A stretch of 64,000 nt of DNA, from positions 193,300 to 257,299 of the forward strand of contig NZ_JBNAKG010000001.1 in assembly GCF_052048095.1 (NCBI RefSeq), written 5' to 3'. Positions 1 through 64,000 of this stretch are shown here, piece by piece. Positions within the stretch are counted from its first letter, which is position 1, and every line of letters starts with the position of its first letter. The translations under genes were made by a program, and so were the position numbers. The notes under the pieces are model-generated. The model ran no database searches. It saw only the letters and a list, made by a program, of their open reading frames with translations, and was not told where the DNA came from. This DNA is from Candidatus Pelagibacter sp. (GTDB lineage Bacteria; Pseudomonadota; Alphaproteobacteria; Pelagibacterales; Pelagibacteraceae).

Positions 1-1476
1 TTGCCTAAAGAATATGTAAAGAAGATGGCAAAAAATCCTATAATTTTTGCATGTGCAAACCCAGACCCCGAAATAACACCAGAAGAAATTGAACAGGTAA
101 GAAATGATGCGATAGTTGCAACAGGAAGATCTGACTATCCAAATCAAGTAAATAATTTGATTGGCTTTCCATACATTTTTAGAGGTGCCTTAGATGTGAG
201 ATCAAAAATAATCAATGAAGAAATGAAAGTCGCCGCTGCACATGCAATTGCAAATCTTGCCAGAGAAGATGTACCGGATGAAGTTGTTGCTGCCATGGGC
301 GGAACGAGACCTCATTATGGAAAAGAATATATTATTCCTTCTACTTTTGATCCAAGATTAATTAGTGTAATACCTGCAGCTGTTGCTAAAGCAGCAATAA
401 ATTCAGGAGTTGCTAGAAAAAAAATTGATAACTTTGATCTTTATAAAGAACAATTAAAACAAAGATTAGATCCATCAGTAACTATTATGAATGGAATAAA
501 TAGTTCAATTAAGAATAAGCAAAAAAGAATAGTATTCGCTGATGGTGAAGATGAAAATACTTTAAAAGCCGCAATAGCATTTAAAAATTCAAAATTAGGA
601 ATTCCAATTCTTGTTGGCAAAGAATCCAAAATTAAAGAACAAATTGAAAAGATTGGATACGATGATCACTTTGATTTTGAAATAACAAACTCAACAGATA
701 ATTTAAAAAGAGAAAAATATACAAAGTTTTTATTCAAAAAACTTCAAAGAGAACAAGGTCTATTAGAATGGGATTGTGACAGATTAGTAAGAAATGATCG
801 AGTAACATGGGCATCTTGTATGGTTGCATGTGGTGATGCTGATGGAGCAGTGACTGGTAATACGAGAAGATTTGGTGCATCGTTTGAAAAAGTAAAACAA
901 GTGGTTGGTGCAAGAGATGGTGAGATTATGTTTGGAATGAATCTTGTCGTTCATGAAGGGAAGACTATATTTGTTGCTGACACCAGCGTTCACGAATGGC
1001 CAACATCAGATCAATTATCTCAAATAGCTAAATCTGCAGCAAGAGTTGTCAGATTATTTGGATTTGATCCAAAAGTTGCCTTCGTATCACATTCAACATT
1101 TGGACAGCCTATAACAAGTAGAACAGAACAAATTAGAGAGGCTGTTGAAATACTAAAAAAACAAAAAGTAGACTTTGAATTTGATGGTGAAATGCAGCCA
1201 GATGTTGCTTTAAACACTGAGTATCAAAAATTATATCCTTTTTCTAAAATTGTGGGGAATGCTAACATTTTAATTATGCCAGGCCAACACGCCGCTTCTA
1301 TTTCATATAAAATGATTAAAGCTTTTGGTGATAGTAAGGTGATTGGCCCACTTTTAATAGGTTTGGGTCTTCCAATAGAAATAGCTCCTTTAAGATGTTC
1401 AACTTCAGAAATACTTAATCTTGCATCTATAGCTGCTTATTCATCTGATATTATAGATTACAATTTAAAAAATTAG
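1..1476 (+). CDS. maeB: NADP-dependent malic enzyme with C-terminal phosphotransacetylase-like domain (5' end outside window)
   Basis: Malic-enzyme motifs IFACANPDPEI and ATGRSDYPNQVNN, followed by PTA-like RIVFADGED and FEFDGEMQPDVAL. The start at base 1 is a window-edge artefact. Confidence 0.93.
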   Translation: MPKEYVKKMAKNPIIFACANPDPEITPEEIEQVRNDAIVATGRSDYPNQVNNLIGFPYIFRGALDVRSKIINEEMKVAAAHAIANLAREDVPDEVVAAMGGTRPHYGKEYIIPSTFDPRLISVIPAAVAKAAINSGVARKKIDNFDLYKEQLKQRLDPSVTIMNGINSSIKNKQKRIVFADGEDENTLKAAIAFKNSKLGIPILVGKESKIKEQIEKIGYDDHFDFEITNSTDNLKREKYTKFLFKKLQREQGLLEWDCDRLVRNDRVTWASCMVACGDADGAVTGNTRRFGASFEKVKQVVGARDGEIMFGMNLVVHEGKTIFVADTSVHEWPTSDQLSQIAKSAARVVRLFGFDPKVAFVSHSTFGQPITSRTEQIREAVEILKKQKVDFEFDGEMQPDVALNTEYQKLYPFSKIVGNANILIMPGQHAASISYKMIKAFGDSKVIGPLLIGLGLPIEIAPLRCSTSEILNLASIAAYSSDIIDYNLKN

Positions 1477-2072
1477 TTTTTTTGAATTCTTAGATCTTCA
1501 ACTAACAAAATACTGGCTATTACCTCTTCAACATCAAGAATTGTTTCTGCTTCTTTTATAACCAAGTCCTTCTCCTCTGCAGTTTCTGAGATGCCGTAGA
1601 TAAATACTTTTTTCTTATAAGTATCAATTTGATAATTGATTGCTTTTATTTCTTTATTAAAAATAAGAGCTGATCTTAATTGAGAAGTGATCAACACATC
1701 TTTTGCAGATTGTTGAAAATTAAATTCTTCCTTTATTCTTAAATCATTTCTAACAGATCTTGCACCATCTGTTTCCCAAGCAAGTTTTGTTATCTGTAGC
1801 TTATCCTCTGGATTATCAACAGTACCAGTAATGAAAATTCTACCATCTAAAACTTCTGTTTTTACTTTAAAAATATGATTTTTATCTTTTAACAAAATTT
1901 TCGTACTTAAATCTTTTTGCATTATTTCATCATCTATTTGGGTGCCCACTGTTCTTGGATCAATTGCTACAGTAACCCCTTTACCAAAAATACTTGTTGT
2001 TGCAACACCAGCCGCAACACAACCAGATAAAATAAAACAAGCTAATATTATATTTATGATTTTAAAGTTCAT
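1473..2072 (-). CDS. BON-domain lipoprotein (OsmY/DolP-like)
   Basis: Lipobox ILSGC and two BON-like repeats (DPRTVGTQIDD, GRIFITGTV, VRNDL). Confidence 0.82.
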   Translation of the reverse strand: MNFKIINIILACFILSGCVAAGVATTSIFGKGVTVAIDPRTVGTQIDDEIMQKDLSTKILLKDKNHIFKVKTEVLDGRIFITGTVDNPEDKLQITKLAWETDGARSVRNDLRIKEEFNFQQSAKDVLITSQLRSALIFNKEIKAINYQIDTYKKKVFIYGISETAEEKDLVIKEAETILDVEEVIASILLVEDLRIQKN

Positions 2073-2922
2073 CTTTTAAACTTAAACAATAATTATAAAC
2101 TAATTTTTTTGATATATTTTGATTTGTACAAATTATTTCGGTTATTTCTTTTAAACTTAATTTGTTAATCATTTTTTTTATATTCTTAATATCTGATTCA
2201 CTTAAATTTTGCGAAGTGTTTTTCAATAATTGTTTTTCAGAAATAACTATTGTCAATTCTCCCTTCAAATCCTTTATTTCAACCAATTCATCGACGTCAT
2301 TTCTAATAAATTCTTCATAATATTTTGTCATTTCTCTACAAATTAATATTTTTCTTCCAGTAAAAAACTTTTTTAAATATTTAATCGACTTATTAAATTT
2401 CTTTGGAGAAATAAAAAAAACAATACTAGAATCTAGAATTGACATTTGAGACAGGTCCTCATTAATAATTTTATCTTTTTCTGGAAAAAAGCCATAAAAG
2501 TAAAACCTTTCACTAAAACCACTTATTGATACTGCAGTTGATACCGCTGAAGCTCCTGGTACTGGAATAACATCAATATTATTTTTAATACACTCATTTA
2601 TAATTTTTGATCCAGGGTCAGATATTGTTGGTGTTCCTGCATCAGAAATAATAGAAATCAATTGATCTGATTTTAATAAATTCATTATCTTCTCTAAATT
2701 TTTAACTTCATTAAATTTATGATTTGAAATTAAATTTGCTTTAATTTTGTATTTATTTAATAAATTTTTTGAAACTCTTGTATCCTCACATAATATGTGG
2801 TCTGAATTCTCTAGTATGTTAATAGCCCTATATGAAATATCCGCCAAATTCCCAATGGGTGTAGAGATTAAATATAATCCTTTTTTTAACTTATTATTGT
2901 CAGATTCTTTTTTTAAATCCAT
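2062..2922 (-). CDS. rsmI: 16S rRNA (cytidine-1402-2'-O)-methyltransferase
   Basis: LYLISTPIGNLADIS, ILCEDTR, ISDAGTPTISDPG, CREMTKYYEE. Confidence 0.95.
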   Translation of the reverse strand: MDLKKESDNNKLKKGLYLISTPIGNLADISYRAINILENSDHILCEDTRVSKNLLNKYKIKANLISNHKFNEVKNLEKIMNLLKSDQLISIISDAGTPTISDPGSKIINECIKNNIDVIPVPGASAVSTAVSISGFSERFYFYGFFPEKDKIINEDLSQMSILDSSIVFFISPKKFNKSIKYLKKFFTGRKILICREMTKYYEEFIRNDVDELVEIKDLKGELTIVISEKQLLKNTSQNLSESDIKNIKKMINKLSLKEITEIICTNQNISKKLVYNYCLSLKDEL

Positions 2923-2951
2923 TATGATAAATAATTAACATAATAATAATT

Positions 2952-4109
2952 ATGATAAAAAATTCAAAACTATTTATTTTTAGTCTTATTTTAATTTTAT
3001 TTTCAAACGCTAATGCCTCAGAAATTGAAAAAATTAAGATTGGATTATTAATACCTACTAGTAATGAAAATTATGAATTTGGCCAAACAATTATTAAGGC
3101 TGTTAGAATGGCAATGAATGATATCAATAGTGACAAGATAGAGATCATAATCAAAGACTCAAAGAAAGATCCAACTACTGCACTAAGGTCATCAATGGAA
3201 CTAAAACAACAAGGTGTAAATTTAGTAATTGGTCCAGTTTTTTATGAAAGTTTAGAATATTTAGACGAAATTGATGAAATGATATTTTTATCTTTAACAA
3301 ACAAAACAACTGATCTGCCAAATAATGTTATCAGTTCTGGCGTTAATTCTACTTCTCAATTAAATGCCATCAAAAAATTTTTAAAGGAAAACGAGATAAA
3401 AGATACAATTTTTCTAACTCCAAAAATATCTTATGAACAAGAATTACAAAGAGGAATAAAAAAATCGAAAATAAAGATTAAGAAAAATCATTTTTACGAT
3501 AGAGAGCCAACAAAACTTACAAAACAAATTGAAGAAATTACAAATTATAAAATTAGAAAACAAAATCTAGATGATGAAATTTATAGAGTAGAAAATTCAA
3601 ATGAATTTAATAAAGAAAAAAAACTACAAGAATTAAAGATGAATTATACCTTAGGAGAAGTTGATTTTGACTCTGTAATTATCGCTGATTTTGAAGAAAG
3701 CTTAAAAAGTGTAACAACATCTCTTCTTTATTCAGACATATCTCCTACAGAAAAATATTTTATTACATTAAATCAATGGTTTGATAAAAGTTTAATACAA
3801 GAAAAAGATATTCAGCCTATTTATTATCCATCTATTAATAAAAATAATTTTGAAAAATATAAACTTAGATATCAATTAGAATTTAATGAAGAGCCCAATC
3901 ATTTATCATTATTAAGTTATGACTTAGTGGGATTAGTTTATTATTTAGCTTATCAAAATAATTTTAAATTTAATGATGTAAAAAAACTGTTCAAAAGAAA
4001 AAATTCATTCAAAGGAAAAATTGGAATTTTTGATATCAAAAATAATGAAATTAATCATCGATTAAATTTTTACAAAGTAGAAAATAAAAAACTTATAGAA
4101 ATTTTTTAA
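2952..4109 (+). CDS. Periplasmic binding-fold protein (LppC/LpoA-like penicillin-binding protein activator family)
   Basis: Signal peptide ending ANA-SE, KIGLLIP start, LVIGPVF motif. Divergent from rsmI, as is usual in alphaproteobacteria. Confidence 0.7.
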   Translation: MIKNSKLFIFSLILILFSNANASEIEKIKIGLLIPTSNENYEFGQTIIKAVRMAMNDINSDKIEIIIKDSKKDPTTALRSSMELKQQGVNLVIGPVFYESLEYLDEIDEMIFLSLTNKTTDLPNNVISSGVNSTSQLNAIKKFLKENEIKDTIFLTPKISYEQELQRGIKKSKIKIKKNHFYDREPTKLTKQIEEITNYKIRKQNLDDEIYRVENSNEFNKEKKLQELKMNYTLGEVDFDSVIIADFEESLKSVTTSLLYSDISPTEKYFITLNQWFDKSLIQEKDIQPIYYPSINKNNFEKYKLRYQLEFNEEPNHLSLLSYDLVGLVYYLAYQNNFKFNDVKKLFKRKNSFKGKIGIFDIKNNEINHRLNFYKVENKKLIEIF

Positions 4110-4695
4110 TCTTTTTAAATGCATCATAACGATGATCTATTTTATATTTTTGGCTTGATTTAATCTCACTAAATGTTTTTGTTTTATTTAATGGTATAAA
4201 AATAGGATCGTAACCAAAACCATTTTTACCTTTTGGTTCTGAGGATATAAAACCTTCAACCTTCCCCTGAACACAAGCAATTTTTTTATTTTTGTCACAA
4301 ATAGATAGTGCACAAATAAATCTTGCTCTAATTTTTTTTCTTTTCCAATTTTTATCTACTTTATTTAATTCTCTATAGACTTTTTTAATTGCTTTATTAA
4401 AATCAGAATTTCTTCCTCCCCATCTTGCGGAATATATGCCTGGTCTTTTTCCTAAAATATCAATCTCTAGACCTGAGTCATCTGCTAAACAAATTAAACC
4501 GCTTTTTAAAGAAAAATGACGAGATTTTATTAATGAATTTTCTTTAAAAGTCTTTCCATCTTCCTTGGGACTTTTTAAATTAAAGTCAGCTGTCGAACAA
4601 AATTTTATTTTTTTTGGTAGTAAGCTCTTAATTTCTCTTAATTTTCCTTTATTATTTGTTCCTATTAAGAGTTTTTTAATTTTTTTTCTGACCAT
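4093..4695 (-). CDS. rdgB: Non-canonical purine NTP pyrophosphatase (XTP/dITP)
   Basis: GTNNKGKLRE, LADDSGL, PGIYSARW, GFGYDPIF, HR motif. Confidence 0.95.
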   Translation of the reverse strand: MVRKKIKKLLIGTNNKGKLREIKSLLPKKIKFCSTADFNLKSPKEDGKTFKENSLIKSRHFSLKSGLICLADDSGLEIDILGKRPGIYSARWGGRNSDFNKAIKKVYRELNKVDKNWKRKKIRARFICALSICDKNKKIACVQGKVEGFISSEPKGKNGFGYDPIFIPLNKTKTFSEIKSSQKYKIDHRYDAFKKIKKFL

Positions 4696-4725
4696 CTAGA
4701 AATTTTTAAATTTCATACCATATAT
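4696..4725 (+). promoter_or_regulatory. Putative RpoH (sigma32)-type promoter of grpE
   Basis: CTAGAA-N16-CCATATAT ending 6 nt before the grpE ATG; resembles the rhizobial RpoH consensus (about CTTGAA-N15/16-CCTATAT). Confidence 0.5.
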
Positions 4726-4731
4726 GTCCTC

Positions 4732-5352
4732 ATGGAAAAAGAAGAAACAAACCAAAATAACCTTAATGAAGATTTGGAAATAGCAGAAACCGAAAAAGAA
4801 AATTCTGCTAATAAAGAAGAAGTGAAAGAAAAAGATGAACCTACCCCAGAACAAAAAATTGCAGAACTAGAAGATAAGCTCGCAAGAACATTTGCTGAGA
4901 TGGAAAATCAAAGGAGAAGATTTGAAAAAGAAAAAGAAGATGCCTTCGATTATGGAGGATATTCATTTGCTAAAGAAGCTCTAAACCTAATTGATAATTT
5001 AGAGAGATCAAAAGCTGTCTTAGAAAATGATGATGCGCTTAAAGATACTGATGCTTTAAAAAAAACTTTAGAACATTTTGATATTATAAATAAAGATCTA
5101 ATATCCATATTCAGTAAAAACAATATTCAACCAATCGAAAGCTTAAATAAAAAATTAGACCCTAACTTACATCAGGCTATGATGGAAATTGAAGATGATA
5201 CAAAAGAACCTGGAACAATAATCCAAGAAATTCAAAAAGGATTTATGATCAAAGATAGATTGCTAAGACCTTCACTAGTAGGTGTAGCAAAGAAAACTAA
5301 CAGCAAAACTGAAAAAACATCAGAAACTAAAGAAAATTTAGAGGAAAAATAA
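4732..5352 (+). CDS. grpE: Nucleotide exchange factor GrpE
   Basis: AEMENQRRR, DPNLHQAM, QKGFMIKDRLLRPSLVGV; directly upstream of dnaK. Confidence 0.97.
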   Translation: MEKEETNQNNLNEDLEIAETEKENSANKEEVKEKDEPTPEQKIAELEDKLARTFAEMENQRRRFEKEKEDAFDYGGYSFAKEALNLIDNLERSKAVLENDDALKDTDALKKTLEHFDIINKDLISIFSKNNIQPIESLNKKLDPNLHQAMMEIEDDTKEPGTIIQEIQKGFMIKDRLLRPSLVGVAKKTNSKTEKTSETKENLEEK

Positions 5353-5364
5353 TGAGAAGAGCAA

Positions 5365-5392
5365 CTTGCGGTTTAAAAATTAATTCATATAT
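5365..5392 (+). promoter_or_regulatory. Putative promoter of dnaK (RpoH- or sigma70-type)
   Basis: CTTG-N17-CATATAT. The downstream CATATATGTC is identical to the grpE upstream sequence, and a GAGAGG RBS follows. Confidence 0.5.
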
Positions 5393-5413
5393 GTCGAAAG
5401 AGAGGTTTTAACT

Positions 5414-7339
5414 ATGAGTAAAATTATTGGTATAGATTTGGGTACTACGAATTCATGTGTGGCTATTATGGAAGGTAGCCAAGCAAAAGTTTTAGAAAAT
5501 GCTGAAGGAGCAAGAACAACGCCATCTGTTGTAGCTTTTACAGATGAAAATGAAAAATTAATTGGTCAACCAGCTAAAAGACAAGCGGTCACTAATCCTG
5601 AAAACACTATTTTTGCAGTTAAAAGATTAATAGGAAGAAATTTTGATGACCCAACTGTAAAAAAAGATGTTGAAGCGGCACCTTTTAAAATAGTTAATTC
5701 TGAAAAAGGCGATGCATGGATTGAAGCTAAAGGAGAAAAATATTCTCCTTCTCAAATTTCAGCTTTTATTTTACAAAAAATGAAAGAGACTGCTGAAAAA
5801 TATTTAGGCCAAGCAGTTTCAAAAGCGGTAATTACTGTTCCTGCTTATTTTAACGATGCACAAAGACAAGCAACAAAAGATGCAGGTAAAATTGCAGGAC
5901 TTGAAGTTTTAAGAATTATTAACGAACCAACAGCTGCTTCTTTGGCTTATGGTTTAGATAAAAAACAAAATAAAAAAATAGCTGTCTACGATTTAGGTGG
6001 TGGAACTTTTGATGTATCTATTCTTGAATTGGGTGATGGTGTTTTCGAAGTTAAATCTACAAATGGTGACACATTCTTAGGCGGTGAAGATTTTGATAAT
6101 GCAGTTGTTGAATATTTAATTTCTGAATTCAAGAAAGATAATGGAATTGATCTAAAATCAGACAAATTAGCACTTCAAAGACTTAAAGAGGCTGCTGAAA
6201 AAGCGAAAATAGAATTATCGTCTGCTGAACAAACTGATATTAATTTACCTTTTATTACTGCAGACAAAACTGGTCCAAAACATATAAATTTAAAAATGAC
6301 TAGAGCTAAATTAGAGGCATTAGTAGAAGATTTAATTTCGAGAACTATTCCTCCATGTACAACAGCTTTAAAAGATGCAGGTATTTCAGCTAATGAAATA
6401 GATGAAGTTGTAATGGTTGGTGGTATGACGAGAATGCCTAAAGTTATTGAAGAAGTAAAAAATTTCTTTGGCAAAGAACCAAATAAAAGCGTAAATCCAG
6501 ATGAAGTAGTTGCAATGGGTGCAGCAATCCAAGCTGGTGTTTTACAAGGTGATGTGAAAGATGTTCTTCTTTTAGATGTAACACCTTTATCTTTGGGTAT
6601 CGAAACTCTTGGTGGTGTATCAACAAAATTAATTGATAAAAACACAACTATTCCGACAAAAAAAAGTCAGGTTTTTTCAACTGCTGAAGACAATCAACCG
6701 GCGGTATCAATAAGAGTACTTCAAGGTGAAAGAGAAATGGCAACTGATAATAAGTTACTTGGTAACTTTGAGTTAGTTGGTATTGCCCCAGCTCCTAGAG
6801 GCGTTCCACAAATTGAAGTAACTTTTGATATTGATGCTAATGGAATTGTAAATGTTTCTGCAAAAGACAAAGGAACTGGTAAAGAACAAAAAATCCAAAT
6901 CCAAGCTTCTGGTGGACTGAGTGATGAAGAAATTGAAAAAATGGTAAAAGATGCTGAAGCTAACAAGGAAACAGACAAGAAAAAAAGAGAATCTGTTGAT
7001 GTTAGAAATCAAGCAGATACTCTTATTCACTCAACAGAGAAAAACCTAAAAGAACATGGCTCTAAAATTTCTGATGCTGAGAAAAAAGCTATTGAAGACG
7101 CTTCTGCAGCAGTCAAAGAATCTTTAAAAGGTGACAATATTGAAGACATTAAGAAGAAAACTGAAGCTTTAGTACAAGCTTCAATGAAACTTGGTGAAGC
7201 TATTTATAAGTCACAACAAAACACAAAACCTGAATCTGGAAAAGATGATGGAAAAGACAACAAGGATAAAAAAGACGATAATGTTGTTGATGCTGACTTT
7301 GAAGAAGTAAAAGACGAGAATAAAGAAAAAAGCGCTTAA
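5414..7339 (+). CDS. dnaK: Chaperone DnaK (Hsp70)
   Basis: [32 protein letters not shown]-terminal VVDADFEEV. Confidence 0.99.
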
Positions 7340-7368
7340 ACAGACAACTGATTGTCTAGGTTAAACTG

Positions 7369-8505
7369 ATGGCTAAAAGAGACTATTATGATGTCCTAGG
7401 CGTGAATAAGAGTGCGAGTCCTGAAGAAATAAAATCTGCTTATAGAAAACTGGCTGTAAAGTATCATCCAGATAAAAATCCTGGTGATAAATCTGCTGAG
7501 GATAAATTTAAAGAAGCAAGCGAAGCTTATGGAATACTGTCCGATAAAAGTAAAAAAGAAAACTATGATAATTTTGGACATGCAGCCTTTGAAAATGGAG
7601 GTGGTGGACAAGGAGGTTTCGGTGGATTTGGAGGATTTAACGGCTCAGATTTTTCAGATATCTTTGAAGATTTTTTCGGTGATTTTGGTGGCGGCAGGAG
7701 AAGTAATAGAGGGAGAAGTTCTAGCAATAGAGGTTCAGATTTAAGATATGATTTATCCATTACTCTAGAAGAAGCTTACACTGGGAAAAAACAAAATATT
7801 CAATTCTCAACATCTGAAAAATGTAACACCTGTAAAGGTAATGGATCTAAACCTGGACATTCTCCTGACAGATGTACTTATTGTGGAGGAAATGGAAGAG
7901 TTAGAACTAACCAAGGATTTTTTACTGTTCAACAAACTTGTCCTCAATGTGCTGGAAGTGGTGAAGAAATTACACATCCATGTAATGATTGTAATGGCCA
8001 GGGTAATAAACAAACTTCAAAGAAATTAGCTGTAACTATCCCTCAGGGAGTAGATGACGGAACTCGTATTAGATTATCTGGAAAGGGTGAGGCAGGAACT
8101 AAGGGTGGAGCAAATGGTGATTTATATTTATTTATTAATGTTAAGTCTCATGAATTATTCAAAAGATCAGATGAAAATCTGTTCTTTGAATGCCCAATTT
8201 CAATCGCTGATGCAGCTTTAGGCACTACAATTGAAATACCTACTATTGATGGTGGTAGAGCTAAAATTAAAATTCCAGAGGGAACACAATCAGGTAAACA
8301 ATTTAGACTACGTGGAAAAGGAATGCCTTACATGAGAGGAAGTGGAAATGGTGATTTGTATGTTCAAATAGAAACTGAAGTTCCAGTTTCATTAAATAAA
8401 AAACAAAAAGAACTACTAGAACAATTTAGAGAAATAGAAAACGAAAAATCCAATCCAAGTATTAGACAATTCTTTGAAAAAGCAAAAAGTTTCTGGAAAA
8501 ACTAA
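7369..8505 (+). CDS. dnaJ: Chaperone DnaJ
   Basis: J-domain with HPD, G/F-rich region, four CxxCxGxG zinc motifs. Confidence 0.99.
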
Positions 8506-8546
8506 TCTTTGTAATAAATTGAAAGATAGTTATAAAATCTAATCAA

Positions 8547-9323
8547 ATGAAAAATATAAACTTAACTATTACTGGCTGTATGGGCAGAATGGGACAACAA
8601 CTCATTAAAACTACAAAAAAAGAAAAGGGTTTTAAGATTCATAGTCTAACTGAATACAAGCAAATAAATAAAAAATTTAGCGGTATTAGACCTCAACTTA
8701 ATACTGAAAATGCTTTTAAAAATACTGATGTTATCATTGATTTTACAATTCCAAAATGCACGTTTGAGGTTTTAAAAATTGCCTCAAATTTAAAAAAAAA
8801 AGTAGTCATAGGTACAACTGGGTTTACAAAAAGAGAAGAGAATTTAATTAAATCTTTCTCAAAGAAAATCCCTATTTTAAAAGCAGGAAATATGAGTTTG
8901 GGTATAAATTTATTAATGTACCTGACTGAAATAGCAGCAAAATCTCTTGGAAATAAGTATTTGAGTAAAGTTTTTGAAGTACATCACAAGCATAAAAAAG
9001 ATTATCCTTCAGGTACTGCTTTGATGCTGGGTAAAGGTATAGCTATTGGTAAAAATAAAGAATTTTACAATTTAATTGGGAAAAAATTTCTAAATAAAAA
9101 AAATTTTCCTTATGGAAATAAAATTAATTTCAATTCAATTAGAAAAGGTGAAGTAATTGGAGAGCATGAAGTTTTATTTTCGAGCGGGAAAGAAATAATT
9201 AAATTAAATCATGAAGCTTTTGATAGAGCTCTATATTCTGAAGGAGCGCTTTCAGCGGCAAAATGGTTGATGAATAAAAAACCTGGCTTATACTCAATGA
9301 GAGATTTAATGAATTTCAAATAA
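8547..9323 (+). CDS. dapB: 4-hydroxy-tetrahydrodipicolinate reductase
   Basis: GCMGRMG, IDFT, GTTG, EVHHKHKKDYPSGTA. Confidence 0.95.
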   Translation: MKNINLTITGCMGRMGQQLIKTTKKEKGFKIHSLTEYKQINKKFSGIRPQLNTENAFKNTDVIIDFTIPKCTFEVLKIASNLKKKVVIGTTGFTKREENLIKSFSKKIPILKAGNMSLGINLLMYLTEIAAKSLGNKYLSKVFEVHHKHKKDYPSGTALMLGKGIAIGKNKEFYNLIGKKFLNKKNFPYGNKINFNSIRKGEVIGEHEVLFSSGKEIIKLNHEAFDRALYSEGALSAAKWLMNKKPGLYSMRDLMNFK

Positions 9324-9976
9324 TGAATGAGATTCAAAGGGCAAAATTAGTTTTAAAAATACTTAATAAAACTTATCCTACAATAAAAGTTCCTTTAAAA
9401 AGTAGGAATACTTTCACATTATTAATTTCTGTTTTACTATCTGCACAATGCACAGATGTTAATGTTAATAATGTAACAAAAAATATTTATCCAAAATATT
9501 ATAAACCTGAACATTTTGTAAAATTAGGAAGAAAAAAAATTGAAACCTTAATAAAAAAAATTGGTATTTTTAGAATTAAAGCCAAAAGTATTTATAATTT
9601 ATCAAAAATTTTAGTTGAAAAGTATCAAGGTAAAGTTCCTAATACTTATGAAGAATTAGAACAGTTACCTAGTGTTGGGCATAAAACGGCAAGCGTAGTC
9701 ATGTCCCAAGGTTTTGGACATCCGGCTTTTCCTGTTGATACGCATATACATAGACTTGCACAGAGATGGGGGTTAACTAATGGTAAAAATGTTGTTCAAA
9801 CTGAAAAAGATTTAAAAAGATTATTTCCAAAAAAAAATTGGAACAAACTTCACTTGCAAATTATTTATTATGGACGTGAATATTGTAAAGCACGAGATTG
9901 TTATGGAATTAGTTGTAAAATTTGTACTTCTTGTTATCCTAATAGAAAAAAACCATTTATAGCGAAAAAACCTTAA
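9323..9976 (+). CDS. nth: Endonuclease III
   Basis: LLSAQCTD, HhH motif LPSVGHKTA, VDTHIHR, Cys-rich C-terminus. Confidence 0.93.
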   Translation: MNEIQRAKLVLKILNKTYPTIKVPLKSRNTFTLLISVLLSAQCTDVNVNNVTKNIYPKYYKPEHFVKLGRKKIETLIKKIGIFRIKAKSIYNLSKILVEKYQGKVPNTYEELEQLPSVGHKTASVVMSQGFGHPAFPVDTHIHRLAQRWGLTNGKNVVQTEKDLKRLFPKKNWNKLHLQIIYYGREYCKARDCYGISCKICTSCYPNRKKPFIAKKP

Positions 9977-10902
9977 TGAAAATACTGGGAATTGGGAATG
10001 CGATTGTTGATGTCTTATGTAAAGTATCAGATGAATTTTTAAAAAATAATTCATTAACTAAAAGCACGATGAAACTAGTAAATGAAGATGAATTTAAAAA
10101 TCTCATATCATCACTAAAAATTGAAGAAACTATTTCGGGAGGATCTGTTGCTAATTCTATAGTGGGACTTTCACAACTTGGAAATAAAGTTGGGTTTTTA
10201 GGTAAAGTAAGTGATGATGATTTAGGACAAAAGTACGAAGATGGTTTAATCAAAGAAAACGTTGAATATCTGTATTTAAAAAAAAAAGAACCTATCCCAA
10301 CGGGGTCTTGTTTAATTTTAATTACACCTGATTCTGAGAGAACTATGTGCACTTTCTTGGGTACTGCTGGAAAAATTAATGAAAATGATGTTGATGAAAA
10401 TATGATTAAAAAGTCAGATTTAATTTTTTTAGAAGGGTATTTATGGGATGAAGGTGACCCCAAAAAGGCTTTTAATAAAGCTATTTCTTCTTCTAATAAA
10501 GTGGCTATGTCTTTATCAGACCTATTTTGTGTTGAAAGACATAAAGATAATTTCTTAAACTTGGTAAAAAATCAAATAGATATTACTTTTGCAAACGAAC
10601 AAGAAATGACATCTTTAATAAATTCAAATTCATTTAATGATGTAATAGAGTTTTCAAAAACAATTGATAAAACTATTGTAATTACTAGAGGTGAAAAAGG
10701 TTCTGTGGTTATATCTAAGAAAAATGTTTATGAGTGCAAGGCTAAATCAAATTTGAAATTAGTTGATCTTACTGGTGCGGGTGATTTATTTGCTGGAGGC
10801 TTTTTGCACGGATATGTTAATAATATGGGATTAGAAAAAAGTTTAGAAAAAGGGACTGAAATGTCATCGAAGATAATTCAAATTATAGGAGCAAGACTTT
10901 AA
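9976..10902 (+). CDS. PfkB-family kinase (adenosine kinase-like)
   Basis: GIGNAIVDV, GGSVANS, FLEGYLWD, DLTGAGDLFAGGFL. Confidence 0.88.
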   Translation: MKILGIGNAIVDVLCKVSDEFLKNNSLTKSTMKLVNEDEFKNLISSLKIEETISGGSVANSIVGLSQLGNKVGFLGKVSDDDLGQKYEDGLIKENVEYLYLKKKEPIPTGSCLILITPDSERTMCTFLGTAGKINENDVDENMIKKSDLIFLEGYLWDEGDPKKAFNKAISSSNKVAMSLSDLFCVERHKDNFLNLVKNQIDITFANEQEMTSLINSNSFNDVIEFSKTIDKTIVITRGEKGSVVISKKNVYECKAKSNLKLVDLTGAGDLFAGGFLHGYVNNMGLEKSLEKGTEMSSKIIQIIGARL

Positions 10903-10903
10903 T

Positions 10904-11509
10904 ATGACTAAAATAAAAACTCATAAATTATTTCCTATACCAATTTTTGAATTCAAAATTCAAAATCATGAAAATTTAAATAGTGAATTAGAAGAATACA
11001 TATATAAACTTCGAAAAAATGATCCTAAAGGAATGAATTTATCAAATAGTGGTGGCTGGCATTCACCTTATTTTAATATTAGAGACACTGAAGTTTTAAA
11101 AAAATTTGTGAAAATTGTTTATAATTATCTTCATGAAATAATTACAAAAGAATATGGTTGGGAGTTTAAGAGTGAAAAAGTATTTATTGAGGCTATGTGG
11201 TCAATAATAAATAAAAAAAATTCCTATAATCTTAGACACGTTCACCCAAATTGTATGTTAAGTGCTGCGTATTATGTTAAGGCAAAAAAAAATTGTGGAA
11301 AAATACAGTTTTGGGATCCTACAGAAGCTAAAATTATGAGACATCCATTTGTATCTAAATTTACAGATTTATCTATTGAGTCAATTAAATTTGAGCCAGA
11401 GGAAGGTACATTATTTATTTTTCCTGCTTACCTACATCATGCTGTAGAAAAGAACTTGTCTGATGAGGATAGAATTGTAATTAGTTTCAACGTTGATATT
11501 GTAAAATAG
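10904..11509 (+). CDS. TIGR02466-family putative 2OG-Fe(II) oxygenase
   Basis: LFPIPI start, SNSGGWHS, HVHPNCMLSAAYYV, EGTLFIFPAYLHHAV, DRIVISFN. Confidence 0.8.
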   Translation: MTKIKTHKLFPIPIFEFKIQNHENLNSELEEYIYKLRKNDPKGMNLSNSGGWHSPYFNIRDTEVLKKFVKIVYNYLHEIITKEYGWEFKSEKVFIEAMWSIINKKNSYNLRHVHPNCMLSAAYYVKAKKNCGKIQFWDPTEAKIMRHPFVSKFTDLSIESIKFEPEEGTLFIFPAYLHHAVEKNLSDEDRIVISFNVDIVK

Positions 11510-11510
11510 A

Positions 11511-12086
11511 CTACAATTTATAACCAAAATCTGAATTTATAATAAAATCTTCATCATTAAAATTTTCTCTAATTTTTTTTCTTAATCTATAAATATGCGT
11601 TTCAACTGTATGAGTTTCCAAATCATTTTGATGATTCCAAATATTCTTTTGTAAATCTTGAACTGTTTTTGATTTATAGTTTGAAAAAAGATATAAGATT
11701 ATCTGAATTTCTTTTTCTGTAAGTTTTAGTTGTGTATTTTTTTTAGAGATTAATTTTGAATTGATATCAAGATTATAATCTTTAATTTTGATATTTGCTT
11801 GATTGTGAAAATTAACTTTTAAAAATTGTATATTAATTTTAACTATAAGATCACGAATTTTTAATGGTAAATTTTTTATTTCCAAAATTTGATTAAATTT
11901 AAATTTACTAATCAGTTCAGGTTCAACTTTATTTATTAAATAAATAGTATTGTTCGAAATAAAATTATCTTTATTCAAGTTTTCTGATTTTATGAAAATA
12001 ATTTCATATGGAAAGTAATTTTTTAATTCAAAGAGAATTTCATATAGAGTTTTTGAATTAACAATACATAAATTTTTGTTTATCAT
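11511..12086 (-). CDS. OmpR-type winged-helix DNA-binding protein with eroded receiver domain
   Basis: C-terminal LTEKE...IWN...ETHTVETHIYRLRKKI; the N-terminus has no recognisable receiver motifs. Confidence 0.8.
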   Translation of the reverse strand: MINKNLCIVNSKTLYEILFELKNYFPYEIIFIKSENLNKDNFISNNTIYLINKVEPELISKFKFNQILEIKNLPLKIRDLIVKINIQFLKVNFHNQANIKIKDYNLDINSKLISKKNTQLKLTEKEIQIILYLFSNYKSKTVQDLQKNIWNHQNDLETHTVETHIYRLRKKIRENFNDEDFIINSDFGYKL

Positions 12087-12098
12087 ACAAAAAATATA

Positions 12099-12590
12099 AT
12101 GAATATTTATTTAAAAAATAACAATACACTTTGTGTTGGTGACTTTCAATTTAGATGTTCAATTGGAAAAAATAAACTGAAAAAAAATAAATCTGAAGGT
12201 GATAAATCTACACCAATAGGAAAGTTTAAATTAAAATACTTGTATTATAGAAAAGACCGAATTAAAGAAATAACAACTAAGATAAAAAAGAAAATAATAA
12301 AAAAAAATTTAGGTTGGTGTAATGATATTAAAAGTAAAGAATACAACAAACCAATAATTATAAACAAAAGAATAAATCATGAAAAAATGTATAGATATGA
12401 TGAAAAGTATAATTTGGTTATTGTATTAGATCATAATATGAAGAATCCTATTCCTGGAAAAGGAAGTGCTATTTTTATCCATATAACTAACAATTATTCA
12501 CCAACTGCTGGGTGCATAGCATTAAGCAGAAAAGATTTGGTAATATTATTAAAAGTAATATCAAATAATACCTATATCGTAATAAATTAA
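12099..12590 (+). CDS. L,D-transpeptidase family protein (YkuD-like)
   Basis: EGDKSTPIG, GKGSAIFIH, PTAGCIAL (His/Cys catalytic motif). Confidence 0.85.
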   Translation: MNIYLKNNNTLCVGDFQFRCSIGKNKLKKNKSEGDKSTPIGKFKLKYLYYRKDRIKEITTKIKKKIIKKNLGWCNDIKSKEYNKPIIINKRINHEKMYRYDEKYNLVIVLDHNMKNPIPGKGSAIFIHITNNYSPTAGCIALSRKDLVILLKVISNNTYIVIN

Positions 12591-13243
12591 CCTCTTTGAC
12601 CAAAGATGTTTGACCCGATTCTTAAGTAACTAGACCCACAATTTGCTGCTGTTAGATAATCATTAGACATGCCCATACTCAATTCTTTTAAAGATAAATC
12701 TAAAGCTAATGATTTTAATTCAAAAAAGTATTTTTTTGGATCTTCAATTGCAGGTGGTAAACACATTAATCCAATGATATTTAAATTTAATTCTTTTGTA
12801 CATTTTTTATAAAATTCTTTTAAAGAATTTTTTTCAATCCCACTTTTTTGAGACTCATTTGCCAAATTAACTTGAATAAAAATTTTTGGTTTAAAATTTT
12901 TTTTTATTTGTTCTAATGAAATTTTTTCAGCTAATTTAATATTATCAAGTGAGTGAATATAATCAAACAAAGGTAATAAAAACTTTACTTTGTTTGTTTG
13001 AATTTTTCCCAACATATGTAATTTAATTTTGGAATTTTCAGATTTTACTTTTGTCCACTTTTCAGTTGCCTCCTGTATCTTATTTTCACCAAAATGAACC
13101 TGTCCATGTAAAATTAAGGGATATATATTATTAATATCGAATGTTTTGCTAACTGCTACTATTGTAGGAGTTTTATCCTTGGCTGTATCTAATTGTTTTA
13201 ATTGGTTTTGAATAGTTATTAAGTTATTAACCGTTTTATGCAT
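12587..13243 (-). CDS. yggS: Pyridoxal phosphate homeostasis protein (YggS/PipY)
   Basis: IVAVSKT, FGENKIQE, HMLGKIQTNK, LSMGMSNDY, LRIGSNIFG. Start at 13243 or 13246. Confidence 0.93.
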   Translation of the reverse strand: MHKTVNNLITIQNQLKQLDTAKDKTPTIVAVSKTFDINNIYPLILHGQVHFGENKIQEATEKWTKVKSENSKIKLHMLGKIQTNKVKFLLPLFDYIHSLDNIKLAEKISLEQIKKNFKPKIFIQVNLANESQKSGIEKNSLKEFYKKCTKELNLNIIGLMCLPPAIEDPKKYFFELKSLALDLSLKELSMGMSNDYLTAANCGSSYLRIGSNIFGQRG

Positions 13244-13771
13244 CATAATAAATTATTAATATATACATATATTGAAAATTTTGACTCAAATCTCATAATT
13301 AATTTACCAAAAAAAATATCTCTAATATACAGAAATTATGAAAAAACAAATAATAATAATGAGATTTTAAAAATTGTTAAATTGTGCAAAAAAATTAAAC
13401 GTAAAATTTTTATATCTAATAATATAAAGTTAGCGATTAAATTAAATACAGATGGAGCTTACGTGCCTTCTTTTAATAATAATTTAAATGTCAGATATTT
13501 AAAATTTAAAAAAAATTTTGAATTAATTGGTTCAGCTCATACATATAAAGAAATTAAGATAAAAAAAATGCAGAATATTAATAAAATTTTTTTATCACCA
13601 ATTTTTGAGAGTCAAAAATCAAAAAAAAATTTAGGTATATATAGGTTTTTACAATTAAAAAAATATGCAAATGTAGAAATAATTTGTTTAGGAGGTATAA
13701 AAAAACATAATTTGAAAATATTTAAAATGATTAAACCAGCAGGATTTGCATCTATTTCTTTATTTAGGTAA
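13238..13771 (+). CDS. Thiamine-phosphate synthase-like (TenI/ThiE fold) protein
   Basis: IGSAHT, FLSPIF, LGGIK motifs; short and degenerate relative to true ThiE. Confidence 0.68.
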   Translation: MHHNKLLIYTYIENFDSNLIINLPKKISLIYRNYEKTNNNNEILKIVKLCKKIKRKIFISNNIKLAIKLNTDGAYVPSFNNNLNVRYLKFKKNFELIGSAHTYKEIKIKKMQNINKIFLSPIFESQKSKKNLGIYRFLQLKKYANVEIICLGGIKKHNLKIFKMIKPAGFASISLFR

Positions 13772-13792
13772 ATAAATTAAAATACTTACAGA

Positions 13793-15352
13793 ATGATCAA
13801 AAAAAATGAAATTGAATATATAAAAAATGAATTAGAAAAAATAAAAAAATTTTTTACTGTTCAAAAATATGATGTTGTAATTGAAAAAACTAAAAAATTA
13901 CTAAAAAAAGATAAATATCAATTAGTCTTTTATAACTATATCGGACTTTCCTATAAACAATTAAATAAACTGGATGAAGCAACAAAAATTTTTAAACAAG
14001 CATTAAAAATTTTTCCACAAAGTGAAAGTTTACTAGGAAATATTGGATCTGTTTTAAGATTATCTGATAAGCTATACGAGGCTGAAGAGTATTTTGAAAG
14101 ATCTCTAAAAATAAATCCAAATAATGTAAGCACATTAGTAAATTATGGAAACCTTAAGCGTGATCAAAATAAAATTGAAGAAGCGATAGAAATTTATGAA
14201 AAAGCAAGAAGTTTAGATAAAAATATAGAAATATTACTAATCAATTTAGCTTCAACATACCAAGTAATTGGAAAATTTGATAAGTCAGAGGAAATTTTGA
14301 AAGATCTTAGTGAGAGATTTCCTAATAACACCTTATCAGACAAACTTTTCAGTAATTTTCATAAATATGAAACTAATGATGACCACCAGGATAAGATGTT
14401 AGAAAAAATAAAAAACCCTAACATTAATAATGAAAACTTAATGACTTTAAGTTTTGCTCTAGCAAAATCCTATGCAGATCAAAAGAATTATAAGAAATCT
14501 GCAGAATATTTTACTTTAGGAAATGAAACAAAATATAAGATGTTTTTGAATTATAATTTCAATAAAATAGAAAGAGAAAGATTTGAAACGATCAAAAATT
14601 TGTTTGTCGACATTGATCTTGAAAAATTCAATGAAAACAATGATGCCAACTTGATATTTGTTGTAGGATTGCCTCGATCTGGAACAACACTAACACATCA
14701 AATAATTTCATCCCACTCTAAGGTTTATGGGGCCGGTGAATTGCCTATTTTGAATAATTTTTTTTCACCAAAAATTTTTGATGATAACTTTTTAACTTTT
14801 TTTAAAAATCCAAAAATTAGATCTGGCTACATTAAAGAAATTTCTTATGAAGTATTAAAATACTTTAAAGAGTACAATGAAAATTTAATTATATTGGATA
14901 AATCACCTTTAAATTTTGAATGGATAGGCTTTATTAAATTGCTATTTCCTTCTGCTAAAATTGTACATTGTACAAGAAATTTAAAAGACACAGCCTTATC
15001 AATCTACAAAAATGTTTTCGATGGTTCATCTTTGCCGTGGAGTTACAATCAAAGTGAATTGGTTAAATTTATTAATTTATACCAAGACTTAATGAGATTT
15101 TGGGACCATAAGCTTCCAAATCAAATTTATAATTGCAATTATGAAAATTTAGTAAGTAATCCAAATGATGAGATACCAAATTTGATTAAGTTTTTAAATC
15201 TAAATTGGGAAGAAAATTGTTTAGATCATACTAAAAATGATACTGTTATAAAAACTGTCAGTATATCACAAGCTAGAAAACCAATTTATAAAAACTCGAT
15301 AAACCTAAATAATGAGTTTACTAAATATCTAGACTTTTTGAAAAAATTATAA
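13793..15352 (+). CDS. TPR-repeat sulfotransferase
   Basis: N-terminal TPRs (e.g. YNYIGLSYKQLNKLDEATKIFKQALKIFP), 5'-PSB FVVGLPRSGTTL, DKSPLN, 3'-PB HCTRNLKDTALS, C-terminal KTVSISQARKPIY. Confidence 0.9.
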   Translation: MIKKNEIEYIKNELEKIKKFFTVQKYDVVIEKTKKLLKKDKYQLVFYNYIGLSYKQLNKLDEATKIFKQALKIFPQSESLLGNIGSVLRLSDKLYEAEEYFERSLKINPNNVSTLVNYGNLKRDQNKIEEAIEIYEKARSLDKNIEILLINLASTYQVIGKFDKSEEILKDLSERFPNNTLSDKLFSNFHKYETNDDHQDKMLEKIKNPNINNENLMTLSFALAKSYADQKNYKKSAEYFTLGNETKYKMFLNYNFNKIERERFETIKNLFVDIDLEKFNENNDANLIFVVGLPRSGTTLTHQIISSHSKVYGAGELPILNNFFSPKIFDDNFLTFFKNPKIRSGYIKEISYEVLKYFKEYNENLIILDKSPLNFEWIGFIKLLFPSAKIVHCTRNLKDTALSIYKNVFDGSSLPWSYNQSELVKFINLYQDLMRFWDHKLPNQIYNCNYENLVSNPNDEIPNLIKFLNLNWEENCLDHTKNDTVIKTVSISQARKPIYKNSINLNNEFTKYLDFLKKL

Positions 15353-15383
15353 AAAAAAAGGCCCCAGAAAATGGGGCCCTTTT
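15351..15383. terminator. Intrinsic terminator between convergent sulfotransferase and porin genes
   Basis: A9-GGCCCCA-GAAAA-TGGGGCC-CTTTT; the long U-tract lies on the minus (porin) strand. Confidence 0.88.
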
Positions 15384-15408
15384 ATTAATTTAAATTCTAA
15401 TCTTTAAA

Positions 15409-16401
15409 TTAGAATGCAAATGATACTGCAATTTCTGTGTGCTCAGACACGTTTGCAGCTGTGTTTGCAATGTTTTTACCTTCGTTTTGGTGGGCTTTAA
15501 TTGTAATTCCACCCATTGAGTAACCGATTGAGTAACCTGAAAGTTCTTGATCAGTTGTAGAACCTTCTTTTTCAGTTTCAGACTCTCCGTAAGAAATTGA
15601 TAGGTTTTCGTTTACTGCGAAAGCAATACCGTATGCAGCTGTTTCAAGATCATTAGTTGCACCTGCAGGCTCAACATCTGAAACTTGGTAACCAGCAGTT
15701 ACTGGACCATAAGCGTACGTTACAGCGTAAGTTTGCATATCATCATCTTGAGTACCATTGCTGTTACCTTTAGAACCTGTACCAGCGTAGATGTTTAAAC
15801 CATCCATTGGTGCTACTTGTACTGCAATTGAAGTAGCAGAGTTTACTCCACCAGTACCAGATGTAGAACCATCGTCTACAGAACCTGTAGTTCCTTTAGT
15901 TCCATAACCAGCATTGATAGTTACCATATCCATTGAGTAGTTGAAATTGAAACCATTCATACCACCATCAACTCTACCCACTGGGGCTTCGTTAGTAGTA
16001 GTTTGACCAGCGTCAATACCATTCCATACTTCTTCATCAGCTGTTGGCATTACGTCATCAATTTTACCAATACCAAGATCACCTGAATCTTGTTGGTAAG
16101 TTAATGATCCCATGTCTCCCATGTCGTAAGTCAATGTTGAAGTTGACTTATCACCACCCGCTGTTGAAAGCGCGTGCATTAATGATACTGTGTGACCATT
16201 ATCTAGTTCACCTGATCCACTTAATGAGATAGCTTGTTGCATACCAATTCTGCTACCATCGTCTTGTGTATCTTCGTTACCAGTGTTTGCTGTGTATGTC
16301 ATTTTAGCACCACCAGTTACTGTTAACTCACCAGCACTAGCAGAAAACGCTACTAATGAACCAGCAAGAGCTGAAAGACCAATTTTTTTTAAGTCTGTCA
16401 T
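15409..16401 (-). CDS. Outer-membrane porin
   Basis: Signal peptide ending AFSASA, Gly/Thr/Asp-rich beta-strand pattern, C-terminal VSFAF, strong SD (AAGGAGA), its own terminator. Confidence 0.85.
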   Translation of the reverse strand: MTDLKKIGLSALAGSLVAFSASAGELTVTGGAKMTYTANTGNEDTQDDGSRIGMQQAISLSGSGELDNGHTVSLMHALSTAGGDKSTSTLTYDMGDMGSLTYQQDSGDLGIGKIDDVMPTADEEVWNGIDAGQTTTNEAPVGRVDGGMNGFNFNYSMDMVTINAGYGTKGTTGSVDDGSTSGTGGVNSATSIAVQVAPMDGLNIYAGTGSKGNSNGTQDDDMQTYAVTYAYGPVTAGYQVSDVEPAGATNDLETAAYGIAFAVNENLSISYGESETEKEGSTTDQELSGYSIGYSMGGITIKAHQNEGKNIANTAANVSEHTEIAVSFAF

Positions 16402-16516
16402 GTTTTCTCCTTTGTTTGTTTATTTAGTATTATTATTAATAATAACGGTGCAATAATTACCAAAATGCCACTAAAATGGTTAATTATTTAAGGAAAATTT
16501 ATCTTTTTTTTCTAAG

Positions 16517-16534
16517 TGTGATAAAAATATCACA
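16517..16534. promoter_or_regulatory. Inverted repeat, candidate transcription-factor site
   Basis: TGTGAT-N6-ATCACA in the porin/DUF3576 divergent intergenic region. Confidence 0.45.
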
Positions 16535-16597
16535 TATTGTTTGCTATTAGTTTTTATTTGTATGTTCTAACAAATAAATTAAATAGATATTACCGAA

Positions 16598-17176
16598 ATG
16601 ACAAAGTTTTTTAAATCTTCAATCATATTTTTTTTGATAATATTGTTTTTTAATAGCTGTGGTATTTACAGGCCTGTTGATACTAGGAAGGTGCCTATTA
16701 ATGCCAATGAAAGAACAAAAAAAAATATTCAACAAGGTAAAGGTTTCACTTTGTTTGACTCACAAAAAAATAAAGGCTCGGGAAATTTTGAATTTGCATC
16801 CTCCAATCCTATGTGGCGAGCCTCAATTAAACTTTTAGATTTTACTCCATTTAGTAATGTTGACTATGCAGGTGGAATAATAATTACAGATTGGTTTAAT
16901 AATGATGATGCTAATTCAAATGAGTCAATCAAAATTACAGTTAAATTTCTATCTAATGAAGTAAGAGCCGATGGAATAAACGTACTTATTTACAAAAAAA
17001 TTTGCAACACTAATAGTAACAATTGTACTGTTTCAAAAATCGATTCTGATTTATCTAATGAGATTAAATTAGCTATCTTGAAAGAAGCAGCCATAATAAA
17101 AGAATTTGAAGACAGTCAAATAGTTAGACCTGATTTCCAAATGCCAGGTGAAGGCACTGACAATAACCAATTATAA
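16598..17176 (+). CDS. DUF3576-family lipoprotein
   Basis: Lipobox FNSC, NPMWRASIKLLDF, DYAGGIIITDW; sits upstream of leuS as in other alphaproteobacteria. Confidence 0.78.
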   Translation: MTKFFKSSIIFFLIILFFNSCGIYRPVDTRKVPINANERTKKNIQQGKGFTLFDSQKNKGSGNFEFASSNPMWRASIKLLDFTPFSNVDYAGGIIITDWFNNDDANSNESIKITVKFLSNEVRADGINVLIYKKICNTNSNNCTVSKIDSDLSNEIKLAILKEAAIIKEFEDSQIVRPDFQMPGEGTDNNQL

Positions 17177-17202
17177 TAAATTAGTTAAACCATATCTATA
17201 AA

Positions 17203-19740
17203 ATGGAAAGATATAATTTTAAATTCGTCGAAGAAAAATGGCAAAACTATTGGGACAAAAATAAAACATTTAAGACTTCAGAAGATACAAATAAAAAAAA
17301 ATTTTATTGTTTAGAAATGTTTCCCTATCCATCTGGAAAAATTCATATGGGTCATGTTAGAAATTATACTATAGGTGATATTCTTGCGCGTTTCAAAATT
17401 TTACAAGGATACAATGTTTTACATCCTATGGGATGGGACTCTTTTGGTATGCCTGCTGAAAATGCAGCCAGACAAAATAAACTAGATCCTAAAAGTTGGA
17501 CTGAAAAAAATATTTCTGTAATGAAATCTCAACTAAAAAAGTTAGGACTTTCTATAGATTGGGATAGAGAGATTTCAACTTGCTCATCTGATTATTATCG
17601 TCATCAACAAGAATTTTTTTTAGAACTTTATGACAAAGGTCTTGTTTATAAAAAAGAAAATTATGTTAATTGGGATCCCGTTGATCAAACAGTTTTAGCT
17701 AATGAACAAGTAATAGATGGTAAGGGATGGAGATCTGGCGCTGTAGTTGAAAGAAAAAAATTAAATCAATGGTTTTTTAGAATTACAGAATTTTCAGAAG
17801 AATTGTTGGCTAATCTTGAAAAATTAAATGAATGGCCCAACAAAGTCAAAATAATGCAAAAAAATTGGATTGGTAAATCATTTGGATCGGAAGTTAGTTT
17901 TCCAATTACTAATTCAGAAAAAATTAAAGAAATTAAATGTTATACAACTCGACCAGATACATTATTTGGTCTTTCATTTTTAGCTTTGTCTGTTGATCAT
18001 CCTATTTCGAAATTTTATGAAAATGATGAAAAATTTAACGAATTTAAAAAGAAATGTTCACAAAGTGGAACAACTGAAGAGTCTATAGCCAATGCAGAAA
18101 AAATTGGTTTTAAAACACAATTATTAGCAACAAACCCGTTAGATAAAAATCAACAAGTGCCTGTATATTTTGCTAATTTTGTACTTATGGATTATGGGTT
18201 GGGTGCTGTGTTTGGTTGTCCTGCGCATGACCAAAGAGATTTAGATTTTGCTTTGAAATATAAATTAAATGTAAAAACGGTAGTAACACCTGATATAAAT
18301 AATAAAGATTTCGCAATATCAAATGAAGCCTACACGGGACCAGGCTACATATTTAATTCAGAATTTTTAGATGGATTAAAATGTCCTGAAGATTCAATTA
18401 TAAAAACAATAGAATATTTAGAAAAAAATAAGTTGGGCACAAGAAAAGTTAATTACAGATTAAAAGACTGGGGTATTTCTCGTCAACGTTACTGGGGTTG
18501 TCCCATACCAATTTTGTACGATGAAAATGGAAAAGAAACCAAAGTTCCTCTAAATCAATTACCTGTTGAGCTACCTGAAGTAAAAGAATTGTCAGAGGCA
18601 GGAAACCCTCTTGATGACATTCAGGAATGGAAACATATCGAAATTGATGGAAAAAAATATACAAGAGAAACAGATACCCTTGATACCTTTGTTGATTCAT
18701 CCTGGTACTTTCTAAGATTTTGTTCGCCTAAAAATGAAAGTTATGGTTTTCAATATGATGAAATGAAATATTGGATGCCTGTCGATCAGTATATTGGTGG
18801 TGTTGAACATGCTATTCTACACCTATTATACTCACGTTTTTTCATGCAAGCTCTTTCTCATAAGAATGACAAAGTTGATATTACAGAACCATTCAAAGGA
18901 TTATTTACTCAAGGAATGGTGTGTCATGAAACATATAAAGATCAAAATAATAATTGGTTATATCCTAATGAAATTACATCAATAAATAACGAAAAATTTT
19001 TAAAATCAGATCCTAAACAAAAAGTGATTGTTGGTCCCTCAGAATCAATGTCTAAATCCAAGAAAAATACTGTAGACCCTGAAACAATTATTCAAAATTT
19101 TGGCGCAGATGCTACGAGGTTATTCATAATTTCTGATAGCCCACCTGAAAAAGATGTACAGTGGTCGGAACAAGGAATAGAAGCATCTTATAAATTTATT
19201 CAAAAGCTTTGGACATTACATCATAAATTTATGAATGAAATGAGATCCAACCATCAAAAAAATGATGATGATGAAATAGATAAAATCACAAACAAATTCT
19301 TAAATAAGATTACAACCAACCTAGAAAATTTTAATTATAATGTAATTGTTGCAAATATACATGAATTATATAATAACTTGAGTACTCTACTTAAAAAAAA
19401 TTATACAAAAAAAACACTTAAAGAAAATTACACTATATTATTAATTAGTATTTCACCTATAGTTCCTCATTTATCAAATGAATGTTTAGAGCAATTAGGA
19501 ATTAAAGAAAATATTATTTGGCCAAACATAAACAGAGACTATCTGGTGAATGAAAAAATTAATTTTGTAATTCAAATAAACGGAAAAAAGAGAGAAATCT
19601 TACAAGTCGATAGAGATTTAGATGAAGATAGAATTATGGATCAAATAAATTCATCAAAAAATCTTAAAAAACATTTAAAAGACACCGTAATTAGAAAGAA
19701 AATTTTTGTACCTAATAGATTAATAAATATCATAATATAG
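17203..19740 (+). CDS. leuS: Leucyl-tRNA synthetase
   Basis: [13 protein letters not shown] (HIGH), [21 protein letters not shown] (KMSKS). Confidence 0.98.
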
Positions 19741-19744
19741 ATAA

Positions 19745-20200
19745 ATGAAAAAAATTAATTTCTTTCTAACTCTTCTAATTTTGATTCAAGGTTGTGGATT
19801 TACTCCTGTATACATTTCAAGTGATAGTGTAAATTTTAATATTGAGAACGTCACATATGAAGGAGATCAAGAAATAAATAACTATATAAAAATTGGACTA
19901 AAAAAATATAATGCAAAAAATTCGGATAAAGCAAACTTTAAGATTTCTGCTAAAACTAACTACACAAAAATAGCTCAATCAAAAGATACGAAAGGTAACA
20001 CTCAAACATTTAAAGTACAAAGCACTGTAGCTTTTTTAGTGATTAATAATAATCAATCTTTTGAATTAATTTATTCAGAACAATCTGAAATGAATAATTC
20101 AGATGATACCTTTGAATTAAAATCGCTTGAAAATACAATAAAACAAAACTTTGCTTCTAGTATGGTTGATAAATTAATATTAGATTTATCTAGTAGGTAA
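19745..20200 (+). CDS. lptE: LPS assembly lipoprotein LptE
   Basis: Lipobox IQGCGFTPVY; lies between leuS and holA. Confidence 0.75.
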   Translation: MKKINFFLTLLILIQGCGFTPVYISSDSVNFNIENVTYEGDQEINNYIKIGLKKYNAKNSDKANFKISAKTNYTKIAQSKDTKGNTQTFKVQSTVAFLVINNNQSFELIYSEQSEMNNSDDTFELKSLENTIKQNFASSMVDKLILDLSSR

Positions 20201-21189
20201 TGATTTTTAAGTTTTATGAACTTAATAAAATTGATTTAAAAAGTATTAGAACTTTTCTTATTCATGGAAAAAATGATGGTGCTAAAAATTCAATCATAAA
20301 TCATATTAAAAAAATTGATAATGAGTGCGAAAAAATTAAATACACAGAAAAAGAAATATTAAACCAGAATGATGAATTCTATAATACTGTTCTCAATAAA
20401 TCATTTTTTGAAGAGAAAAAAATAATAATTGTTGATCAGGTTACAAGTAAAATAAAAAAGATCTTAGAAGATATCTTTGACAAAATTTCAGATGATATTT
20501 ACTTGGTCATTTTATCAGATCCTTTAGACAAAAAATCTGCTTTAAGGTTAGATTTTGAAAAAAGTAAAAACCATGCATGCATTGCTGTTTATCCTGAAAA
20601 TGAACAAACTATGATATCTTACGCTTCTAATTTTTTTTCTAAAAATAAAATATCAATCTCAAATGCTAATATTAACATGATCGTCAGTAAATGCTCGAAT
20701 GATATTGAAAATCTCAAAAATGAACTAAATAAAATTGAAATATATCTAAAAGATAAAAAAAATATTACCTCAGAAGAGATATTAAAATTAACTAACCTTA
20801 TTGAAAATCATAGTTTTTATGAATTAGTCAATAATTGTTTGGCATTAAATAACAAAAAGACTGTGAATATTTTAAATGAAAATAATTATAGCAGTGAAGA
20901 TACTATAACTATTATTCGAATTTTTTTAAGCAAAGCAAAACAACTAAATATTTTAGCTAAAGAATTTGAAAATTCAAAAAATATAGACTCAACCATAGCT
21001 AAGGCAAGACCTCCAATTTTTTGGAAAGATAAAGAAACAACTAAACTTCAGATTAAATATTGGACACAAAATAAAATCAAAAAACTATTAGATAAAATTA
21101 ATGAAACAGAATTATTAATAAAAAAAAACTCACAAAACTCACTGCAAATTCTATTTGATCTTATTTTAAATATAAAAATTAATAATTAG
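20200..21189 (+). CDS. holA: DNA polymerase III subunit delta
   Basis: leuS-lptE-holA synteny; ARPPIFWKDK motif. Confidence 0.85.
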   Translation: MIFKFYELNKIDLKSIRTFLIHGKNDGAKNSIINHIKKIDNECEKIKYTEKEILNQNDEFYNTVLNKSFFEEKKIIIVDQVTSKIKKILEDIFDKISDDIYLVILSDPLDKKSALRLDFEKSKNHACIAVYPENEQTMISYASNFFSKNKISISNANINMIVSKCSNDIENLKNELNKIEIYLKDKKNITSEEILKLTNLIENHSFYELVNNCLALNNKKTVNILNENNYSSEDTITIIRIFLSKAKQLNILAKEFENSKNIDSTIAKARPPIFWKDKETTKLQIKYWTQNKIKKLLDKINETELLIKKNSQNSLQILFDLILNIKINN

Positions 21190-22021
21190 ATTTAATTACT
21201 TTGATAATTCTATTAAGCTGTTCAAGATTTTTATATTCAATCTTTATTGAACCCTTATTATCCTTTTTATTGTTAATGAGCACTTTTAAACCTATTTTTT
21301 CAATAATTTCATTTTCTAAAAACTGAACATTTACATCTCTTGTCTTAATGGCTCCCTTCTTTTTTTTAAAAATTTTTACAAAGCTTTCGGCTTGCCTCAC
21401 AGACAAATTTTTCTCATTGATTTTTGCTGCTATAAAGCTTGCATTATCAAGTCCAACTAAAATTTTAGCATGTCCTGCAGATATTTTTCTGCTTTCTAAT
21501 AAATTTAGAACATCATGTGGCAAAGATAAAAGTCTTAAAGAATTAGTAATATAACTTCTACTTTTTCCAATAATTTTTGAGACTTTTTCATGATCATAAG
21601 AAAACTCATCAATCAATCTTTGATAACCTTGTGCTTCTTCTAATGGGTTAAGATCGTCTCTTTGGACATTTTCTACTATCGCAAATTCTAATGACTTAAG
21701 ATCATCAACATCTGTTATAACAACCGGTACTTCATTTAATTCAGCAATTTTAGCGGCTTGCCACCTTCTTTCCCCTGCTATTATTTCATATTTATCTGGA
21801 AAATTTTTAGATTTTCTTACAATTATTGGCTGCAATATTCCTCTCTCTTTTATAGAGTTTGATAAATCGTTCAGCTTTTCTTCATCAAAATATTTTCGGG
21901 GTTGGAACTTGCTTGTCACTAACGAATTAACAGAAATTTTATTTGTACTGGAAGTATCTTTCTTGCTTTCTCCTATTAAAGAAGACAATCCCCTACCCAA
22001 CCCTTTTTTTATTTTATTCAT
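21179..22021 (-). CDS. parB: Chromosome partitioning protein ParB
   Basis: GLGRGLSSL, QPRKYF, IIAGERRWQA, ENVQRDDLNP. Confidence 0.97.
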   Translation of the reverse strand: MNKIKKGLGRGLSSLIGESKKDTSSTNKISVNSLVTSKFQPRKYFDEEKLNDLSNSIKERGILQPIIVRKSKNFPDKYEIIAGERRWQAAKIAELNEVPVVITDVDDLKSLEFAIVENVQRDDLNPLEEAQGYQRLIDEFSYDHEKVSKIIGKSRSYITNSLRLLSLPHDVLNLLESRKISAGHAKILVGLDNASFIAAKINEKNLSVRQAESFVKIFKKKKGAIKTRDVNVQFLENEIIEKIGLKVLINNKKDNKGSIKIEYKNLEQLNRIIKVIKSNY

Positions 22022-22815
22022 TAAGCAACATTTTCCATATTGTTTTCTTGATCAAGAAATTCATCTGTAAAATTGTAATATGATTTGCTTCCAGGACATG
22101 TTTTGTCATATATCAAAACTGGCACGCCGTGTGATGGTGCTTCTGAAAGTCTAACATTTCTAGGTATCACAGTTTTATAAACTTTGTCTTGAAAATACTT
22201 TCTTGCTTCACTTTCGACCTCTGATGATAATTTATTACGCTTATCATACATAGTTAACAAGATACCCCTTATTTCTAAAGATTGATTTAAATTCGATTTA
22301 ATTCTCTCGATAGTTTTAATTAACTGAGTAATTCCCTCTAATGCAAAAAACTCTGTTTGCAAAGGAACCAACAGAGAATGAGAGGCAACAAGCGCCATTA
22401 CCGTCAAAAGACTTAAAGAAGGTGGGCAATCAATCAATATGTAGTCATATTTACCCTCATTATTGCTCATAAAATAAGCTAATTTTTCCTTTAAAATAAA
22501 GGCTCTTCTTTGATCGTCTGCGGTCTCTATTTCAATACCTGAAAGGTCAACTGTGGAAGTAACTAAATCTAAATTAGTAAAATTTGTTTTTTTAATAACA
22601 TTCACAAATTCTTTTCTGCTATTAAGAACACCATATATTGAATTTTCTGTATCTTCTAAATTAGACAAACCAAGACCAGTTGTAGCATTTCCTTGAGGAT
22701 CCAAGTCTATAACTAGCACTTTTTTATTTAGTTGTGAAAGTCCCGCAGCTAAATTAACTGCTGTGGTTGTTTTGCCTACTCCACCTTTTTGATTAATGAT
22801 TGAAATTATTTTCAT
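22021..22815 (-). CDS. parA: Chromosome partitioning ATPase ParA
   Basis: NQKGGVGKTTT, DLDPQGNA, DCPPSL, IPRNVRLSEAPS. Confidence 0.97.
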   Translation of the reverse strand: MKIISIINQKGGVGKTTTAVNLAAGLSQLNKKVLVIDLDPQGNATTGLGLSNLEDTENSIYGVLNSRKEFVNVIKKTNFTNLDLVTSTVDLSGIEIETADDQRRAFILKEKLAYFMSNNEGKYDYILIDCPPSLSLLTVMALVASHSLLVPLQTEFFALEGITQLIKTIERIKSNLNQSLEIRGILLTMYDKRNKLSSEVESEARKYFQDKVYKTVIPRNVRLSEAPSHGVPVLIYDKTCPGSKSYYNFTDEFLDQENNMENVA

Positions 22816-23453
22816 ATTCTTTGTGCGTTATTAATATTTAAAATAAATGAGTCATTACTAGTAATGCTGTCTTTTGTTTCATAATCAATTTTCCATTTTT
22901 TTAATGTCTCTTTCAAAATTTCTTTTCCTGATTTACCCATAAAGAGAATTATATTTTTATAATTTTTATAATTTTTTTCGACGACATCTAAAATTATTGG
23001 TAAAGGTTTAAATGCTCTAGAAGTTATAACAATCTCACTCTGGTCTTTTTCCTCAAAAATATTTTTTTGGATAACTTCTGTATTTAAATTTAATTCTTTC
23101 GAGACCTTTTCCAGAAATTTACATTTTTTAAAACTCTTTTCGTACATTTCTATTTTGGTTTTTTTTGACTGAATTTTCATAATGATTGCTAATACTACTG
23201 ATGGAAAACCTGATCCTGAGCCAAAATCAATTATTTTTTTTGTATTTAAATCAATAAAATCAATTATTTGCATAGAATCAATTATATGTCTTTTTCTTAT
23301 ATATTCTTTATTTTCATTTTCTCTGCTAATCAAATTAACAACTTTATTCTCCTTTATCACAAGATCAATAAATTTTTCTAGATAAACACAAGTTTCACGT
23401 GAAACATTGTTTAAACCTAAATCTATGTAAGATTTTTGAATATTATTATCCAT
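22812..23453 (-). CDS. rsmG: 16S rRNA m7G527 methyltransferase (GidB)
   Basis: RHIIDS, DFGSGSGFP, ITSRAF; lies between mnmG and parA. Confidence 0.93.
   Translation of the reverse strand: MDNNIQKSYIDLGLNNVSRETCVYLEKFIDLVIKENKVVNLISRENENKEYIRKRHIIDSMQIIDFIDLNTKKIIDFGSGSGFPSVVLAIIMKIQSKKTKIEMYEKSFKKCKFLEKVSKELNLNTEVIQKNIFEEKDQSEIVITSRAFKPLPIILDVVEKNYKNYKNIILFMGKSGKEILKETLKKWKIDYETKDSITSNDSFILNINNAQRI
23391..23406. other. parS centromere-like site
   Basis: AGTTTCACGTGAAACA matches TGTTTCACGTGAAACA at 15/16, with a perfect 14-bp palindromic core; inside rsmG, about 600 bp from the parA start. Confidence 0.92.
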
Positions 23454-25324
23454 TAAGCAATGTGCTTAATAGACTTTCTTTTAACGTGAGACAACAAAAT
23501 ATAAGCTGCAGCAGGTGTTACACCATCAATTCTTAGAGCTTGTCCAAGTGTTTTTGGTTTAATATTCTTGAATTTAGATTTTACTTCATTTGATAAGCCA
23601 GATAATAAATCATAATCAATATTATCAGGTATAGACAGATTCTCATCTCTTTTGAAAGCCAAAATATCAGCATTTTGCTTCTTCAAATAACCTTTATAAT
23701 GAGAGTTTATTTCTAACTGTTCATCAATTTCATTACTAAAAAAAGGGACTTCAGGCCATATTTCTCTTATTTTATCAATATTAACTGTTTTTCTTGATAA
23801 AATCTCTTCAGCAGATCTTAATATTCCATCTTTAGCAATTTTAATGCCATAATTTTCTGCTTTTGAGGGGGTTATTTTTAAAGATCCCATTAAATTGTAT
23901 GATTTTTGTAAATTTTTCATTTTCTCATTAAAAATATTTTTTCTATCTGCTTGAATAAGACCAATATCAATTCCTAATTGGGTGAGACGTATATCTGCAT
24001 TATCTGCTCTTAATGTTAATCTATACTCTGCTCTAGATGTGAACATTCTATAAGGTTCCGCAACTCCTTTTGTAACTAAGTCATCTATCATAACTCCAAT
24101 ATAAGCTTGGGATCGATCAAGTATGAAAGGCTCAGCTCCTTTTACAGATAGCGCGGCATTTATTCCTGCAATTAATCCTTGGGCAGCCGCCTCCTCGTAC
24201 CCTGTGGTGCCATTAATTTGACCTGCAAGGTATAGATTTTTAATTTTCTTAGTCTCTAAAGTTAAAAACAGTTCTCTTGGGTCAACATAGTCGTACTCTA
24301 TAGCGTAACCAGGTCTTATTATTTTAACATTTTCTAAACCACTGATATTATTGCATATTTCATGCTGTACATCCAAAGGAAGAGAAGTTGATATACCGTT
24401 TGGGTAAATTGTAAAGTCACTCAATCCTTCTGGTTCTAAATATATTTGGTGTCTTGTTTTATCTTCAAATTTTACAATTTTGTCTTCCACGGAAGGACAG
24501 TATCTTGGACCAACGCCTTGTATTGAACCAGAGTACATAGCGCTTTTATCTAAATTTTTTTTTATAATTGTATGAACTTTCTCGTTCGTATAAGTCATGT
24601 GACAGCTAACCTGAGTGTTAATATTTTTTTTGGTTAAGAACGAAAAAAAATAAGGTTCATTATCTGCAAATTGTTCTTCTAAATTTTTAAAGTTAATTGT
24701 ACGAGAATCAAGTCGGGGAGGAGTTCCTGTTTTCAATCTACCTAATTTAAATTTATATTTTTTTAATTGATCGCTCAAACCAGTTGTCGGTTTTTCATCA
24801 AATCTTCCAGCAGGAATTTTTTCATCACCAATATGAATTAAACCATTAAGAAATGTTCCAGTTGTAAGAATTATTTTTGAACTTTTAACAATCAAACCAG
24901 ATTTAGTATGAAAACAATTTATACTATTTTTATTGAATAAAAATTCAATTACAGGATCTGAAAAAATCGTTAAATTACAGTAATTTACAAGTTTTTCTTG
25001 CATATATTTTTTATATAAAGATCTATCTGATTGCGTACGAGGGCCTCTAACAGCAGGACCTCTGCTACTATTTAATAATCTAAATTGAATACCTGATTTA
25101 TCTGCGACATCACCCATTACTCCATCTAAAGCATCAATTTCTCTAACCAAATGGCCTTTGCCAAGACCTCCAATTGCTGGGTTACAAGACATCTCTCCTA
25201 TAGTTTTAAATTGATGTGTAAATAAAGCTGTACTAACTCCTAATCTCGCGGCTGCGGCTGCGGCTTCACAACCAGCGTGTCCACCACCTATTACAACAAC
25301 ATCGAATGATAAATCTTTTTTCAT
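23453..25324 (-). CDS. mnmG: tRNA uridine-5-carboxymethylaminomethyl modification enzyme MnmG (GidA)
   Basis: [41 protein letters not shown]. The ATG at 25324 is preferred over the TTG at 25345. Confidence 0.98.
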
Positions 25325-25393
25325 TAACCTAAATTTATAGGTCAATTAAATATTTACAATAGGTGAAAAAACTAAGTCCAGTATGAATAATTA

Positions 25394-26728
25394 TTATTTT
25401 CCGATACAGAAGTCGCTAAATATTTTACCGAGAACTTCTTCAACATCAACATCTCCAACAACCTTACCAAGATATCTTGATGCAATCCTGATGTCTTCTG
25501 CTGCCTTATCAAATTCGCTAATTGAATTATTTTCTAAAAAAACATTTAAGTGGTAATTGCATTTTTCTAAATTTAATCTATGTCTTTCTCTTGATATTAG
25601 AATGTTATCGTTGATTAAAAATTTATCTTTTAATCTTTCTTTAATTTCATTGATAAGATTATCTAAGTTAAGCTCTTCCTTGAGAGATACTAAGATATAT
25701 TTTTTTAATTTTGCATTATCGAGATTAATTGCTCCATCAATCAAATCAGATTTATTTAGAACTAGAATTGAATTTTTATCACTAATATCGTCTAAAAAGG
25801 TCGAAAAATATGGATTTTTTGCATCTAATAAAATTATTTTTAAATCTGCATTTTTTGCTGATTTAAGTGCTAATTCTACACCCCTTCTTTCTATTTCATC
25901 TGATGTTTTTCTTAAACCAGCCGTATCTGTAATTATTACTGGGTATCCATCTAAGTTTAAATTTACCTCAATTAAGTCTCTGGTCGTACCTTCAGTATTT
26001 GAAACTATAGCAACTTCCCTTTTAGATAAATAATTAAGCAAAGTAGATTTACCGGCGTTAGTAGGGCCTAAAATTGAAATCTTGAATCCATCTCGAATTT
26101 TTTCTCCTGTCTTGCTATCATTTAAAATTTCATTTATCAAATTTATAATATCTTTGGTCTCTATTTTAATATTCTTTAAAATATCTTCAGGAAGGTCCTC
26201 GTCTGGGAAATCTATTTTTGCTTCAATGTTGGATAAGATTTTTAGTAATCTGTCACGTAAATTTGTATATTTTTTTGTTGCATCTCCACTTAATATTTTT
26301 AATGCTTGTTTTCTCTGGATTTCAGTTTCTGATGAAATCAAATCAGACAAAGCTTCGACACTCAGCAAATTAAGTTTTCCATTTTCATATGCTAATTTTG
26401 TAAATTCACCCGGCTCTGCTAATCTGCAATTATTGAATTTAGATAAAGTCAAAAGCAATGCAGATATAACCGCTTTACTTCCATGAACATGTAGTTCTGC
26501 CATGTCTTCTCCCGTAAAACTACTTGGTGCAGGAAACCAAATGAACAATCCTCTGTCAATTAAATCGTTAGTTATGTGATCTTTTATTTTACAAAGCGTT
26601 GCTATTCTTGGTTTTAAAATGCAGTTTACAATTATTTTATTTAATAATTCCTTAGTACCATTCCCTGATATCCTAATTATCGCAATCCCAGCTTTGGTGG
26701 TTCCAGTAGATAAAGCGTAAATAATCAT
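25394..26728 (-). CDS. mnmE: tRNA modification GTPase MnmE (TrmE)
   Basis: SFTGED, GPTNAGKS, GTTRD, DTAG, C-terminal FCIGK. Confidence 0.97.
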   Translation of the reverse strand: MIIYALSTGTTKAGIAIIRISGNGTKELLNKIIVNCILKPRIATLCKIKDHITNDLIDRGLFIWFPAPSSFTGEDMAELHVHGSKAVISALLLTLSKFNNCRLAEPGEFTKLAYENGKLNLLSVEALSDLISSETEIQRKQALKILSGDATKKYTNLRDRLLKILSNIEAKIDFPDEDLPEDILKNIKIETKDIINLINEILNDSKTGEKIRDGFKISILGPTNAGKSTLLNYLSKREVAIVSNTEGTTRDLIEVNLNLDGYPVIITDTAGLRKTSDEIERRGVELALKSAKNADLKIILLDAKNPYFSTFLDDISDKNSILVLNKSDLIDGAINLDNAKLKKYILVSLKEELNLDNLINEIKERLKDKFLINDNILISRERHRLNLEKCNYHLNVFLENNSISEFDKAAEDIRIASRYLGKVVGDVDVEEVLGKIFSDFCIGK

Positions 26729-26766
26729 TGTTAACAAAATTAAATAATTAAAGATAATTAGAAGAA

Positions 26767-28416
26767 TTATAATTGTCTAATCAAATCATCTATTTTACTA
26801 AAAAAATCATTTCTAAAGGAACTATCATCATATAATGGTGAAGATCTGGCTTTTGAAAATATATTATTCTTATATTTATTTAAATTTTGCTCATTAGCTA
26901 GACTCACACTTTTAGATACATAATCGTTAGTATCTTTAGCTATAAAGTTTTCGAATCCTAAATTTTTATTAATTGATTCACCACATCTAGATGTAAAATT
27001 TTTACCTTTCATTGTTATCAAAGGTAATCCACACATAATTGCCTCAAAACTTGTTGTTACACCATTATAGGGAAAAGTATCTAAAGCTATATCTGCTTCT
27101 TCATACATTTTTACATGATTCTTTGAATTTGTATACTTCATAAACACAATAGATTTTTCTACGCCATTTTTTTTGAATTTTTCCAACAAATCATCATTAA
27201 ATTGGAACATTGAAGATTTTAAAATTAATTTGGAATTTTTTACTTTTTTTAAAATTTCTGACCACGTATCTACTACTTCTTCAGTTATTTTTAAGAAATT
27301 ATTAAATGAGCAAAAAGTAATATAATTATTCTTTTTGAAGGGATAATTTCGAGTATTTATAATTTGACCATTATCCAACGTAAAACAATTCCAAATTTTA
27401 TTTAAATATATAATTTTTTCTGAATAAAACTTTTCCTCGTTTTTATAAACTAAATTTTTATCTGCAATAATATAGTCCATCTCATTCAAGCCAGTTGTAT
27501 TTGTATAGCCTAACCAATTAATCTGAATTTTTGAAATCCTATTTTTAAAATAAATAATCTTATTACCTGCAGTAAAACCCATCAAATCAAACACAATATC
27601 AATGTTTTTTTTTCTTATAAAATTTACTCCATCCAAATCATCCAAGTTATTGATTTCTATCCATTCATCAGCTAATAATTTAAATTCTCTTGTTGTTTCA
27701 TCATAATCTTCTGTTTTTAAATTTGAAATTATAATTAATTCATATTTTTTTCTTTGCTTTCCAATAAATAGGGTTTTTAAAAATTTAGTAACTGAATGTT
27801 GTGCCCTGATGTCAGCGCTCAAAAATGCAATTTTTACCTTTTTATTTATTCTAGAGTCTAACGGAAAAAGTTTATCTGATTGAAAAGGTTCTATTAAATT
27901 ATTAATCATTTTTGAATATTCAAAAATTTGGTTTTGATTCCAGGAATTAATAAAGAGATTATAATAAATCATTTTTTGCAAATTACTAATATTAAAACCA
28001 ATGTTTTTTTCACATAGACTTAGTATATCAACTATTTTTTTTGGATTATTTAAAAGGGCAAATGTAAGAATGATTTCTTCTACTAATTTTTCGTTATATC
28101 CAAAATTATTTAACACATCATCATAATATTTTGATGGTCTAAGCGGTTTCTTGTTAGAATTTGATAAACTTGCAAAATTAATAAAACAATCAAAAGCGTG
28201 CCTGCTTTTTTTTTCTTTATTATAACCATCTTCAAAAATTTGCAAAACTTTCTCATTATCAAAATTTAAAAGAAGCTTTGAAGCACCTAATATATTTAAA
28301 AACTGAGAGTTTAAATTTTCATAAGAGGAATTATTTTCAATTAAGTCTATAGCATCTTTATAATTTTTATCTAAAAAGGTCTTCGCTATTTTAAAATGAA
28401 GCTCTTTATCAATCAT
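26767..28416 (-). CDS. SPINDLY/OGT-like glycosyltransferase (GT41) with degenerate helical-repeat N-terminus
   Basis: KIAFLSADIRAQHSV, DLMGFT, QINWLGYTNTTG, DYIIAD, FCSFNNFLK, DIALDTFPYNGVTTSFEA. Confidence 0.87.
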   Translation of the reverse strand: MIDKELHFKIAKTFLDKNYKDAIDLIENNSSYENLNSQFLNILGASKLLLNFDNEKVLQIFEDGYNKEKKSRHAFDCFINFASLSNSNKKPLRPSKYYDDVLNNFGYNEKLVEEIILTFALLNNPKKIVDILSLCEKNIGFNISNLQKMIYYNLFINSWNQNQIFEYSKMINNLIEPFQSDKLFPLDSRINKKVKIAFLSADIRAQHSVTKFLKTLFIGKQRKKYELIIISNLKTEDYDETTREFKLLADEWIEINNLDDLDGVNFIRKKNIDIVFDLMGFTAGNKIIYFKNRISKIQINWLGYTNTTGLNEMDYIIADKNLVYKNEEKFYSEKIIYLNKIWNCFTLDNGQIINTRNYPFKKNNYITFCSFNNFLKITEEVVDTWSEILKKVKNSKLILKSSMFQFNDDLLEKFKKNGVEKSIVFMKYTNSKNHVKMYEEADIALDTFPYNGVTTSFEAIMCGLPLITMKGKNFTSRCGESINKNLGFENFIAKDTNDYVSKSVSLANEQNLNKYKNNIFSKARSSPLYDDSSFRNDFFSKIDDLIRQL

Positions 28417-28474
28417 TAATTCAAATTAGTGTTCTTTATCAATAATTTAAATAAGTTTTTATATTTTAATTTAC

Positions 28475-29743
28475 CTAGGCAGGTTTATTCATGGAATTGA
28501 AGAATTCAGCGTTATTCTTAGTATCTTTCAATTTTGAGCTGATAAATTCAATTGCATCCATTGTACCCATTGGAGCAATAATTCTCCTTAAAACATTCAT
28601 TTTTTGGAGATCATCTTTTTCGAATAATAATTCTTCTCTTCTAGTTCCAGATTTCGTTATATCAATTGCTGGATAAATTCTTTTATCTGCAATTTTTCTA
28701 TCTAAGACCGTTTCGCTATTACCAGTCCCTTTAAATTCTTCAAATATTACCTCATCCATCCTGCTTCCAGTATCAATTAGAGCTGTAGAAATAATTGTTA
28801 AAGATCCACCTTCTTCTATATTTCTAGCTGCACCAAAAAATCTTTTTGGTCTTTGAAGCGCATTAGCATCTACACCACCGGTTAAAACTTTACCTGAACT
28901 TGGAATAACAGCGTTATAGGCTCTTCCTAATCTTGTGATTGAATCTAATAGTATAACAACATCTTTCTTGTGTTCTGTTAATCTTTTTGCTTTTTCAATA
29001 ACCATTTCAGCTACAGCCACGTGTCTTTGTGCTGGTTCATCAAAAGTTGAGCTAATCACCTCTCCTTTAACTGTCCTTTGCATATCAGTAACTTCTTCTG
29101 GTCTTTCATCAATTAATAAAACTATCAGATAACATTCTGGATAATTTTTGGCTATTGAGTTTGCAATGCTTTGTAAGATCATAGTTTTACCGGCTTTAGG
29201 AGGTGAAATTATAATAGATCTTTGGCCTTTTCCGATTGGGCTTACTAAGTCAATTAATCTTGGAGTTAAATCTTGTTTTTTATCTGGTTTAGTTGCCTCA
29301 ATTTCCATCACTAACTGTTTGTCAGGATATAACGGTGTTAAGTTATCAAAAGCTATTTTATGTCTAGATTTTTCAGGTTCCTCAAAATTAATCTTGCTTA
29401 CTTGTAAGAGTGCAAAATATCTTTCTCCTTCTTTTGGGGCTCTAACAGGACCTTCAACAGTGTCTCCTGTTCTTAAACCAAATTTTCTAATTTGACTTGG
29501 ACTGACGTAAATATCATCTGGACCAGGCAAATAATTGGACTCCATTGCTCTTAAAAAGCCAAATCCATCCTGTAATAACTGTAAAACTCCCGCGCCTGTT
29601 ATTTCCTCTTTTTCAGCGACTTTTTTAAGGATGGCAAAAAGTATTTCTTGTTTTCTTAATGTACTAGCATTTTCAATGCCAAGCTCTTCTGCTTGAGTAA
29701 TTAATTGTTCAGATGATTTAAGTTTTAGTTCTTGAATATTCAT
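28475..29743 (-). CDS. rho: Transcription termination factor Rho
   Basis: [41 protein letters not shown]. Confidence 0.99.
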
Positions 29744-29775
29744 ATGTTGTGGAGGGGTTTATTAAGATAACATTA

Positions 29776-29803
29776 ATATATGTTTTTGTTTCTAAATATC
29801 AAG
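29776..29803 (-). promoter_or_regulatory. Putative rho promoter
   Basis: Minus-strand CTTG-N17-CATATAT, the same architecture as the dnaK upstream element. Confidence 0.45.
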
Positions 29804-29804
29804 C

Positions 29805-30236
29805 CTAGATTGGCTTAAATATTACTATAAAAATAATTAATATTAGCAGTATTGTCGGAATTTCATTAATATATCTATAAAATTTAGAAGATTTTTGATT
29901 TTGATCTAAACTAAACTTGTTTAATAAACTTCCAAGATAAAAGTGATAAATTGTGAGCAAAATTACAAAAACAAATTTAAGTTGAAGCCACAAGTTGCCT
30001 AAATTTTCAAAACCAATTAAAGAGATTAAGATTAAACCAAACAACCAACTTAAAAACATAGCTGGCATCATGATATAATAAAATAATTTTCTCTCCATTG
30101 TCTTAAATACCGAAACAACAACTTCATTACTGTTTTCTGAGTGATAAACAAAAATTCTAGGTAAATACAATAAGCCTGCCATCCAGGATACAACTGCGAT
30201 TAAATGCAAACTTTTAAATAATAAATAACTATTCAT
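29805..30236 (-). CDS. hemJ: Protoporphyrinogen oxidase HemJ
   Basis: KSLHLIAVVSWMAGLLYLPRIFVYH, INEIP. Confidence 0.94.
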   Translation of the reverse strand: MNSYLLFKSLHLIAVVSWMAGLLYLPRIFVYHSENSNEVVVSVFKTMERKLFYYIMMPAMFLSWLFGLILISLIGFENLGNLWLQLKFVFVILLTIYHFYLGSLLNKFSLDQNQKSSKFYRYINEIPTILLILIIFIVIFKPI

Positions 30237-31263
30237 TTTTTAAACACGGACATTTAGTAAAATTATTTGGACATTGAGTCTTTGGAGGAAATAAATTTTC
30301 ATTAAATTTATTTTTTTCTTTATTAATTATTAAATTGGATAAGGCATTGATAAAATGGGTATTAACACCCAATGCTGGAATTCTTACATATTCTACACAT
30401 CCATTTTTGTCCGCTAACTCCTTATACTCTATATCTAATTCAACAAGAGTTTCTGAATGTTCTGACACAAAAGCTATAGGAACAAGAATTATCTTTTTTC
30501 CCAATTTTGAATTTTCGATTATTACATCTTCGGTTGATGGCCCAATCCACTTTAATGGACCAACTCTACTTTGATAGCTCAAAATCCAATCTAAATTTTC
30601 ATAATTAATTTTATCAACAATTTTTTCTACTGATTGTTCTACTTGCCATTGGTAGGGATCACCTCTTTTGATATTTTTTTCTGGGAGGCCGTGTGCAGAA
30701 AATATTAATTTATAACCATCAAAATCTTTAATTTTATTTTTAATTTCATCAATGTGTGCGTCTATGAACTCTGGTTCTGTTGGATAACAACAAATTGTGG
30801 AAGTTTTGACTTTATAGTCATTTTTCGAGCACACATCATTCCACTCTTTAATTGAAGAACCTGATGTTGCTGCGGAAAATTGGGGGTACAAAGGCAAAAG
30901 TATAACTTCTTCTGGGTTAAAGTTTTTTACATCATCAATCACTTGTTCAGCACGCGGGTGCCAACAGCGCATCACTATAAAACATTTATAAATATTTTGA
31001 TCATCAGTTTCATTTAACGTTTTTTCTAATTTGTTTGATTGATCTTGTGTTAGCTTTAAAATTGGAGATGATCCACCAAGTTCCTCATATATTTTTTTAG
31101 CAATAGGGGCTCTACGATTTGAAATTAATTTTGCTAAAGGAAATCTTAAAAATTTTGGTAAATTTAAAATTGCAGGGTCATAAAATAAATTAAACAAAAA
31201 AGGTTCTACGTTTTTAAGACTGTCAGGTCCTCCCAAATTGAATAAGATTATTGCTTTTTTCAT
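30229..31263 (-). CDS. hemH: Ferrochelatase
   Basis: NLGGPD, LYPQFSAATSGS, FSAHGLP, YQSRVGP, SEHSETLVELD. Confidence 0.96.
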   Translation of the reverse strand: MKKAIILFNLGGPDSLKNVEPFLFNLFYDPAILNLPKFLRFPLAKLISNRRAPIAKKIYEELGGSSPILKLTQDQSNKLEKTLNETDDQNIYKCFIVMRCWHPRAEQVIDDVKNFNPEEVILLPLYPQFSAATSGSSIKEWNDVCSKNDYKVKTSTICCYPTEPEFIDAHIDEIKNKIKDFDGYKLIFSAHGLPEKNIKRGDPYQWQVEQSVEKIVDKINYENLDWILSYQSRVGPLKWIGPSTEDVIIENSKLGKKIILVPIAFVSEHSETLVELDIEYKELADKNGCVEYVRIPALGVNTHFINALSNLIINKEKNKFNENLFPPKTQCPNNFTKCPCLKNE

Positions 31264-32264
31264 TTATAATCTTTCACAAATTTAACTAAATAATCCATCA
31301 TCTCTGGATTTGTTTCTGGTAATATCCCATGACCTAAATTAAAAATATAAGGATGATCTTTGAATATATCTAAATATTTTTTTGCCTGGTTTTTAATGTT
31401 TTCTTTGTCAGACAACAAAACTTTGGGATCCATACCTCCTTGCACTGGAATATTAATGTCTTTTATAATATTTAATGGATCAACTTCGTAATCGATACAA
31501 ACTCCATCTGGTTTAACTATTTCACAATAATTTTTATAATTTTTAATACCTCGAGGAAAACATATAACAGGCACGTTTAAAGTTTTAGTATATTCCACTA
31601 AATTTAAAGTCGGAATGTAAACAAAATTTGGTAAATCTTTTTCTTCTAATAAACCTGCCCAACTATCAAAAATTTGAATAACTTCAGCTCCGTTTTCGAC
31701 TTGATTTTTTATATGTAATTTTAGAAATCTTTCTAAAGCTATTAAAATTCTATTTATTAAGAATTCATCACTAAAAAAATCTTCTTTTAATTTTAGTTTC
31801 GGTGATTGTTTGTTAATCATATAAACTAATAAAGTCCATGGCGCACCAACAAAACCTATCGTACTTTTTGAATTTGTTAATTCATGATTACTAACTAAAT
31901 TTATAGCCTTATAAACTGGGTAAACTTTTTCTACAAAATCAACCTCATCTAATTTTGATATTTCATTTAAATCCAGATCTCCTAATAATGGGCCAAAATT
32001 TTTCTTAAATTCTACTTTCTGATTTAAACCATAAGGTAACATTAGAATATCTGAAAAAATTATAGCAGCATCTAAATCAAATCTTTTTAAAGGTTGTAGT
32101 GTAATTTCAGATGATAATTTTTCATTTAGACATAGTTTTATAAAATCAGGATTTTTTTTTCTTATCTCTCTAAATTCAGGAAGATATCTCCCAGCTTGTC
32201 TCATTATCCAAATAGGATTTATTGAAGTATCTCTATTTTTTAAAACTTTATGTAATGGAGTCAT
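31260..32264 (-). CDS. hemE: Uroporphyrinogen decarboxylase
   Basis: WIMRQAGRYLPE, IFSDIL, GAPWT, FNLGHG. Confidence 0.97.
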   Translation of the reverse strand: MTPLHKVLKNRDTSINPIWIMRQAGRYLPEFREIRKKNPDFIKLCLNEKLSSEITLQPLKRFDLDAAIIFSDILMLPYGLNQKVEFKKNFGPLLGDLDLNEISKLDEVDFVEKVYPVYKAINLVSNHELTNSKSTIGFVGAPWTLLVYMINKQSPKLKLKEDFFSDEFLINRILIALERFLKLHIKNQVENGAEVIQIFDSWAGLLEEKDLPNFVYIPTLNLVEYTKTLNVPVICFPRGIKNYKNYCEIVKPDGVCIDYEVDPLNIIKDINIPVQGGMDPKVLLSDKENIKNQAKKYLDIFKDHPYIFNLGHGILPETNPEMMDYLVKFVKDYK

Positions 32265-32525
32265 ATAATAATTATATAATAATAGATTGTATTAGTATTA
32301 AGTAATGTGAATAACGTTAATTATTTATTATCAACATTTTATACATGAGTTATTTAATAATTATTTAATATTTTACGAGCTTTTTTGAAATTAATTAAAT
32401 TTTTGTATATCTTTCATACAGTATTTTATAAATGTTAATAAAATGCTCATTTTACAACAGATTATGATTAAAAATAAATTTGTTTAATTTAATTAAAATA
32501 TTACAAAGTTATTAACAAGATATAC
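32265..32525. other. Probable chromosomal replication origin (oriC)
   Basis: Largest intergenic gap in the window, extremely AT-rich, between hemE and the DUF299 gene (the Caulobacter Cori position). DnaA-box-like 9-mers at 32306-32314 (TTATTCACA, minus), 32328-32336 (TTATCAACA), 32433-32441 and 32509-32517 (TTATTAACA). Confidence 0.8.
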
Positions 32526-33356
32526 ATGAGTAATACTTATCAAATTTTCCTAATTTCTGATTCAACTGGGGAGACATTAGATAGAATTTTTTTGTCATTA
32601 AAAGCACAATTTCAAAATATTGAATATAAAGTTAATTCTTATTCTTTTACTAGAACGGAAAATCAAGTTTTAAAAATTCTTGATTTAGCTATGAAAGAAA
32701 AAAACTCAATAATATTGTACACAATTGTTGATAACAATTTGGCTAAATTTCTTGCAAATAAAAGCGATGAAATGAGAATTCCGTGTTTTGGAGTTTTGGG
32801 TAGTTTAATATTAAGTTTTTCAAAATTATTTAATCAAAAAGCTTCACATGAACCAAGCGGTCAGCATGTACTTAATGAAGAATATTATAATAGAATAGAA
32901 GCTATTCAATTCACCATGAATCATGATGATGGAAACTTAATAACCGATATTGATAAATCAGATATAATTTTACTAGGTGTTAGTAGAACTAGTAAAACAC
33001 CAACATCTATTTATTTAGCAAACAAAGGACTTAAAACAGCAAATATACCACTTGTAAATCAATTGTCTGTACCAGAATTTTTGAAAAAAAGCCCAGATAA
33101 ATTTTGTGTTATAGGTTTGACCACTGAGGCTGAGAGGTTAGTTGATATTAGAAAAAACAGAATGAATTCGCTTAAAGAAATAAAAAACCAAGATTATACA
33201 AATTTAGAAAAAATTAAAATGGAAATTTCTGATGCAAAAGAAATGTTTAAAAAATATAAATGGCCTACAATTGATGTTACTCGAAAATCAGTTGAAGAAA
33301 CAGCGGCTTCAGTTATTAAAATTCACGAAATTTATCTAAGCAAAAAAAATGGATAA
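32526..33356 (+). CDS. PEP synthase / pyruvate-phosphate dikinase regulatory protein (kinase/pyrophosphorylase, DUF299)
   Basis: ISDSTGET, HDDG, LGVSRTSKTPTSIYLA, IDVTRKSVEETA. Confidence 0.93.
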   Translation: MSNTYQIFLISDSTGETLDRIFLSLKAQFQNIEYKVNSYSFTRTENQVLKILDLAMKEKNSIILYTIVDNNLAKFLANKSDEMRIPCFGVLGSLILSFSKLFNQKASHEPSGQHVLNEEYYNRIEAIQFTMNHDDGNLITDIDKSDIILLGVSRTSKTPTSIYLANKGLKTANIPLVNQLSVPEFLKKSPDKFCVIGLTTEAERLVDIRKNRMNSLKEIKNQDYTNLEKIKMEISDAKEMFKKYKWPTIDVTRKSVEETAASVIKIHEIYLSKKNG

Positions 33357-33939
33357 AAAAATTATATTAGCATCTAAAAGCAAAGTAAGAAAAGATATAC
33401 TTAATAATAATGGTATTTTATGCCAAGTAGAACCATCTAATGTTGATGAAGACATTATAAAAGAGAGTCTAGAGAAACAAAAGGCGTCACCAGAAATTGT
33501 GTCAAAAAATTTAGCAGAATTAAAAGCAAATAAAGTTAGCCAAAGATTTTTAAATGAATATGTATTAGGAGCTGATAGTGTAATTGATTTAAAAGGCAAA
33601 GTGATTTCAAAACCAACTAATAGAGAAGAAGCTTTTAAAATTCTTAAAAGTCTTAATGGTGAAGTTCATTATTTAATAAGCTCTGTTTGTATTTCTAAAG
33701 GAGGATCAATGGTCTGGAATTATACAGATAAAGCCTCATTAACCATGAAAGACATGTCTGACGATGAATTGAAAGATTATTTATCTAAGATCAGTGATGA
33801 AGCTTTATATGCATATAATGTATATCAAATAGAAGGTTTAGGTAGAAGTTTATTTTCTAAAATTGAGGGGAATGAAAACACAATTATGGGACTGCCCGTG
33901 GAAAAAATTAAAGAATATTTAAATTTAAACAATGAGTAA
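33349..33939 (+). CDS. maf: Maf-family nucleotide pyrophosphatase
   Basis: IILASKS..R, GADSV, KP, TIMGLP. Confidence 0.88.
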   Translation: MDKKIILASKSKVRKDILNNNGILCQVEPSNVDEDIIKESLEKQKASPEIVSKNLAELKANKVSQRFLNEYVLGADSVIDLKGKVISKPTNREEAFKILKSLNGEVHYLISSVCISKGGSMVWNYTDKASLTMKDMSDDELKDYLSKISDEALYAYNVYQIEGLGRSLFSKIEGNENTIMGLPVEKIKEYLNLNNE

Positions 33940-34732
33940 AAAGTTTTTAATTTTAGGAAATCCAGTTGAACATTCATTGTCACCAAAAATACATAATTTT
34001 TGGTTTAAAAAATATAACATTGATGCCATTTATGAAAAAAAAGAAGCGAAAGAAATAGAATTACCAGATATTGTTAAAGAAATTAAAGAAGGAAAAATAG
34101 ATGGCGCAAATGTAACCGTTCCATTTAAACAAAAGATAATTCCACATTTAGATGATTTAAGTGAACGATCTAAAAACACTAAATCAGTAAACACAATTTA
34201 CAAAAATGGAAATAAAATAATTGGTGACAATACTGATATTTATGGTTTTGCACAGTCTTTGAAAAATAATTCATTAAACTTATTAGATAAAATAGCATTA
34301 ATTATAGGAGCGGGTGGTGTAGCCCCGTCGATAATTACGGCCTTAGAAAATATAGGTGTAAAAAAAATATTTATTAAAAATAGAACTTATAAAAAAATTG
34401 AAAATTTAAAAAAAGAGTTTCCAAGAATAGAATTATTAGAATGGGATATGCATATAAATTTTGATATTGTAATTAACGCGACCAGTCTTGGCTTAAAAGA
34501 AGAAGACAAAATTAATTTAAATTTTGATGATATAAATGGTCAAAAAATTTTTTATGATACGATTTATAATCCACCAATGACAAATTTTCTAAAAAAAGCC
34601 AAAGAGAAAGAGCACATAATTATTAATGGAAAGTTAATGTTATTTCTACAAGCACAAAAAGCATTTGAAATATGGACTAAAATATTACCAGAATTAAACG
34701 AGGAATTTCTAGAACATTTAAAAAATGATTAA
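33932..34732 (+). CDS. aroE: Shikimate dehydrogenase
   Basis: HSLSP, GANVTVPFK, GDNTD, GAGG, INATSLG. Confidence 0.95.
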   Translation: MSKKFLILGNPVEHSLSPKIHNFWFKKYNIDAIYEKKEAKEIELPDIVKEIKEGKIDGANVTVPFKQKIIPHLDDLSERSKNTKSVNTIYKNGNKIIGDNTDIYGFAQSLKNNSLNLLDKIALIIGAGGVAPSIITALENIGVKKIFIKNRTYKKIENLKKEFPRIELLEWDMHINFDIVINATSLGLKEEDKINLNFDDINGQKIFYDTIYNPPMTNFLKKAKEKEHIIINGKLMLFLQAQKAFEIWTKILPELNEEFLEHLKND

Positions 34733-35297
34733 AGTAGCTTTAGTAGGAAGTGTAGGTGCAGGCAAAAGTTATATTTCGAGTTTGTTTGGATATCCAATTT
34801 TTAATGCCGATATTGAAGTATCAAAAATTTATCAAAAGGACAGAAGCTGTTATTTAAAATTAAAAAAAACTTTTCCCAGAGAAGAGTTTTCTTTTCCTAT
34901 CAAAAAAGAAGAGCTTACAAAATGTATACTTTCAAATGACAATAATCTTAAGAAAATTTCAAAAATTGTTCATCCGATTGTTAGAAGAAAATTAAATTTT
35001 TTTTTAAAAAGTAATCACAAAAAAAAGTGCGTAATACTTGATATTCCACTTTATTTAGAAAATAAACTTAACGTAAAGGGTGATATTATAGTTTTTATTA
35101 AGTCAAAAAAAACAGAGATTGAAAAAAGACTTAAAAAAAGAAGAAGCTTTAATAGTAAATTACTAAAGTTATTTAGAAATTACCAACTTCCTTCAAATGA
35201 AAAAAAAAAGAGATCTAAATTTATAATAAATAATAATTTTACAAAAAGAAATGTGATTAAAGAAATAAGTAGAGTAAAATCAGAAATCGGAATATGA
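34725..35297 (+). CDS. coaE: Dephospho-CoA kinase
   Basis: P-loop GSVGAGKS, IVHP, DIPL; aroE-coaE-dnaQ synteny. Confidence 0.88.
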   Translation: MIKVALVGSVGAGKSYISSLFGYPIFNADIEVSKIYQKDRSCYLKLKKTFPREEFSFPIKKEELTKCILSNDNNLKKISKIVHPIVRRKLNFFLKSNHKKKCVILDIPLYLENKLNVKGDIIVFIKSKKTEIEKRLKKRRSFNSKLLKLFRNYQLPSNEKKKRSKFIINNNFTKRNVIKEISRVKSEIGI

Positions 35298-35959
35298 AAA
35301 AAGAAGTAGTATTGGATACAGAGACAACAGGCCTAAGTGTTAAAGAAGGTCATAGAATTGTAGAAATAGGATGTATTGAAATTGAAAATTTAATACCAAC
35401 AAAAAAAAATTTTCATTGTTATCTAAATCCAGAGAGAAAAGTTTCAGAACAAGCATTTGAAGTTCATGGCTATTCAGACGATTTTCTATCTAAACAAAAA
35501 AAGTTCGCAGAAGTTGCTGATGAATTTTTAGAGTTCATAGACGGCAAAAGGTTAGTAATTCATAATGCAGAATTTGATTTAGGACACTTGAACAATGAAT
35601 TGTTAATTTTAGGCAAAAAAAAAATTAATAATGAAATTGTAGACACTTTAGTTTTGGCTCGTGATAAATTTCCAGGTTCATCAATTAATTTAGACTCGCT
35701 TTGTAAAAGATACCGAATAGATAATTCTAGGAGAACAAAGCATACAGCTTTAATTGATTGTGATCTATTAGCCAAGGTTTACATTAACTTACTTGATCAA
35801 AAAGAACCCACTTTAGATTTTCAAAGTGAAAAAAAAATTACAGAAAATAATAATGAAAAAATTCAATATTATAAGAAAGTTATAAAACCATCAGATAAAG
35901 AAATTTCTTTACATCAGGCTTATTTGAAAAATAATTTAAAAAAAAATTATTTTAATTAA
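35294..35959 (+). CDS. dnaQ: DNA polymerase III subunit epsilon
   Basis: LDTETTG, HNAEFD, HTALID. Confidence 0.96.
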   Translation: MKKEVVLDTETTGLSVKEGHRIVEIGCIEIENLIPTKKNFHCYLNPERKVSEQAFEVHGYSDDFLSKQKKFAEVADEFLEFIDGKRLVIHNAEFDLGHLNNELLILGKKKINNEIVDTLVLARDKFPGSSINLDSLCKRYRIDNSRRTKHTALIDCDLLAKVYINLLDQKEPTLDFQSEKKITENNNEKIQYYKKVIKPSDKEISLHQAYLKNNLKKNYFN

Positions 35960-36374
35960 ATCGTTCGTTGTAAAGTTTTTCAAAATCTACTTTTTTTTCT
36001 AATTTGATTTCAGGATATCCTGAGTTGTGCAATAAATCTAGAAAACATTTTTCTATTTGAGGAAAAATTTTATTTTGAACATCACATAAAATTATTTTTT
36101 CTAATTCTTTTTTTTCATCAACAGTGTCTTCAGCCCTTATGATAGTTGCATATACAATTTCAAAAAAAGATTTCTTTTCACTTATTTCTTTGTCTTCGAA
36201 CTTCAATGTAGTGTTAATTTCTATCATTCTATTCTTTAAAGCCTTTGATGTAATATCGATATTTAGCAAATACTTTGAGATATTGTCTTTTACATAAATA
36301 TAAGTTTCTACATCTGGCGTTTCGCTAGACAAGTCTTTCACATACTGGCTTAATATTTTATATTTTTCTGTCAT
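35952..36374 (-). CDS. secB: Protein-export chaperone SecB
   Basis: QYVKDLSSETP, C-terminal VDFEKLY; next to fxsA. Confidence 0.85.
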   Translation of the reverse strand: MTEKYKILSQYVKDLSSETPDVETYIYVKDNISKYLLNIDITSKALKNRMIEINTTLKFEDKEISEKKSFFEIVYATIIRAEDTVDEKKELEKIILCDVQNKIFPQIEKCFLDLLHNSGYPEIKLEKKVDFEKLYNERFN

Positions 36375-36783
36375 TGTCGTCTTCTATATCCTCAAATTCT
36401 CCATCTATATAATTTTTTTTTTCATAATTTTTTTTATTATATTTTTTACTAATTTTTCCAAATAATAATCTTCTAGTGGGTGGAAATATTAATAAAAATC
36501 CAAGAAAATCTGTTGCAAAACCAGGTATGATTAGGAGTAATGCGCCAATAGCTATTGCTGCTCCAGAAATAAGCTCATATGCTGGAGTTTGGTTTCTAAC
36601 CATATTTGATACCCCGGATTTGATAACGCTTAAACCTTCGTGTTTTGCGTAATAAACACCTACCAAGGCAGTTATAAATATTAATAAAATTGTTTTGAAA
36701 GCTCCAATTTGTGAGCCAATTTTAATAAATAAATAAATTTCTATAATTGGAATTGAAATAATTGAAAATAGGAGAGCGTTCAT
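36358..36783 (-). CDS. fxsA: FxsA membrane protein
   Basis: PIIEI, LLIIPGFATDFLG, YIDGEFED tail. Confidence 0.9.
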   Translation of the reverse strand: MNALLFSIISIPIIEIYLFIKIGSQIGAFKTILLIFITALVGVYYAKHEGLSVIKSGVSNMVRNQTPAYELISGAAIAIGALLLIIPGFATDFLGFLLIFPPTRRLLFGKISKKYNKKNYEKKNYIDGEFEDIEDDNDRKI

Positions 36784-36840
36784 TTGACTTTAATGTAATT
36801 TGTTAGTTGAAATAATCAACATAGTAATTACTATTAGGTT

Positions 36841-37437
36841 ATGAATTATAGCTTTGAATATATCGATATTCTTTTATTGGCCATGATTGCAGGTTTTATC
36901 TTTTTAAGATTAAGAGGAATTCTTGGAAGAAGAACAGGTTACGATGGAGAGCCGGCAGCACAATTTGAAAAAATTTTAAAAGATGTTCAACCAGAGAAAC
37001 AGGCCCCGCAAAGAGAAAATTTTGATGATGTAGCTCAAAAGGAATTTTTAAATGGTGCTAAAATAGCATATGAGACTATTATTACTGATTTTAGTGATAA
37101 CGACAATAAAATTACAACAAGCAAACCTTTGTTGAGTAAAGAGATTTATAATCAGTTTGATGAGGCACTAAGAGAAAGAGACAAAAGAGGGCATAGAGCG
37201 GACATAACTTTTATTGGGGTAAATTCTGCTACTATTAAAGAACACAAAAAAGAGGACAACTTCTTAAAAGTCACTGTAGACTTTGTTAGTGAGGTAATTA
37301 CTTGCATAAAAGATAAAGAGAACAAAATTATTTCAGGAGACCCTGAGAAAATAAAAAAAATTTATGATACTTGGGTTTTCTCTAGAGACACAAAATCTAA
37401 TAACCCTAATTGGCAATTAATCGAAACACTAACTTAA
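36841..37437 (+). CDS. Tim44/TimA-family inner membrane adaptor
   Basis: FIFLRLRGILGRRTG, FLNGAKIAYE, DTWVFSRD, NPNWQL. Confidence 0.88.
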   Translation: MNYSFEYIDILLLAMIAGFIFLRLRGILGRRTGYDGEPAAQFEKILKDVQPEKQAPQRENFDDVAQKEFLNGAKIAYETIITDFSDNDNKITTSKPLLSKEIYNQFDEALRERDKRGHRADITFIGVNSATIKEHKKEDNFLKVTVDFVSEVITCIKDKENKIISGDPEKIKKIYDTWVFSRDTKSNNPNWQLIETLT

Positions 37438-37854
37438 TTGAGTAAAATTTCAGATAAAGATAAAAAAGATTGGCAAGATTTTTTATCTAAAAATGAAAAG
37501 TTACCAAATAAAGACATCATAAAGACAAATTCTTTAGTTTTTAGAAGCACCGAAATAGATTTGCATGGATTCACTCTTGATGATGCAAATAAAGAAATAG
37601 AAAAACTTATTTATGAATGTTTTAATAATGGCTTTAATAAAATAAGAGTAGTCACTGGAAAAGGTCTCCACTCTAATAATGAACAAGATCCGTATGTTTC
37701 TAAAGATCTAAGTATTCTGAGATACTCTGTACCCGAATTTATTAAGAATAATATTGAACTTATGAAATTGATTAATGAATTTAAAGAAGCACCAGTGGAG
37801 GACGGCGGCGAAGGTGCATTTTATATTCTGTTAAAAAAGAAAAAAATAATATAA
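37438..37854 (+). CDS. Smr/MutS2-domain protein
   Basis: EIDLHG, VVTGKG, DGGEGAFY; TTG start. Confidence 0.88.
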   Translation: MSKISDKDKKDWQDFLSKNEKLPNKDIIKTNSLVFRSTEIDLHGFTLDDANKEIEKLIYECFNNGFNKIRVVTGKGLHSNNEQDPYVSKDLSILRYSVPEFIKNNIELMKLINEFKEAPVEDGGEGAFYILLKKKKII

Positions 37855-37863
37855 TTTTATATA

Positions 37864-38700
37864 ATGCTAATTTGGTTAGCTTCATATCCTAAAAGTGGAA
37901 ATACACTTATGCGAGCAATGTTAGCTTCTTATTTTTTTTCTCAAGACGGTAAGTTTAATTTTGAATTATTGCCTAATATCAAACAATTTCCGTCCAATCA
38001 ATTTTTAAAAAACCTCAATATTGATATAAAGAATGATGACGAAGTTCTTAAAAATTATATAAATGCTCAATCTAAGTTTAACAAAAAAAAAGCAATTCAA
38101 TTTGTAAAAACGCATTGTGGTTTTAATAAAGTCAACGGATACAGTTTTACTAATTTTGATATAACATTAGGTGCAATTTATATAATAAGGGATCCAAGGA
38201 ATTTAGTTGAGTCATTTTCTCGACATTACAGCTTTTCAATTGATCAATCAGTGGATTTCCTGATAAACGGTTTAATACTTCCAAGAAATGAAAAACGTCC
38301 ATTAACTGTTGTTGGTTCTTGGAGAGAAAATTTTGAGTCTTGGAAATCTTTGGAACAATCTAGTAGATTTTTATTAGTTAAATATGAAGATATAGTGAGT
38401 AATAAAAGATTAACTCTAAAAAAAATCTTGAATTTTATAAAAAAACTATCCGGTTCAAATTTCTTAATCGATGATGAAAAAATTAAAAATGTCTGCGATT
38501 CAACAAGTTTTGAAAATATGAAAAAAATGGAAGAAAATAATGGTTTTATAGAAGCTCAAATTGATGAAAAAACTAATAAAAAAATTAAATTTTTTGAACT
38601 TGGGCCTGATGTAGATAGAAAAGATTTAGTTAAATCAAAAAATATAAACAAAATAGAAAAGCACTATAAAAAAGAATTAAAATATTTTGGCTATATTTAA
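37864..38700 (+). CDS. Sulfotransferase (cytosolic SULT-like family)
   Basis: 5'-PSB WLASYPKSGNT, FVKTH, 3'-PB IIRDPRNLVES, VKYED. Confidence 0.85.
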   Translation: MLIWLASYPKSGNTLMRAMLASYFFSQDGKFNFELLPNIKQFPSNQFLKNLNIDIKNDDEVLKNYINAQSKFNKKKAIQFVKTHCGFNKVNGYSFTNFDITLGAIYIIRDPRNLVESFSRHYSFSIDQSVDFLINGLILPRNEKRPLTVVGSWRENFESWKSLEQSSRFLLVKYEDIVSNKRLTLKKILNFIKKLSGSNFLIDDEKIKNVCDSTSFENMKKMEENNGFIEAQIDEKTNKKIKFFELGPDVDRKDLVKSKNINKIEKHYKKELKYFGYI

Positions 38701-38701
38701 A

Positions 38702-40078
38702 TTATAAAATAAATTTGGATAAGTCTGTGTCTTTAACTAATGTATCCAAATTTTTATCAATATAAGTTTTGTCAATTATGATCTTTTCACCAGATCTATC
38801 AGTAGCGGTAAAACTAATATCGTCTAAAATTTTTTCAATGATAGTATGAAGTCTACGAGCCCCAATATTTTCTACTGTTGCATTTACCTCTGATGCTATA
38901 TTTGCAATTCTATCAATTCCATCTTCAGAAAATTCCAGTTCAACATTTTCTGTTTTTAGAAGAGCTACATATTGCTTGATTAAGCTGTAGTCGGGTTCTT
39001 GAAGAATTCTTTTAAAATCCTCACTTGTTAATGCCTCTAGCTCTACTCTTATAGGTAATCTTCCTTGAAGTTCTGGTAATAAATCTGAGGGCTTAGCTAA
39101 TTGAAACGCACCTGATGCTATAAACAAAATATGATCAGTTTTAATTGGACCATATTTAGTATTTACAGTTGTTCCTTCAATCAAAGGTAAAAGATCTCTT
39201 TGTACACCTTCTCTAGAAACATCTCCACCAACTCTATCTGTTCTTGCTGAGATTTTGTCTATTTCATCTAAAAACACTATTCCATTATTTTCAGTTGAAA
39301 TTTTCGCTGCTTTAATAATTTTGTCTTGTTCAATAAGTTTATCACTTTCTTCATTTATTAAAATTTCATGCGATTCTTTTACAGTCATTTTCTTCTTCTT
39401 TTCTTTAGGACCCATTGATTTTCCTAGCATATCACTGATGTTAATCATGCCTATATTCGCTCCAGGCATTCCCGGAATTTCAAAAGAAGCTCCATTACCA
39501 GTACCACTATCACTTACTGAAATTTCAATTTCATTATTATCAAGATCACCATTTCTAAGTCTTTGTCTGAAGCTTTCTCTAGTCGCAGGACTTGCTTTTT
39601 TTCCAACAAGTGCATCTAAAACTTTTTCTTCAGCCATTTTTTGAGCTTTAGCTTTAACTTCTTTTCTTTTTTTTACTTTCTCCATTGAAATTGCAATTTC
39701 GATCAAATCTCTGACAATTTGCTCAACATCTCTGCCAACGTATCCAACTTCAGTAAATCTTGTTGCCTCAACTTTAACAAAAGGTGCTTCAGCTAATTTT
39801 GATAATCTTCTTGATATTTCTGTTTTTCCTACTCCTGTTGGACCGATCATTAAAATGTTTTTTGGTAAAACTTCATTTTTCATTTCACCCTCTAAAGCTT
39901 GTCTTCGCCATCTATTTCTTAATGCAACAGCAACAGCTCTTTTTGCTTTATTTTGGCCTACAACAAATCTGTCAAGTTCAGAAACTATTTCTCTTGGTGA
40001 TAAGGAGCTTCCTAGTGAAGCTTCATTTTTTTTATCTGTATCTTTAGGATGTAATTGAGTTACGTTTGAATTATCCAT
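38702..40078 (-). CDS. hslU: ATP-dependent protease ATPase subunit HslU
   Basis: [33 protein letters not shown]. Confidence 0.98.
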
Positions 40079-40593
40079 TATATTTTTTCTATTTTGACAT
40101 TATCATTTGTGAATACACAAATATCAGCAGCAACTTTAATAGCTTTTTTTGCTACTTCTTCTGCAGACATGTCTGTTTCCATTAAAACTTTTCCAGCAGC
40201 TAAGGCGTAATTTCCACCAGAACCAATACCAATTACATCACCTTCTGGCTCTAATACATCTCCTGTTCCAGAAATTATATAACTATTATTTTTATCTCCT
40301 ACCGCCATTAATGCTTCTAGTCTTCTTAAATATTTGTCAGTTCGCCAATCTTTTGCCAACTCCACAGCAGCTCTAGAAAGATTACCTGCATGTTTTTCAA
40401 GTTTGCCCTCTAATCTTTCAAATAATGTCAGTGCATCTGCAGTTGATCCTGCAAAGCCAGCAACTACATCTCTTTTTTCAATTTTTCTAACTTTTGATGC
40501 TGTGCTTTTTACAACAGTATTTCCCATGCTAACCTGTCCATCACCAGCTACTACCACATCTTTATTTTTTCGCACTAATACGATTGTTGTCAT
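40078..40593 (-). CDS. hslV: ATP-dependent protease subunit HslV
   Basis: MTTIV (N-terminal Thr nucleophile), [18 protein letters not shown]. Confidence 0.98.
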
Positions 40594-40598
40594 GGATA

Positions 40599-40628
40599 AT
40601 ACATGGATATTAATTTTAATTCTTCAAG
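40599..40628 (-). promoter_or_regulatory. Putative RpoH-type promoter of hslVU
   Basis: Minus-strand CTTGAA-N16-CCATGTAT ending 5 nt before the hslV ATG. Confidence 0.55.
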
Positions 40629-40682
40629 TACTGATTACTGATATTGATAAATTCCATAATCTATATATACCTTCATATAGAT

Positions 40683-41273
40683 ATGGCTAGAAAAGGTAAG
40701 ATTGCTAGAAAAACAAAAGAGACCAGCATCAGTGTTGAGGTTAATATTGATGGCAAAGGCAAATATCAAATAGATACAGGCATAGGTTTTTTAGACCATA
40801 TGTTGGAACAATTATCAAAACATTCTCTTATTGATTTAAAAGTAAAAGCAAAAGGTGATACACACATTGATCTTCATCACACCACAGAAGACACAGGTAT
40901 TGCTATAGGTGAAGCATTAAAAAAAGCAGCAAATAAATTTGTTGGCATTAAAAGATACGCACATGCAATGATACCAATGGATGAAACGCTTACAAGAGTT
41001 GCCGTTGATGTTTCTAATAGACCATATTTGATATGGAAGGTTAAAGTAAAAGTTGAGAAACTAGGAGAGATGGATACAGAGCTATTTAAAGAATGGTTTC
41101 AAGCATTTTCTCAAGCAGCCGGAGTAACTTTGCATGTTGAGAATATTTATGGTGAAAATAGCCACCACATTATCGAGTCTTGTTATAAAGGATTAGCAAG
41201 ATCTTTAAGAACCGCACTAGAAATGGATCCACGTAGTAAAAAATCTATTCCATCAACCAAAGGTTCTTTATAA
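40683..41273 (+). CDS. hisB: Imidazoleglycerol-phosphate dehydratase
   Basis: [25 protein letters not shown]. Start moved to the ATG at 40683. Confidence 0.96.
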
Positions 41274-41279
41274 AATTTA

Positions 41280-41906
41280 ATGAAAGTCACAATCGTTGAC
41301 TATAATTCTGGAAATATCAGTTCAGTAATTAATTCATTTAAAGAAGTTGCAAAAAATAAAATAGACCTTGAGGTTACCTCAGATCTACAAAAGATAAGAT
41401 CTAGCGATAAACTTGTCTTGCCTGGCCAAGGTTCGTTTAAGAGCTGTGTAGACGCTTTAAATGCTATAAATGGACTTACAGAAGCACTCAGTGAATTTAC
41501 TATAAATGACAAGAAGCCACTTCTTGGAATTTGTGTTGGATTACAAATGTTTGCAGATATTGGTTATGAGGAGACTGAAACAAAAGGTCTTGGTTGGATT
41601 CCAGGAAAAGTTTCAAAAATTGATAATAAAGATGGTATGTTTAAACTGCCTCATATCGGTTGGAATGAAATAAATATTGTTAAAGAAAGTAAAATTTTTA
41701 AAAATTTAGATAAAAATTCTCACATGTATTTTGTTCATAGTTATGAATTTATACCAGATAATAAAAATGTAATCTCCGCAACAACTGATTATTCAACAAA
41801 CATTGTTTGTGCTGTTGAGAAAGAAAATATTTTTGGTACACAATTTCATCCAGAAAAAAGTGATAAATTAGGATTAAAATTAATTGATAATTTTTTGAAT
41901 TTATAA
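41280..41906 (+). CDS. hisH: Imidazole glycerol phosphate synthase glutaminase subunit
   Basis: LPGQG, GICVGLQ, PHIGWN, QFHPEKS. Confidence 0.96.
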   Translation: MKVTIVDYNSGNISSVINSFKEVAKNKIDLEVTSDLQKIRSSDKLVLPGQGSFKSCVDALNAINGLTEALSEFTINDKKPLLGICVGLQMFADIGYEETETKGLGWIPGKVSKIDNKDGMFKLPHIGWNEINIVKESKIFKNLDKNSHMYFVHSYEFIPDNKNVISATTDYSTNIVCAVEKENIFGTQFHPEKSDKLGLKLIDNFLNL

Positions 41907-41907
41907 A

Positions 41908-42633
41908 ATGAAAATATTTCCGGCAATAGACATTAAAGATAAAAAATGTGTTAGATTAATAAAGGGTGACTTTGGAAATAAAACAGATTATGCAATTTCA
42001 CCAATTGAACAAGCAGGTAAGTATAAAGAATATGGTTTTAGAAATTTACATATTGTTGACCTTGATGGTGCGCTTACAGGTAAAACAATAAATTTAGACC
42101 TTATTGCAAAAATAGTAAAAAAGTTTGATATCAAAATTGAGGTAGGAGGTGGAATAAGAAATATTGATAGTATTAAAAAGTATTTAGATACAGGTGTAGA
42201 AAAAATAATTTTAGGTAGTGCGGCAATTAAGGATAAAAAATTTTTAAAAGAAGCGTGCAAAAAATTTCCAGAAAAAATTGCATTAGGATTGGATGCCAAA
42301 AATGGCTATTTATCTGTTTCAGGCTGGAAAGAAAATTCAAATCAATTAACGTTAAATTATTTAAAAGAAGTAAATGATTATGGAGCTAGTAGATTAATTT
42401 ATACTGACATTAATAGAGATGGAATGAAACAAAGCCCTAATTTTTTGGAAACTACCAAAGTAGCTGGTTTATCAAATTGTCCCGTAATTATTTCAGGAGG
42501 AGTTTCTTCAATAGAAGACATAAAAAAAGCCAAAGAATTACAAAATAAGAACATAGAAGGTATTATTGTTGGAAAAGCTATTTATGATGGAGATATAAAA
42601 TTAGAGGAGCTCGCAAAGGAATTAGATGCTTAA
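41908..42633 (+). CDS. hisA: ProFAR isomerase
   Basis: [27 protein letters not shown]. Confidence 0.96.
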
Positions 42634-43381
42634 AAATAGAATTATACCTTGCTTGGATGTGAAAAATGGAAGAATTGTTAAAGGTATCAATTTTGTTGGA
42701 TTAAAAGATGCAGGAGATCCTGTAGAACAAGCAAAAATTTATAGTGAGGGTGGTGCAGATGAAATATGTTTTTTAGATATCACAGCTTCAAATGAGAATA
42801 GAGATACAATATTTGATGTTGTTAGCGAAACATCCAAAAAATGCTTTGTACCATTAACCGTTGGTGGTGGAGTTAGAAGCGTTGAAGATATAAGCAAACT
42901 TTTGAATTGTGGTGCAGATAAAGTTTCAATTAATACAGCAGCTGTTCAAAACCCCGATGTAGTTATACAAAGTTCAAAAAAATTTGGCTCACAATGTATT
43001 GTTGTAGCTATTGATGCAAAAAAAAATGATAACAAATGGGAAATTTATACTCATGGAGGAAGAACTAGTACGGGAATAGATGCCGTTGAATTTGCGTCAA
43101 ACATGGAAAGAAATGGTGCAGGGGAACTATTAATCACTTCAATGGATAGAGACGGTACACAAATTGGTTATGATATCGATTTGGTGTCGACGATCTCATC
43201 TAGAGTTAATATACCGGTTATAGCTTCAGGTGGAGTTGGTGAATTAGAACACTTAGCAGAAGGTATAAAAAATGGTAAAGCTAGCGCTGTACTAGCTGCA
43301 TCTATTTTTCATTACGGAAAACATTCTATCAAAGAGGCAAAGGAGTATTTAAATTCAAAAGGAATTCCAGTTAGAGTTTAA
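42626..43381 (+). CDS. hisF: Imidazole glycerol phosphate synthase cyclase subunit
   Basis: [28 protein letters not shown]. Confidence 0.97.
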
Positions 43382-43384
43382 GCC

Positions 43385-43924
43385 TTATCTAAATTTTGGA
43401 CCATTCATCCAAATAGCCAAAGTTGCTCTTGATCCAGATATAACTTTTTCAACTTTATGATTTATAAATGATGGAAAAATTATAGCAGTACCCGGTTTAA
43501 ATTCTTTAATTTTCATTTCACCATCTCTAAATAAGCAAAGATCTCCACCTTCGTATTCTTTTTCTGAACAATTAAGCAAACAAGTAAGCTTTATATCTTT
43601 AACTGGAGATTTTGGACTAGCATCAATGTGCCAAGTATATTCTTCATTTACTTCATAAGTATTATAATTCAACTTTTTACTTCCAGATAATTGAAATAGA
43701 TCAAATCCATAATGGTATGTATTTGACGTAATAATAAAATCTAAGAAAGGCATTATTAAATGCTGAATTGCACCAAGATGAACAAATTTAACCTGTGATG
43801 TTTTAATCGCCTCTTTTTTAGATTGATCATTCCCTTGGACTAAATTTTCACTAATAGCTTTATTAATTTTTTGGATATGATCAACTTTAAATAATGGAGC
43901 TGTATTATAAACTGTTTCACGCAT
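43385..43924 (-). CDS. 2OG-Fe(II) oxygenase (PKHD/prolyl-hydroxylase-like)
   Basis: YTWHID (HxD), YEGGDL, FPSFINHKV, GSRATL, C-terminal GPKFR. Confidence 0.85.
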   Translation of the reverse strand: MRETVYNTAPLFKVDHIQKINKAISENLVQGNDQSKKEAIKTSQVKFVHLGAIQHLIMPFLDFIITSNTYHYGFDLFQLSGSKKLNYNTYEVNEEYTWHIDASPKSPVKDIKLTCLLNCSEKEYEGGDLCLFRDGEMKIKEFKPGTAIIFPSFINHKVEKVISGSRATLAIWMNGPKFR

Positions 43925-43986
43925 ATCAAAAATCTATATTAATATACTTTTCTAATCAAATAGATATGTTTATATTAAATGAACCT

Positions 43987-44259
43987 ATGTTAAAAAATCT
44001 AGAAAACTTAATTTCATTAGCAAGAGAAAGAAAAAAAAATCCAATAGGTGGATCGTATACTAATAAACTACTAAGCGATAAATCATTAAGCAAATCAAAG
44101 GTTTTAGAAGAAATAGATGAATTGGTAGAAGCTTTAGAAAAAGACACAAATAAAATTCATGAGGCTGCTGATGTTTTCTATCACCTAATAATGTACATGG
44201 AAGCGTATGATCTAAAAATAGAAGATGTAATGGCTGAGTTAGAAAAAAGAAAAAAATGA
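43987..44259 (+). CDS. hisE: Phosphoribosyl-ATP pyrophosphatase
   Basis: GSYTNKL, KVLEE, HEAADVFYH; start probably the ATG at 43987. Confidence 0.9.
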   Translation: MLKNLENLISLARERKKNPIGGSYTNKLLSDKSLSKSKVLEEIDELVEALEKDTNKIHEAADVFYHLIMYMEAYDLKIEDVMAELEKRKK

Positions 44260-44621
44260 ATTACGATAATGACAATATATTTGCAAAAATTTTAAGAGGT
44301 GAAATTCCTTGCAATAAAATTTATGAAGATGACTTTGTCTTATCTTTTTATGATATTAACCCACAAAAAAAAATACACGCATTAGTTATTCCAAAAGGAA
44401 AATATATTGATCTTGATGATTTCAGTGAAAACGCATCATCAGAGGAAATTGTTGGCTTAATTAAAGGAATTAATATTGTAGCTAAAAAATTAAAAATATC
44501 TGTCGATACAGGAAAAGGTTATAGGGCTTTAGCAAATATTAATGAACATGGTGGTCAAGAGGTTCCACACTTACATTTTCATTTGTTTGGAGGTGAGCGC
44601 GTGGGTAAAATGGTTGAGTGA
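44256..44621 (+). CDS. hinT: Histidine triad nucleotide-binding protein
   Basis: NIFAKILRGEIP, GQEVPHLHFHL. Confidence 0.92.
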   Translation: MNYDNDNIFAKILRGEIPCNKIYEDDFVLSFYDINPQKKIHALVIPKGKYIDLDDFSENASSEEIVGLIKGINIVAKKLKISVDTGKGYRALANINEHGGQEVPHLHFHLFGGERVGKMVE

Positions 44622-45121
44622 CAGAAGAAATTAAAAGAAGTTATTTAGAAATAACGTCATTGGATCAATTAAAAGAATCTAATAATCCTTCAGAAGACTG
44701 TGCTGTTGAATTAATCCAAAAACCAGATTTTCAATTAAATAAATTTTTTTACAAAAATGTAGGAAAAAATCACAGATGGATAGATAGATTAATATGGTCT
44801 GAGCTTGAGTGGATAAAATATATTAGTAATCCAAATTTAAAAACTTTCATTTTAAAATATAAAAAAGATTTAGCAGGTTATTATGAAATTATTTTTCATC
44901 CTGATAAAAATGAGAAAGAAATTGCTTACTTCGGACTATTAGAAGAACATAGGAATAAAGGATTGGGTTCATTTTTTTTATCATACGCAATTAAATCAGC
45001 TTTTAATGAAAAGATTAACAGATTGTGGTTACACACATGTTCTTTGGATCATAAAAATGCACTAAATAATTATAAATCAAGAGGAATGAAAGTTTTCAAA
45101 GAGGAAACATTAAAAATCTAA
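44618..45121 (+). CDS. GNAT-family N-acetyltransferase
   Basis: YFGLLEEHRNKGLG, RLWLHTCSLDH, ALNNY..RG. Confidence 0.85.
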   Translation: MTEEIKRSYLEITSLDQLKESNNPSEDCAVELIQKPDFQLNKFFYKNVGKNHRWIDRLIWSELEWIKYISNPNLKTFILKYKKDLAGYYEIIFHPDKNEKEIAYFGLLEEHRNKGLGSFFLSYAIKSAFNEKINRLWLHTCSLDHKNALNNYKSRGMKVFKEETLKI

Positions 45122-45681
45122 TCACTCTTAGGAAGAATAAAAATTTTATCATTTAAACCTTCATTAATTTTGATTGCAGAGATGATCATCAAGTTTTCAT
45201 TATTATAGATATCTGTTGTTTTCCAGCCATTTATAATAAAATTTTTCTTGTCAAAAAAAATTTTTAAATTCTGGTTATTTTCTTTTATTTCAAGTGTTAT
45301 ATTTTCTTTTTCTTCATCACTAATTTTGACTTCATTTATTTTTTCTATTAAATAATTTTTATCTAGAATTAAGTTTAGGGGCGTTTTTTCAATTGGGTAA
45401 ATATAATAAGCGCCAGATCTTTTAACTTTAATTACTAGTGTCTTGCCATTAGAAACTAATATTTTTCCAGATTTACCTGAATATTTACAAAAAATTTTTT
45501 TAGGATAATGAATTTTACAATTACCCTCTTCTATTTTATCTTTTATTATTTGACTAAAATTAAAACTTACATTTTGTATGTTTTCTAATTTTTCAATTAT
45601 TTTATCTTTCTTAGTTGAGTGGGCTCCCGTTGATCCCAGTAAAAATATAATAAAAAATAAGATGATTTGTTTAAAGCACAT
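45118..45681 (-). CDS. lolA: Outer-membrane lipoprotein carrier LolA family
   Basis: Signal peptide, FNFSQ, LVSNG, KTPL; downstream of ftsK. Confidence 0.78.
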   Translation of the reverse strand: MCFKQIILFFIIFLLGSTGAHSTKKDKIIEKLENIQNVSFNFSQIIKDKIEEGNCKIHYPKKIFCKYSGKSGKILVSNGKTLVIKVKRSGAYYIYPIEKTPLNLILDKNYLIEKINEVKISDEEKENITLEIKENNQNLKIFFDKKNFIINGWKTTDIYNNENLMIISAIKINEGLNDKIFILPKSD

Positions 45682-47758
45682 CCCTTTTTCCTACATGATT
45701 TGCTTTACTTACTATTCCATCAGCTTCCATCATGTCCATAATTCTAGCTGCTCTGTTGTAACCTATTTGTAATTTTCTTTGTAGAAAAGATGTAGAAGCT
45801 TTACCTTCACTTTTGATAATCTCTATTGCAGTTTGATACAATTCGTCTTTGTCACCATTATTTTGAATATTTCCGGTGTCTTTTTCATCTGCGAAATTTA
45901 ATATTTCATCTACATAATCTGGCTCTGCTTGATTTCTTATGAAATTATTTATTTTTTCTATTTCACTTTCAGAGACAAAAGGAGCATGAATTCTTACAAT
46001 TTTATTTGCAGAAGACATATAAAGCATGTCTCCTTTACCTAGTAATTGCTCAGCACCTTGTTCGCCAAGAATTGTTCTACTGTCTATTTTTGATGTTACT
46101 TGAAAAGAAATTCTTGTTGGAAAATTAGCTTTAATTGTTCCTGTGATTACATCTACACTAGGTCTTTGCGTTGCCATTATTATATGAATGCCAGCAGCAC
46201 GGGCCATCTGAGCGAGTTTTTGGATATAATTTTCTATTTCTTTACCTGCAACCAACATAAGATCAGACATTTCATCAACTACTACAACTATGTAGGGCAT
46301 GGGCAATTTATGTTTTGCATTATAACCGTCAATGTTTCTTACATTTTCTTTTGTCATTAATCTGTATCTACTTTCCATTTCTTTAACCACCCAACCTAAA
46401 ACAGAGGCTGCTTTTTTTGCTTCTGTAATTACTGGACATAATAAATGAGGTAGCCCTTCGTATGTGGAAAGTTCTAACATTTTAGGATCTATCATTATAA
46501 ATTTACACTTATCTGGTGAGTGCCTATATAAAAGTGAGAGTATAATTGTATTAATACATACGGATTTTCCTGATCCCGTGGTTCCTGCTATAAGTAAATG
46601 AGGCATACTTGCAAGGTCACCAATTACTGGTGTTCCCGAAATACTTTTGCCAAGTGCAATAGGAAGTTTTACATCTTTTTTTTTAAATTCACCTGCTTCT
46701 AAAATTTCACTTAGATAAACGTTCTCTCTATTTGAATTTGGTAATTCAATACCTATTGAACTGCTACCTGGTATTGTTGAAATTCTTGCCGATTCAGAAC
46801 TTGTGTTCCGCGCTATATCATCACTAAGATTAATAATTTTTGAAACTTTTACACCAGCTGCTGGTTCAAATTCATTTAATGTAACTACTGGACCTTGGCT
46901 AGCTTTTTTTATTTGACCACTCACACCAAAGTCTAATAATATCTTTTCTAAGAATTCAGGATCATAATTCAAATTTTTATTTGAATTATCTCTTTCAGAT
47001 TTCGATGGAATTTTAAGTAATTTTAGTTCCGGTAATTTATATTTGTTATCATTAGATATCTTGTCTTTAGAATCTTTTATAAAAGGTAGATCCTCTTGAA
47101 TTAAATCTTTAATTTGATCTTGAGGAATGTATTCTTCAATAATTTCACTTTTGTCTGTATAATTTTTTTGCTGTTTAGAAAATATTAAATAATAAGATGC
47201 TTTTAAAAATTTTAAAAATGCAACAAGTTTAAAATTAATACTAAGTAAAAAAATAGAACCAATAAGCAAAATTAAAATATAAAAAGATATATCTTTATTT
47301 ATTAAAAAAATATCTCCCAAAAAAGATTTCGATAAATAATTGCCTACAAAACCTCCATTTCCATTTATATATAAATTAAATGCTTCATTAAAATACAGAT
47401 TAAAAAAAAGAGTACCAAAAATGGTATATAAAATTGTAAAGAAGGTGTTTTCAATTGAAAAAAATAATTGTTTTAATTTAAAAACGTTCTTACCAGTAAA
47501 AATAAAAGTAACGGGAAGTAGGTATGAAATTATACCAAAAGATTGAAGCAATAAGTCAGATGTAAAACTACCATGGTAACCGAGTAAATTATTTATTTTT
47601 GTACTGTCTGGAAAAATAAAATTAGGATCTTCAGGAGAATATGAAATTAACGCAATAAATATAAGCACACCCAGACTAATTATTAAAATTCCAATTATTT
47701 CTAACAAACGTTTTGTAAAAAATGAAAGTGCTATATTTGTAAGATTTGAAATATTCAT
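45671..47758 (-). CDS. ftsK: DNA translocase FtsK
   Basis: N-terminal TM segments, AGTTGSGKS, IDPKMLEL, DEMSDLM, gamma domain LQRKLQIGYNRAARI. Confidence 0.97.
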   Translation of the reverse strand: MNISNLTNIALSFFTKRLLEIIGILIISLGVLIFIALISYSPEDPNFIFPDSTKINNLLGYHGSFTSDLLLQSFGIISYLLPVTFIFTGKNVFKLKQLFFSIENTFFTILYTIFGTLFFNLYFNEAFNLYINGNGGFVGNYLSKSFLGDIFLINKDISFYILILLIGSIFLLSINFKLVAFLKFLKASYYLIFSKQQKNYTDKSEIIEEYIPQDQIKDLIQEDLPFIKDSKDKISNDNKYKLPELKLLKIPSKSERDNSNKNLNYDPEFLEKILLDFGVSGQIKKASQGPVVTLNEFEPAAGVKVSKIINLSDDIARNTSSESARISTIPGSSSIGIELPNSNRENVYLSEILEAGEFKKKDVKLPIALGKSISGTPVIGDLASMPHLLIAGTTGSGKSVCINTIILSLLYRHSPDKCKFIMIDPKMLELSTYEGLPHLLCPVITEAKKAASVLGWVVKEMESRYRLMTKENVRNIDGYNAKHKLPMPYIVVVVDEMSDLMLVAGKEIENYIQKLAQMARAAGIHIIMATQRPSVDVITGTIKANFPTRISFQVTSKIDSRTILGEQGAEQLLGKGDMLYMSSANKIVRIHAPFVSESEIEKINNFIRNQAEPDYVDEILNFADEKDTGNIQNNGDKDELYQTAIEIIKSEGKASTSFLQRKLQIGYNRAARIMDMMEADGIVSKANHVGKRDVL

Positions 47759-47818
47759 TTTAATGAATCAAATTTACCACTTTGTATCATCTAATTTTTG
47801 TTGTTAAAATTAAAATAT

Positions 47819-48877
47819 ATGAAGATTTGTATTCTTGGAGAAAATTTAACTAGTTTAGCACTTGCTAAGAGTTTAGTTAATGCAAATTTAAGTGTTGATA
47901 TAATTACAAGCAAAAACTTAAAATTAAATAATAAATCAAGAACTATAGGCATATCAAAAACAAATTTTAAATATTTTTGTGACGATATATTTAATATTAG
48001 AAATTTAAGTTGGAATATTAATTCCATCCAAATTTATACAGATAATAATTTAAAAAAGGATTTAATAAATTTCAAAGATTCTAATCAATTATTTTTTATT
48101 GTTAAAAATAACGATATTCAAAAAGTTCTATTAAATTCACTAAAAAAAACAAAAAAATTTAGAAAAATATCTAAACTAGAAAAAAAAAACTATCAGTTGA
48201 TAATTAATTGTGACTTTCATCATCCAGTAACGAAAAAATTTTTTTCAAAAAGAATTGAAAAAAATTATAATTCTTATGCTTACACAACAATTTTAAAACA
48301 TAAAGAATTAAAAAATAATAAAGCAATACAGGTATTTACCAAAAATGGTCCCATTGCTTTTTTACCAATATCAAATCGCGAAACTTCAATTGTTTATTCT
48401 TTAAACAAAAAAAAACAAATTGATAAGAGAGAATTTTTAAATCTTATTAAAAAATATAATAATAAGTATGAAATAAAAAAAATTATAGAATTTGAATCTT
48501 TTTATCTTAAGTCTTCAAATTTAAGGTCATACTATAATAAAAACATATTAGCCTTCGGTGATCTTTTGCATAGAATTCATCCTTTAGCAGGACAGGGTTA
48601 CAATATGACTTTAAGAGATATTAAGATTCTCACTAATTTAATTAAAGAGAAGCAAAAATTAGGATTAGGTTTTGACAGTTCTATTTTTTTTGAATTTGAA
48701 AAAATTACAAAATCAAAAAATTATTTATTTTCACAAGGAATAGATTTTATTTATGAATTTTTTAATTTTGAGAGAAAAATAAATAATAAATTTTTAAACA
48801 ATTCTGTTTCCGTAATAGTTAAAAACAAAGTTTTAAATAAAACATTTAAATTAGTGGCTGATGTAGGATCGATATAA
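47819..48877 (+). CDS. UbiH/Coq6-family FAD-dependent hydroxylase
   Basis: FGDLLHRIHPLAGQGYNM..RD; start likely the ATG at 47819. Confidence 0.8.
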   Translation: MKICILGENLTSLALAKSLVNANLSVDIITSKNLKLNNKSRTIGISKTNFKYFCDDIFNIRNLSWNINSIQIYTDNNLKKDLINFKDSNQLFFIVKNNDIQKVLLNSLKKTKKFRKISKLEKKNYQLIINCDFHHPVTKKFFSKRIEKNYNSYAYTTILKHKELKNNKAIQVFTKNGPIAFLPISNRETSIVYSLNKKKQIDKREFLNLIKKYNNKYEIKKIIEFESFYLKSSNLRSYYNKNILAFGDLLHRIHPLAGQGYNMTLRDIKILTNLIKEKQKLGLGFDSSIFFEFEKITKSKNYLFSQGIDFIYEFFNFERKINNKFLNNSVSVIVKNKVLNKTFKLVADVGSI

Positions 48878-48878
48878 T

Positions 48879-49520
48879 TTATTGAATAGTTGTATTATCG
48901 AAATTATCATAAGAATAAGTTGTTAAAATTTCTGAAATCTTTACTTTCCTTTGATGCAAATTTTTTGTTTCTAACAAAACTTGTTTTTCTTCCAATGAAA
49001 AAGGTGATGCCATAGCTAAAGCATTAATTGTTTCATCTAAACTTTGTTGTTCTAAAGCTTTCCAGTTAATGATAAAACCCTTTTTTTCAAATAATGATCT
49101 TAAATCCTTAAATATTAATTCTAAGTCAGAAAATTTAAGATCTTCTTTTATATCACTTAAATCGTGTTCATAATTGTTGTACTGAACCTCACATTCTCTG
49201 TATTTTTTTTCATTATGGATTTCAGTTAAAACTTCAAATCTTATTAACCCTCTTAATTCAATTAGATATCTTTTATCTTCAGTTTCCTTAAAACTTGTTA
49301 TTTTTCCTAAACAACCAACATCGTGTAATTCGGGTACATTATCTAAATTACCGTTGTTATTCTTAGGTTGAATCATCCCAATAAGCTTTTCTGACTTCAT
49401 ACTATCATTTATCATCTCAATATATCTTGGTTCAAAAATATTCAATGGGACAGAAGTTTTAGGAAAAATTATAAAATTGCTTAATGGAAAAATAGGGATG
49501 ATTTTAGGTAGGTTAATCAT
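48879..49520 (-). CDS. LON peptidase N-terminal (substrate-binding) domain protein
   Basis: IPIFPL, PLNIFEPRY..M, VGCLGKI, LEEKQVLLE. Confidence 0.88.
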   Translation of the reverse strand: MINLPKIIPIFPLSNFIIFPKTSVPLNIFEPRYIEMINDSMKSEKLIGMIQPKNNNGNLDNVPELHDVGCLGKITSFKETEDKRYLIELRGLIRFEVLTEIHNEKKYRECEVQYNNYEHDLSDIKEDLKFSDLELIFKDLRSLFEKKGFIINWKALEQQSLDETINALAMASPFSLEEKQVLLETKNLHQRKVKISEILTTYSYDNFDNTTIQ

Positions 49521-49640
49521 AATTGGTGTTACAGATATAATTATATTATTTTATGTTTCAATACGATCATTTTAATTTTGAAATAATAATAATCGTATAA
49601 AATTAACTTTCTTTAAAAATTATTTTTCTAAATTAAATAG

Positions 49641-49669
49641 TTGCTTAAATTAAAAAATACTAATAGTTT
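49641..49669 (+). promoter_or_regulatory. Putative sigma70 promoter of tRNA-Gly
   Basis: TTGCTT-N17-TAGTTT ending 17 nt before the tRNA. Confidence 0.45.
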
Positions 49670-49686
49670 CAACGATAATTTAAGAT

Positions 49687-49761
49687 GCGGGCATAGCTCA
49701 GTGGTAGAGCGTCTCGTTGCCAACGAGAAGGTCGAGGGTTCGACCCCCTTTGCCCGCTCCA
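49687..49761 (+). tRNA. tRNA-Gly (GCC)
   Basis: GCGGGCA...TGCCCGC acceptor stem, D-arm AGCTCAGTGGTAGAGC, anticodon arm TCTCG-TTGCCAA-CGAGA, GGTTCGA T-loop, encoded CCA. Confidence 0.97.
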
Positions 49762-49767
49762 AAAATC

Positions 49768-50112
49768 ATGAATGACCTATTAAAAAAAAAATGTGTACCT
49801 TGTGAGGGTGGAGTAATTCCATTTGATATTTCTGAAATACATAAATATCAAAAAAAGGTTGATGGTTGGGATATCAAAAAAAATGAACAAAATATTTTTT
49901 TATTAGAAAAAAATTTTAAATTTAAAAATTTTTTAGAGAGCGAGAATTTTGTACAAAATGTAGGTAAGATAGCTGAAGCCGAAGATCATCACCCAGATAT
50001 TCATTTTGGATGGGGTTATGCCATAATAAATATTACAACACATGCTATTGAAGGATTATCCGAGAATGATTTTATATTAGCAGCAAAAATTGATGATATT
50101 TTTAATGTCTAA
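49768..50112 (+). CDS. phhB: Pterin-4-alpha-carbinolamine dehydratase
   Basis: CVPCEGG, EDHHPDI, THAIEGLSENDFILAAKID. The ORF-track 5' extension runs through the tRNA and is spurious. Confidence 0.9.
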   Translation: MNDLLKKKCVPCEGGVIPFDISEIHKYQKKVDGWDIKKNEQNIFLLEKNFKFKNFLESENFVQNVGKIAEAEDHHPDIHFGWGYAIINITTHAIEGLSENDFILAAKIDDIFNV

Positions 50113-51637
50113 AATGTCTTGTTTTAGAAAAAACTAGAATAGTTCCAGTTTCATTTGCAAATTTAATTATCTCTTTATCTCTAATCGATCCTGCTGGTTG
50201 AATAACCGCGGACACACCAGATTGGATAAGTTTTTCAATGCCATCTACAAATGGAAAAAAAGCATCAGAGGCAGCAACTATATCATCATCGGGATTTACA
50301 AATTTTTTCATCTTATTAATTGCAATTTCACAACTATCCAATCTACTTGGTTGACCAGATCCAATACCAACTATTGAATTTTCATGTGCTAAAACAATAG
50401 CGTTAGATTTTACATAACGACAAATATTAAACGCAAATATTAAATTTTTCATTTGTGAAGAAGAGGGCTTTAATTTTGAAACAACTTTAAAATCTTTAGT
50501 TTGAAAATTTATTTTGTCATCATTTTGAATTAAAAAATCTTCATTGTTAGACATAATTTTAAGATTCTCAGTTTTATTAAAATTAGTTGCATCTATTAGT
50601 CTTATGTTTTTTCTTTTTTTTAAAATTTTTAAAGCCGAATTATCAAATCCATTTGCCACTATTACCTCGAGAAAAATTTTATTAAGCTCTGTTGCCAATT
50701 TAGCACTCACTTTAAAGTTACATGAAACTATACCTCCAAATGCACTTACTGGATCGCATGCCAATGCAGATTTGTAACATTCTACATTGTTTTTTCTAAT
50801 TGAAACTCCACAGGGATTAGCATGTTTTACAATTACAACTCCATTATTTTTTGATAATGATTTTGAAATAGTCAGAGCAGCAAAAATATCATTAAAATTA
50901 TTGTAGCTTAGTTGTTTACCGTTAAGTTGTTTTAATTTTAGTTCTTTAGAACTTGAATAAATTGCACCATGTTGATGTGGGTTTTCACCATAACGCAATT
51001 TATCTATAAGATTAGATGCTAATATCTTCTTTTTTGGAAAATCATCATTAGTTAATTTATTAAAATAATTAGAAATTAAAGCATCATAATAAGCTGTCTC
51101 ACTAAAAGCTATTTTTGACATTTTTTGTCTAAAATCTACTGATGTAGAACCCTTGTTAGTATTAAGTTGTGAAATTAAGTCATCGTATTGATCTACAGAT
51201 GTTATCACTGTTACATCGTCATAATTTTTTGCAGCAGCTCTCACCATCGTGGGACCGCCAACATCTATATTTTCAATTATTTTTTTATGATCTTTAGTAT
51301 TTTTGATTGTTTCTTCAAAGGGGTAAAAGTTTACAATCACTAAATCTATATTTTCAAAATTATTTTCTTTTAGCTGTTGAATATGTTTTTTGTTTTTCCT
51401 TTTATTTAAGATTCCTGCATGAATTTTAGGATGTAAAGTTTTAACACGGCCGTCCAATATCTCGGGTGAATTTGTAAAATCAGAAACTTCTAAACATTTA
51501 AATTTTAGTTTTTTAATTGCTTTATAGGTGCCACCAGAACTAATTATTTGAATTTTATGTTTTCTTAAGCAAGTAAGGAGATTTTTTAAGTTATCCTTAT
51601 TTGATAATGAAATTAATGCTTTTTTTATTTTAGACAT
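50102..51637 (-). CDS. purH: Bifunctional AICAR transformylase / IMP cyclohydrolase
   Basis: ISSGGT, GRVKTLHP, IDVGGPTMVRAAAKN, LRYGENPHQ, ASDAFFPF. Confidence 0.97.
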   Translation of the reverse strand: MSKIKKALISLSNKDNLKNLLTCLRKHKIQIISSGGTYKAIKKLKFKCLEVSDFTNSPEILDGRVKTLHPKIHAGILNKRKNKKHIQQLKENNFENIDLVIVNFYPFEETIKNTKDHKKIIENIDVGGPTMVRAAAKNYDDVTVITSVDQYDDLISQLNTNKGSTSVDFRQKMSKIAFSETAYYDALISNYFNKLTNDDFPKKKILASNLIDKLRYGENPHQHGAIYSSSKELKLKQLNGKQLSYNNFNDIFAALTISKSLSKNNGVVIVKHANPCGVSIRKNNVECYKSALACDPVSAFGGIVSCNFKVSAKLATELNKIFLEVIVANGFDNSALKILKKRKNIRLIDATNFNKTENLKIMSNNEDFLIQNDDKINFQTKDFKVVSKLKPSSSQMKNLIFAFNICRYVKSNAIVLAHENSIVGIGSGQPSRLDSCEIAINKMKKFVNPDDDIVAASDAFFPFVDGIEKLIQSGVSAVIQPAGSIRDKEIIKFANETGTILVFSKTRHFRH

Positions 51638-53220
51638 TAAATTTTTGTTAACTCCCATTTAATATTTGTATTTTTTTCACTTATTATTCCAGTAATAAAT
51701 ATATTTTGATTATCGACGTGAGTATTTTTCTTACCGAAATACAATCCATTATCAATATCTATATCATAGTTATTACAATTAAATTTCCAACCCTCATCTG
51801 CTATTTCAATTAAAATAGATTTATTATCTTGAGTTTTCATTACTTTTGAAGAAGGATCGAGGTGAAATCGAATATCAAATTTTAGATTTGGCAAATCTTT
51901 TTTACCAATGATATTTTCCGTTCCTACCAGTTTTGAATTTTCTGGGTAAAATTCTATCTCTCTTTCATAAATTAAATTAAATTTTTTTAAAAACCCATCA
52001 TGAGATGCATTGATTTTCCAATAATTTTTCTCAAAAACTATATTTTTTCTTAATATGTTTAGATGGTTTTTAATTTCAAATAATCTACCGTCCTTTTTAT
52101 TAAATCTACAAGAAGAGGTGTCATCAATAACAAGTGTATTATGCATTGCAGATGATTTGGAAAGTTCATTTAGTTTAGAATTTTGTTTTCTATAATATCC
52201 TGAATTTGTAAAAATTTTTTTACCTTTTGATAAAAATTCAAAAGATAATGCTCCAGCTTGATAATCATTTGAAAAATTTTTATTGGGCGATGATCCCACG
52301 TCCATGAATAAATTTATATTTTTATTGAATAAAGAAACGTAGTCTGAGTATTCATGATTATCATTTTTGAACGAATAACCTAATCTCTTTAGATATTGAT
52401 CGAACTCATTATTATTTGAGATATTGTTACCATTAAATAAAGGATCAAATTTTATATTTTTCCAAAAAAATGTATAAGACTGTCCTAAATAAAATATAAA
52501 TTCTTCTACAAATTCCGGAATAGGTGATTGAGATTCCTTAAGCCATTCTCGAATAAGTATTAAATATTTTAGAAAAAAGATTGCTTGATTGACATTTCTT
52601 GATTTAGGGAAACCAAATTTGTCTATGGAATTATTCAATATTTTTTTGAGAACCTCCAAAGAATTCTCAAAAATTTTATTTGGCTTATTATAGCATAATG
52701 TAAAAAGAATAACTGCGCTAATACCAAGCAATTTATCGTTTGAATTTTTAGGTTCATTAATTTGATTTAATAAATGGATAGATTGTTTTTTTACCGAGGT
52801 ATCAAAGTTATTTTTATAATCAAAGGAGCTGCCTTCATATGTCAGCCTTGTATTAGATAGCCAAGAAATAATTCTTTTCGCTGTTGTGTTAAATTCCCAA
52901 CTATTTGAGTTATATTTATGATTTAAAACAATCCAATTTTTAATAATTTTCTGAACATCCTTGTCAGATGATTTTAAATCTAAACTAAAAATCCAAAAAA
53001 AATTATTCAATTTTTTGATCTGAATTGTATTTAATTGTTTATTTGTCCACACCTCATCCATTGCAAATTCATTTATATTTAGCTTTACTGAATGTATTTT
53101 AACTATTGAAGAAATAAGAAAAGAATTTGGTTTAAATTGGAGTGAACCATAAAGAGGTTTAGAAATTTTCTTATCATATAAAAATGAATTAAGATAAATA
53201 TTCTTTAAACTTGTAAGCAT
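51637..53220 (-). CDS. Heparinase II/III-family protein
   Basis: AKRIISWL, QAGALSFEF, SSAMHNTL, ASHDGF, IRFHL; adjacent to purH as in other alphaproteobacteria. Confidence 0.75.
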   Translation of the reverse strand: MLTSLKNIYLNSFLYDKKISKPLYGSLQFKPNSFLISSIVKIHSVKLNINEFAMDEVWTNKQLNTIQIKKLNNFFWIFSLDLKSSDKDVQKIIKNWIVLNHKYNSNSWEFNTTAKRIISWLSNTRLTYEGSSFDYKNNFDTSVKKQSIHLLNQINEPKNSNDKLLGISAVILFTLCYNKPNKIFENSLEVLKKILNNSIDKFGFPKSRNVNQAIFFLKYLILIREWLKESQSPIPEFVEEFIFYLGQSYTFFWKNIKFDPLFNGNNISNNNEFDQYLKRLGYSFKNDNHEYSDYVSLFNKNINLFMDVGSSPNKNFSNDYQAGALSFEFLSKGKKIFTNSGYYRKQNSKLNELSKSSAMHNTLVIDDTSSCRFNKKDGRLFEIKNHLNILRKNIVFEKNYWKINASHDGFLKKFNLIYEREIEFYPENSKLVGTENIIGKKDLPNLKFDIRFHLDPSSKVMKTQDNKSILIEIADEGWKFNCNNYDIDIDNGLYFGKKNTHVDNQNIFITGIISEKNTNIKWELTKI

Positions 53221-53247
53221 ATAAAATTAAATATGGTTAATAAAAAT

Positions 53248-53907
53248 CTATATTGATTTTAACAAATCAATATTTTTCTTTATATTGCCGTTGTTACTTT
53301 TGAAAATAGTTGTGCCAGAAACTAGAATATCAACCCCAGCTTCTATCGCTGATTTGGAATTTTCAAAATTAATACCACCATCAATTTCTATGTCGAAATT
53401 TAGTTTTCTATCAGTACGTAATTGCTTTAATTTTTTGACTTTTTCTAAAACTTCTGGAATAAATTTTTGTCCACCAAATCCTGGATTAACGCTCATTATT
53501 AGCACTAGATCAACTTGATCTAACGAGTTTTCTATTAATTCTAACTTAGACTCTGGATTAAGAGACACACCAACTTTCTTATTAAATTCTTTTATCTTTT
53601 TAATTGAATCTTGAAGGTTGTCAGTTGCTTCTGGATGAATAGTTATGATGTCGGCACCTGCATTAGCAAAATCCTCTATATATTTATGAACTGGTGATAT
53701 CATTAAATGTACATCAAATAATAATTTGGTATGCTTTCTAAGAGCCTTAATTACTGGTGGACCAATTGTAAGATTTGGAACGTAGTGTCCATCCATAACA
53801 TCTACATGCACCATATCGGCACCACCTTCCTCTAATTTTTTGATTTCATTTCCAAGTTGACTAAAATCTGCTGAGAGAATTGAAGGTGATATTTGTATTT
53901 TTTTCAT
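53248..53907 (-). CDS. rpe: Ribulose-phosphate 3-epimerase
   Basis: SPSILSADF, HVDVMDGHYVPNLT, MSVNPGFGGQKF, IDGGI. Confidence 0.98.
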   Translation of the reverse strand: MKKIQISPSILSADFSQLGNEIKKLEEGGADMVHVDVMDGHYVPNLTIGPPVIKALRKHTKLLFDVHLMISPVHKYIEDFANAGADIITIHPEATDNLQDSIKKIKEFNKKVGVSLNPESKLELIENSLDQVDLVLIMSVNPGFGGQKFIPEVLEKVKKLKQLRTDRKLNFDIEIDGGINFENSKSAIEAGVDILVSGTTIFKSNNGNIKKNIDLLKSI

Positions 53908-53935
53908 TAGTAACGTTTTTAAGTTTTACCAATTT

Positions 53936-54301
53936 TTAAAATTTTATTGAATTAAAAAATTGATAAATCTGTCTAGAAATTTCACTTTCAAGAGGAAATG
54001 ACAACATACCCATTACAGAATAACCAAGTACATAAGGTACTAAATAAAATCTGATCATAAAAAAGAACCAAGCTATATATAAAGGTACTAGAGGTGGGAT
54101 AATAAATGATGGTGTGATGGGTTTAAATAATTTTATGAAAGGGTTAGTTATTTTAACAAATACTTTCATGAAAAAAAATTCTGAATCTTCCTTTTGAAAA
54201 ATATTCATTGCCACTTTACCAATCAAAGTCCACATGATCATACCTAGGGCATAATCAATTATATAAACTAAGGGATGAAAGTTTGCAGATAATCCTGACA
54301 T
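53936..54301 (-). CDS. Hypothetical membrane protein, weakly YGGT-like
   Basis: Hydrophobic, with a TNPFIKLFKPITP segment reminiscent of YGGT; downstream of the symporter. Confidence 0.55.
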   Translation of the reverse strand: MSGLSANFHPLVYIIDYALGMIMWTLIGKVAMNIFQKEDSEFFFMKVFVKITNPFIKLFKPITPSFIIPPLVPLYIAWFFFMIRFYLVPYVLGYSVMGMLSFPLESEISRQIYQFFNSIKF

Positions 54302-54327
54302 GAATAATTTATAAAAGAAAAATGGAC

Positions 54328-54357
54328 AAAAAAAAAGGGGCGAATGAATCGCCCCTT
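54328..54357 (-). terminator. Intrinsic terminator of the symporter operon
   Basis: AAGGGGCGA-ATGAA-TCGCCCCTT stem-loop followed by a U-tract on the minus strand. Confidence 0.88.
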
Positions 54358-54382
54358 AAATTATTTATTGATTTACAAATGT

Positions 54383-56191
54383 TTATTTACCAATAACTGT
54401 TTTACCAGCCGGTACACGACATTCATCAACCATTCTCTGAGTAGCAGCACTTGGTGCTCCAGTCATTAAACTTACAACAACCATAGCTACCAAACTAACT
54501 GTAGATCCGAAGATACCAAATGTTAGCTGTGTAATACCTAAGAATCCAGATCCACCATTACGTACCCAAATTAGATACGCAGCACCAGATACTAGACCAA
54601 GTATCATACCAGCTATAGCACCTTCTCTGTTAGCTCTGCTCCACCATACACCAAGTACAAGTGGCCAGAATAAACCAGACATCGCAAAGTCAAAAGCCCA
54701 GATTACCGAACCTAAAATACCTTGGATCTCCATTGCTGCAATAGTTGCTCCAGCAAAACCAATTACTACAAGCAATACCCTTGCAACAACTAGTCTTTTT
54801 GCAGTTTCCGCTTTTGGATCAATGATTTTGTAATACACATCATGTGAAATAGCGTTTGCAATTGCTAGAATTAAACCATCTGCTGTTGACATGGCAGCTG
54901 CCATACCACCGGCTGCAACTAGACCTGAGATTACATATGGTAATCCAGCTATCTCTGGTGTTGCTAATACAACGGCTTTACCACCCATGAAGAACTCGTT
55001 TAATTCAACAGTTCCATTTCCGTTAAAGTCGCTGATAAACATCAGATTAGCTGAGTTCCAGTTTTGGTACCAATCGATCGCTTGAACCTCAGACACTGAT
55101 TTACCAATAATACCTGTTGGTAGTGATGGATCAATCAATGCTAATTTTGAAAGCGTCGCTAACATTGGAGCAGAAGAGTATAGTAGGAAGATAAAGAATA
55201 CTGACCAACCTACTGATTTTCTAGCTGCTTTTACACTTGGAGTTGTGAAATATCTCATCATCACGTGCGGTAATGAAGCTGTTCCCATCATCATCGCTAA
55301 TGCTAATGAAATAAACTGCCAAGGTGTTGCGTTTACTGCAGAGTGAGCTTTAGTTATTCCAGCAAGTCCTTTTGGAACCTCTTTTAGATTTTCAGCAGAG
55401 TTTTTTACAAAACCAAACTGAGCTTCTAATTCTGCAATTCTGGCTACTTCATCAGCTAACATAAAATGTGGGAAGAAACCCGCACCAATTTTGTTACTGA
55501 TCCAGAATACTGGAAGTAAGTAAGCTACAATTAATACAATGTACTGTGCTACCTGTGTCCAAGTTACTCCTCTCATACCACCTAACATTGAACATAATAA
55601 AATACTTATTAATCCAACGTATACAGCGTATTGAAATGGAATATCAAGTGCAACAGATGCAATTGTTCCAGTAGCATTAATTTGTGCAGTTACATATGTG
55701 AATGAAGCAACAGTTAAAACTATTACCGCACACAATCTTGCAAGATTACCACCGTATCTTGTACCTACGAAATCTGGAACTGTATAACAGCCAAATTTTC
55801 TTAAGTATGGTGCTAATAAAGATGCAACTAACACATAACCACCAGTCCAACCTACAAGTAACGCCATGTAACCGTAACCTTTGAAGTAAATACCACCTGC
55901 CATTGCAACGAATGATGCACCAGACATCCAGTCTGCTGCAGTAGCCATTCCGTTGAATACAGTAGGTACTTGTCTTCCTGCTACGTAATACGCGTCAGCT
56001 TGAGCTGTACGTGATAGCCAACCAATTATTGCATAGATAGCCACTGTAAAAGCAACGAAACAAATTCCGATTGCTTTTGCAGACATTCCAGCTGACTCTG
56101 CAATAGCCATTATGATTATGAAAGCTAAAAATCCACCTGTATAGATTCCATAAACTTTAGGCAAGTTGTCTATAAAATTACCTTTAATCAT
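54383..56191 (-). CDS. Sodium:solute symporter (ActP / VC_2705-like), probable acetate or monocarboxylate permease
   Basis: NGMATAADWMSGASF, GGMRGVTWTQVAQY, GTASLPH..MRY, AAAMSTADGL; about 13 TM segments; near acs. Confidence 0.88.
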   Translation of the reverse strand: MIKGNFIDNLPKVYGIYTGGFLAFIIIMAIAESAGMSAKAIGICFVAFTVAIYAIIGWLSRTAQADAYYVAGRQVPTVFNGMATAADWMSGASFVAMAGGIYFKGYGYMALLVGWTGGYVLVASLLAPYLRKFGCYTVPDFVGTRYGGNLARLCAVIVLTVASFTYVTAQINATGTIASVALDIPFQYAVYVGLISILLCSMLGGMRGVTWTQVAQYIVLIVAYLLPVFWISNKIGAGFFPHFMLADEVARIAELEAQFGFVKNSAENLKEVPKGLAGITKAHSAVNATPWQFISLALAMMMGTASLPHVMMRYFTTPSVKAARKSVGWSVFFIFLLYSSAPMLATLSKLALIDPSLPTGIIGKSVSEVQAIDWYQNWNSANLMFISDFNGNGTVELNEFFMGGKAVVLATPEIAGLPYVISGLVAAGGMAAAMSTADGLILAIANAISHDVYYKIIDPKAETAKRLVVARVLLVVIGFAGATIAAMEIQGILGSVIWAFDFAMSGLFWPLVLGVWWSRANREGAIAGMILGLVSGAAYLIWVRNGGSGFLGITQLTFGIFGSTVSLVAMVVVSLMTGAPSAATQRMVDECRVPAGKTVIGK

Positions 56192-56451
56192 TAGTCGCCT
56201 CCTTTTTCAGAAAAGCCGAACTCTTCATCGATTTTTTCTTGTCTATTTGCAAACCAGAAAATTAGGATTACAAATATTCCAAGAGATCCCTGACAAGTAA
56301 ACCAATATGTCAGTGGATAACCGAACGGTCCTGAGACCGATTCCATTTCAGCTCCAAAAAGGAAGATACCCATAGAGAACACAGCCCAGATTGCTAAAGT
56401 AATAAATAGCAAACCTCTGGTCTTTTCCCAGTGTTGTGCTTGTTTAGACAT
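56191..56451 (-). CDS. DUF4212-family small membrane partner of the symporter
   Basis: HWEKTR, GYPLTYWFTCQGS, EKIDEEFG; coupled to the symporter start. Confidence 0.85.
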   Translation of the reverse strand: MSKQAQHWEKTRGLLFITLAIWAVFSMGIFLFGAEMESVSGPFGYPLTYWFTCQGSLGIFVILIFWFANRQEKIDEEFGFSEKGGD

Positions 56452-56469
56452 TATATCTCTCTCCTTGTT

Positions 56470-56481
56470 TGTTATATAACA
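56470..56481. promoter_or_regulatory. Perfect palindrome TGTTATATAACA, candidate operator
   Basis: 12-bp palindrome immediately 5' of the DUF4212 RBS. Confidence 0.4.
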
Positions 56482-56575
56482 GCGAAAACCTTAACCATTA
56501 TGAAAAAGAATTAAAGTCTAAAAAATGATCAAAATAGGGACATTTTAGTCCAAAACTGTTAAAAATTCTTAATTT

Positions 56576-57199
56576 ATGTCTAAATACAAACTTACATGGC
56601 GTGATTTGAAATTTTCAGATTTCAAAGTTTATTTATTTGGTTTGTTCAAAGCTTTTATTCCAAAAAAGAAATTAAAGGATTTAAACGATCTTGAAGAGTT
56701 TATTCAAACAAAATCTGCCTGGGTCGCACAAGTTACTCTTTATAGTTATTTAAAGACTAGAATGGGCACCAGATATGTTCTTCATTTTGAAAATGATGAA
56801 TTTATGAACTCGGTTAATTTAGCCAAGTGGAATATTTATGCTGTTTCTCTCCAGGATTTAACATTCTATGTTTTTTCTTATTTAAAAATAAAATTTAATT
56901 ACCAAGATTTAGAAAAAGCCAACCAGATCTTTAATAATATTTTAGATGATGAAATCTCCAATGGTATGCCAGAAAATATTATGGAAGAAGCAAAAAAAAA
57001 TTTTGATGAGAGATTAAAAAAGATTAATTGGGATAATCAGATAAACGATTATCCATTTAATACTAGTGCGCTATCTCTTTATCAGTGGGCGCCTATTGCG
57101 GATGAACTCAAAACTCTTGATCGGAAGATTGTTTTAAATTCAATGATCTTAAAGTGGGATATCATTAAGAAAGAGTTTGATGAAAGAATAGAAATTTAA
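56576..57199 (+). CDS. Hypothetical protein
   Basis: 207-aa open frame with normal composition filling the gap between the divergent DUF4212 gene and convergent acs; no family recognised. Confidence 0.7.
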
Positions 57200-59343
57200 A
57201 TATTTTTTCTATTTTCAACTAAACTATCCACAACAGATGGATCTGCTAGAGTCGTAGTATCGCCTAACTGCTCATGCTCGTTGGCTGCAATCTTTCTTAA
57301 AATTCTTCTCATAATTTTACCAGATCTTGTTTTAGGTAACCCTGGTGAAAAATGAATAATATCTGGAGTTGCTAGAGGTCCTATCTGTTTTCTTACCCAA
57401 AGTTTTAAATCTCTTTCAAGTTCTCCATTTTCCTGTTCGCCTGCATTTAATGTTACATAGCAATACAACCCATTACCCTTAATATCATGAGGATAGCCAA
57501 CAACTGCTGCCTCCGCTACTTTAGGGTGAGCAACGAATGCACTTTCAATTTCAGCAGTACCCAAATTATGTCCTGATACAATAATTACATCGTCTACTCT
57601 TCCTGTTATCCAGTAATAACCGTCTTTATCTCTTCTGCAGCCATCACCAGTAAAATATTTTCCATCAAACTGTGAAAAATAAGTATCTATAAATCTTTGG
57701 TGATCACCATAAACAGTTCTCATCTGACCAGGCCAAGATTGAGATATACATAATCTGCCTTCTCCCGGGCCTTTAATTTCTTTACCATCATTATCTACTA
57801 ATGATGGCTTAATTCCATAAAATGGTTTTGTAGCTGAACCAGGTTTTAAATTTATGGCTCCTGTTTGCGGCGCAATCATAATTCCACCTGTTTCTGTTTG
57901 CCACCAAGTATCAACTATAGGGCTTTTAGAATTTCCAACTGTTTTGAAATACCACATCCAAGCTTCAGGATTAATTGGCTCACCAACTGTTCCTAATAGC
58001 TTTAATGTTTTCCTTGAAGTTTTCTTGACTGGCCCATCACCTTCTCTCATCAAGGCTCTAATTGCTGTAGGCGCAGTATAAAATATATTTACTTTATATT
58101 TATCAATGATTTGCCACCAACGTGAGCTGTCAGGATATGTAGGAATTCCTTCAAACATAATTGTTGTCGCTCCATTCGCTAGAGGTCCATAAATAATATA
58201 ACTATGACCAGTTACCCATCCAATATCAGCTGTACACCAATAAATATCTTTTGGTTTGTAGTTGAATATATATTCATGAGTCATTGAAGCATAAACCATG
58301 TAGCCACCTGTTGTATGAAGAACCCCTTTAGGTTTTCCTGTTGATCCTGATGTATAAAGTATGAACATTGGATCCTCAGCGTTCATCTCTTCAGGTTCAC
58401 AATGAGATGGAACATCTTTGATTAAGTCATGATACCAAACATCTCTGTCGTAATCCCAACTAACAGAGTTACCTGTTCTCTTAACAACAATGCATTTTTT
58501 AACATTTGGACAACTTCTTAAAGCTTCATCTGTGATTTCTTTTAAAGGAATTGTTTTTCCACCCCTTACTCCTTCATCAGCAGTAATGATGTATTCCGAC
58601 TCGCAATCATTCACTCTTCCTGAAATTGAATCTGCAGAAAAACCTCCAAAAATAATTGAATGAATTGCACCTATTCTTGTACACGCTAACATTAAAACTG
58701 CTAGCTCAGGCACCATTGTCAAATATATTGTTACTCTATCACCTTTTTTTATACCTAGTTTTTTTAATCCATTTGCAGCTTTAGAAACTTTTTGGTGTAG
58801 TTGTTTATAAGAAATCTTTTGCGTGTCTTTTGGATCATCACCCACCCAAATAATTGCTGTTTCATCGCCTTTATCTTTTAAATGTCTATCGATGCAGTTT
58901 GCAGAGGCATTTAAAGTTCCGTCCTCAAACCATTTTATTTTAACTTCTGATGTGCTGTATTTTACATCTTTAATTTTTGTATATGGTTTAATCCAATTAA
59001 TCCTTTTTCCTTCTTTAGCCCAAAATTCATTATTATTTTTTATAGAGTCGTTATATTTTTTTGTATATTGAGCTTTATTAGCCAAACTTCTTTTAATCCA
59101 TTCAGATCTTGTTTTGATTACTAACTCTTGATCAGAACTATCTGATTTTTTTGAAATTTTTTTTTTCTTTTTTGATTTTGTTTTTTTCCAAACTTTTTTT
59201 GTAGGTTTTCTTTTTTTTGTTTTTTTTACTTTTTTTCTTTTGGAAACTTTTTTTGATTTTTTAGAAACCTTTTTAGTTGGTTTTCTTTTTTTTATTTTTT
59301 TTGAAGATTTTTTTTTAGATTTTGTTTTTTTCTTTTTTGACAT
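57196..59343 (-). CDS. acs: Acetyl-CoA synthetase with Lys-rich N-terminal extension
   Basis: [52 protein letters not shown] (regulatory Lys). Confidence 0.96.
59191..59292 (-). repeat. Duplicated KKRKPTKKV peptide in the Acs tail
   Basis: Copies at 59266-59292 and 59191-59217 are identical in protein and differ only at synonymous sites. Confidence 0.85.
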
Positions 59344-59345
59344 GG

Positions 59346-59759
59346 CTATGTTTTACTCATTCTTAGAAGAATTTTCCAGCTTTTAGAGTCTATACTCATA
59401 ACCGATAATCTGCTTTGTTTGATTAATGATAATTGGCTTAATTCCTTATTTTTTTTAATTTCTTCAAGCGTCACTGGTTTTTTTAATTTCTCTTTAAATT
59501 TAACAGTAACAGCAACAAACCTTCCAGTTTTATCTGTTTTGTCCAAGTAAGCCTCTTTAATAACTTCAACTATACCAACAATTTCTTTTCCAATGTTAGA
59601 GTGATAAAAAAAACAAAGATCACCTTTTTTCATTGATCTTAAATTATTAGCTGCCTGATAATTTCTTACACCGTCCCAAGGCGCACCCTTAGAACCCGAT
59701 TTTATCTGTTGATCAATTGACCAAACATCAGGTTCTGATTTTAATAACCAATAGTTCAT
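59346..59759 (-). CDS. EVE-domain protein
   Basis: [28 protein letters not shown]. Confidence 0.93.
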
Positions 59760-60832
59760 TATATTTTAACTCCAGCACCTTTGAGAAAACTTGCCTTTTC
59801 ATCTAATTGCCATCTTGGTTTTGCTGGAAAGTTTAATTCATCTAATAAACCCAATTTATATTTTTCTAAGCCCGCCAAACCAATCATTGCAGCATTATCA
59901 CCACATAACTCAATTGGTGGAAAAATAGATTTAAAATTTCTTTCATTACAAATTTTTTTGAACATTTCTCTCAAGTTTTTGTTAGCTGCCACACCACCTG
60001 CTATTACAAAAATATTGTTATTTGAGTTGCTAATTTTTTCATATTCATCAAAAGCTATATTTGTTTTCTTATACATAATTTGTTCTATAGTGTTTTGAAA
60101 TGAAGCGGCAATATCAAATTTGTCTTGTTCATTTTTAATTTTTTTTGAAATTTTTAAGATAGCTGTTTTTAATCCTGCAAAAGATAAGTTGCACCCACCT
60201 CTATTAAAAATTGGTTTTGGTAAATCAAATCTTTCTTTATTTCCTTTTTCAGCTAGTTTTTCAATTTGAGGTCCTCCAGGAAACTCAATACCAATTAATT
60301 TTGCAGTTTTATCAAATGCTTCTCCAAGTGCATCATCTATCGTTGTTCCAATTCTTTTATATTTACTGAGCCCTTCAACAACTAGATATTGACTATGCCC
60401 TCCTGAAATCAACAACAATAAATATGGATAATCTAAGTTGGAATTTAATTTTGGACTTAATGCATGACCTTCTAAATGATTTATAGCAATAAAGGGTTTT
60501 TTTATGGAACTTGCAAATGCTTTACCAAAACTTAAACCAACAGACAAACAAACCACTAATCCAGGTCCCGCTGTAGATGCTACAGCATCAATGTCACTAA
60601 TTTTAATTCCGCTATCCTCAATTGCTTTTTTGGTTATCAGATCTATTTTTTCTAAATGAGATCTCGCTGCTAATTCAGGTACTACTCCACCAAACTCTTT
60701 ATGAACATTAGTTTGACTTGAAACAACATTAGATAATGCAACTGGTTGATTTTGATCATTTTCAGTTATAATGGCAGCAGCAGTTTCATCACAACTGGAT
60801 TCGATACCAAGAATTATGGATTTTTTACTCAT
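59759..60832 (-). CDS. tsaD: tRNA N6-threonylcarbamoyladenosine biosynthesis protein TsaD
   Basis: GIESSCDET, GGVVPELAARSH, NHLEGH, DDALGEAFDK, GDNAAMI. Confidence 0.97.
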   Translation of the reverse strand: MSKKSIILGIESSCDETAAAIITENDQNQPVALSNVVSSQTNVHKEFGGVVPELAARSHLEKIDLITKKAIEDSGIKISDIDAVASTAGPGLVVCLSVGLSFGKAFASSIKKPFIAINHLEGHALSPKLNSNLDYPYLLLLISGGHSQYLVVEGLSKYKRIGTTIDDALGEAFDKTAKLIGIEFPGGPQIEKLAEKGNKERFDLPKPIFNRGGCNLSFAGLKTAILKISKKIKNEQDKFDIAASFQNTIEQIMYKKTNIAFDEYEKISNSNNNIFVIAGGVAANKNLREMFKKICNERNFKSIFPPIELCGDNAAMIGLAGLEKYKLGLLDELNFPAKPRWQLDEKASFLKGAGVKI

Positions 60833-60877
60833 ACAAATTATTATTATTAATAGTAAAACTATTACAAAAGTAAAACT

Positions 60878-61792
60878 ATGAAAAAAATAATTATTGGAAG
60901 TAGAGGTAGCAAACTAGCTTTATTGTATGCCCATAAAGCAAAAGAGAGTCTATTAAATAACGCAAGTTTAATTGCTGATGACATCCAAATAAAAGAAATA
61001 GTTACAAAAGGCGATCAAGTACAAGATAAAAGATTATCAGAAGTTGGTGGAAAAGGATTATTTTCTAAAAATATTGAACAAGAATTATTGGATAATAAAA
61101 TTGATATTGCTGTTCATGCTTTAAAAGACATGCCAGCTATAGAAACAGAGGGACTAACAACTAATTGTTTCTTAGAAAGAAATGATCCAAGAGAAGTATT
61201 TATAAGCAGGGAAGGTGCAAAAATTTCAACTATTAAGAAGAATGCAATTATAGGGACATCTTCATTCAGACGAGAGTTTCAAATTAATAAATTAAGAAAA
61301 GATTTAAAATGTAAATTAATTCGAGGAAATGTTGATACCAGATTAAAAAAATTAAACGAGGGACAGTACGATGGAATTATCTTATCGATTGCAGGCTTAA
61401 AATCTTTAAAATTAGAAAATTGTATAACTGAAATTTTTTCAACTAAAGAAATAATTCCAAGTGCTGGACAAGGTATTATCGCTTTACAATCAAGAAAAGA
61501 AGACAAAGAAATAAATTTAATTTTAGAAAAAATTAATAACGAACAGTCAAAACTAAGAGCACTCGCAGAAAGAGGGGTATTAAAAATCTTAGAGGGTGAT
61601 TGTGAAACTGCAGTTGGCGTTCATTCTGAAATTATTGAGGATAAAATAAATTTAGAGGCAGAGCTATTTTCATTAGACGGAAGTCAAAGATTTTATGAAA
61701 AAAGTTCTGATGTTATACAAAATGCTGAAAATTTAGGATTCAATCTTGGTAAAATATTAAAAACAAAATCAAAAAATAGTTATAAAAAATAA
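60878..61792 (+). CDS. hemC: Hydroxymethylbilane synthase
   Basis: GSRGSKLA, GGKGLF, AVHALKD, GTSSFRR, RGNVDTRL. Confidence 0.96.
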   Translation: MKKIIIGSRGSKLALLYAHKAKESLLNNASLIADDIQIKEIVTKGDQVQDKRLSEVGGKGLFSKNIEQELLDNKIDIAVHALKDMPAIETEGLTTNCFLERNDPREVFISREGAKISTIKKNAIIGTSSFRREFQINKLRKDLKCKLIRGNVDTRLKKLNEGQYDGIILSIAGLKSLKLENCITEIFSTKEIIPSAGQGIIALQSRKEDKEINLILEKINNEQSKLRALAERGVLKILEGDCETAVGVHSEIIEDKINLEAELFSLDGSQRFYEKSSDVIQNAENLGFNLGKILKTKSKNSYKK

Positions 61793-61793
61793 T

Positions 61794-62495
61794 ATGCATA
61801 TTTTGTTAACACGACCCTTAGAAGATAGTTTGCCAATGATTAAAAGATTTAAAGATTTGGGTCATGACGTATCTCATTTACCTTTATTAAAAATTGAAAA
61901 AGCAAGTGTTAATAAAGAATATAATATTAAAGATTATAATGCTTTAATATTGACTAGCGCGAATGCCTTAAAATTTTTAAATATTGAAGAAATAGACAAA
62001 TCAAAAGTATGTTTTGCCGTTGGTCATGCAACTGAAAAAAGACTTCTTTCATTAGGTTTTCAAAATATTGTTACAGCAGAAGGAAGCGTTGATACTTTAA
62101 TGGAGATCATTCAGAACAACTTTGAAACTTCAGAGGGTAAAATTTTGTATTTAAGTGGAGAGATGGTTTCTTTTGAATTGGATAATGCACTTAAAAAAAG
62201 AGGATATAATATCGACAGAATTATAACTTATAGGGTCACACACAACGTATCTAATGATTTAAATTTTTTATCAGAATTAAAGAATAAAATACCTGACATG
62301 GTCTTTATTTATTCAGAAAATAGTGCAAAAAGTTTCTTAACTTTTATTAAATCATCCGGATTAGATGAATATTGGTTGAACACAAACCTCATGTGTATTG
62401 GTGAAAAAGCTTCTTCCGTGTTAAATGAAATTAAGTGGAAAAAAATTTTTATTTTTAATCCTGGAGAAGAAGAGTATTTGTTATATAAAATTTAA
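61794..62495 (+). CDS. hemD: Uroporphyrinogen-III synthase
   Basis: ILLTRP, LTSANA, AVGHAT; follows hemC. Confidence 0.88.
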   Translation: MHILLTRPLEDSLPMIKRFKDLGHDVSHLPLLKIEKASVNKEYNIKDYNALILTSANALKFLNIEEIDKSKVCFAVGHATEKRLLSLGFQNIVTAEGSVDTLMEIIQNNFETSEGKILYLSGEMVSFELDNALKKRGYNIDRIITYRVTHNVSNDLNFLSELKNKIPDMVFIYSENSAKSFLTFIKSSGLDEYWLNTNLMCIGEKASSVLNEIKWKKIFIFNPGEEEYLLYKI

Positions 62496-62497
62496 TT

Positions 62498-63583
62498 ATG
62501 GAATTGATTGATAATTTTTCTGATATTTTTTTATCTGTTTGGAACAAGGGAATTCTAGGTGTTGATATTTTTCAGATTTTAATTGGTGTAGGTATCTTTC
62601 TAATATTTTTAATTTTTAGAGGGATAATCAGTAAATTGATTATAAAAAAATTAGAACTTATTTCAAAAAGAACGACAAATAAATTAGATGACACGTTTGT
62701 AAAATCTATGGTAGGTCCAGCTAGATTTTTACCAATTGTTTTAGGATTTTTTATTGCAAGTTATTATATGACCTTTTCTTCTGAAGGCAGAGAAATAGTA
62801 GATACAATCAATAGAACATTAATTACAATATTAATTTTTTGGGTTATCCATCAAATTATTGAACCTATCTCATATATTTTAAGCGGGCTTGATCAAATAT
62901 TAACCCGTGAACTTATTGGTTGGATTATAAAGTCATTAAAAATTTTAATATTTATTTTAGGATTAGCAGCAGTTCTTGAGTTATGGGGTATTAAGATTGG
63001 ACCTATTATTGCTGGACTTGGATTGTTTGGTGTTGCAGTTGCTTTAGGAGCACAAGATTTATTTAAGAATTTAATCTCTGGTATTTTAGTTCTTGTTGAA
63101 AAGAGATTTAAAATTGGAGACTGGATCTCCGTTGATGGCGTTATTGAGGGCATAGTTGAAAAAATTGGTTTTAGATCAACAACAATTAGAAAATTCGATA
63201 AATCATTAGCTATAATTCCAAATTTTCAATTTGCTGAAAACGCAGTTGTTAATGTGAGTGAAACTTCTAATTGGCTGATCAGCTGGAATATTACTTTACA
63301 ATATGACACAACTGTTGAGCAGCTAAAAATAATAAGAGACGAAATTGAAAAATATATTATTAGCAGTGAAGACTTTGATGCAAAAGTAGGTGTTGCAGTT
63401 AGAGTTGACAAATTTTCAGATAGCTCAATTGATATGTATGTGCGTTGTTTCACAAAAGGAGACAGTTGGAATAATTGGCTTTCAGTGAAAGAAAGATTAG
63501 CTATAAAAATAAAAGAGATAGTTGAAGGAAATAAAGCCTCTTTTGCGTTCCCAAGCCAGTCAATTTATGTTGAAAAGAAATGA
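62498..63583 (+). CDS. Small-conductance mechanosensitive channel (MscS family)
   Basis: GLGLFGVAVALGAQD, FKIGDWI, GFRSTTIR, FAFPSQ. Confidence 0.92.
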   Translation: MELIDNFSDIFLSVWNKGILGVDIFQILIGVGIFLIFLIFRGIISKLIIKKLELISKRTTNKLDDTFVKSMVGPARFLPIVLGFFIASYYMTFSSEGREIVDTINRTLITILIFWVIHQIIEPISYILSGLDQILTRELIGWIIKSLKILIFILGLAAVLELWGIKIGPIIAGLGLFGVAVALGAQDLFKNLISGILVLVEKRFKIGDWISVDGVIEGIVEKIGFRSTTIRKFDKSLAIIPNFQFAENAVVNVSETSNWLISWNITLQYDTTVEQLKIIRDEIEKYIISSEDFDAKVGVAVRVDKFSDSSIDMYVRCFTKGDSWNNWLSVKERLAIKIKEIVEGNKASFAFPSQSIYVEKK

Positions 63584-63870
63584 TCGCAATTTTTTATTTA
63601 ATATTACAAATTTTGAAGCTTTACTCATATGTTGTAGTGGCAAATGTTGTGTTAAGTTGGTTGATTGCCTTTAACGTGCTTAATGCAAGTAATAGATTTG
63701 TTTACTCTATATTAGAATTGACTTACCGTTTAACTGATCCAATCTTGGTAAGAATAAGAAGATTTTTACCTAACCTGGGATCATTAGACATATCTCCAAT
63801 CATATTACTTTTGTTGATTTGGTTTATAGAAATGTGTATGAAGCTCTACATTGCACCATTAATATTTTAA
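63580..63870 (+). CDS. yggT: YggT-family membrane protein
   Basis: LSWLIAF, LTDPIL..IRRFLP, LDISPII. Confidence 0.9.
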   Translation: MIAIFYLILQILKLYSYVVVANVVLSWLIAFNVLNASNRFVYSILELTYRLTDPILVRIRRFLPNLGSLDISPIILLLLIWFIEMCMKLYIAPLIF

Positions 63871-63872
63871 TT

Positions 63873-64000
63873 ATGATTTTAATTGACGGAAAAAAAGCAG
63901 CAGCAGAATTAAGAGAAGAACTTAAGCAAGAAGTTACAGAATTAAAAAGTAAATATAATAAAGTTCCCGGATTAACAGTGATTTTAATTGGAGAACTTGC
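63873..64000 (+). CDS. folD: Bifunctional methylenetetrahydrofolate dehydrogenase/cyclohydrolase (3' end outside window)
   Basis: Hand translation MILIDGKKAAAELREELKQEV...VPGLTVILIGE; not in the ORF track. Confidence 0.85.
   Translation, partial: MILIDGKKAAAELREELKQEVTELKSKYNKVPGLTVILIGEL

Follow-up and report, generated by a model that had tools for sequence, protein, structure and literature searches.

Five single genes around a putative replication origin

The DNA analyzed here is a 64,000-nucleotide stretch of a Candidatus Pelagibacter genome (the window). Within it, five intact ORFs encoding putative modifying enzymes stand one by one between core genes in the area of the likely origin of replication. 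In sequence order, the arrangements are dapB-nth-pfkB/TIGR02466-family oxygenase/OmpR-like gene, thiE-like gene/TPR-sulfotransferase (TPR-ST)/porin gene, mnmE/GT41 glycosyltransferase/rho, smr/SULT-like sulfotransferase/hslU and hisF/PKHD-like oxygenase/hisE. The original prediction, made from this DNA alone, had described five stand-alone genes among housekeeping genes with no small-molecule pathway adjacent, and both statements held, although the PKHD-like gene lies antisense inside the his operon. No transporters or catabolic genes were found among the neighbors of the five genes. The putative oriC was placed in the hemE/kinase-PPPase intergenic region (32265–32525, no strand assigned), at the cumulative GC-skew minimum, with 14% GC over 262 bp. 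We take the hemE/maf-aroE-coaE-dnaQ context to be typical of alphaproteobacterial origins, which supports this assignment. All five positions are at most about 21 kb from it.

The base composition of the five genes (GC 0.24–0.28) is native-like when set beside that of core genes (0.278 ± 0.044). No flanking repeats or mobile-element traces were found at the five positions, and no integrase among the neighboring genes. Signal peptides and transmembrane segments were predicted in none of the five proteins. Apart from the two sulfotransferases of the window, no member of PF00685 or PF13469 occurred anywhere in the 1.297 Mb genome, and tblastn (E ≤ 1e-3) detected no paralog of the GT41 or PKHD-like genes. 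The full genomic complement of these families thus sits within 33 kb, and the grouping is therefore not random.

Family assignment of the encoded enzymes

The first oxygenase gene (10904–11509, + strand) occupies the pfkB/OmpR-like slot, beginning 1 bp past the pfkB stop. Its 201-aa product belongs to the TIGR02466 family of 2OG/Fe(II)-type oxygenases, scoring 138.8 bits against a curated cut-off of 62.5 over residues 1–200; it also matched PF13759, and its structural matches were only to the uncharacterised 3BVC and 2RG4. The second (43385–43924, − strand), antisense between hisF and hisE, encodes a 179-aa protein that matched 2OG-FeII_Oxy_3 (PF13640) at 49.2 bits, with the catalytic motif HxD...H...R intact when aligned with 3DKQ. 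An identity as a PKHD-type hydroxylase (YbiX/PiuC) was not supported, as the match was partial and below every PKHD cut-off (53.2 bits against cut-offs of at least 143, residues 84–173 only; E = 0.26 to PiuC). Judged from its profile matches, this protein belongs to the 2OG-FeII_Oxy_3 superfamily but to no narrower PKHD family, and is PKHD-like at that level. Of the family names first proposed, the other four stood as given and this one is retained for the superfamily alone.

Homologs of the TIGR02466 protein were present in 264 phage records and of the PKHD-like protein in 308, including pelagiphage Mosig at 35%. Both window oxygenases have 30–38% identical homologs among the 2OG-Fe(II) enzymes encoded by pelagimyophages and marine T4-like cyanophages. 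There, too, they are single genes between core genes, but the phage copies lie within virion and replication modules, not surface modules. No close phage copy (≥60% identity) of either oxygenase was found. Unlike the two oxygenases, the window's transferases returned no phage relatives.

The TPR-ST gene (13793–15352, + strand) lies in the thiE-like/porin slot, convergent with the porin gene. It encodes 519 aa with TPR repeats and a Sulfotransfer_3 domain (127.9 bits; full-length match to PF13469) containing the 5′-phosphosulfate loop GLPRSGTTL. In line with the claim that such TPR-sulfotransferases resemble protein sulfotransferases, the catalytic domain is nearest to the tyrosylprotein sulfotransferase TPST1 (E = 2.7e-7). 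The PAPS-type sulfotransferase fold and 5′-phosphosulfate loop are common to TPST1 (PDB 5WRJ), RaxST and TPR-ST, but TPST has no TPR fusion. The SULT-like gene (37864–38700, + strand; 278 aa), in the smr/hslU slot, matched Sulfotransfer_1 (PF00685) at 78.5 bits and carries the 5′-phosphosulfate and 3′-phosphate motifs YPKSGNT and IRDPRNLVES. Its nearest solved relatives were TEG12, StaL and estrogen sulfotransferase, the glycopeptide sulfotransferases TEG12 and StaL being nearest, with the PAPS-type fold in common. The likeness of the window's sulfotransferases to TPST1 or to TEG12/StaL is weak (E = 1e-7 to 1e-9).

A search for the sulfate donor pathway gave no match to ATP sulfurylase (PF01747) in the genome, nor were CysN or a full-length CysC found there. 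Found instead were AprA (AprBA) and two matches short of their cut-offs, a CysQ-like protein and, by a wide margin, a 137-aa P-loop protein resembling APS kinase. By these matches no route of PAPS synthesis is recognisable in the genome, despite its two PAPS-type sulfotransferases.

The GT41 gene (26767–28416, − strand; 549 aa), in the mnmE/rho slot, encodes a SPINDLY/OGT-like glycosyltransferase that matched Glyco_transf_41 (PF13844) at 151.8 bits (cut-off 25), with a best non-self identity of 43–44%. Its best solved relative was SPINDLY (E = 3e-44), followed by TtOGT and XcOGT, and the full GT41 catalytic domain aligned with the SPINDLY/OGT structures (PDB 7Y4I, 5DJS, 2VSN; E = 3e-44 to 2e-33). 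A putative helical-repeat domain at the N-terminus would be a further likeness to these enzymes, but it spans only ~160–190 residues of degenerate TPR and, unlike that of SPINDLY/OGT, has no TPR match in Pfam; by profile comparison only, hhalign aligned it to the TPR profile of the TPR-ST family with 98% probability over 154 columns. The sequence also contains motifs that we take to resemble the OGT His, the FNxxxKI lysine and NGxTT. The TPR-linked architectures of TPR-ST, of GT41 with its putative degenerate TPR and of a TPR plus 2OG oxygenase pair found in a slot of another species (G093) fit protein substrates.

Slot occupancy across the genus

We compared 40 kb around rho in this genome and 47 other Pelagibacter species. 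All 41 of 41 core genes were collinear in 48/48 regions, and insertions were confined to a few recurring core-gene junctions, or slots, at the same position with the same core flanks. Most slot ORFs (77/103, ~75%) came from the same five families; the remainder were mostly GT47-like, GT2, AT3-SGNH O-acetyltransferase, FkbM methyltransferase, TPR plus 2OG and polysaccharide lyase genes. Other slots of the region held a malyl-CoA lyase with a succinyl-CoA-synthetase-like pair, annotated by eye from the sequences, and some occupants were secreted polysaccharide lyases.

The TIGR02466 family filled the pfkB/OmpR-like slot in 6/48 genomes and TPR-ST the thiE-like/porin slot in 8/48. SULT genes, in places tandem, filled the smr/hslU slot in 16/48, and the PKHD-like family was found between hisF and hisE in just two genomes (G000 and G199), members of this family lying ~31–33 kb from rho in other species. 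The mnmE/rho slot was filled in 30 of the 48 genomes, interchangeably by GT41, TPR-ST and/or SULT.

The slots are occupied independently. Pairwise associations among the five slot states were all at Fisher p > 0.08 in the 47 other species, and occupancy had almost no phylogenetic signal (minimum changes/occurrences on the species tree of 6/6, 7/8, 12/15, 12/16 and 2/2 for the five states). All five slots were filled in this genome only, with at most three of five elsewhere. From the slot frequencies the all-five state is expected in ~3e-5 of genomes under independence, a figure to be read knowing that the window was chosen because all five genes were present.

These data bear on the original prediction that the five enzymes form one dispersed relay, in which a protein or polymer would receive hydroxyls from the oxygenases, sugars from GT41 and sulfate from the sulfotransferases, on the model of the Dictyostelium Skp1 pathway. 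The part that stood is that accessory modifying enzymes are placed singly among core genes; that they act together did not. Because the five genes occur independently across species, one of the outcomes that the prediction itself had named as refuting it, an obligate hydroxylation-glycosylation-sulfation relay is not supported. GT41, TPR-ST and SULT moreover alternate within the mnmE/rho slot, and the evolutionary connections of the oxygenases, with phage relatives, differ from those of the transferases, with none. The likeness to the Skp1 relay is confined to the classes of chemistry, one genome encoding both a glycosyltransferase and a 2OG oxygenase; no Skp1-type target or pathway partner was found, the oxygenase and GT41 are not co-inherited, and the PKHD-like protein falls under every PKHD cut-off. 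The co-occurrence here of five sole family members, the TPR-linked architectures and the improbability of the all-five state would favor a relay, which we nevertheless regard as highly improbable.

Allele divergence, selection and exchange

Same-slot proteins of one family had a median identity of 38–49%, compared with 75–93% for core proteins, and their dN/dS values of 0.09–0.22 show purifying selection. In the sister species G006, with core proteins 86% identical, TPR-ST was only 37%, GT41 38% and SULT 45% identical, whereas slot proteins of the distant G187 were 58–60% identical (TPR-ST 58%, syntenic TIGR02466 copy 60%). Identity did not correlate with species distance for GT41, TPR-ST or TIGR02466 (Spearman ~0), and did so moderately for SULT in the hslU slot (0.51). 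The flanks are mosaic: in the comparison gidB stood at 92.5% against a median of 51%, while the block from pfkB to hyp329 carried essentially no added similarity to G006.

Descent without exchange, from an ancestor with all slots filled through streamlining losses and fast evolution of the survivors, could account for part of this. A single branch of the SULT tree splits rho-slot from hslU-slot copies, and such slot-specific clades fit a single ancient colonisation of each slot; GT41 copies pseudogenised or split in G107 and G051 point to ongoing loss, and the SULT correlation fits as well. It does not explain the uncorrelated identities of the other three families or alleles far more divergent in the sister than in a distant species, and it needs at least 12 state changes for slots filled in just 15–16 genomes. 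The mosaic flanks and the conflict between porin and species trees both point to recombination, and the flanks indicate that alleles were exchanged by homologous recombination. We therefore consider purely vertical descent very unlikely.

Co-variation of TPR-ST with the neighboring porin

The TPR-ST slot is flanked by the gene of a hypervariable outer-membrane porin (Porin_4 in Pfam; 15409–16401, − strand), with a median identity of 34% across the genus and 63% to G187. The porin tree and association tests showed that the allele class of the porin and the presence of TPR-ST vary together, also where TPR-ST lies 12 kb away, and that SULT in the hslU slot is depleted in the TPR-ST-associated porin clade. 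Slot occupancy is therefore not entirely unstructured.

One reading of this is that the origin-proximal slots form a combinatorial decoration code, TPR-guided GT41, TPR-ST, SULT and 2OG-oxygenase cassettes being alternative writers on one class of envelope protein, of which the adjoining porin would be one candidate. Sulfate would then come from a non-canonical supply in a bacterium unable to assimilate sulfate: organosulfur-derived sulfite might be converted to APS by AprBA and to PAPS by the 137-aa mini APS kinase, with the CysQ-like phosphatase recycling PAP. We consider this distinctly unlikely.

Relation to known SAR11 variability

Metaparalogs at conserved slots, or single-gene flexible genomic islands, were recently described in SAR11 (Molina-Pardines et al., 2025, PMC11796062; Martin-Cuadrado et al., 2026, bioRxiv 10.64898/2026.10.07.757358), following earlier 'polymorphic gene indels' (Wilhelm et al., 2007, PMC2217521). 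The locus matches this pattern: like the published slots, those of the window hold one or two genes between fixed core flanks, divergent homologs of one family, purifying selection and no mobile-element signatures. Envelope functions, putative in the window, are enriched in both. That the five genes belong to a hypervariable pool of this kind is supported. Within populations or genomospecies, published slots hold the same family in 91% of cases and are empty in just 2% (PMC11796062; bioRxiv 10.64898/2026.10.07.757358; PMC2217521); in contrast, the window slots are often empty across the 48 species of the genus and three enzyme families replace one another in the mnmE/rho slot. In their main texts, none of these three papers refers to sulfotransferases or oxygenases. 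The HVR2, or O-chain biosynthesis, island of Pelagibacterales is likewise hypervariable with glycosyltransferases and sulfotransferases, and has been read as surface diversification (PMC11898729; 'Pelagibacter, resolved', bioRxiv 10.64898/2026.04.03.716430). It is, however, one large multi-gene island encoding whole sugar pathways, whereas the window genes are isolated, have no sugar-synthesis partners and include this genome's only sulfotransferases.

Discussion

We propose, with a probability of about 0.6, that the five genes are separate occupants of conserved single-gene slots in the collinear, origin-proximal core, where divergent alleles are exchanged and each adds its own decoration. 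The occupants would be old, deeply diverged alleles (metaparalogs) of a few families of soluble cytoplasmic tailoring enzymes, namely sulfotransferases of the SULT and TPR types, TPR-GT41 glycosyltransferases and 2OG oxygenases of two kinds. Homologous recombination would carry these alleles, the empty state included, between lineages along with the core DNA beside them, while purifying selection preserves the function of each. Each enzyme may singly add a sulfate, sugar or hydroxyl to a protein or glycan precursor destined for the envelope, so that lineages would differ in surface or protein chemistry; the present genome would simply have all five slots filled. Against this proposal stand the phage relatives of the oxygenases, which are not in surface modules, the lack of recognisable PAPS synthesis, the improbable all-five state in this preselected window, and the TPR-ST and SULT patterns across porin classes.

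The absence of signal peptides and transmembrane segments, and a SULT whose nearest solved relatives use small molecules or peptides, also speak against it and favor cytoplasmic tailoring of dissolved organic matter or of small molecules that the cell imports, by which lineages would differ in substrate range and not in surfaces. SAR11 slot genes are, in the literature, also enriched in transport and metabolism, and the malyl-CoA lyase set (identified by eye) and secreted lyases in other slots agree with this. Yet TPR fusions are atypical of catabolic enzymes, the five genes have no transporters or catabolic genes beside them, and further slot occupants (GT2, GT47-like, AT3-SGNH, FkbM) are typical glycan-tailoring enzymes. 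To our knowledge, all GT41 enzymes characterised so far act on proteins. We hold this metabolic explanation to be rather unlikely, and a role of the slot genes in individualising envelope or protein chemistry to be plausible.

SAR11 are among the most abundant ocean bacteria, and how diversity is kept up in such tiny genomes is an active question. Across the genus, the locus exemplifies the slot/metaparalog model cleanly, and it adds to this model that slots of the origin area are dominated by sulfotransferases, GT41 and 2OG oxygenases, that one slot swaps enzyme classes, and that alleles move with their flanks. Two puzzles arise: what serves as donor for PAPS-type sulfotransferases in a genome with no recognisable PAPS pathway, and whether a hypervariable porin, which is likely to serve as a phage receptor, is matched to a particular sulfotransferase. 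The SAR11 literature ties the hypervariable gene pool to envelope individuality and phage pressure (PMC11796062; bioRxiv 10.64898/2026.10.07.757358). If SAR11 does sulfate or glycosylate its envelope proteins, this would have a bearing on phage-host recognition in the ocean.

Five Modifying Enzymes Lie Singly Among Origin-Proximal Core Genes

The window (193300-257299 of a complete 1.297 Mb genome, GC ~28%) was predicted to hold five modifying enzymes placed one by one among core genes, and this was borne out, as all five ORFs are intact, belong to the expected families and have core neighbors. They encode a TIGR02466 oxygenase (10904-11509, + strand; 138.8 bits, cut-off 62.5), a TPR-sulfotransferase (TPR-ST; 13793-15352, +) with TPR repeats and a Sulfotransfer_3 domain, a SPINDLY/OGT-like GT41 glycosyltransferase (26767-28416, -; 151.8 bits), a Sulfotransfer_1 sulfotransferase (SULT; 37864-38700, +) and a PKHD-like oxygenase (43385-43924, -), which carries a 2OG-FeII_Oxy_3 domain and resembles PKHD hydroxylases only at scores under the family cut-offs. 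The surrounding core genes are dapB-nth-pfkB, leuS, parBA-gidBA-mnmE, rho, hemH, hemE, maf-aroE-coaE-dnaQ, secB, hslUV and hisBHAF/hisE, in an origin-proximal region. Across the whole genome, the two sulfotransferases are the sole members of either Pfam sulfotransferase family, and tblastn found no paralogs of the GT41 and PKHD-like genes; the grouping of the five is not the chance scatter of a large family.

The intergenic region between hemE and the kinase-PPPase gene (32265-32525) is the likely oriC, since it has 14% GC and coincides with the cumulative GC-skew minimum. Its hemE/maf-aroE-coaE-dnaQ surroundings are typical of an alphaproteobacterial origin. No exact DnaA box turned up in a pattern scan of 32265-32525; the sole near-consensus match, TTATCCAAA at 32204, lies inside hemE, just outside this interval.

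Two further features of the window were observed. At 28387-28446, the opening 30 nt of the GT41 reading frame have an imperfect duplicate (73%) directly upstream, which may be a relic of the 5' end of an earlier allele or chance in AT-rich DNA. Between rpe and purH (~51637-53220, -) there is a gene for a 527-aa heparinase II/III-like protein (PF07940), possibly of interest in view of the sulfotransferases.

Enzyme Identities and Phage Relatives

The GT41 catalytic domain aligns with SPINDLY, TtOGT, XcOGT and human OGT, and its N-terminal 160 residues correspond, at 98% probability, to the TPR region found in the TPR-ST family. TPR-ST has a GLPRSGTTL loop and a catalytic domain closest to TPST1. 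SULT retains both PAPS-binding motifs and is closest to TEG12, StaL and the cytosolic SULTs. The PKHD-like oxygenase retains the HxD...H...R motif; its assignment as a YbiX/PiuC ortholog with an iron-uptake role was rejected on score. Structural matches to the TIGR02466 oxygenase were all to uncharacterised proteins, and the PKHD-like oxygenase likewise has solved homologs that are uncharacterised. No signal peptide or membrane segment was found in any of the five proteins.

Both oxygenases have homologs (30-38% identical) in hundreds of cyanomyophage and a few Pelagibacter phage records, in which they also stand alone amid core genes. In P-SSM2 (locus L150) the homolog is inserted between gp23 and gp3, and in pelagiphage Mosig (L149) it lies between the clamp-loader ATPase and a DNA polymerase fragment. 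Close phage-borne copies of the slot genes were sought in IMG/VR and GenBank phages with SULT, GT41, TIGR02466 and the sulfotransferase domain, and were rejected: tblastn found no homologs of SULT, GT41 or the TPR-ST sulfotransferase domain in GenBank phages, and IMG/VR single-sequence scans gave nothing for SULT or GT41 and one weak match for TIGR02466.

The Same Families Recur at a Few Junctions Across the Genus

A homolog search covering 250 species of the family, with one genome each, found no close ortholog of any of the five genes. Top non-self identities were 43-44% for GT41, 60-61% for TIGR02466 (with real homologs in only ~21 genomes), 59% for TPR-ST, 52% for SULT, which was frequently multi-copy, and 78% for the PKHD-like gene (matches in only 16 genomes). 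A separate hypervariable island housing the homologs elsewhere was considered and rejected, as the apparent island in the related genome G047 proved, by tblastn with the window proteins, to be the syntenic core region itself. The distant relative G187 is wholly collinear with the window, with TIGR02466 and TPR-ST both in place and the rho/mnmE, smr/hslU and hisF/hisE junctions closed.

We then compared slots (junctions between core genes where an accessory gene may sit) in 40 kb regions anchored on Rho from 45 complete or near-complete genus genomes plus G187 and G047, giving 47 regions besides the window's own. In all 48 regions, 41 core genes were collinear. Gaps above 350 bp were confined to pfkB/OmpR-like, thiE-like/porin, mnmE/rho, smr/hslU, hisF/hisE, hisH/hisA and a few rare others. 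The mnmE/rho slot, which holds GT41, TPR-ST, SULT or a combination, was occupied in 30/48 genomes and smr/hslU in 18/48. The same five families account for 77 of the 103 gap ORFs. Most others encode similar tailoring enzymes: GT47/RXYLT1-like and GT2 proteins, an AT3-SGNH O-acetyltransferase, FkbM and Methyltransf_24 methyltransferases, a TPR protein beside a 2OG-FeII_Oxy_3 oxygenase, and secreted PF14099 polysaccharide lyases. The remainder include one EcoRI-methylase/GmrSD pair and a three-gene insert in G199 that, judged by eye from the sequences, resembles a malyl-CoA lyase with a succinyl-CoA-synthetase-like pair.

At the hisH/hisA junction (window ~41906) the his operon is interrupted by unrelated cargo in six genomes (G043, G087, G091, G095, G103 and G199): an EcoRI-like methylase with a GmrSD/HNH nuclease in G043, secreted PF14099 polysaccharide lyases in G091 and G095, and the FkbM and Methyltransf_24 methyltransferases in G199, which has a third PF14099 lyase at maf/aroE. 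A third recurrent SULT slot, empty in the window, adjoins a tRNA (49687-49758) ~19-21 kb from rho, and is filled in G047, G065, G083, G033 and G113. By our reading, about four-fifths of the SULT copies that can be located in complete genomes lie within ~30 kb of rho.

The Five Genes Occur Independently

The original prediction further held that the five enzymes may jointly hydroxylate, glycosylate and sulfate proteins or surface polymers. Co-occurrence across the 48 genomes counts against such a coupled system; independent occurrence across strains was among the outcomes that the prediction itself named as refuting it. Window-type states were seen in 6 (TIGR02466), 8 (TPR-ST), 15 (GT41), 16 (SULT) and 2 (PKHD-like) genomes, with no pairwise association among the five (Fisher's exact test, every p > 0.08). 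All five occur together only in the window's own genome; the runner-up has three. On a species tree of 14 core proteins (5,284 columns), the number of changes came close to the number of occurrences: 6/6 for TIGR02466, 7/8 for TPR-ST, 12/15 for GT41, 12/16 for SULT and 2/2 for the PKHD-like gene. Given the lack of pairwise association and nearly one change per occurrence, the data do not support reading the five genes as a single modification system.

Alleles Diverge Within Slots and Tracts Appear to Be Exchanged

Identity between species is 75-93% for core proteins and falls to medians of 38-49% for same-family genes sharing a slot. Allele identity showed no correlation with species distance for GT41, TPR-ST or TIGR02466 (Spearman 0.01, -0.17 and -0.42, respectively), the value for SULT at smr/hslU being 0.51. 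The sister genome G006, with core proteins 86% identical, has three of the same slots filled by alleles only 37-45% identical, and alleles of the distant G187 are 58-60% identical to those of the window.

The flanking genes were also compared. From parB through UPF0093, the window's genome and G006 share 83-99% identity per gene, including gidB at 92.5% (genus median 51%). In the pfkB-to-hyp329 block (9976-21189), which contains the TIGR02466 slot, the TPR-ST slot and a porin gene, there is essentially no extra similarity to G006, and the window's genome is partly nearer G187 (porin identity 63%, genus median 34%). This per-gene mosaic of identity suggests that tracts of several genes have been exchanged by homologous recombination. 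Insertion by mobile elements was rejected, as neither repeats nor integrases flank the slot genes, whose GC resembles that of the core.

With dN/dS of 0.09-0.22 in every one of the five families, the slot genes are not decaying. At mnmE/rho, GT41 has internal stop codons in G107 (a pseudogene) and a TPR-GT41 gene is broken into two ORFs (334 and 336 aa) in G051 (loci L077/L078 and L115/L116 for the G107 and G051 slots), indicating ongoing decay and turnover in this slot. In the SULT tree, 15 rho-slot copies are parted from 20 smr/hslU copies by a single branch (support 90), with one relocated copy falling on the hslU side as well. Each slot thus carries an old allele lineage of its own. The window's GT41 allele was not found in JGI metagenome contigs. 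Cluster sizes at 90% identity were uninformative as a measure of allele frequency, since the Rho and HslU controls were single-member too.

TPR-ST Co-varies With the Adjacent Porin

Next to TPR-ST lies the gene for a hypervariable Porin_4 outer-membrane porin (15409-16401, -; genus median identity 34%), whose tree conflicts with the species tree. Presence of TPR-ST takes 7 changes on the species tree and 3 on the porin tree, and 0/500 shuffles were as low. TPR-ST was found anywhere in the region in 12/18 genomes of one porin clade against 3/30 outside it (raw p = 7e-5). Rho-slot copies of TPR-ST, 12 kb from the porin, were also associated with this clade (p = 7e-4), and SULT at smr/hslU was rarer in it (p = 0.013). 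A phylogenetically controlled test was underpowered, with 7 independent pairs of which a mean of 4.4 agreed and 0.6 disagreed (median p 0.22). The co-variation may stem from linkage or from population structure, or may reflect a functional match.

The Sulfate Donor

The canonical PAPS pathway is absent from this genome: no Sat-type ATP sulfurylase, CysN or full-length APS kinase was found. The one sequence that resembles an APS kinase belongs to a 137-aa P-loop protein (C1:1137190-1137432), conserved across the genus, which has an APS-kinase-like LNADEVRKE...DFSEEGRKRQ motif but reaches just 36.5 bits (cut-off 138.7). A canonical cysC is present in a minority of the genomes. By our tally, all 11 complete genomes with cysC carry a sulfotransferase in the origin-proximal region, as do 25 genomes without cysC.

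The genome does encode aprM-aprB-aprA (C1:745533-749181; AprA 995 bits), with a HIT-family gene directly upstream that might substitute for the missing ATP sulfurylase, and a CysQ-like phosphatase 8 kb away (C1:738441-739217). Together with the 137-aa protein, these genes make a non-canonical route from sulfite through APS to PAPS conceivable, although this route is wholly inferred.

Relation to Known SAR11 Genome Architecture

Wilhelm et al. (2007; PMC2217521) described SAR11 core regions with polymorphic gene indels under purifying selection, including one potential sulfotransferase, which they never found on syntenic fragments. Molina-Pardines et al. (2025; PMC11796062) showed that most of the flexible genome lies in single-gene regions at equivalent positions, each drawing on a divergent gene pool of its own, with enrichment in cell-wall synthesis and modification. 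The study 'Pelagibacter, resolved' (bioRxiv 10.64898/2026.04.03.716430) places sulfotransferases and glycosyltransferases in the universal hypervariable region and notes scattered islands. The locus in the window is an instance of this already-described architecture. This analysis adds the genus-scale view, the predominance of sulfotransferase, GT41 and 2OG families around the origin, the cross-family swapping at mnmE/rho, the donor puzzle and the porin co-variation. In agreement with this literature, it is plausible that these variable modifying enzymes are linked to the individuality of Pelagibacter surfaces or proteins.

Follow-up and report, generated by a model that had tools for sequence, protein, structure and literature searches.

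A lysine-rich N-terminal tail on the acetyl-CoA synthetase of SAR11 bacteria, apparently maintained for its positive charge

SAR11 bacteria are among the most abundant organisms of the ocean and a textbook example of genome and nitrogen economy. In the 64 000 nucleotides of Candidatus Pelagibacter sp. DNA analysed here (the window), the gene for acetyl-CoA synthetase (Acs), which brings acetate into central metabolism, begins with a stretch that codes mostly for lysine. This raises the question of whether the stretch is translated, whether it is maintained and what it may do for the enzyme. The features of the locus are collected in Table 1.

The enzyme itself appears to be ordinary. The acs product scored 1012.3 bits against the NCBIfam equivalog TIGR02188 (cut-off 725) and 1063.3 bits against NF001208 (cut-off 657) over residues 71-714, and its scores against propionate-CoA ligase models were below their cut-offs. 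Residues 84-713 matched residues 15-646 of Salmonella enterica Acs (PDB 2P2F/1PG4) with an E value of 6e-286, and the ACAS_N, AMP-binding and AMP-binding_C domains were found in that order. In the 2P2F alignment K676, the lysine of the catalytic A10 motif, was the counterpart of Lys609 of S. enterica Acs, a residue that is catalytic and also regulated by acetylation; K676 was invariant across 22 aligned homologues. Judged from these matches, acs encodes a true AMP-forming acetyl-CoA synthetase that is predicted to be catalytically intact. A typical Acs was said in the initial annotation to lack such a tail, and this agrees with the solved Acs and with the NCBIfam and Pfam models, which do not cover the ~70 N-terminal residues.

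Table 1. Features of the acs locus, in positions of the window
Feature	Position	Strand	Details
acs, acetyl-CoA synthetase (acetate--CoA ligase)	57196..59343	-	complete ORF, 715 aa plus stop
Polybasic N-terminal tail, residues 1-66	59146..59343	-	net charge +42; sole open frame
KKRKPTKKV first copy, aa 18-26	59266..59292	-	
KKRKPTKKV second copy, aa 43-51	59191..59217	-	3 synonymous differences from first copy
Linker SDSSDQE, acidic/polar, residues 67-73	59125..59145	-	
TTG codon 87, only alternative in-frame canonical start	59085..59087	-	just past linker
ACAS_N domain, aa 93-150	58894..59067	-	Pfam PF16177, E 8.4e-16
AMP-binding domain, aa 152-536	57736..58890	-	Pfam PF00501, E 1.9e-84
AMP-binding_C domain, aa 598-676	57316..57552	-	Pfam PF13193; terminates at SGK(676)IMRR lysine
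EVE-domain gene, directly upstream of acs	59346..59759	-	Pfam PF01878, E 1.4e-46
tsaD, first gene of conserved tsaD-EVE-acs string	59759..60832	-	Pfam PF00814, E 1.6e-87; synteny
DUF4212 small membrane protein	56191-56451	-	PF13937
VC_2705-family Na+/solute symporter	54383-56191	-	PF00474; TIGR03648, 661 bits

The tail comprises 39 K, 3 R, 9 S, 5 T, 4 V, 2 I, 2 P, one W and one M, with no alanine and neither D nor E. Lysine accounts for 59% of the residues and K+R for 64%, against a proteome background of 10.4% K, 3.2% R and 11.6% D+E. In the relatives an equivalent short polar/acidic linker with E at its end is followed by [LIT][IV][IFY]K[TV]. Residues 1-70 matched no family in a scan of Pfam and NCBIfam, known H1 and Hc1 included, and neither S/TPKK nor PAKKA repeats were found in the tail of the window's Acs. 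The designation histone-H1-like, given in the initial annotation, therefore holds for charge but not for homology, for these repeats or for Ala/Pro content. Residues 1-90, inspected directly, contained no hydrophobic stretch and no Sec/Tat signal peptide. AlphaFold2, run on a 22-sequence alignment, returned a mean pLDDT of 37 for the whole Acs protein, too low for the model to bear on disorder or docking of the tail, and an Rfam scan of positions 56000-61000 gave no matches at E values up to 1.

Across the tail only the Acs frame is open, the other two forward and all three reverse frames containing stops. No in-frame ATG, GTG or TTG was found in tail or linker, as had been noted, nor anywhere before codon 87. 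The TTG at this codon was considered as the true start and was rejected; conserved coding sequence with the motif xxK[TV]xxxW reaches upstream of it, in the tail-less lineages too. No alternative in-frame ATG, GTG or TTG precedes the WIKPY motif in 15 of the 26 same-genus orthologues. Genera g5, g8 and g10 have a G-rich Shine-Dalgarno-like motif (GGAG, GGGGG) 5-10 nt upstream of the first tail codon, and the short N-terminus of the tail-less lineages is preceded by this motif at an equal distance; in genus g1, acs is not preceded by such a motif. NCBI annotates the proteins at full length, as with the 738 aa of HIMB114. The sole open frame, the orthologues without another start and the placement of the Shine-Dalgarno-like motif together indicate that the tail is translated, as it had been argued that it must be.

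The tail was surveyed in 47 loci from the genus of this genome (g1) and four further genera and in all 119 closest database homologues. It was present in all orthologues read from g1 (28 loci and the 119 database homologues), and also in genera g5 (the HIMB114 type), g8, g9 and g10; the expectation that relatives should share it was thus borne out in every orthologue read from these genera, across which the identity of the Acs core drops to about 70%. Tail length ranged from 17 to 92 residues, the longest tails being those of the HIMB114-type lineage, and no alignment was possible between genera. Tandem repeats were obvious in the tails of locus L010 and of HIMB114, the latter in 19-residue units. 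Among the 47 tailed loci and the 119 database homologues there was no frameshift, stop or loss. A phmmer search with residues 1-160 against 1.84 billion cluster representatives yielded polybasic N-termini on SAR11-like Acs fragments only; other apparent N-terminal extensions were rejected as over-called GC-rich upstream ORFs. The tail was missing in LD12 (Fonsibacter), in IMCC9063 and in a sister family (f2), though the gene neighbourhood is the same. Salinity was considered as the reason for its absence from LD12 and was rejected, because IMCC9063, which we take to be a marine isolate, and family f2, whose Acs cluster contains a Tara-sourced sequence, are also tail-less. No description of the tail came to light when the literature was searched for SAR11 Acs of a lysine-rich or polybasic kind.

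The composition of the tails shows that selection acts on their charge and not on their sequence, Asp and Glu being kept out and long A runs interrupted, and that most marine SAR11 lineages sampled retain the tail under selection for positive charge. The 47 tails, from five genera, hold 2,062 residues, including 1118 K, 201 R, 6 E and 2 D (A 3.2%, P 2.4%, R 10% and higher in g8); D+E amounts to 0.75% in the 72 distinct tails among the 119 database homologues. A single A-to-G transition leads from AAA to AGA (Arg) and likewise to GAA (Glu), and the R:E ratio of 201:6 is therefore neither a mutational nor an mRNA-composition effect. Net charge was preserved in close pairs (28/28, 14/14, 41/43, 28/28 and 37/36), with many K-R swaps. 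AAG codons interrupted nearly all long lysine runs, and only one of 67 runs of at least four lysines was all-AAA where 23.5 were expected; since such runs are avoided, it matters that the tail be translated without loss of frame. Selection at the level of the peptide, as first proposed, thus finds its support in the R:E ratio, in the way net charge is preserved and in where the AAG codons stand. The proposal had been drawn from the KKRKPTKKV copies, which indeed have synonymous differences only, but the same 25-residue register extended past them has flanks that differ non-synonymously (I/T, S/W and others). Whether the differences are only synonymous depends on where the repeat is cut, and the copies alone are therefore weak evidence. 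The duplication is recent, because the second copy is missing in L002, the closest species-level relative examined (92% identical). Pooled pN/pS was 0.32 for the tail and 0.017 for the core, a difference of about 20 times, and tail sequence and length drift freely, with slippage and tandem duplication both lengthening and shortening the tail.

Ranked by extremity among the polybasic segments of the 1,294 non-overlapping ORFs in the 1.297-Mb genome, the Acs tail is second. Comparable terminal tails were found on a DEAD-box helicase, RNase E/G, CarD, DksA, trigger factor and two proteins of unknown function, giving about eight proteins with such tails, of which Acs alone can be identified as a metabolic enzyme. 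Phe and Tyr occur in the tails of the helicase and of RNase E/G, and those of CarD, DksA and trigger factor are of a K/A/P type. A genome scan for poly-acidic tails revealed no prominent charge-complementary acidic partner.

A nucleic-acid reading is suggested because the proteins with the other polybasic tails are associated with RNA, RNAP or the ribosome, and lysine-repeat tails on bacterial DNA enzymes have been shown by experiment to bind DNA (PMC5714199). We give a little less than an even chance to the tail being a disordered, non-specific electrostatic tether of Acs to polyanions of the cell, for which RNA, ribosomes and the nucleoid are the most likely candidates. The short acidic/polar linker joins a translated, disordered, low-complexity polycation to the Acs core, and the tail would hold the enzyme on these polyanions by non-specific electrostatics; the helicase, RNase E/G, CarD, DksA and trigger-factor tails might plausibly act likewise. 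For the cell, this might serve to concentrate Acs locally, to partition an enzyme of low copy number evenly where cells are very small, or to sequester it in a charge-dependent manner. Counting against such a tether, the Acs tail has neither the aromatics of the tails on the helicase and on RNase E/G nor H1-like Ala/Pro repeats, and Acs has no known nucleic-acid substrate and no obvious need for a location on DNA or RNA. It also counts against a tether that three SAR11 lineages (LD12/Fonsibacter, IMCC9063 and family f2) do without a tail in the same gene neighbourhood.

Alternatively, the tail might be a low-complexity expansion that is neutral or nearly so: replication slippage in an AT-rich genome would have produced a lysine run behind the start codon, and this run would merely be tolerated; the hypervariable length of the tail, the failure of alignment between genera, the tandem repeats, the high pN/pS relative to the core and the tail-less lineages would all fit. 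Such a run would, however, be expected neither to remain intact at every tailed locus, nor nearly to exclude acidic residues while conserving net charge, nor to show non-random AAG placement, and its pN/pS is below 1. Each tail in the genome also has its own phylogenetic range (that of DksA in g1 only, that of CarD order-wide), and the small number of proteins with such tails argues against genome-wide drift, so that we hold neutral expansion to be unlikely. We give a similarly low probability to an expression device, in which an A-rich unstructured 5' coding region or a slow polylysine/poly(A) stretch would set the rate of acs translation and the peptide would be a by-product. The tail DNA is 71% A (140 of 198 nt), g1 acs is without a Shine-Dalgarno-like motif, and A runs of 8-10 nt are common in the tails, with 11-13 nt reached in six of 26 relatives; E. 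coli ribosomes slide on A runs of 11 or longer (PMC4363877). The longest A run in the window's tail is 10 nt, and the tail has neither the A run of at least 11 nor the all-AAA lysine runs of a poly(A)-track attenuator. Against such a device, the tails tolerate Arg and reject Glu even though the purine codons AGA and GAA are equally rich in A, K-R swaps preserve net charge, an attenuator would need the reverse of the observed avoidance of all-AAA runs, and g5 and g8, which have the Shine-Dalgarno-like motif and 25% AAG, nevertheless have long tails.

The gene neighbourhood bears on a further alternative. The stop of the EVE-domain gene lies 2 nt ahead of the acs ATG (TAGCCATG), and the two genes are therefore probably co-transcribed; a promoter/terminator scan gave no promoter-like or terminator-like site between them, fewer sites than in shuffles, and a best promoter-like site that precedes the EVE gene. 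The genome has minimal spacers, and EVE-acs synteny is preserved across the order. Two genes downstream of acs, the DUF4212 protein and the symporter are likely its partner in monocarboxylate/acetate uptake, as context only and outside the tail feature. Polybasic stretches are a known means of membrane binding, and a polycation on anionic phospholipids could hold Acs under the inner membrane beside this symporter, so that imported acetate would immediately be trapped as acetyl-CoA. The tails are, however, nearly without hydrophobic or aromatic residues (F 1.3%, L 1.3% and W about 0 in the 47 tails) and show no amphipathic pattern, and the acs-unk207-DUF4212-SSS cluster is present equally in tail-less IMCC9063 and Fonsibacter and is not acs-adjacent in the HIMB114 type, which has the longest tails. 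A membrane tether is disfavoured because tail and transporter cluster do not co-vary, and we consider it improbable. Acetylation, as in the sink or sensor proposed in the initial annotation, offers another possibility: Acs produces acetyl-AMP and acetyl-CoA beside about 40 exposed lysines, and acetyl-CoA, acetyl-AMP or acetyl-phosphate might acetylate these, shielding the catalytic Lys676 or altering charge and binding with rising acetyl-CoA. Neither a sirtuin nor a Pat-like acetyltransferase was found in this genome, so that classical control of Acs appears to be missing, and two HDAC-family genes are present; in a bacterial HU homologue, affinity for DNA is adjusted through acetylation of the lysine-rich tail (PMC11229371). 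Arg freely replaces Lys in the tails, which ill suits a lysine-specific role, and an acetyl-lysine sink or switch is speculation to which we attach a very small probability. There is a slim chance that the polylysine tail attaches Acs to nucleoid or ribosomes and reports the acetyl-CoA state through its charge, acetylation by the enzyme's own products releasing or silencing Acs and an HDAC-type enzyme reversing it, without Pat or sirtuin. Polyphosphate was also proposed as an anchor, and polycations in general bind it; this proposal was weakened, since neither PPK1 (PF02503) nor PPK2 (PF03976) was found in this 99.99%-complete genome, where control genomes did score, and polyphosphate binding is now barely credible.

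A mostly-lysine tail of this size is nitrogen-costly. That at least five genera have kept it, with selection for charge, was not to be expected and speaks for a function. If the tether to nucleic acids is correct, it would be a rare bacterial example of a disordered polycation determining where an enzyme of core metabolism is located, and would offer a testable view of enzyme organisation and partitioning in very small, regulator-poor cells. If acetylation feedback operates, the tail would be a self-contained feedback and partitioning device replacing regulators lost by streamlined cells, and one that evolved twice should the HIMB114-type tail have had a separate origin. In practical terms, the tail will escape tryptic proteomics, and SAR11 Acs produced recombinantly may differ in behaviour with and without it.

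When compared with canonical Acs (S. enterica, 1PG4/2P2F; TIGR02188), the SAR11 enzyme is alike in its three-domain architecture, end-to-end alignment and catalytic lysine, but has about 70 extra N-terminal residues, tail plus linker, and, unlike the enteric enzyme, is encoded in a genome without the controlling sirtuin and Pat-like enzyme. The lysine-repeat tails of the actinobacterial topoisomerase I and HU homologues (Streptomyces TopA and HupS), for which non-specific DNA binding has been demonstrated experimentally, are also terminal, disordered, lysine-rich and of variable length with repeat expansion (PMC5714199, PMC11229371). Those tails are C-terminal, Ala/Pro-rich and carried by proteins with DNA as substrate, whereas the SAR11 Acs tail is N-terminal, Ser/Thr/Val-rich and carried by an enzyme of carbon metabolism. 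With the H1/Hc1/HupB/TopA class it shares a high-lysine, acid-free terminus, but not the Ala/Pro repeats or homology. The helicase, RNase E/G, CarD, DksA and trigger-factor tails of the same genome are likewise terminal, K/R-rich and acid-free, but the proteins that bear them work on RNA, RNA polymerase or the ribosome.

Basic sequence elements also place other enzymes of the Acs family, namely ACSS2, yeast Acs2 and Plasmodium ACS, next to the genome. These elements are short nuclear import signals read by importin, in enzymes that serve histone acetylation; we know of no importin machinery in bacteria, and no homology to the SAR11 tail is implied. Mechanistic analogies only, in proteins unrelated to SAR11 Acs, are provided by PhaM of Ralstonia eutropha, in which a lysine-rich appendage (PAKKA repeat) attaches PHB granules to the nucleoid, and by the eukaryotic class II aminoacyl-tRNA synthetases, in which lysine-rich N-terminal extensions attach the enzyme to tRNA.

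The domain, equivalog and Salmonella enterica matches together indicate a normal acetyl-CoA synthetase (Acs) with ~70 additional N-terminal residues. Acs scored 1012 bits on the NCBIfam acetate--CoA ligase equivalog TIGR02188 (cut-off 725 bits), NF001208 (NCBIfam) covered residues 71-714, and S. enterica Acs (PDB 2P2F/1PG4) matched residues 84-713 (E 6e-286), with the catalytic lysine kept in the alignment (PKTRSGK(676)IMRR). All testable defining features of the family were found in the core. The S. enterica enzyme aligns only from residue 84, in keeping with the initial annotation, which held that typical Acs lacks such a tail. On recount residues 1-66 comprised, as annotated, 39 K and 3 R with no D or E, the remainder being 9 S, 5 T, 4 V, 2 I, 2 P, 1 W and 1 M, followed by the linker SDSSDQE (residues 67-73). 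The tail DNA is 71% A, and only one of the 1,294 non-overlapping ORFs in the source genome (complete, 1.297 Mb, 29% G+C) has a more extreme polybasic segment than the tail. The confidence of structure prediction for Acs was below a usable level.

Features of the acetate locus (window positions) and of the source genome (G000, contig C1)
Feature	Position	Strand	Description
acs	57196-59343	-	single ORF, 715 codons
tail	59146-59343		
ACAS_N	Acs residues 93-150		Pfam domain match
AMP-binding	Acs residues 152-536		Pfam domain match
AMP-binding_C	Acs residues 598-676		Pfam domain match
unk207	56576-57199	+	207-aa ORF, convergent with acs, 4-nt overlap with acs stop codon
DUF4212 small membrane protein and VC_2705-family Na+/solute symporter	54383-56451	-	symporter TIGR03648, 661 bits; both next to acs
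CarD-family regulator	C1:147880-148734	+	N-terminal tail of 50-90 residues, K/A/P/V-rich (loci L086-L092)
DksA	C1:513597-514148	-	45-residue N-terminal tail, K/T/P/A-rich (loci L078-L085)
Trigger factor	C1:771510-772994	+	AKKAPAKK-type tail at end
RNase E/G	C1:603476-605305	-	short, 609 aa, ends in KKKFKKKPFKKKYYKKTK
DEAD-box helicase	C1:726806-728140	-	C-terminal tail of ~60 residues, K-, F- and G-rich
392-aa protein	C1:375100-376278	+	outside window; most extreme polybasic segment of the genome (~60 N-terminal residues of K/S/N/T), then long K/E-rich coiled-coil-like region; no Pfam match
HDAC-family gene	C1:102663-103520	+	
HDAC-family gene	C1:1225254-1226030	-	

Conservation among close relatives, on which the initial annotation had made its reading depend, was evident in Pelagibacter (SAR11; g1), the genus of the source genome. 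There the tail was present in 28/28 species-level loci, with lengths of 17-66 residues under an objective K/R window rule, and in each of the 119 nearest database homologues (30-66 residues, median 46, 72 distinct tails); the remaining members of this genus listed in an order-wide search had open frames of 673-724 aa, in line with a tailed Acs. Elsewhere in the family tails were present in g8, g9 and g10 and in the genus of HIMB114 and HIMB109 (g5), where they reach 92 residues in 19-residue units (KKKKVSKKKKSVKKAKKKK). The tail was absent from Candidatus Fonsibacter ubiquis (LD12; g6), from IMCC9063 (g7) and from the sister family, whose cluster includes a Tara-sourced sequence; Acs here starts MSDKLFKVP, VSNTDKVFKV and MSENEKFEVSSEW, respectively. 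An Acs-core tree rooted on the sister family split the family into Pelagibacter, g8, g9 and g10, every one tailed, and g5, g6 and g7, of which g5 alone is tailed, so that this tree requires a minimum of two gains or losses; a single gain followed by loss would fit as well as two separate gains. In locus L058 (HIMB114 type) the tail comprises approximately five near-perfect tandem copies of the unit and in sister genomes two to three, a difference which shows recent repeat expansion. In a search of 1.84 billion cluster representatives, the best 150 matches showed polybasic N-termini on SAR11-like Acs fragments only. Database records hold the tailed protein under the plain name acetate--CoA ligase, and no mention of the tail was found in the literature searched for it. 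One 973-aa database protein (P0001) that runs from a THF dehydrogenase/cyclohydrolase N-terminus into an Acs fragment probably reflects misassembly or a chimeric gene call rather than a real fusion.

Several features indicate that the tail is translated, as the initial annotation had required. The Acs frame alone is open across this stretch, the other five containing stops. The acs ATG lies 2 nt beyond the stop of the upstream EVE-domain gene (TAGCCATG), and in 26/26 same-genus orthologues the ORF begins M-[PAST]-K-K directly past that stop; 15 of these 26 have no alternative in-frame ATG, GTG or TTG ahead of the conserved WIKPY motif. The tail and linker were likewise free of such codons, the next canonical start being TTG at codon 87, which was rejected as a start: it is not conserved and sits within an xFKVxxxW sequence kept even in tail-less lineages. 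A G-rich Shine-Dalgarno-like motif (GGAG, GGGGG, GAGGG) lies 5-10 nt upstream of the first tail codon in g5, g8 and g10, and at the identical placement before the short N-terminus in tail-less genera. Public annotation gives full-length Acs, e.g. 738 aa in HIMB114. Over the 30 nt upstream of acs (loci L041-L067), g5-g10 carry the G-rich motif, frequently with a GTG start, and Pelagibacter has A/T-rich sequence only with ATG, which suggests a different mode of initiation.

Selection on the tail peptide was assessed in 47 tails (2,062 residues: K 1118, R 201, S 222, V 112, T 79, I 69, A 65, N 51, P 50, E 6, D 2); counts across related genomes are not phylogenetically independent, and the patterns recur in separate genera. 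A single A-to-G transition turns AAA into AGA (Arg) or GAA (Glu), and the two codons are equally A-rich; the 201:6 ratio of R to E therefore shows selection on peptide charge rather than mutation or mRNA composition. Pooled pN/pS over eight close pairs of equal tail length was 0.32 for the tail versus 0.017 for the core; K-R swaps made up many of the tail changes, and net charge was nearly constant within close pairs (28/28, 14/14, 10/10, 41/43, 28/28, 37/36). Given how often AAG is used in the tails, 23.5 of the 67 runs of at least four lysines would be expected to be encoded by AAA alone; one is. Robust sliding of E. coli ribosomes begins at A11 (PMC4363877), and A runs in the window tail reach 10 nt at most; with the AAG placement, this indicates tails built for in-frame read-through. 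By these measures the tail is free in sequence and length and constrained in charge and frame, a pattern typical of functional disordered regions. The initial annotation had drawn peptide selection from the duplicated KKRKPTKKV. The copies do differ at synonymous sites only (three), but non-synonymous differences flank both sides when the register is extended, so this argument is weak alone; the R:E ratio, kept net charge and AAG placement carry the claim. The tail is very probably a translated polycation under charge selection.

Acs is the sole identifiable metabolic enzyme among the polybasic-tailed proteins of the genome. The others are a DEAD-box helicase, RNase E/G, a CarD-family regulator, DksA, trigger factor and two proteins without a family match. 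The CarD tail is kept order-wide, including g6, g7 and the sister family, whose Acs is tail-less; DksA orthologues in g5, g7, g8, g9 and the sister family are 136-152 aa and without a tail. Given this company, and by analogy with lysine-repeat tails of bacterial DNA enzymes, which bind DNA and raise processivity (PMC5714199), the most likely role, held tentatively at somewhat below even chances, would be a non-specific electrostatic tether of Acs to RNA, ribosomes or nucleoid.

A tether to the neighbouring symporter is weakened, since IMCC9063 and Fonsibacter, both tail-less, also have the acs-unk207-DUF4212-symporter cluster, acs does not adjoin it in the HIMB114 group with its long tails, and the tails are nearly free of hydrophobic residues. 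The polyphosphate binding raised in the initial annotation is unlikely because neither PPK1 nor PPK2 was found in a whole-genome search. For a putative acetyl-lysine sink or switch, free K-to-R replacement speaks against a lysine-specific role; neither a sirtuin (SIR2-family deacetylase) nor a Pat-like protein was found in the source genome, its single ATP-grasp_5 match (390-aa frame, E 1e-9) being too short for Pat. Two HDAC-family genes are present.

A role purely at the mRNA level, or as an attenuator, is contradicted by the Arg/Glu asymmetry and AAG placement. Neutral slippage fits in part, as it would explain why the tails are hypervariable and why three lineages have none, but the charge is conserved, no frameshifted tail copy was seen, and every tail has its own history (DksA in Pelagibacter only, CarD order-wide).

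Conservation of unk207 between acs and DUF4212 in six genera (Pelagibacter, g6-g10; 44-87% identity) indicates that it is a real gene of the acetate locus; it had no Pfam or NCBIfam match. The DUF4212 protein and symporter probably serve SAR11 for the uptake of acetate or monocarboxylates.

The tail matters because, in an extremely abundant and streamlined organism, it is conserved despite its cost in nitrogen, and it makes enzyme organisation in very small cells a directly testable question. The tail had been described as histone-H1-like, of which the charge stood; no family match was found and Ala/Pro repeat units are missing, so the tail is not classed as H1-like here. Such units are characteristic of histone-H1 and lysine-repeat tails, which the Acs tail resembles in charge only.
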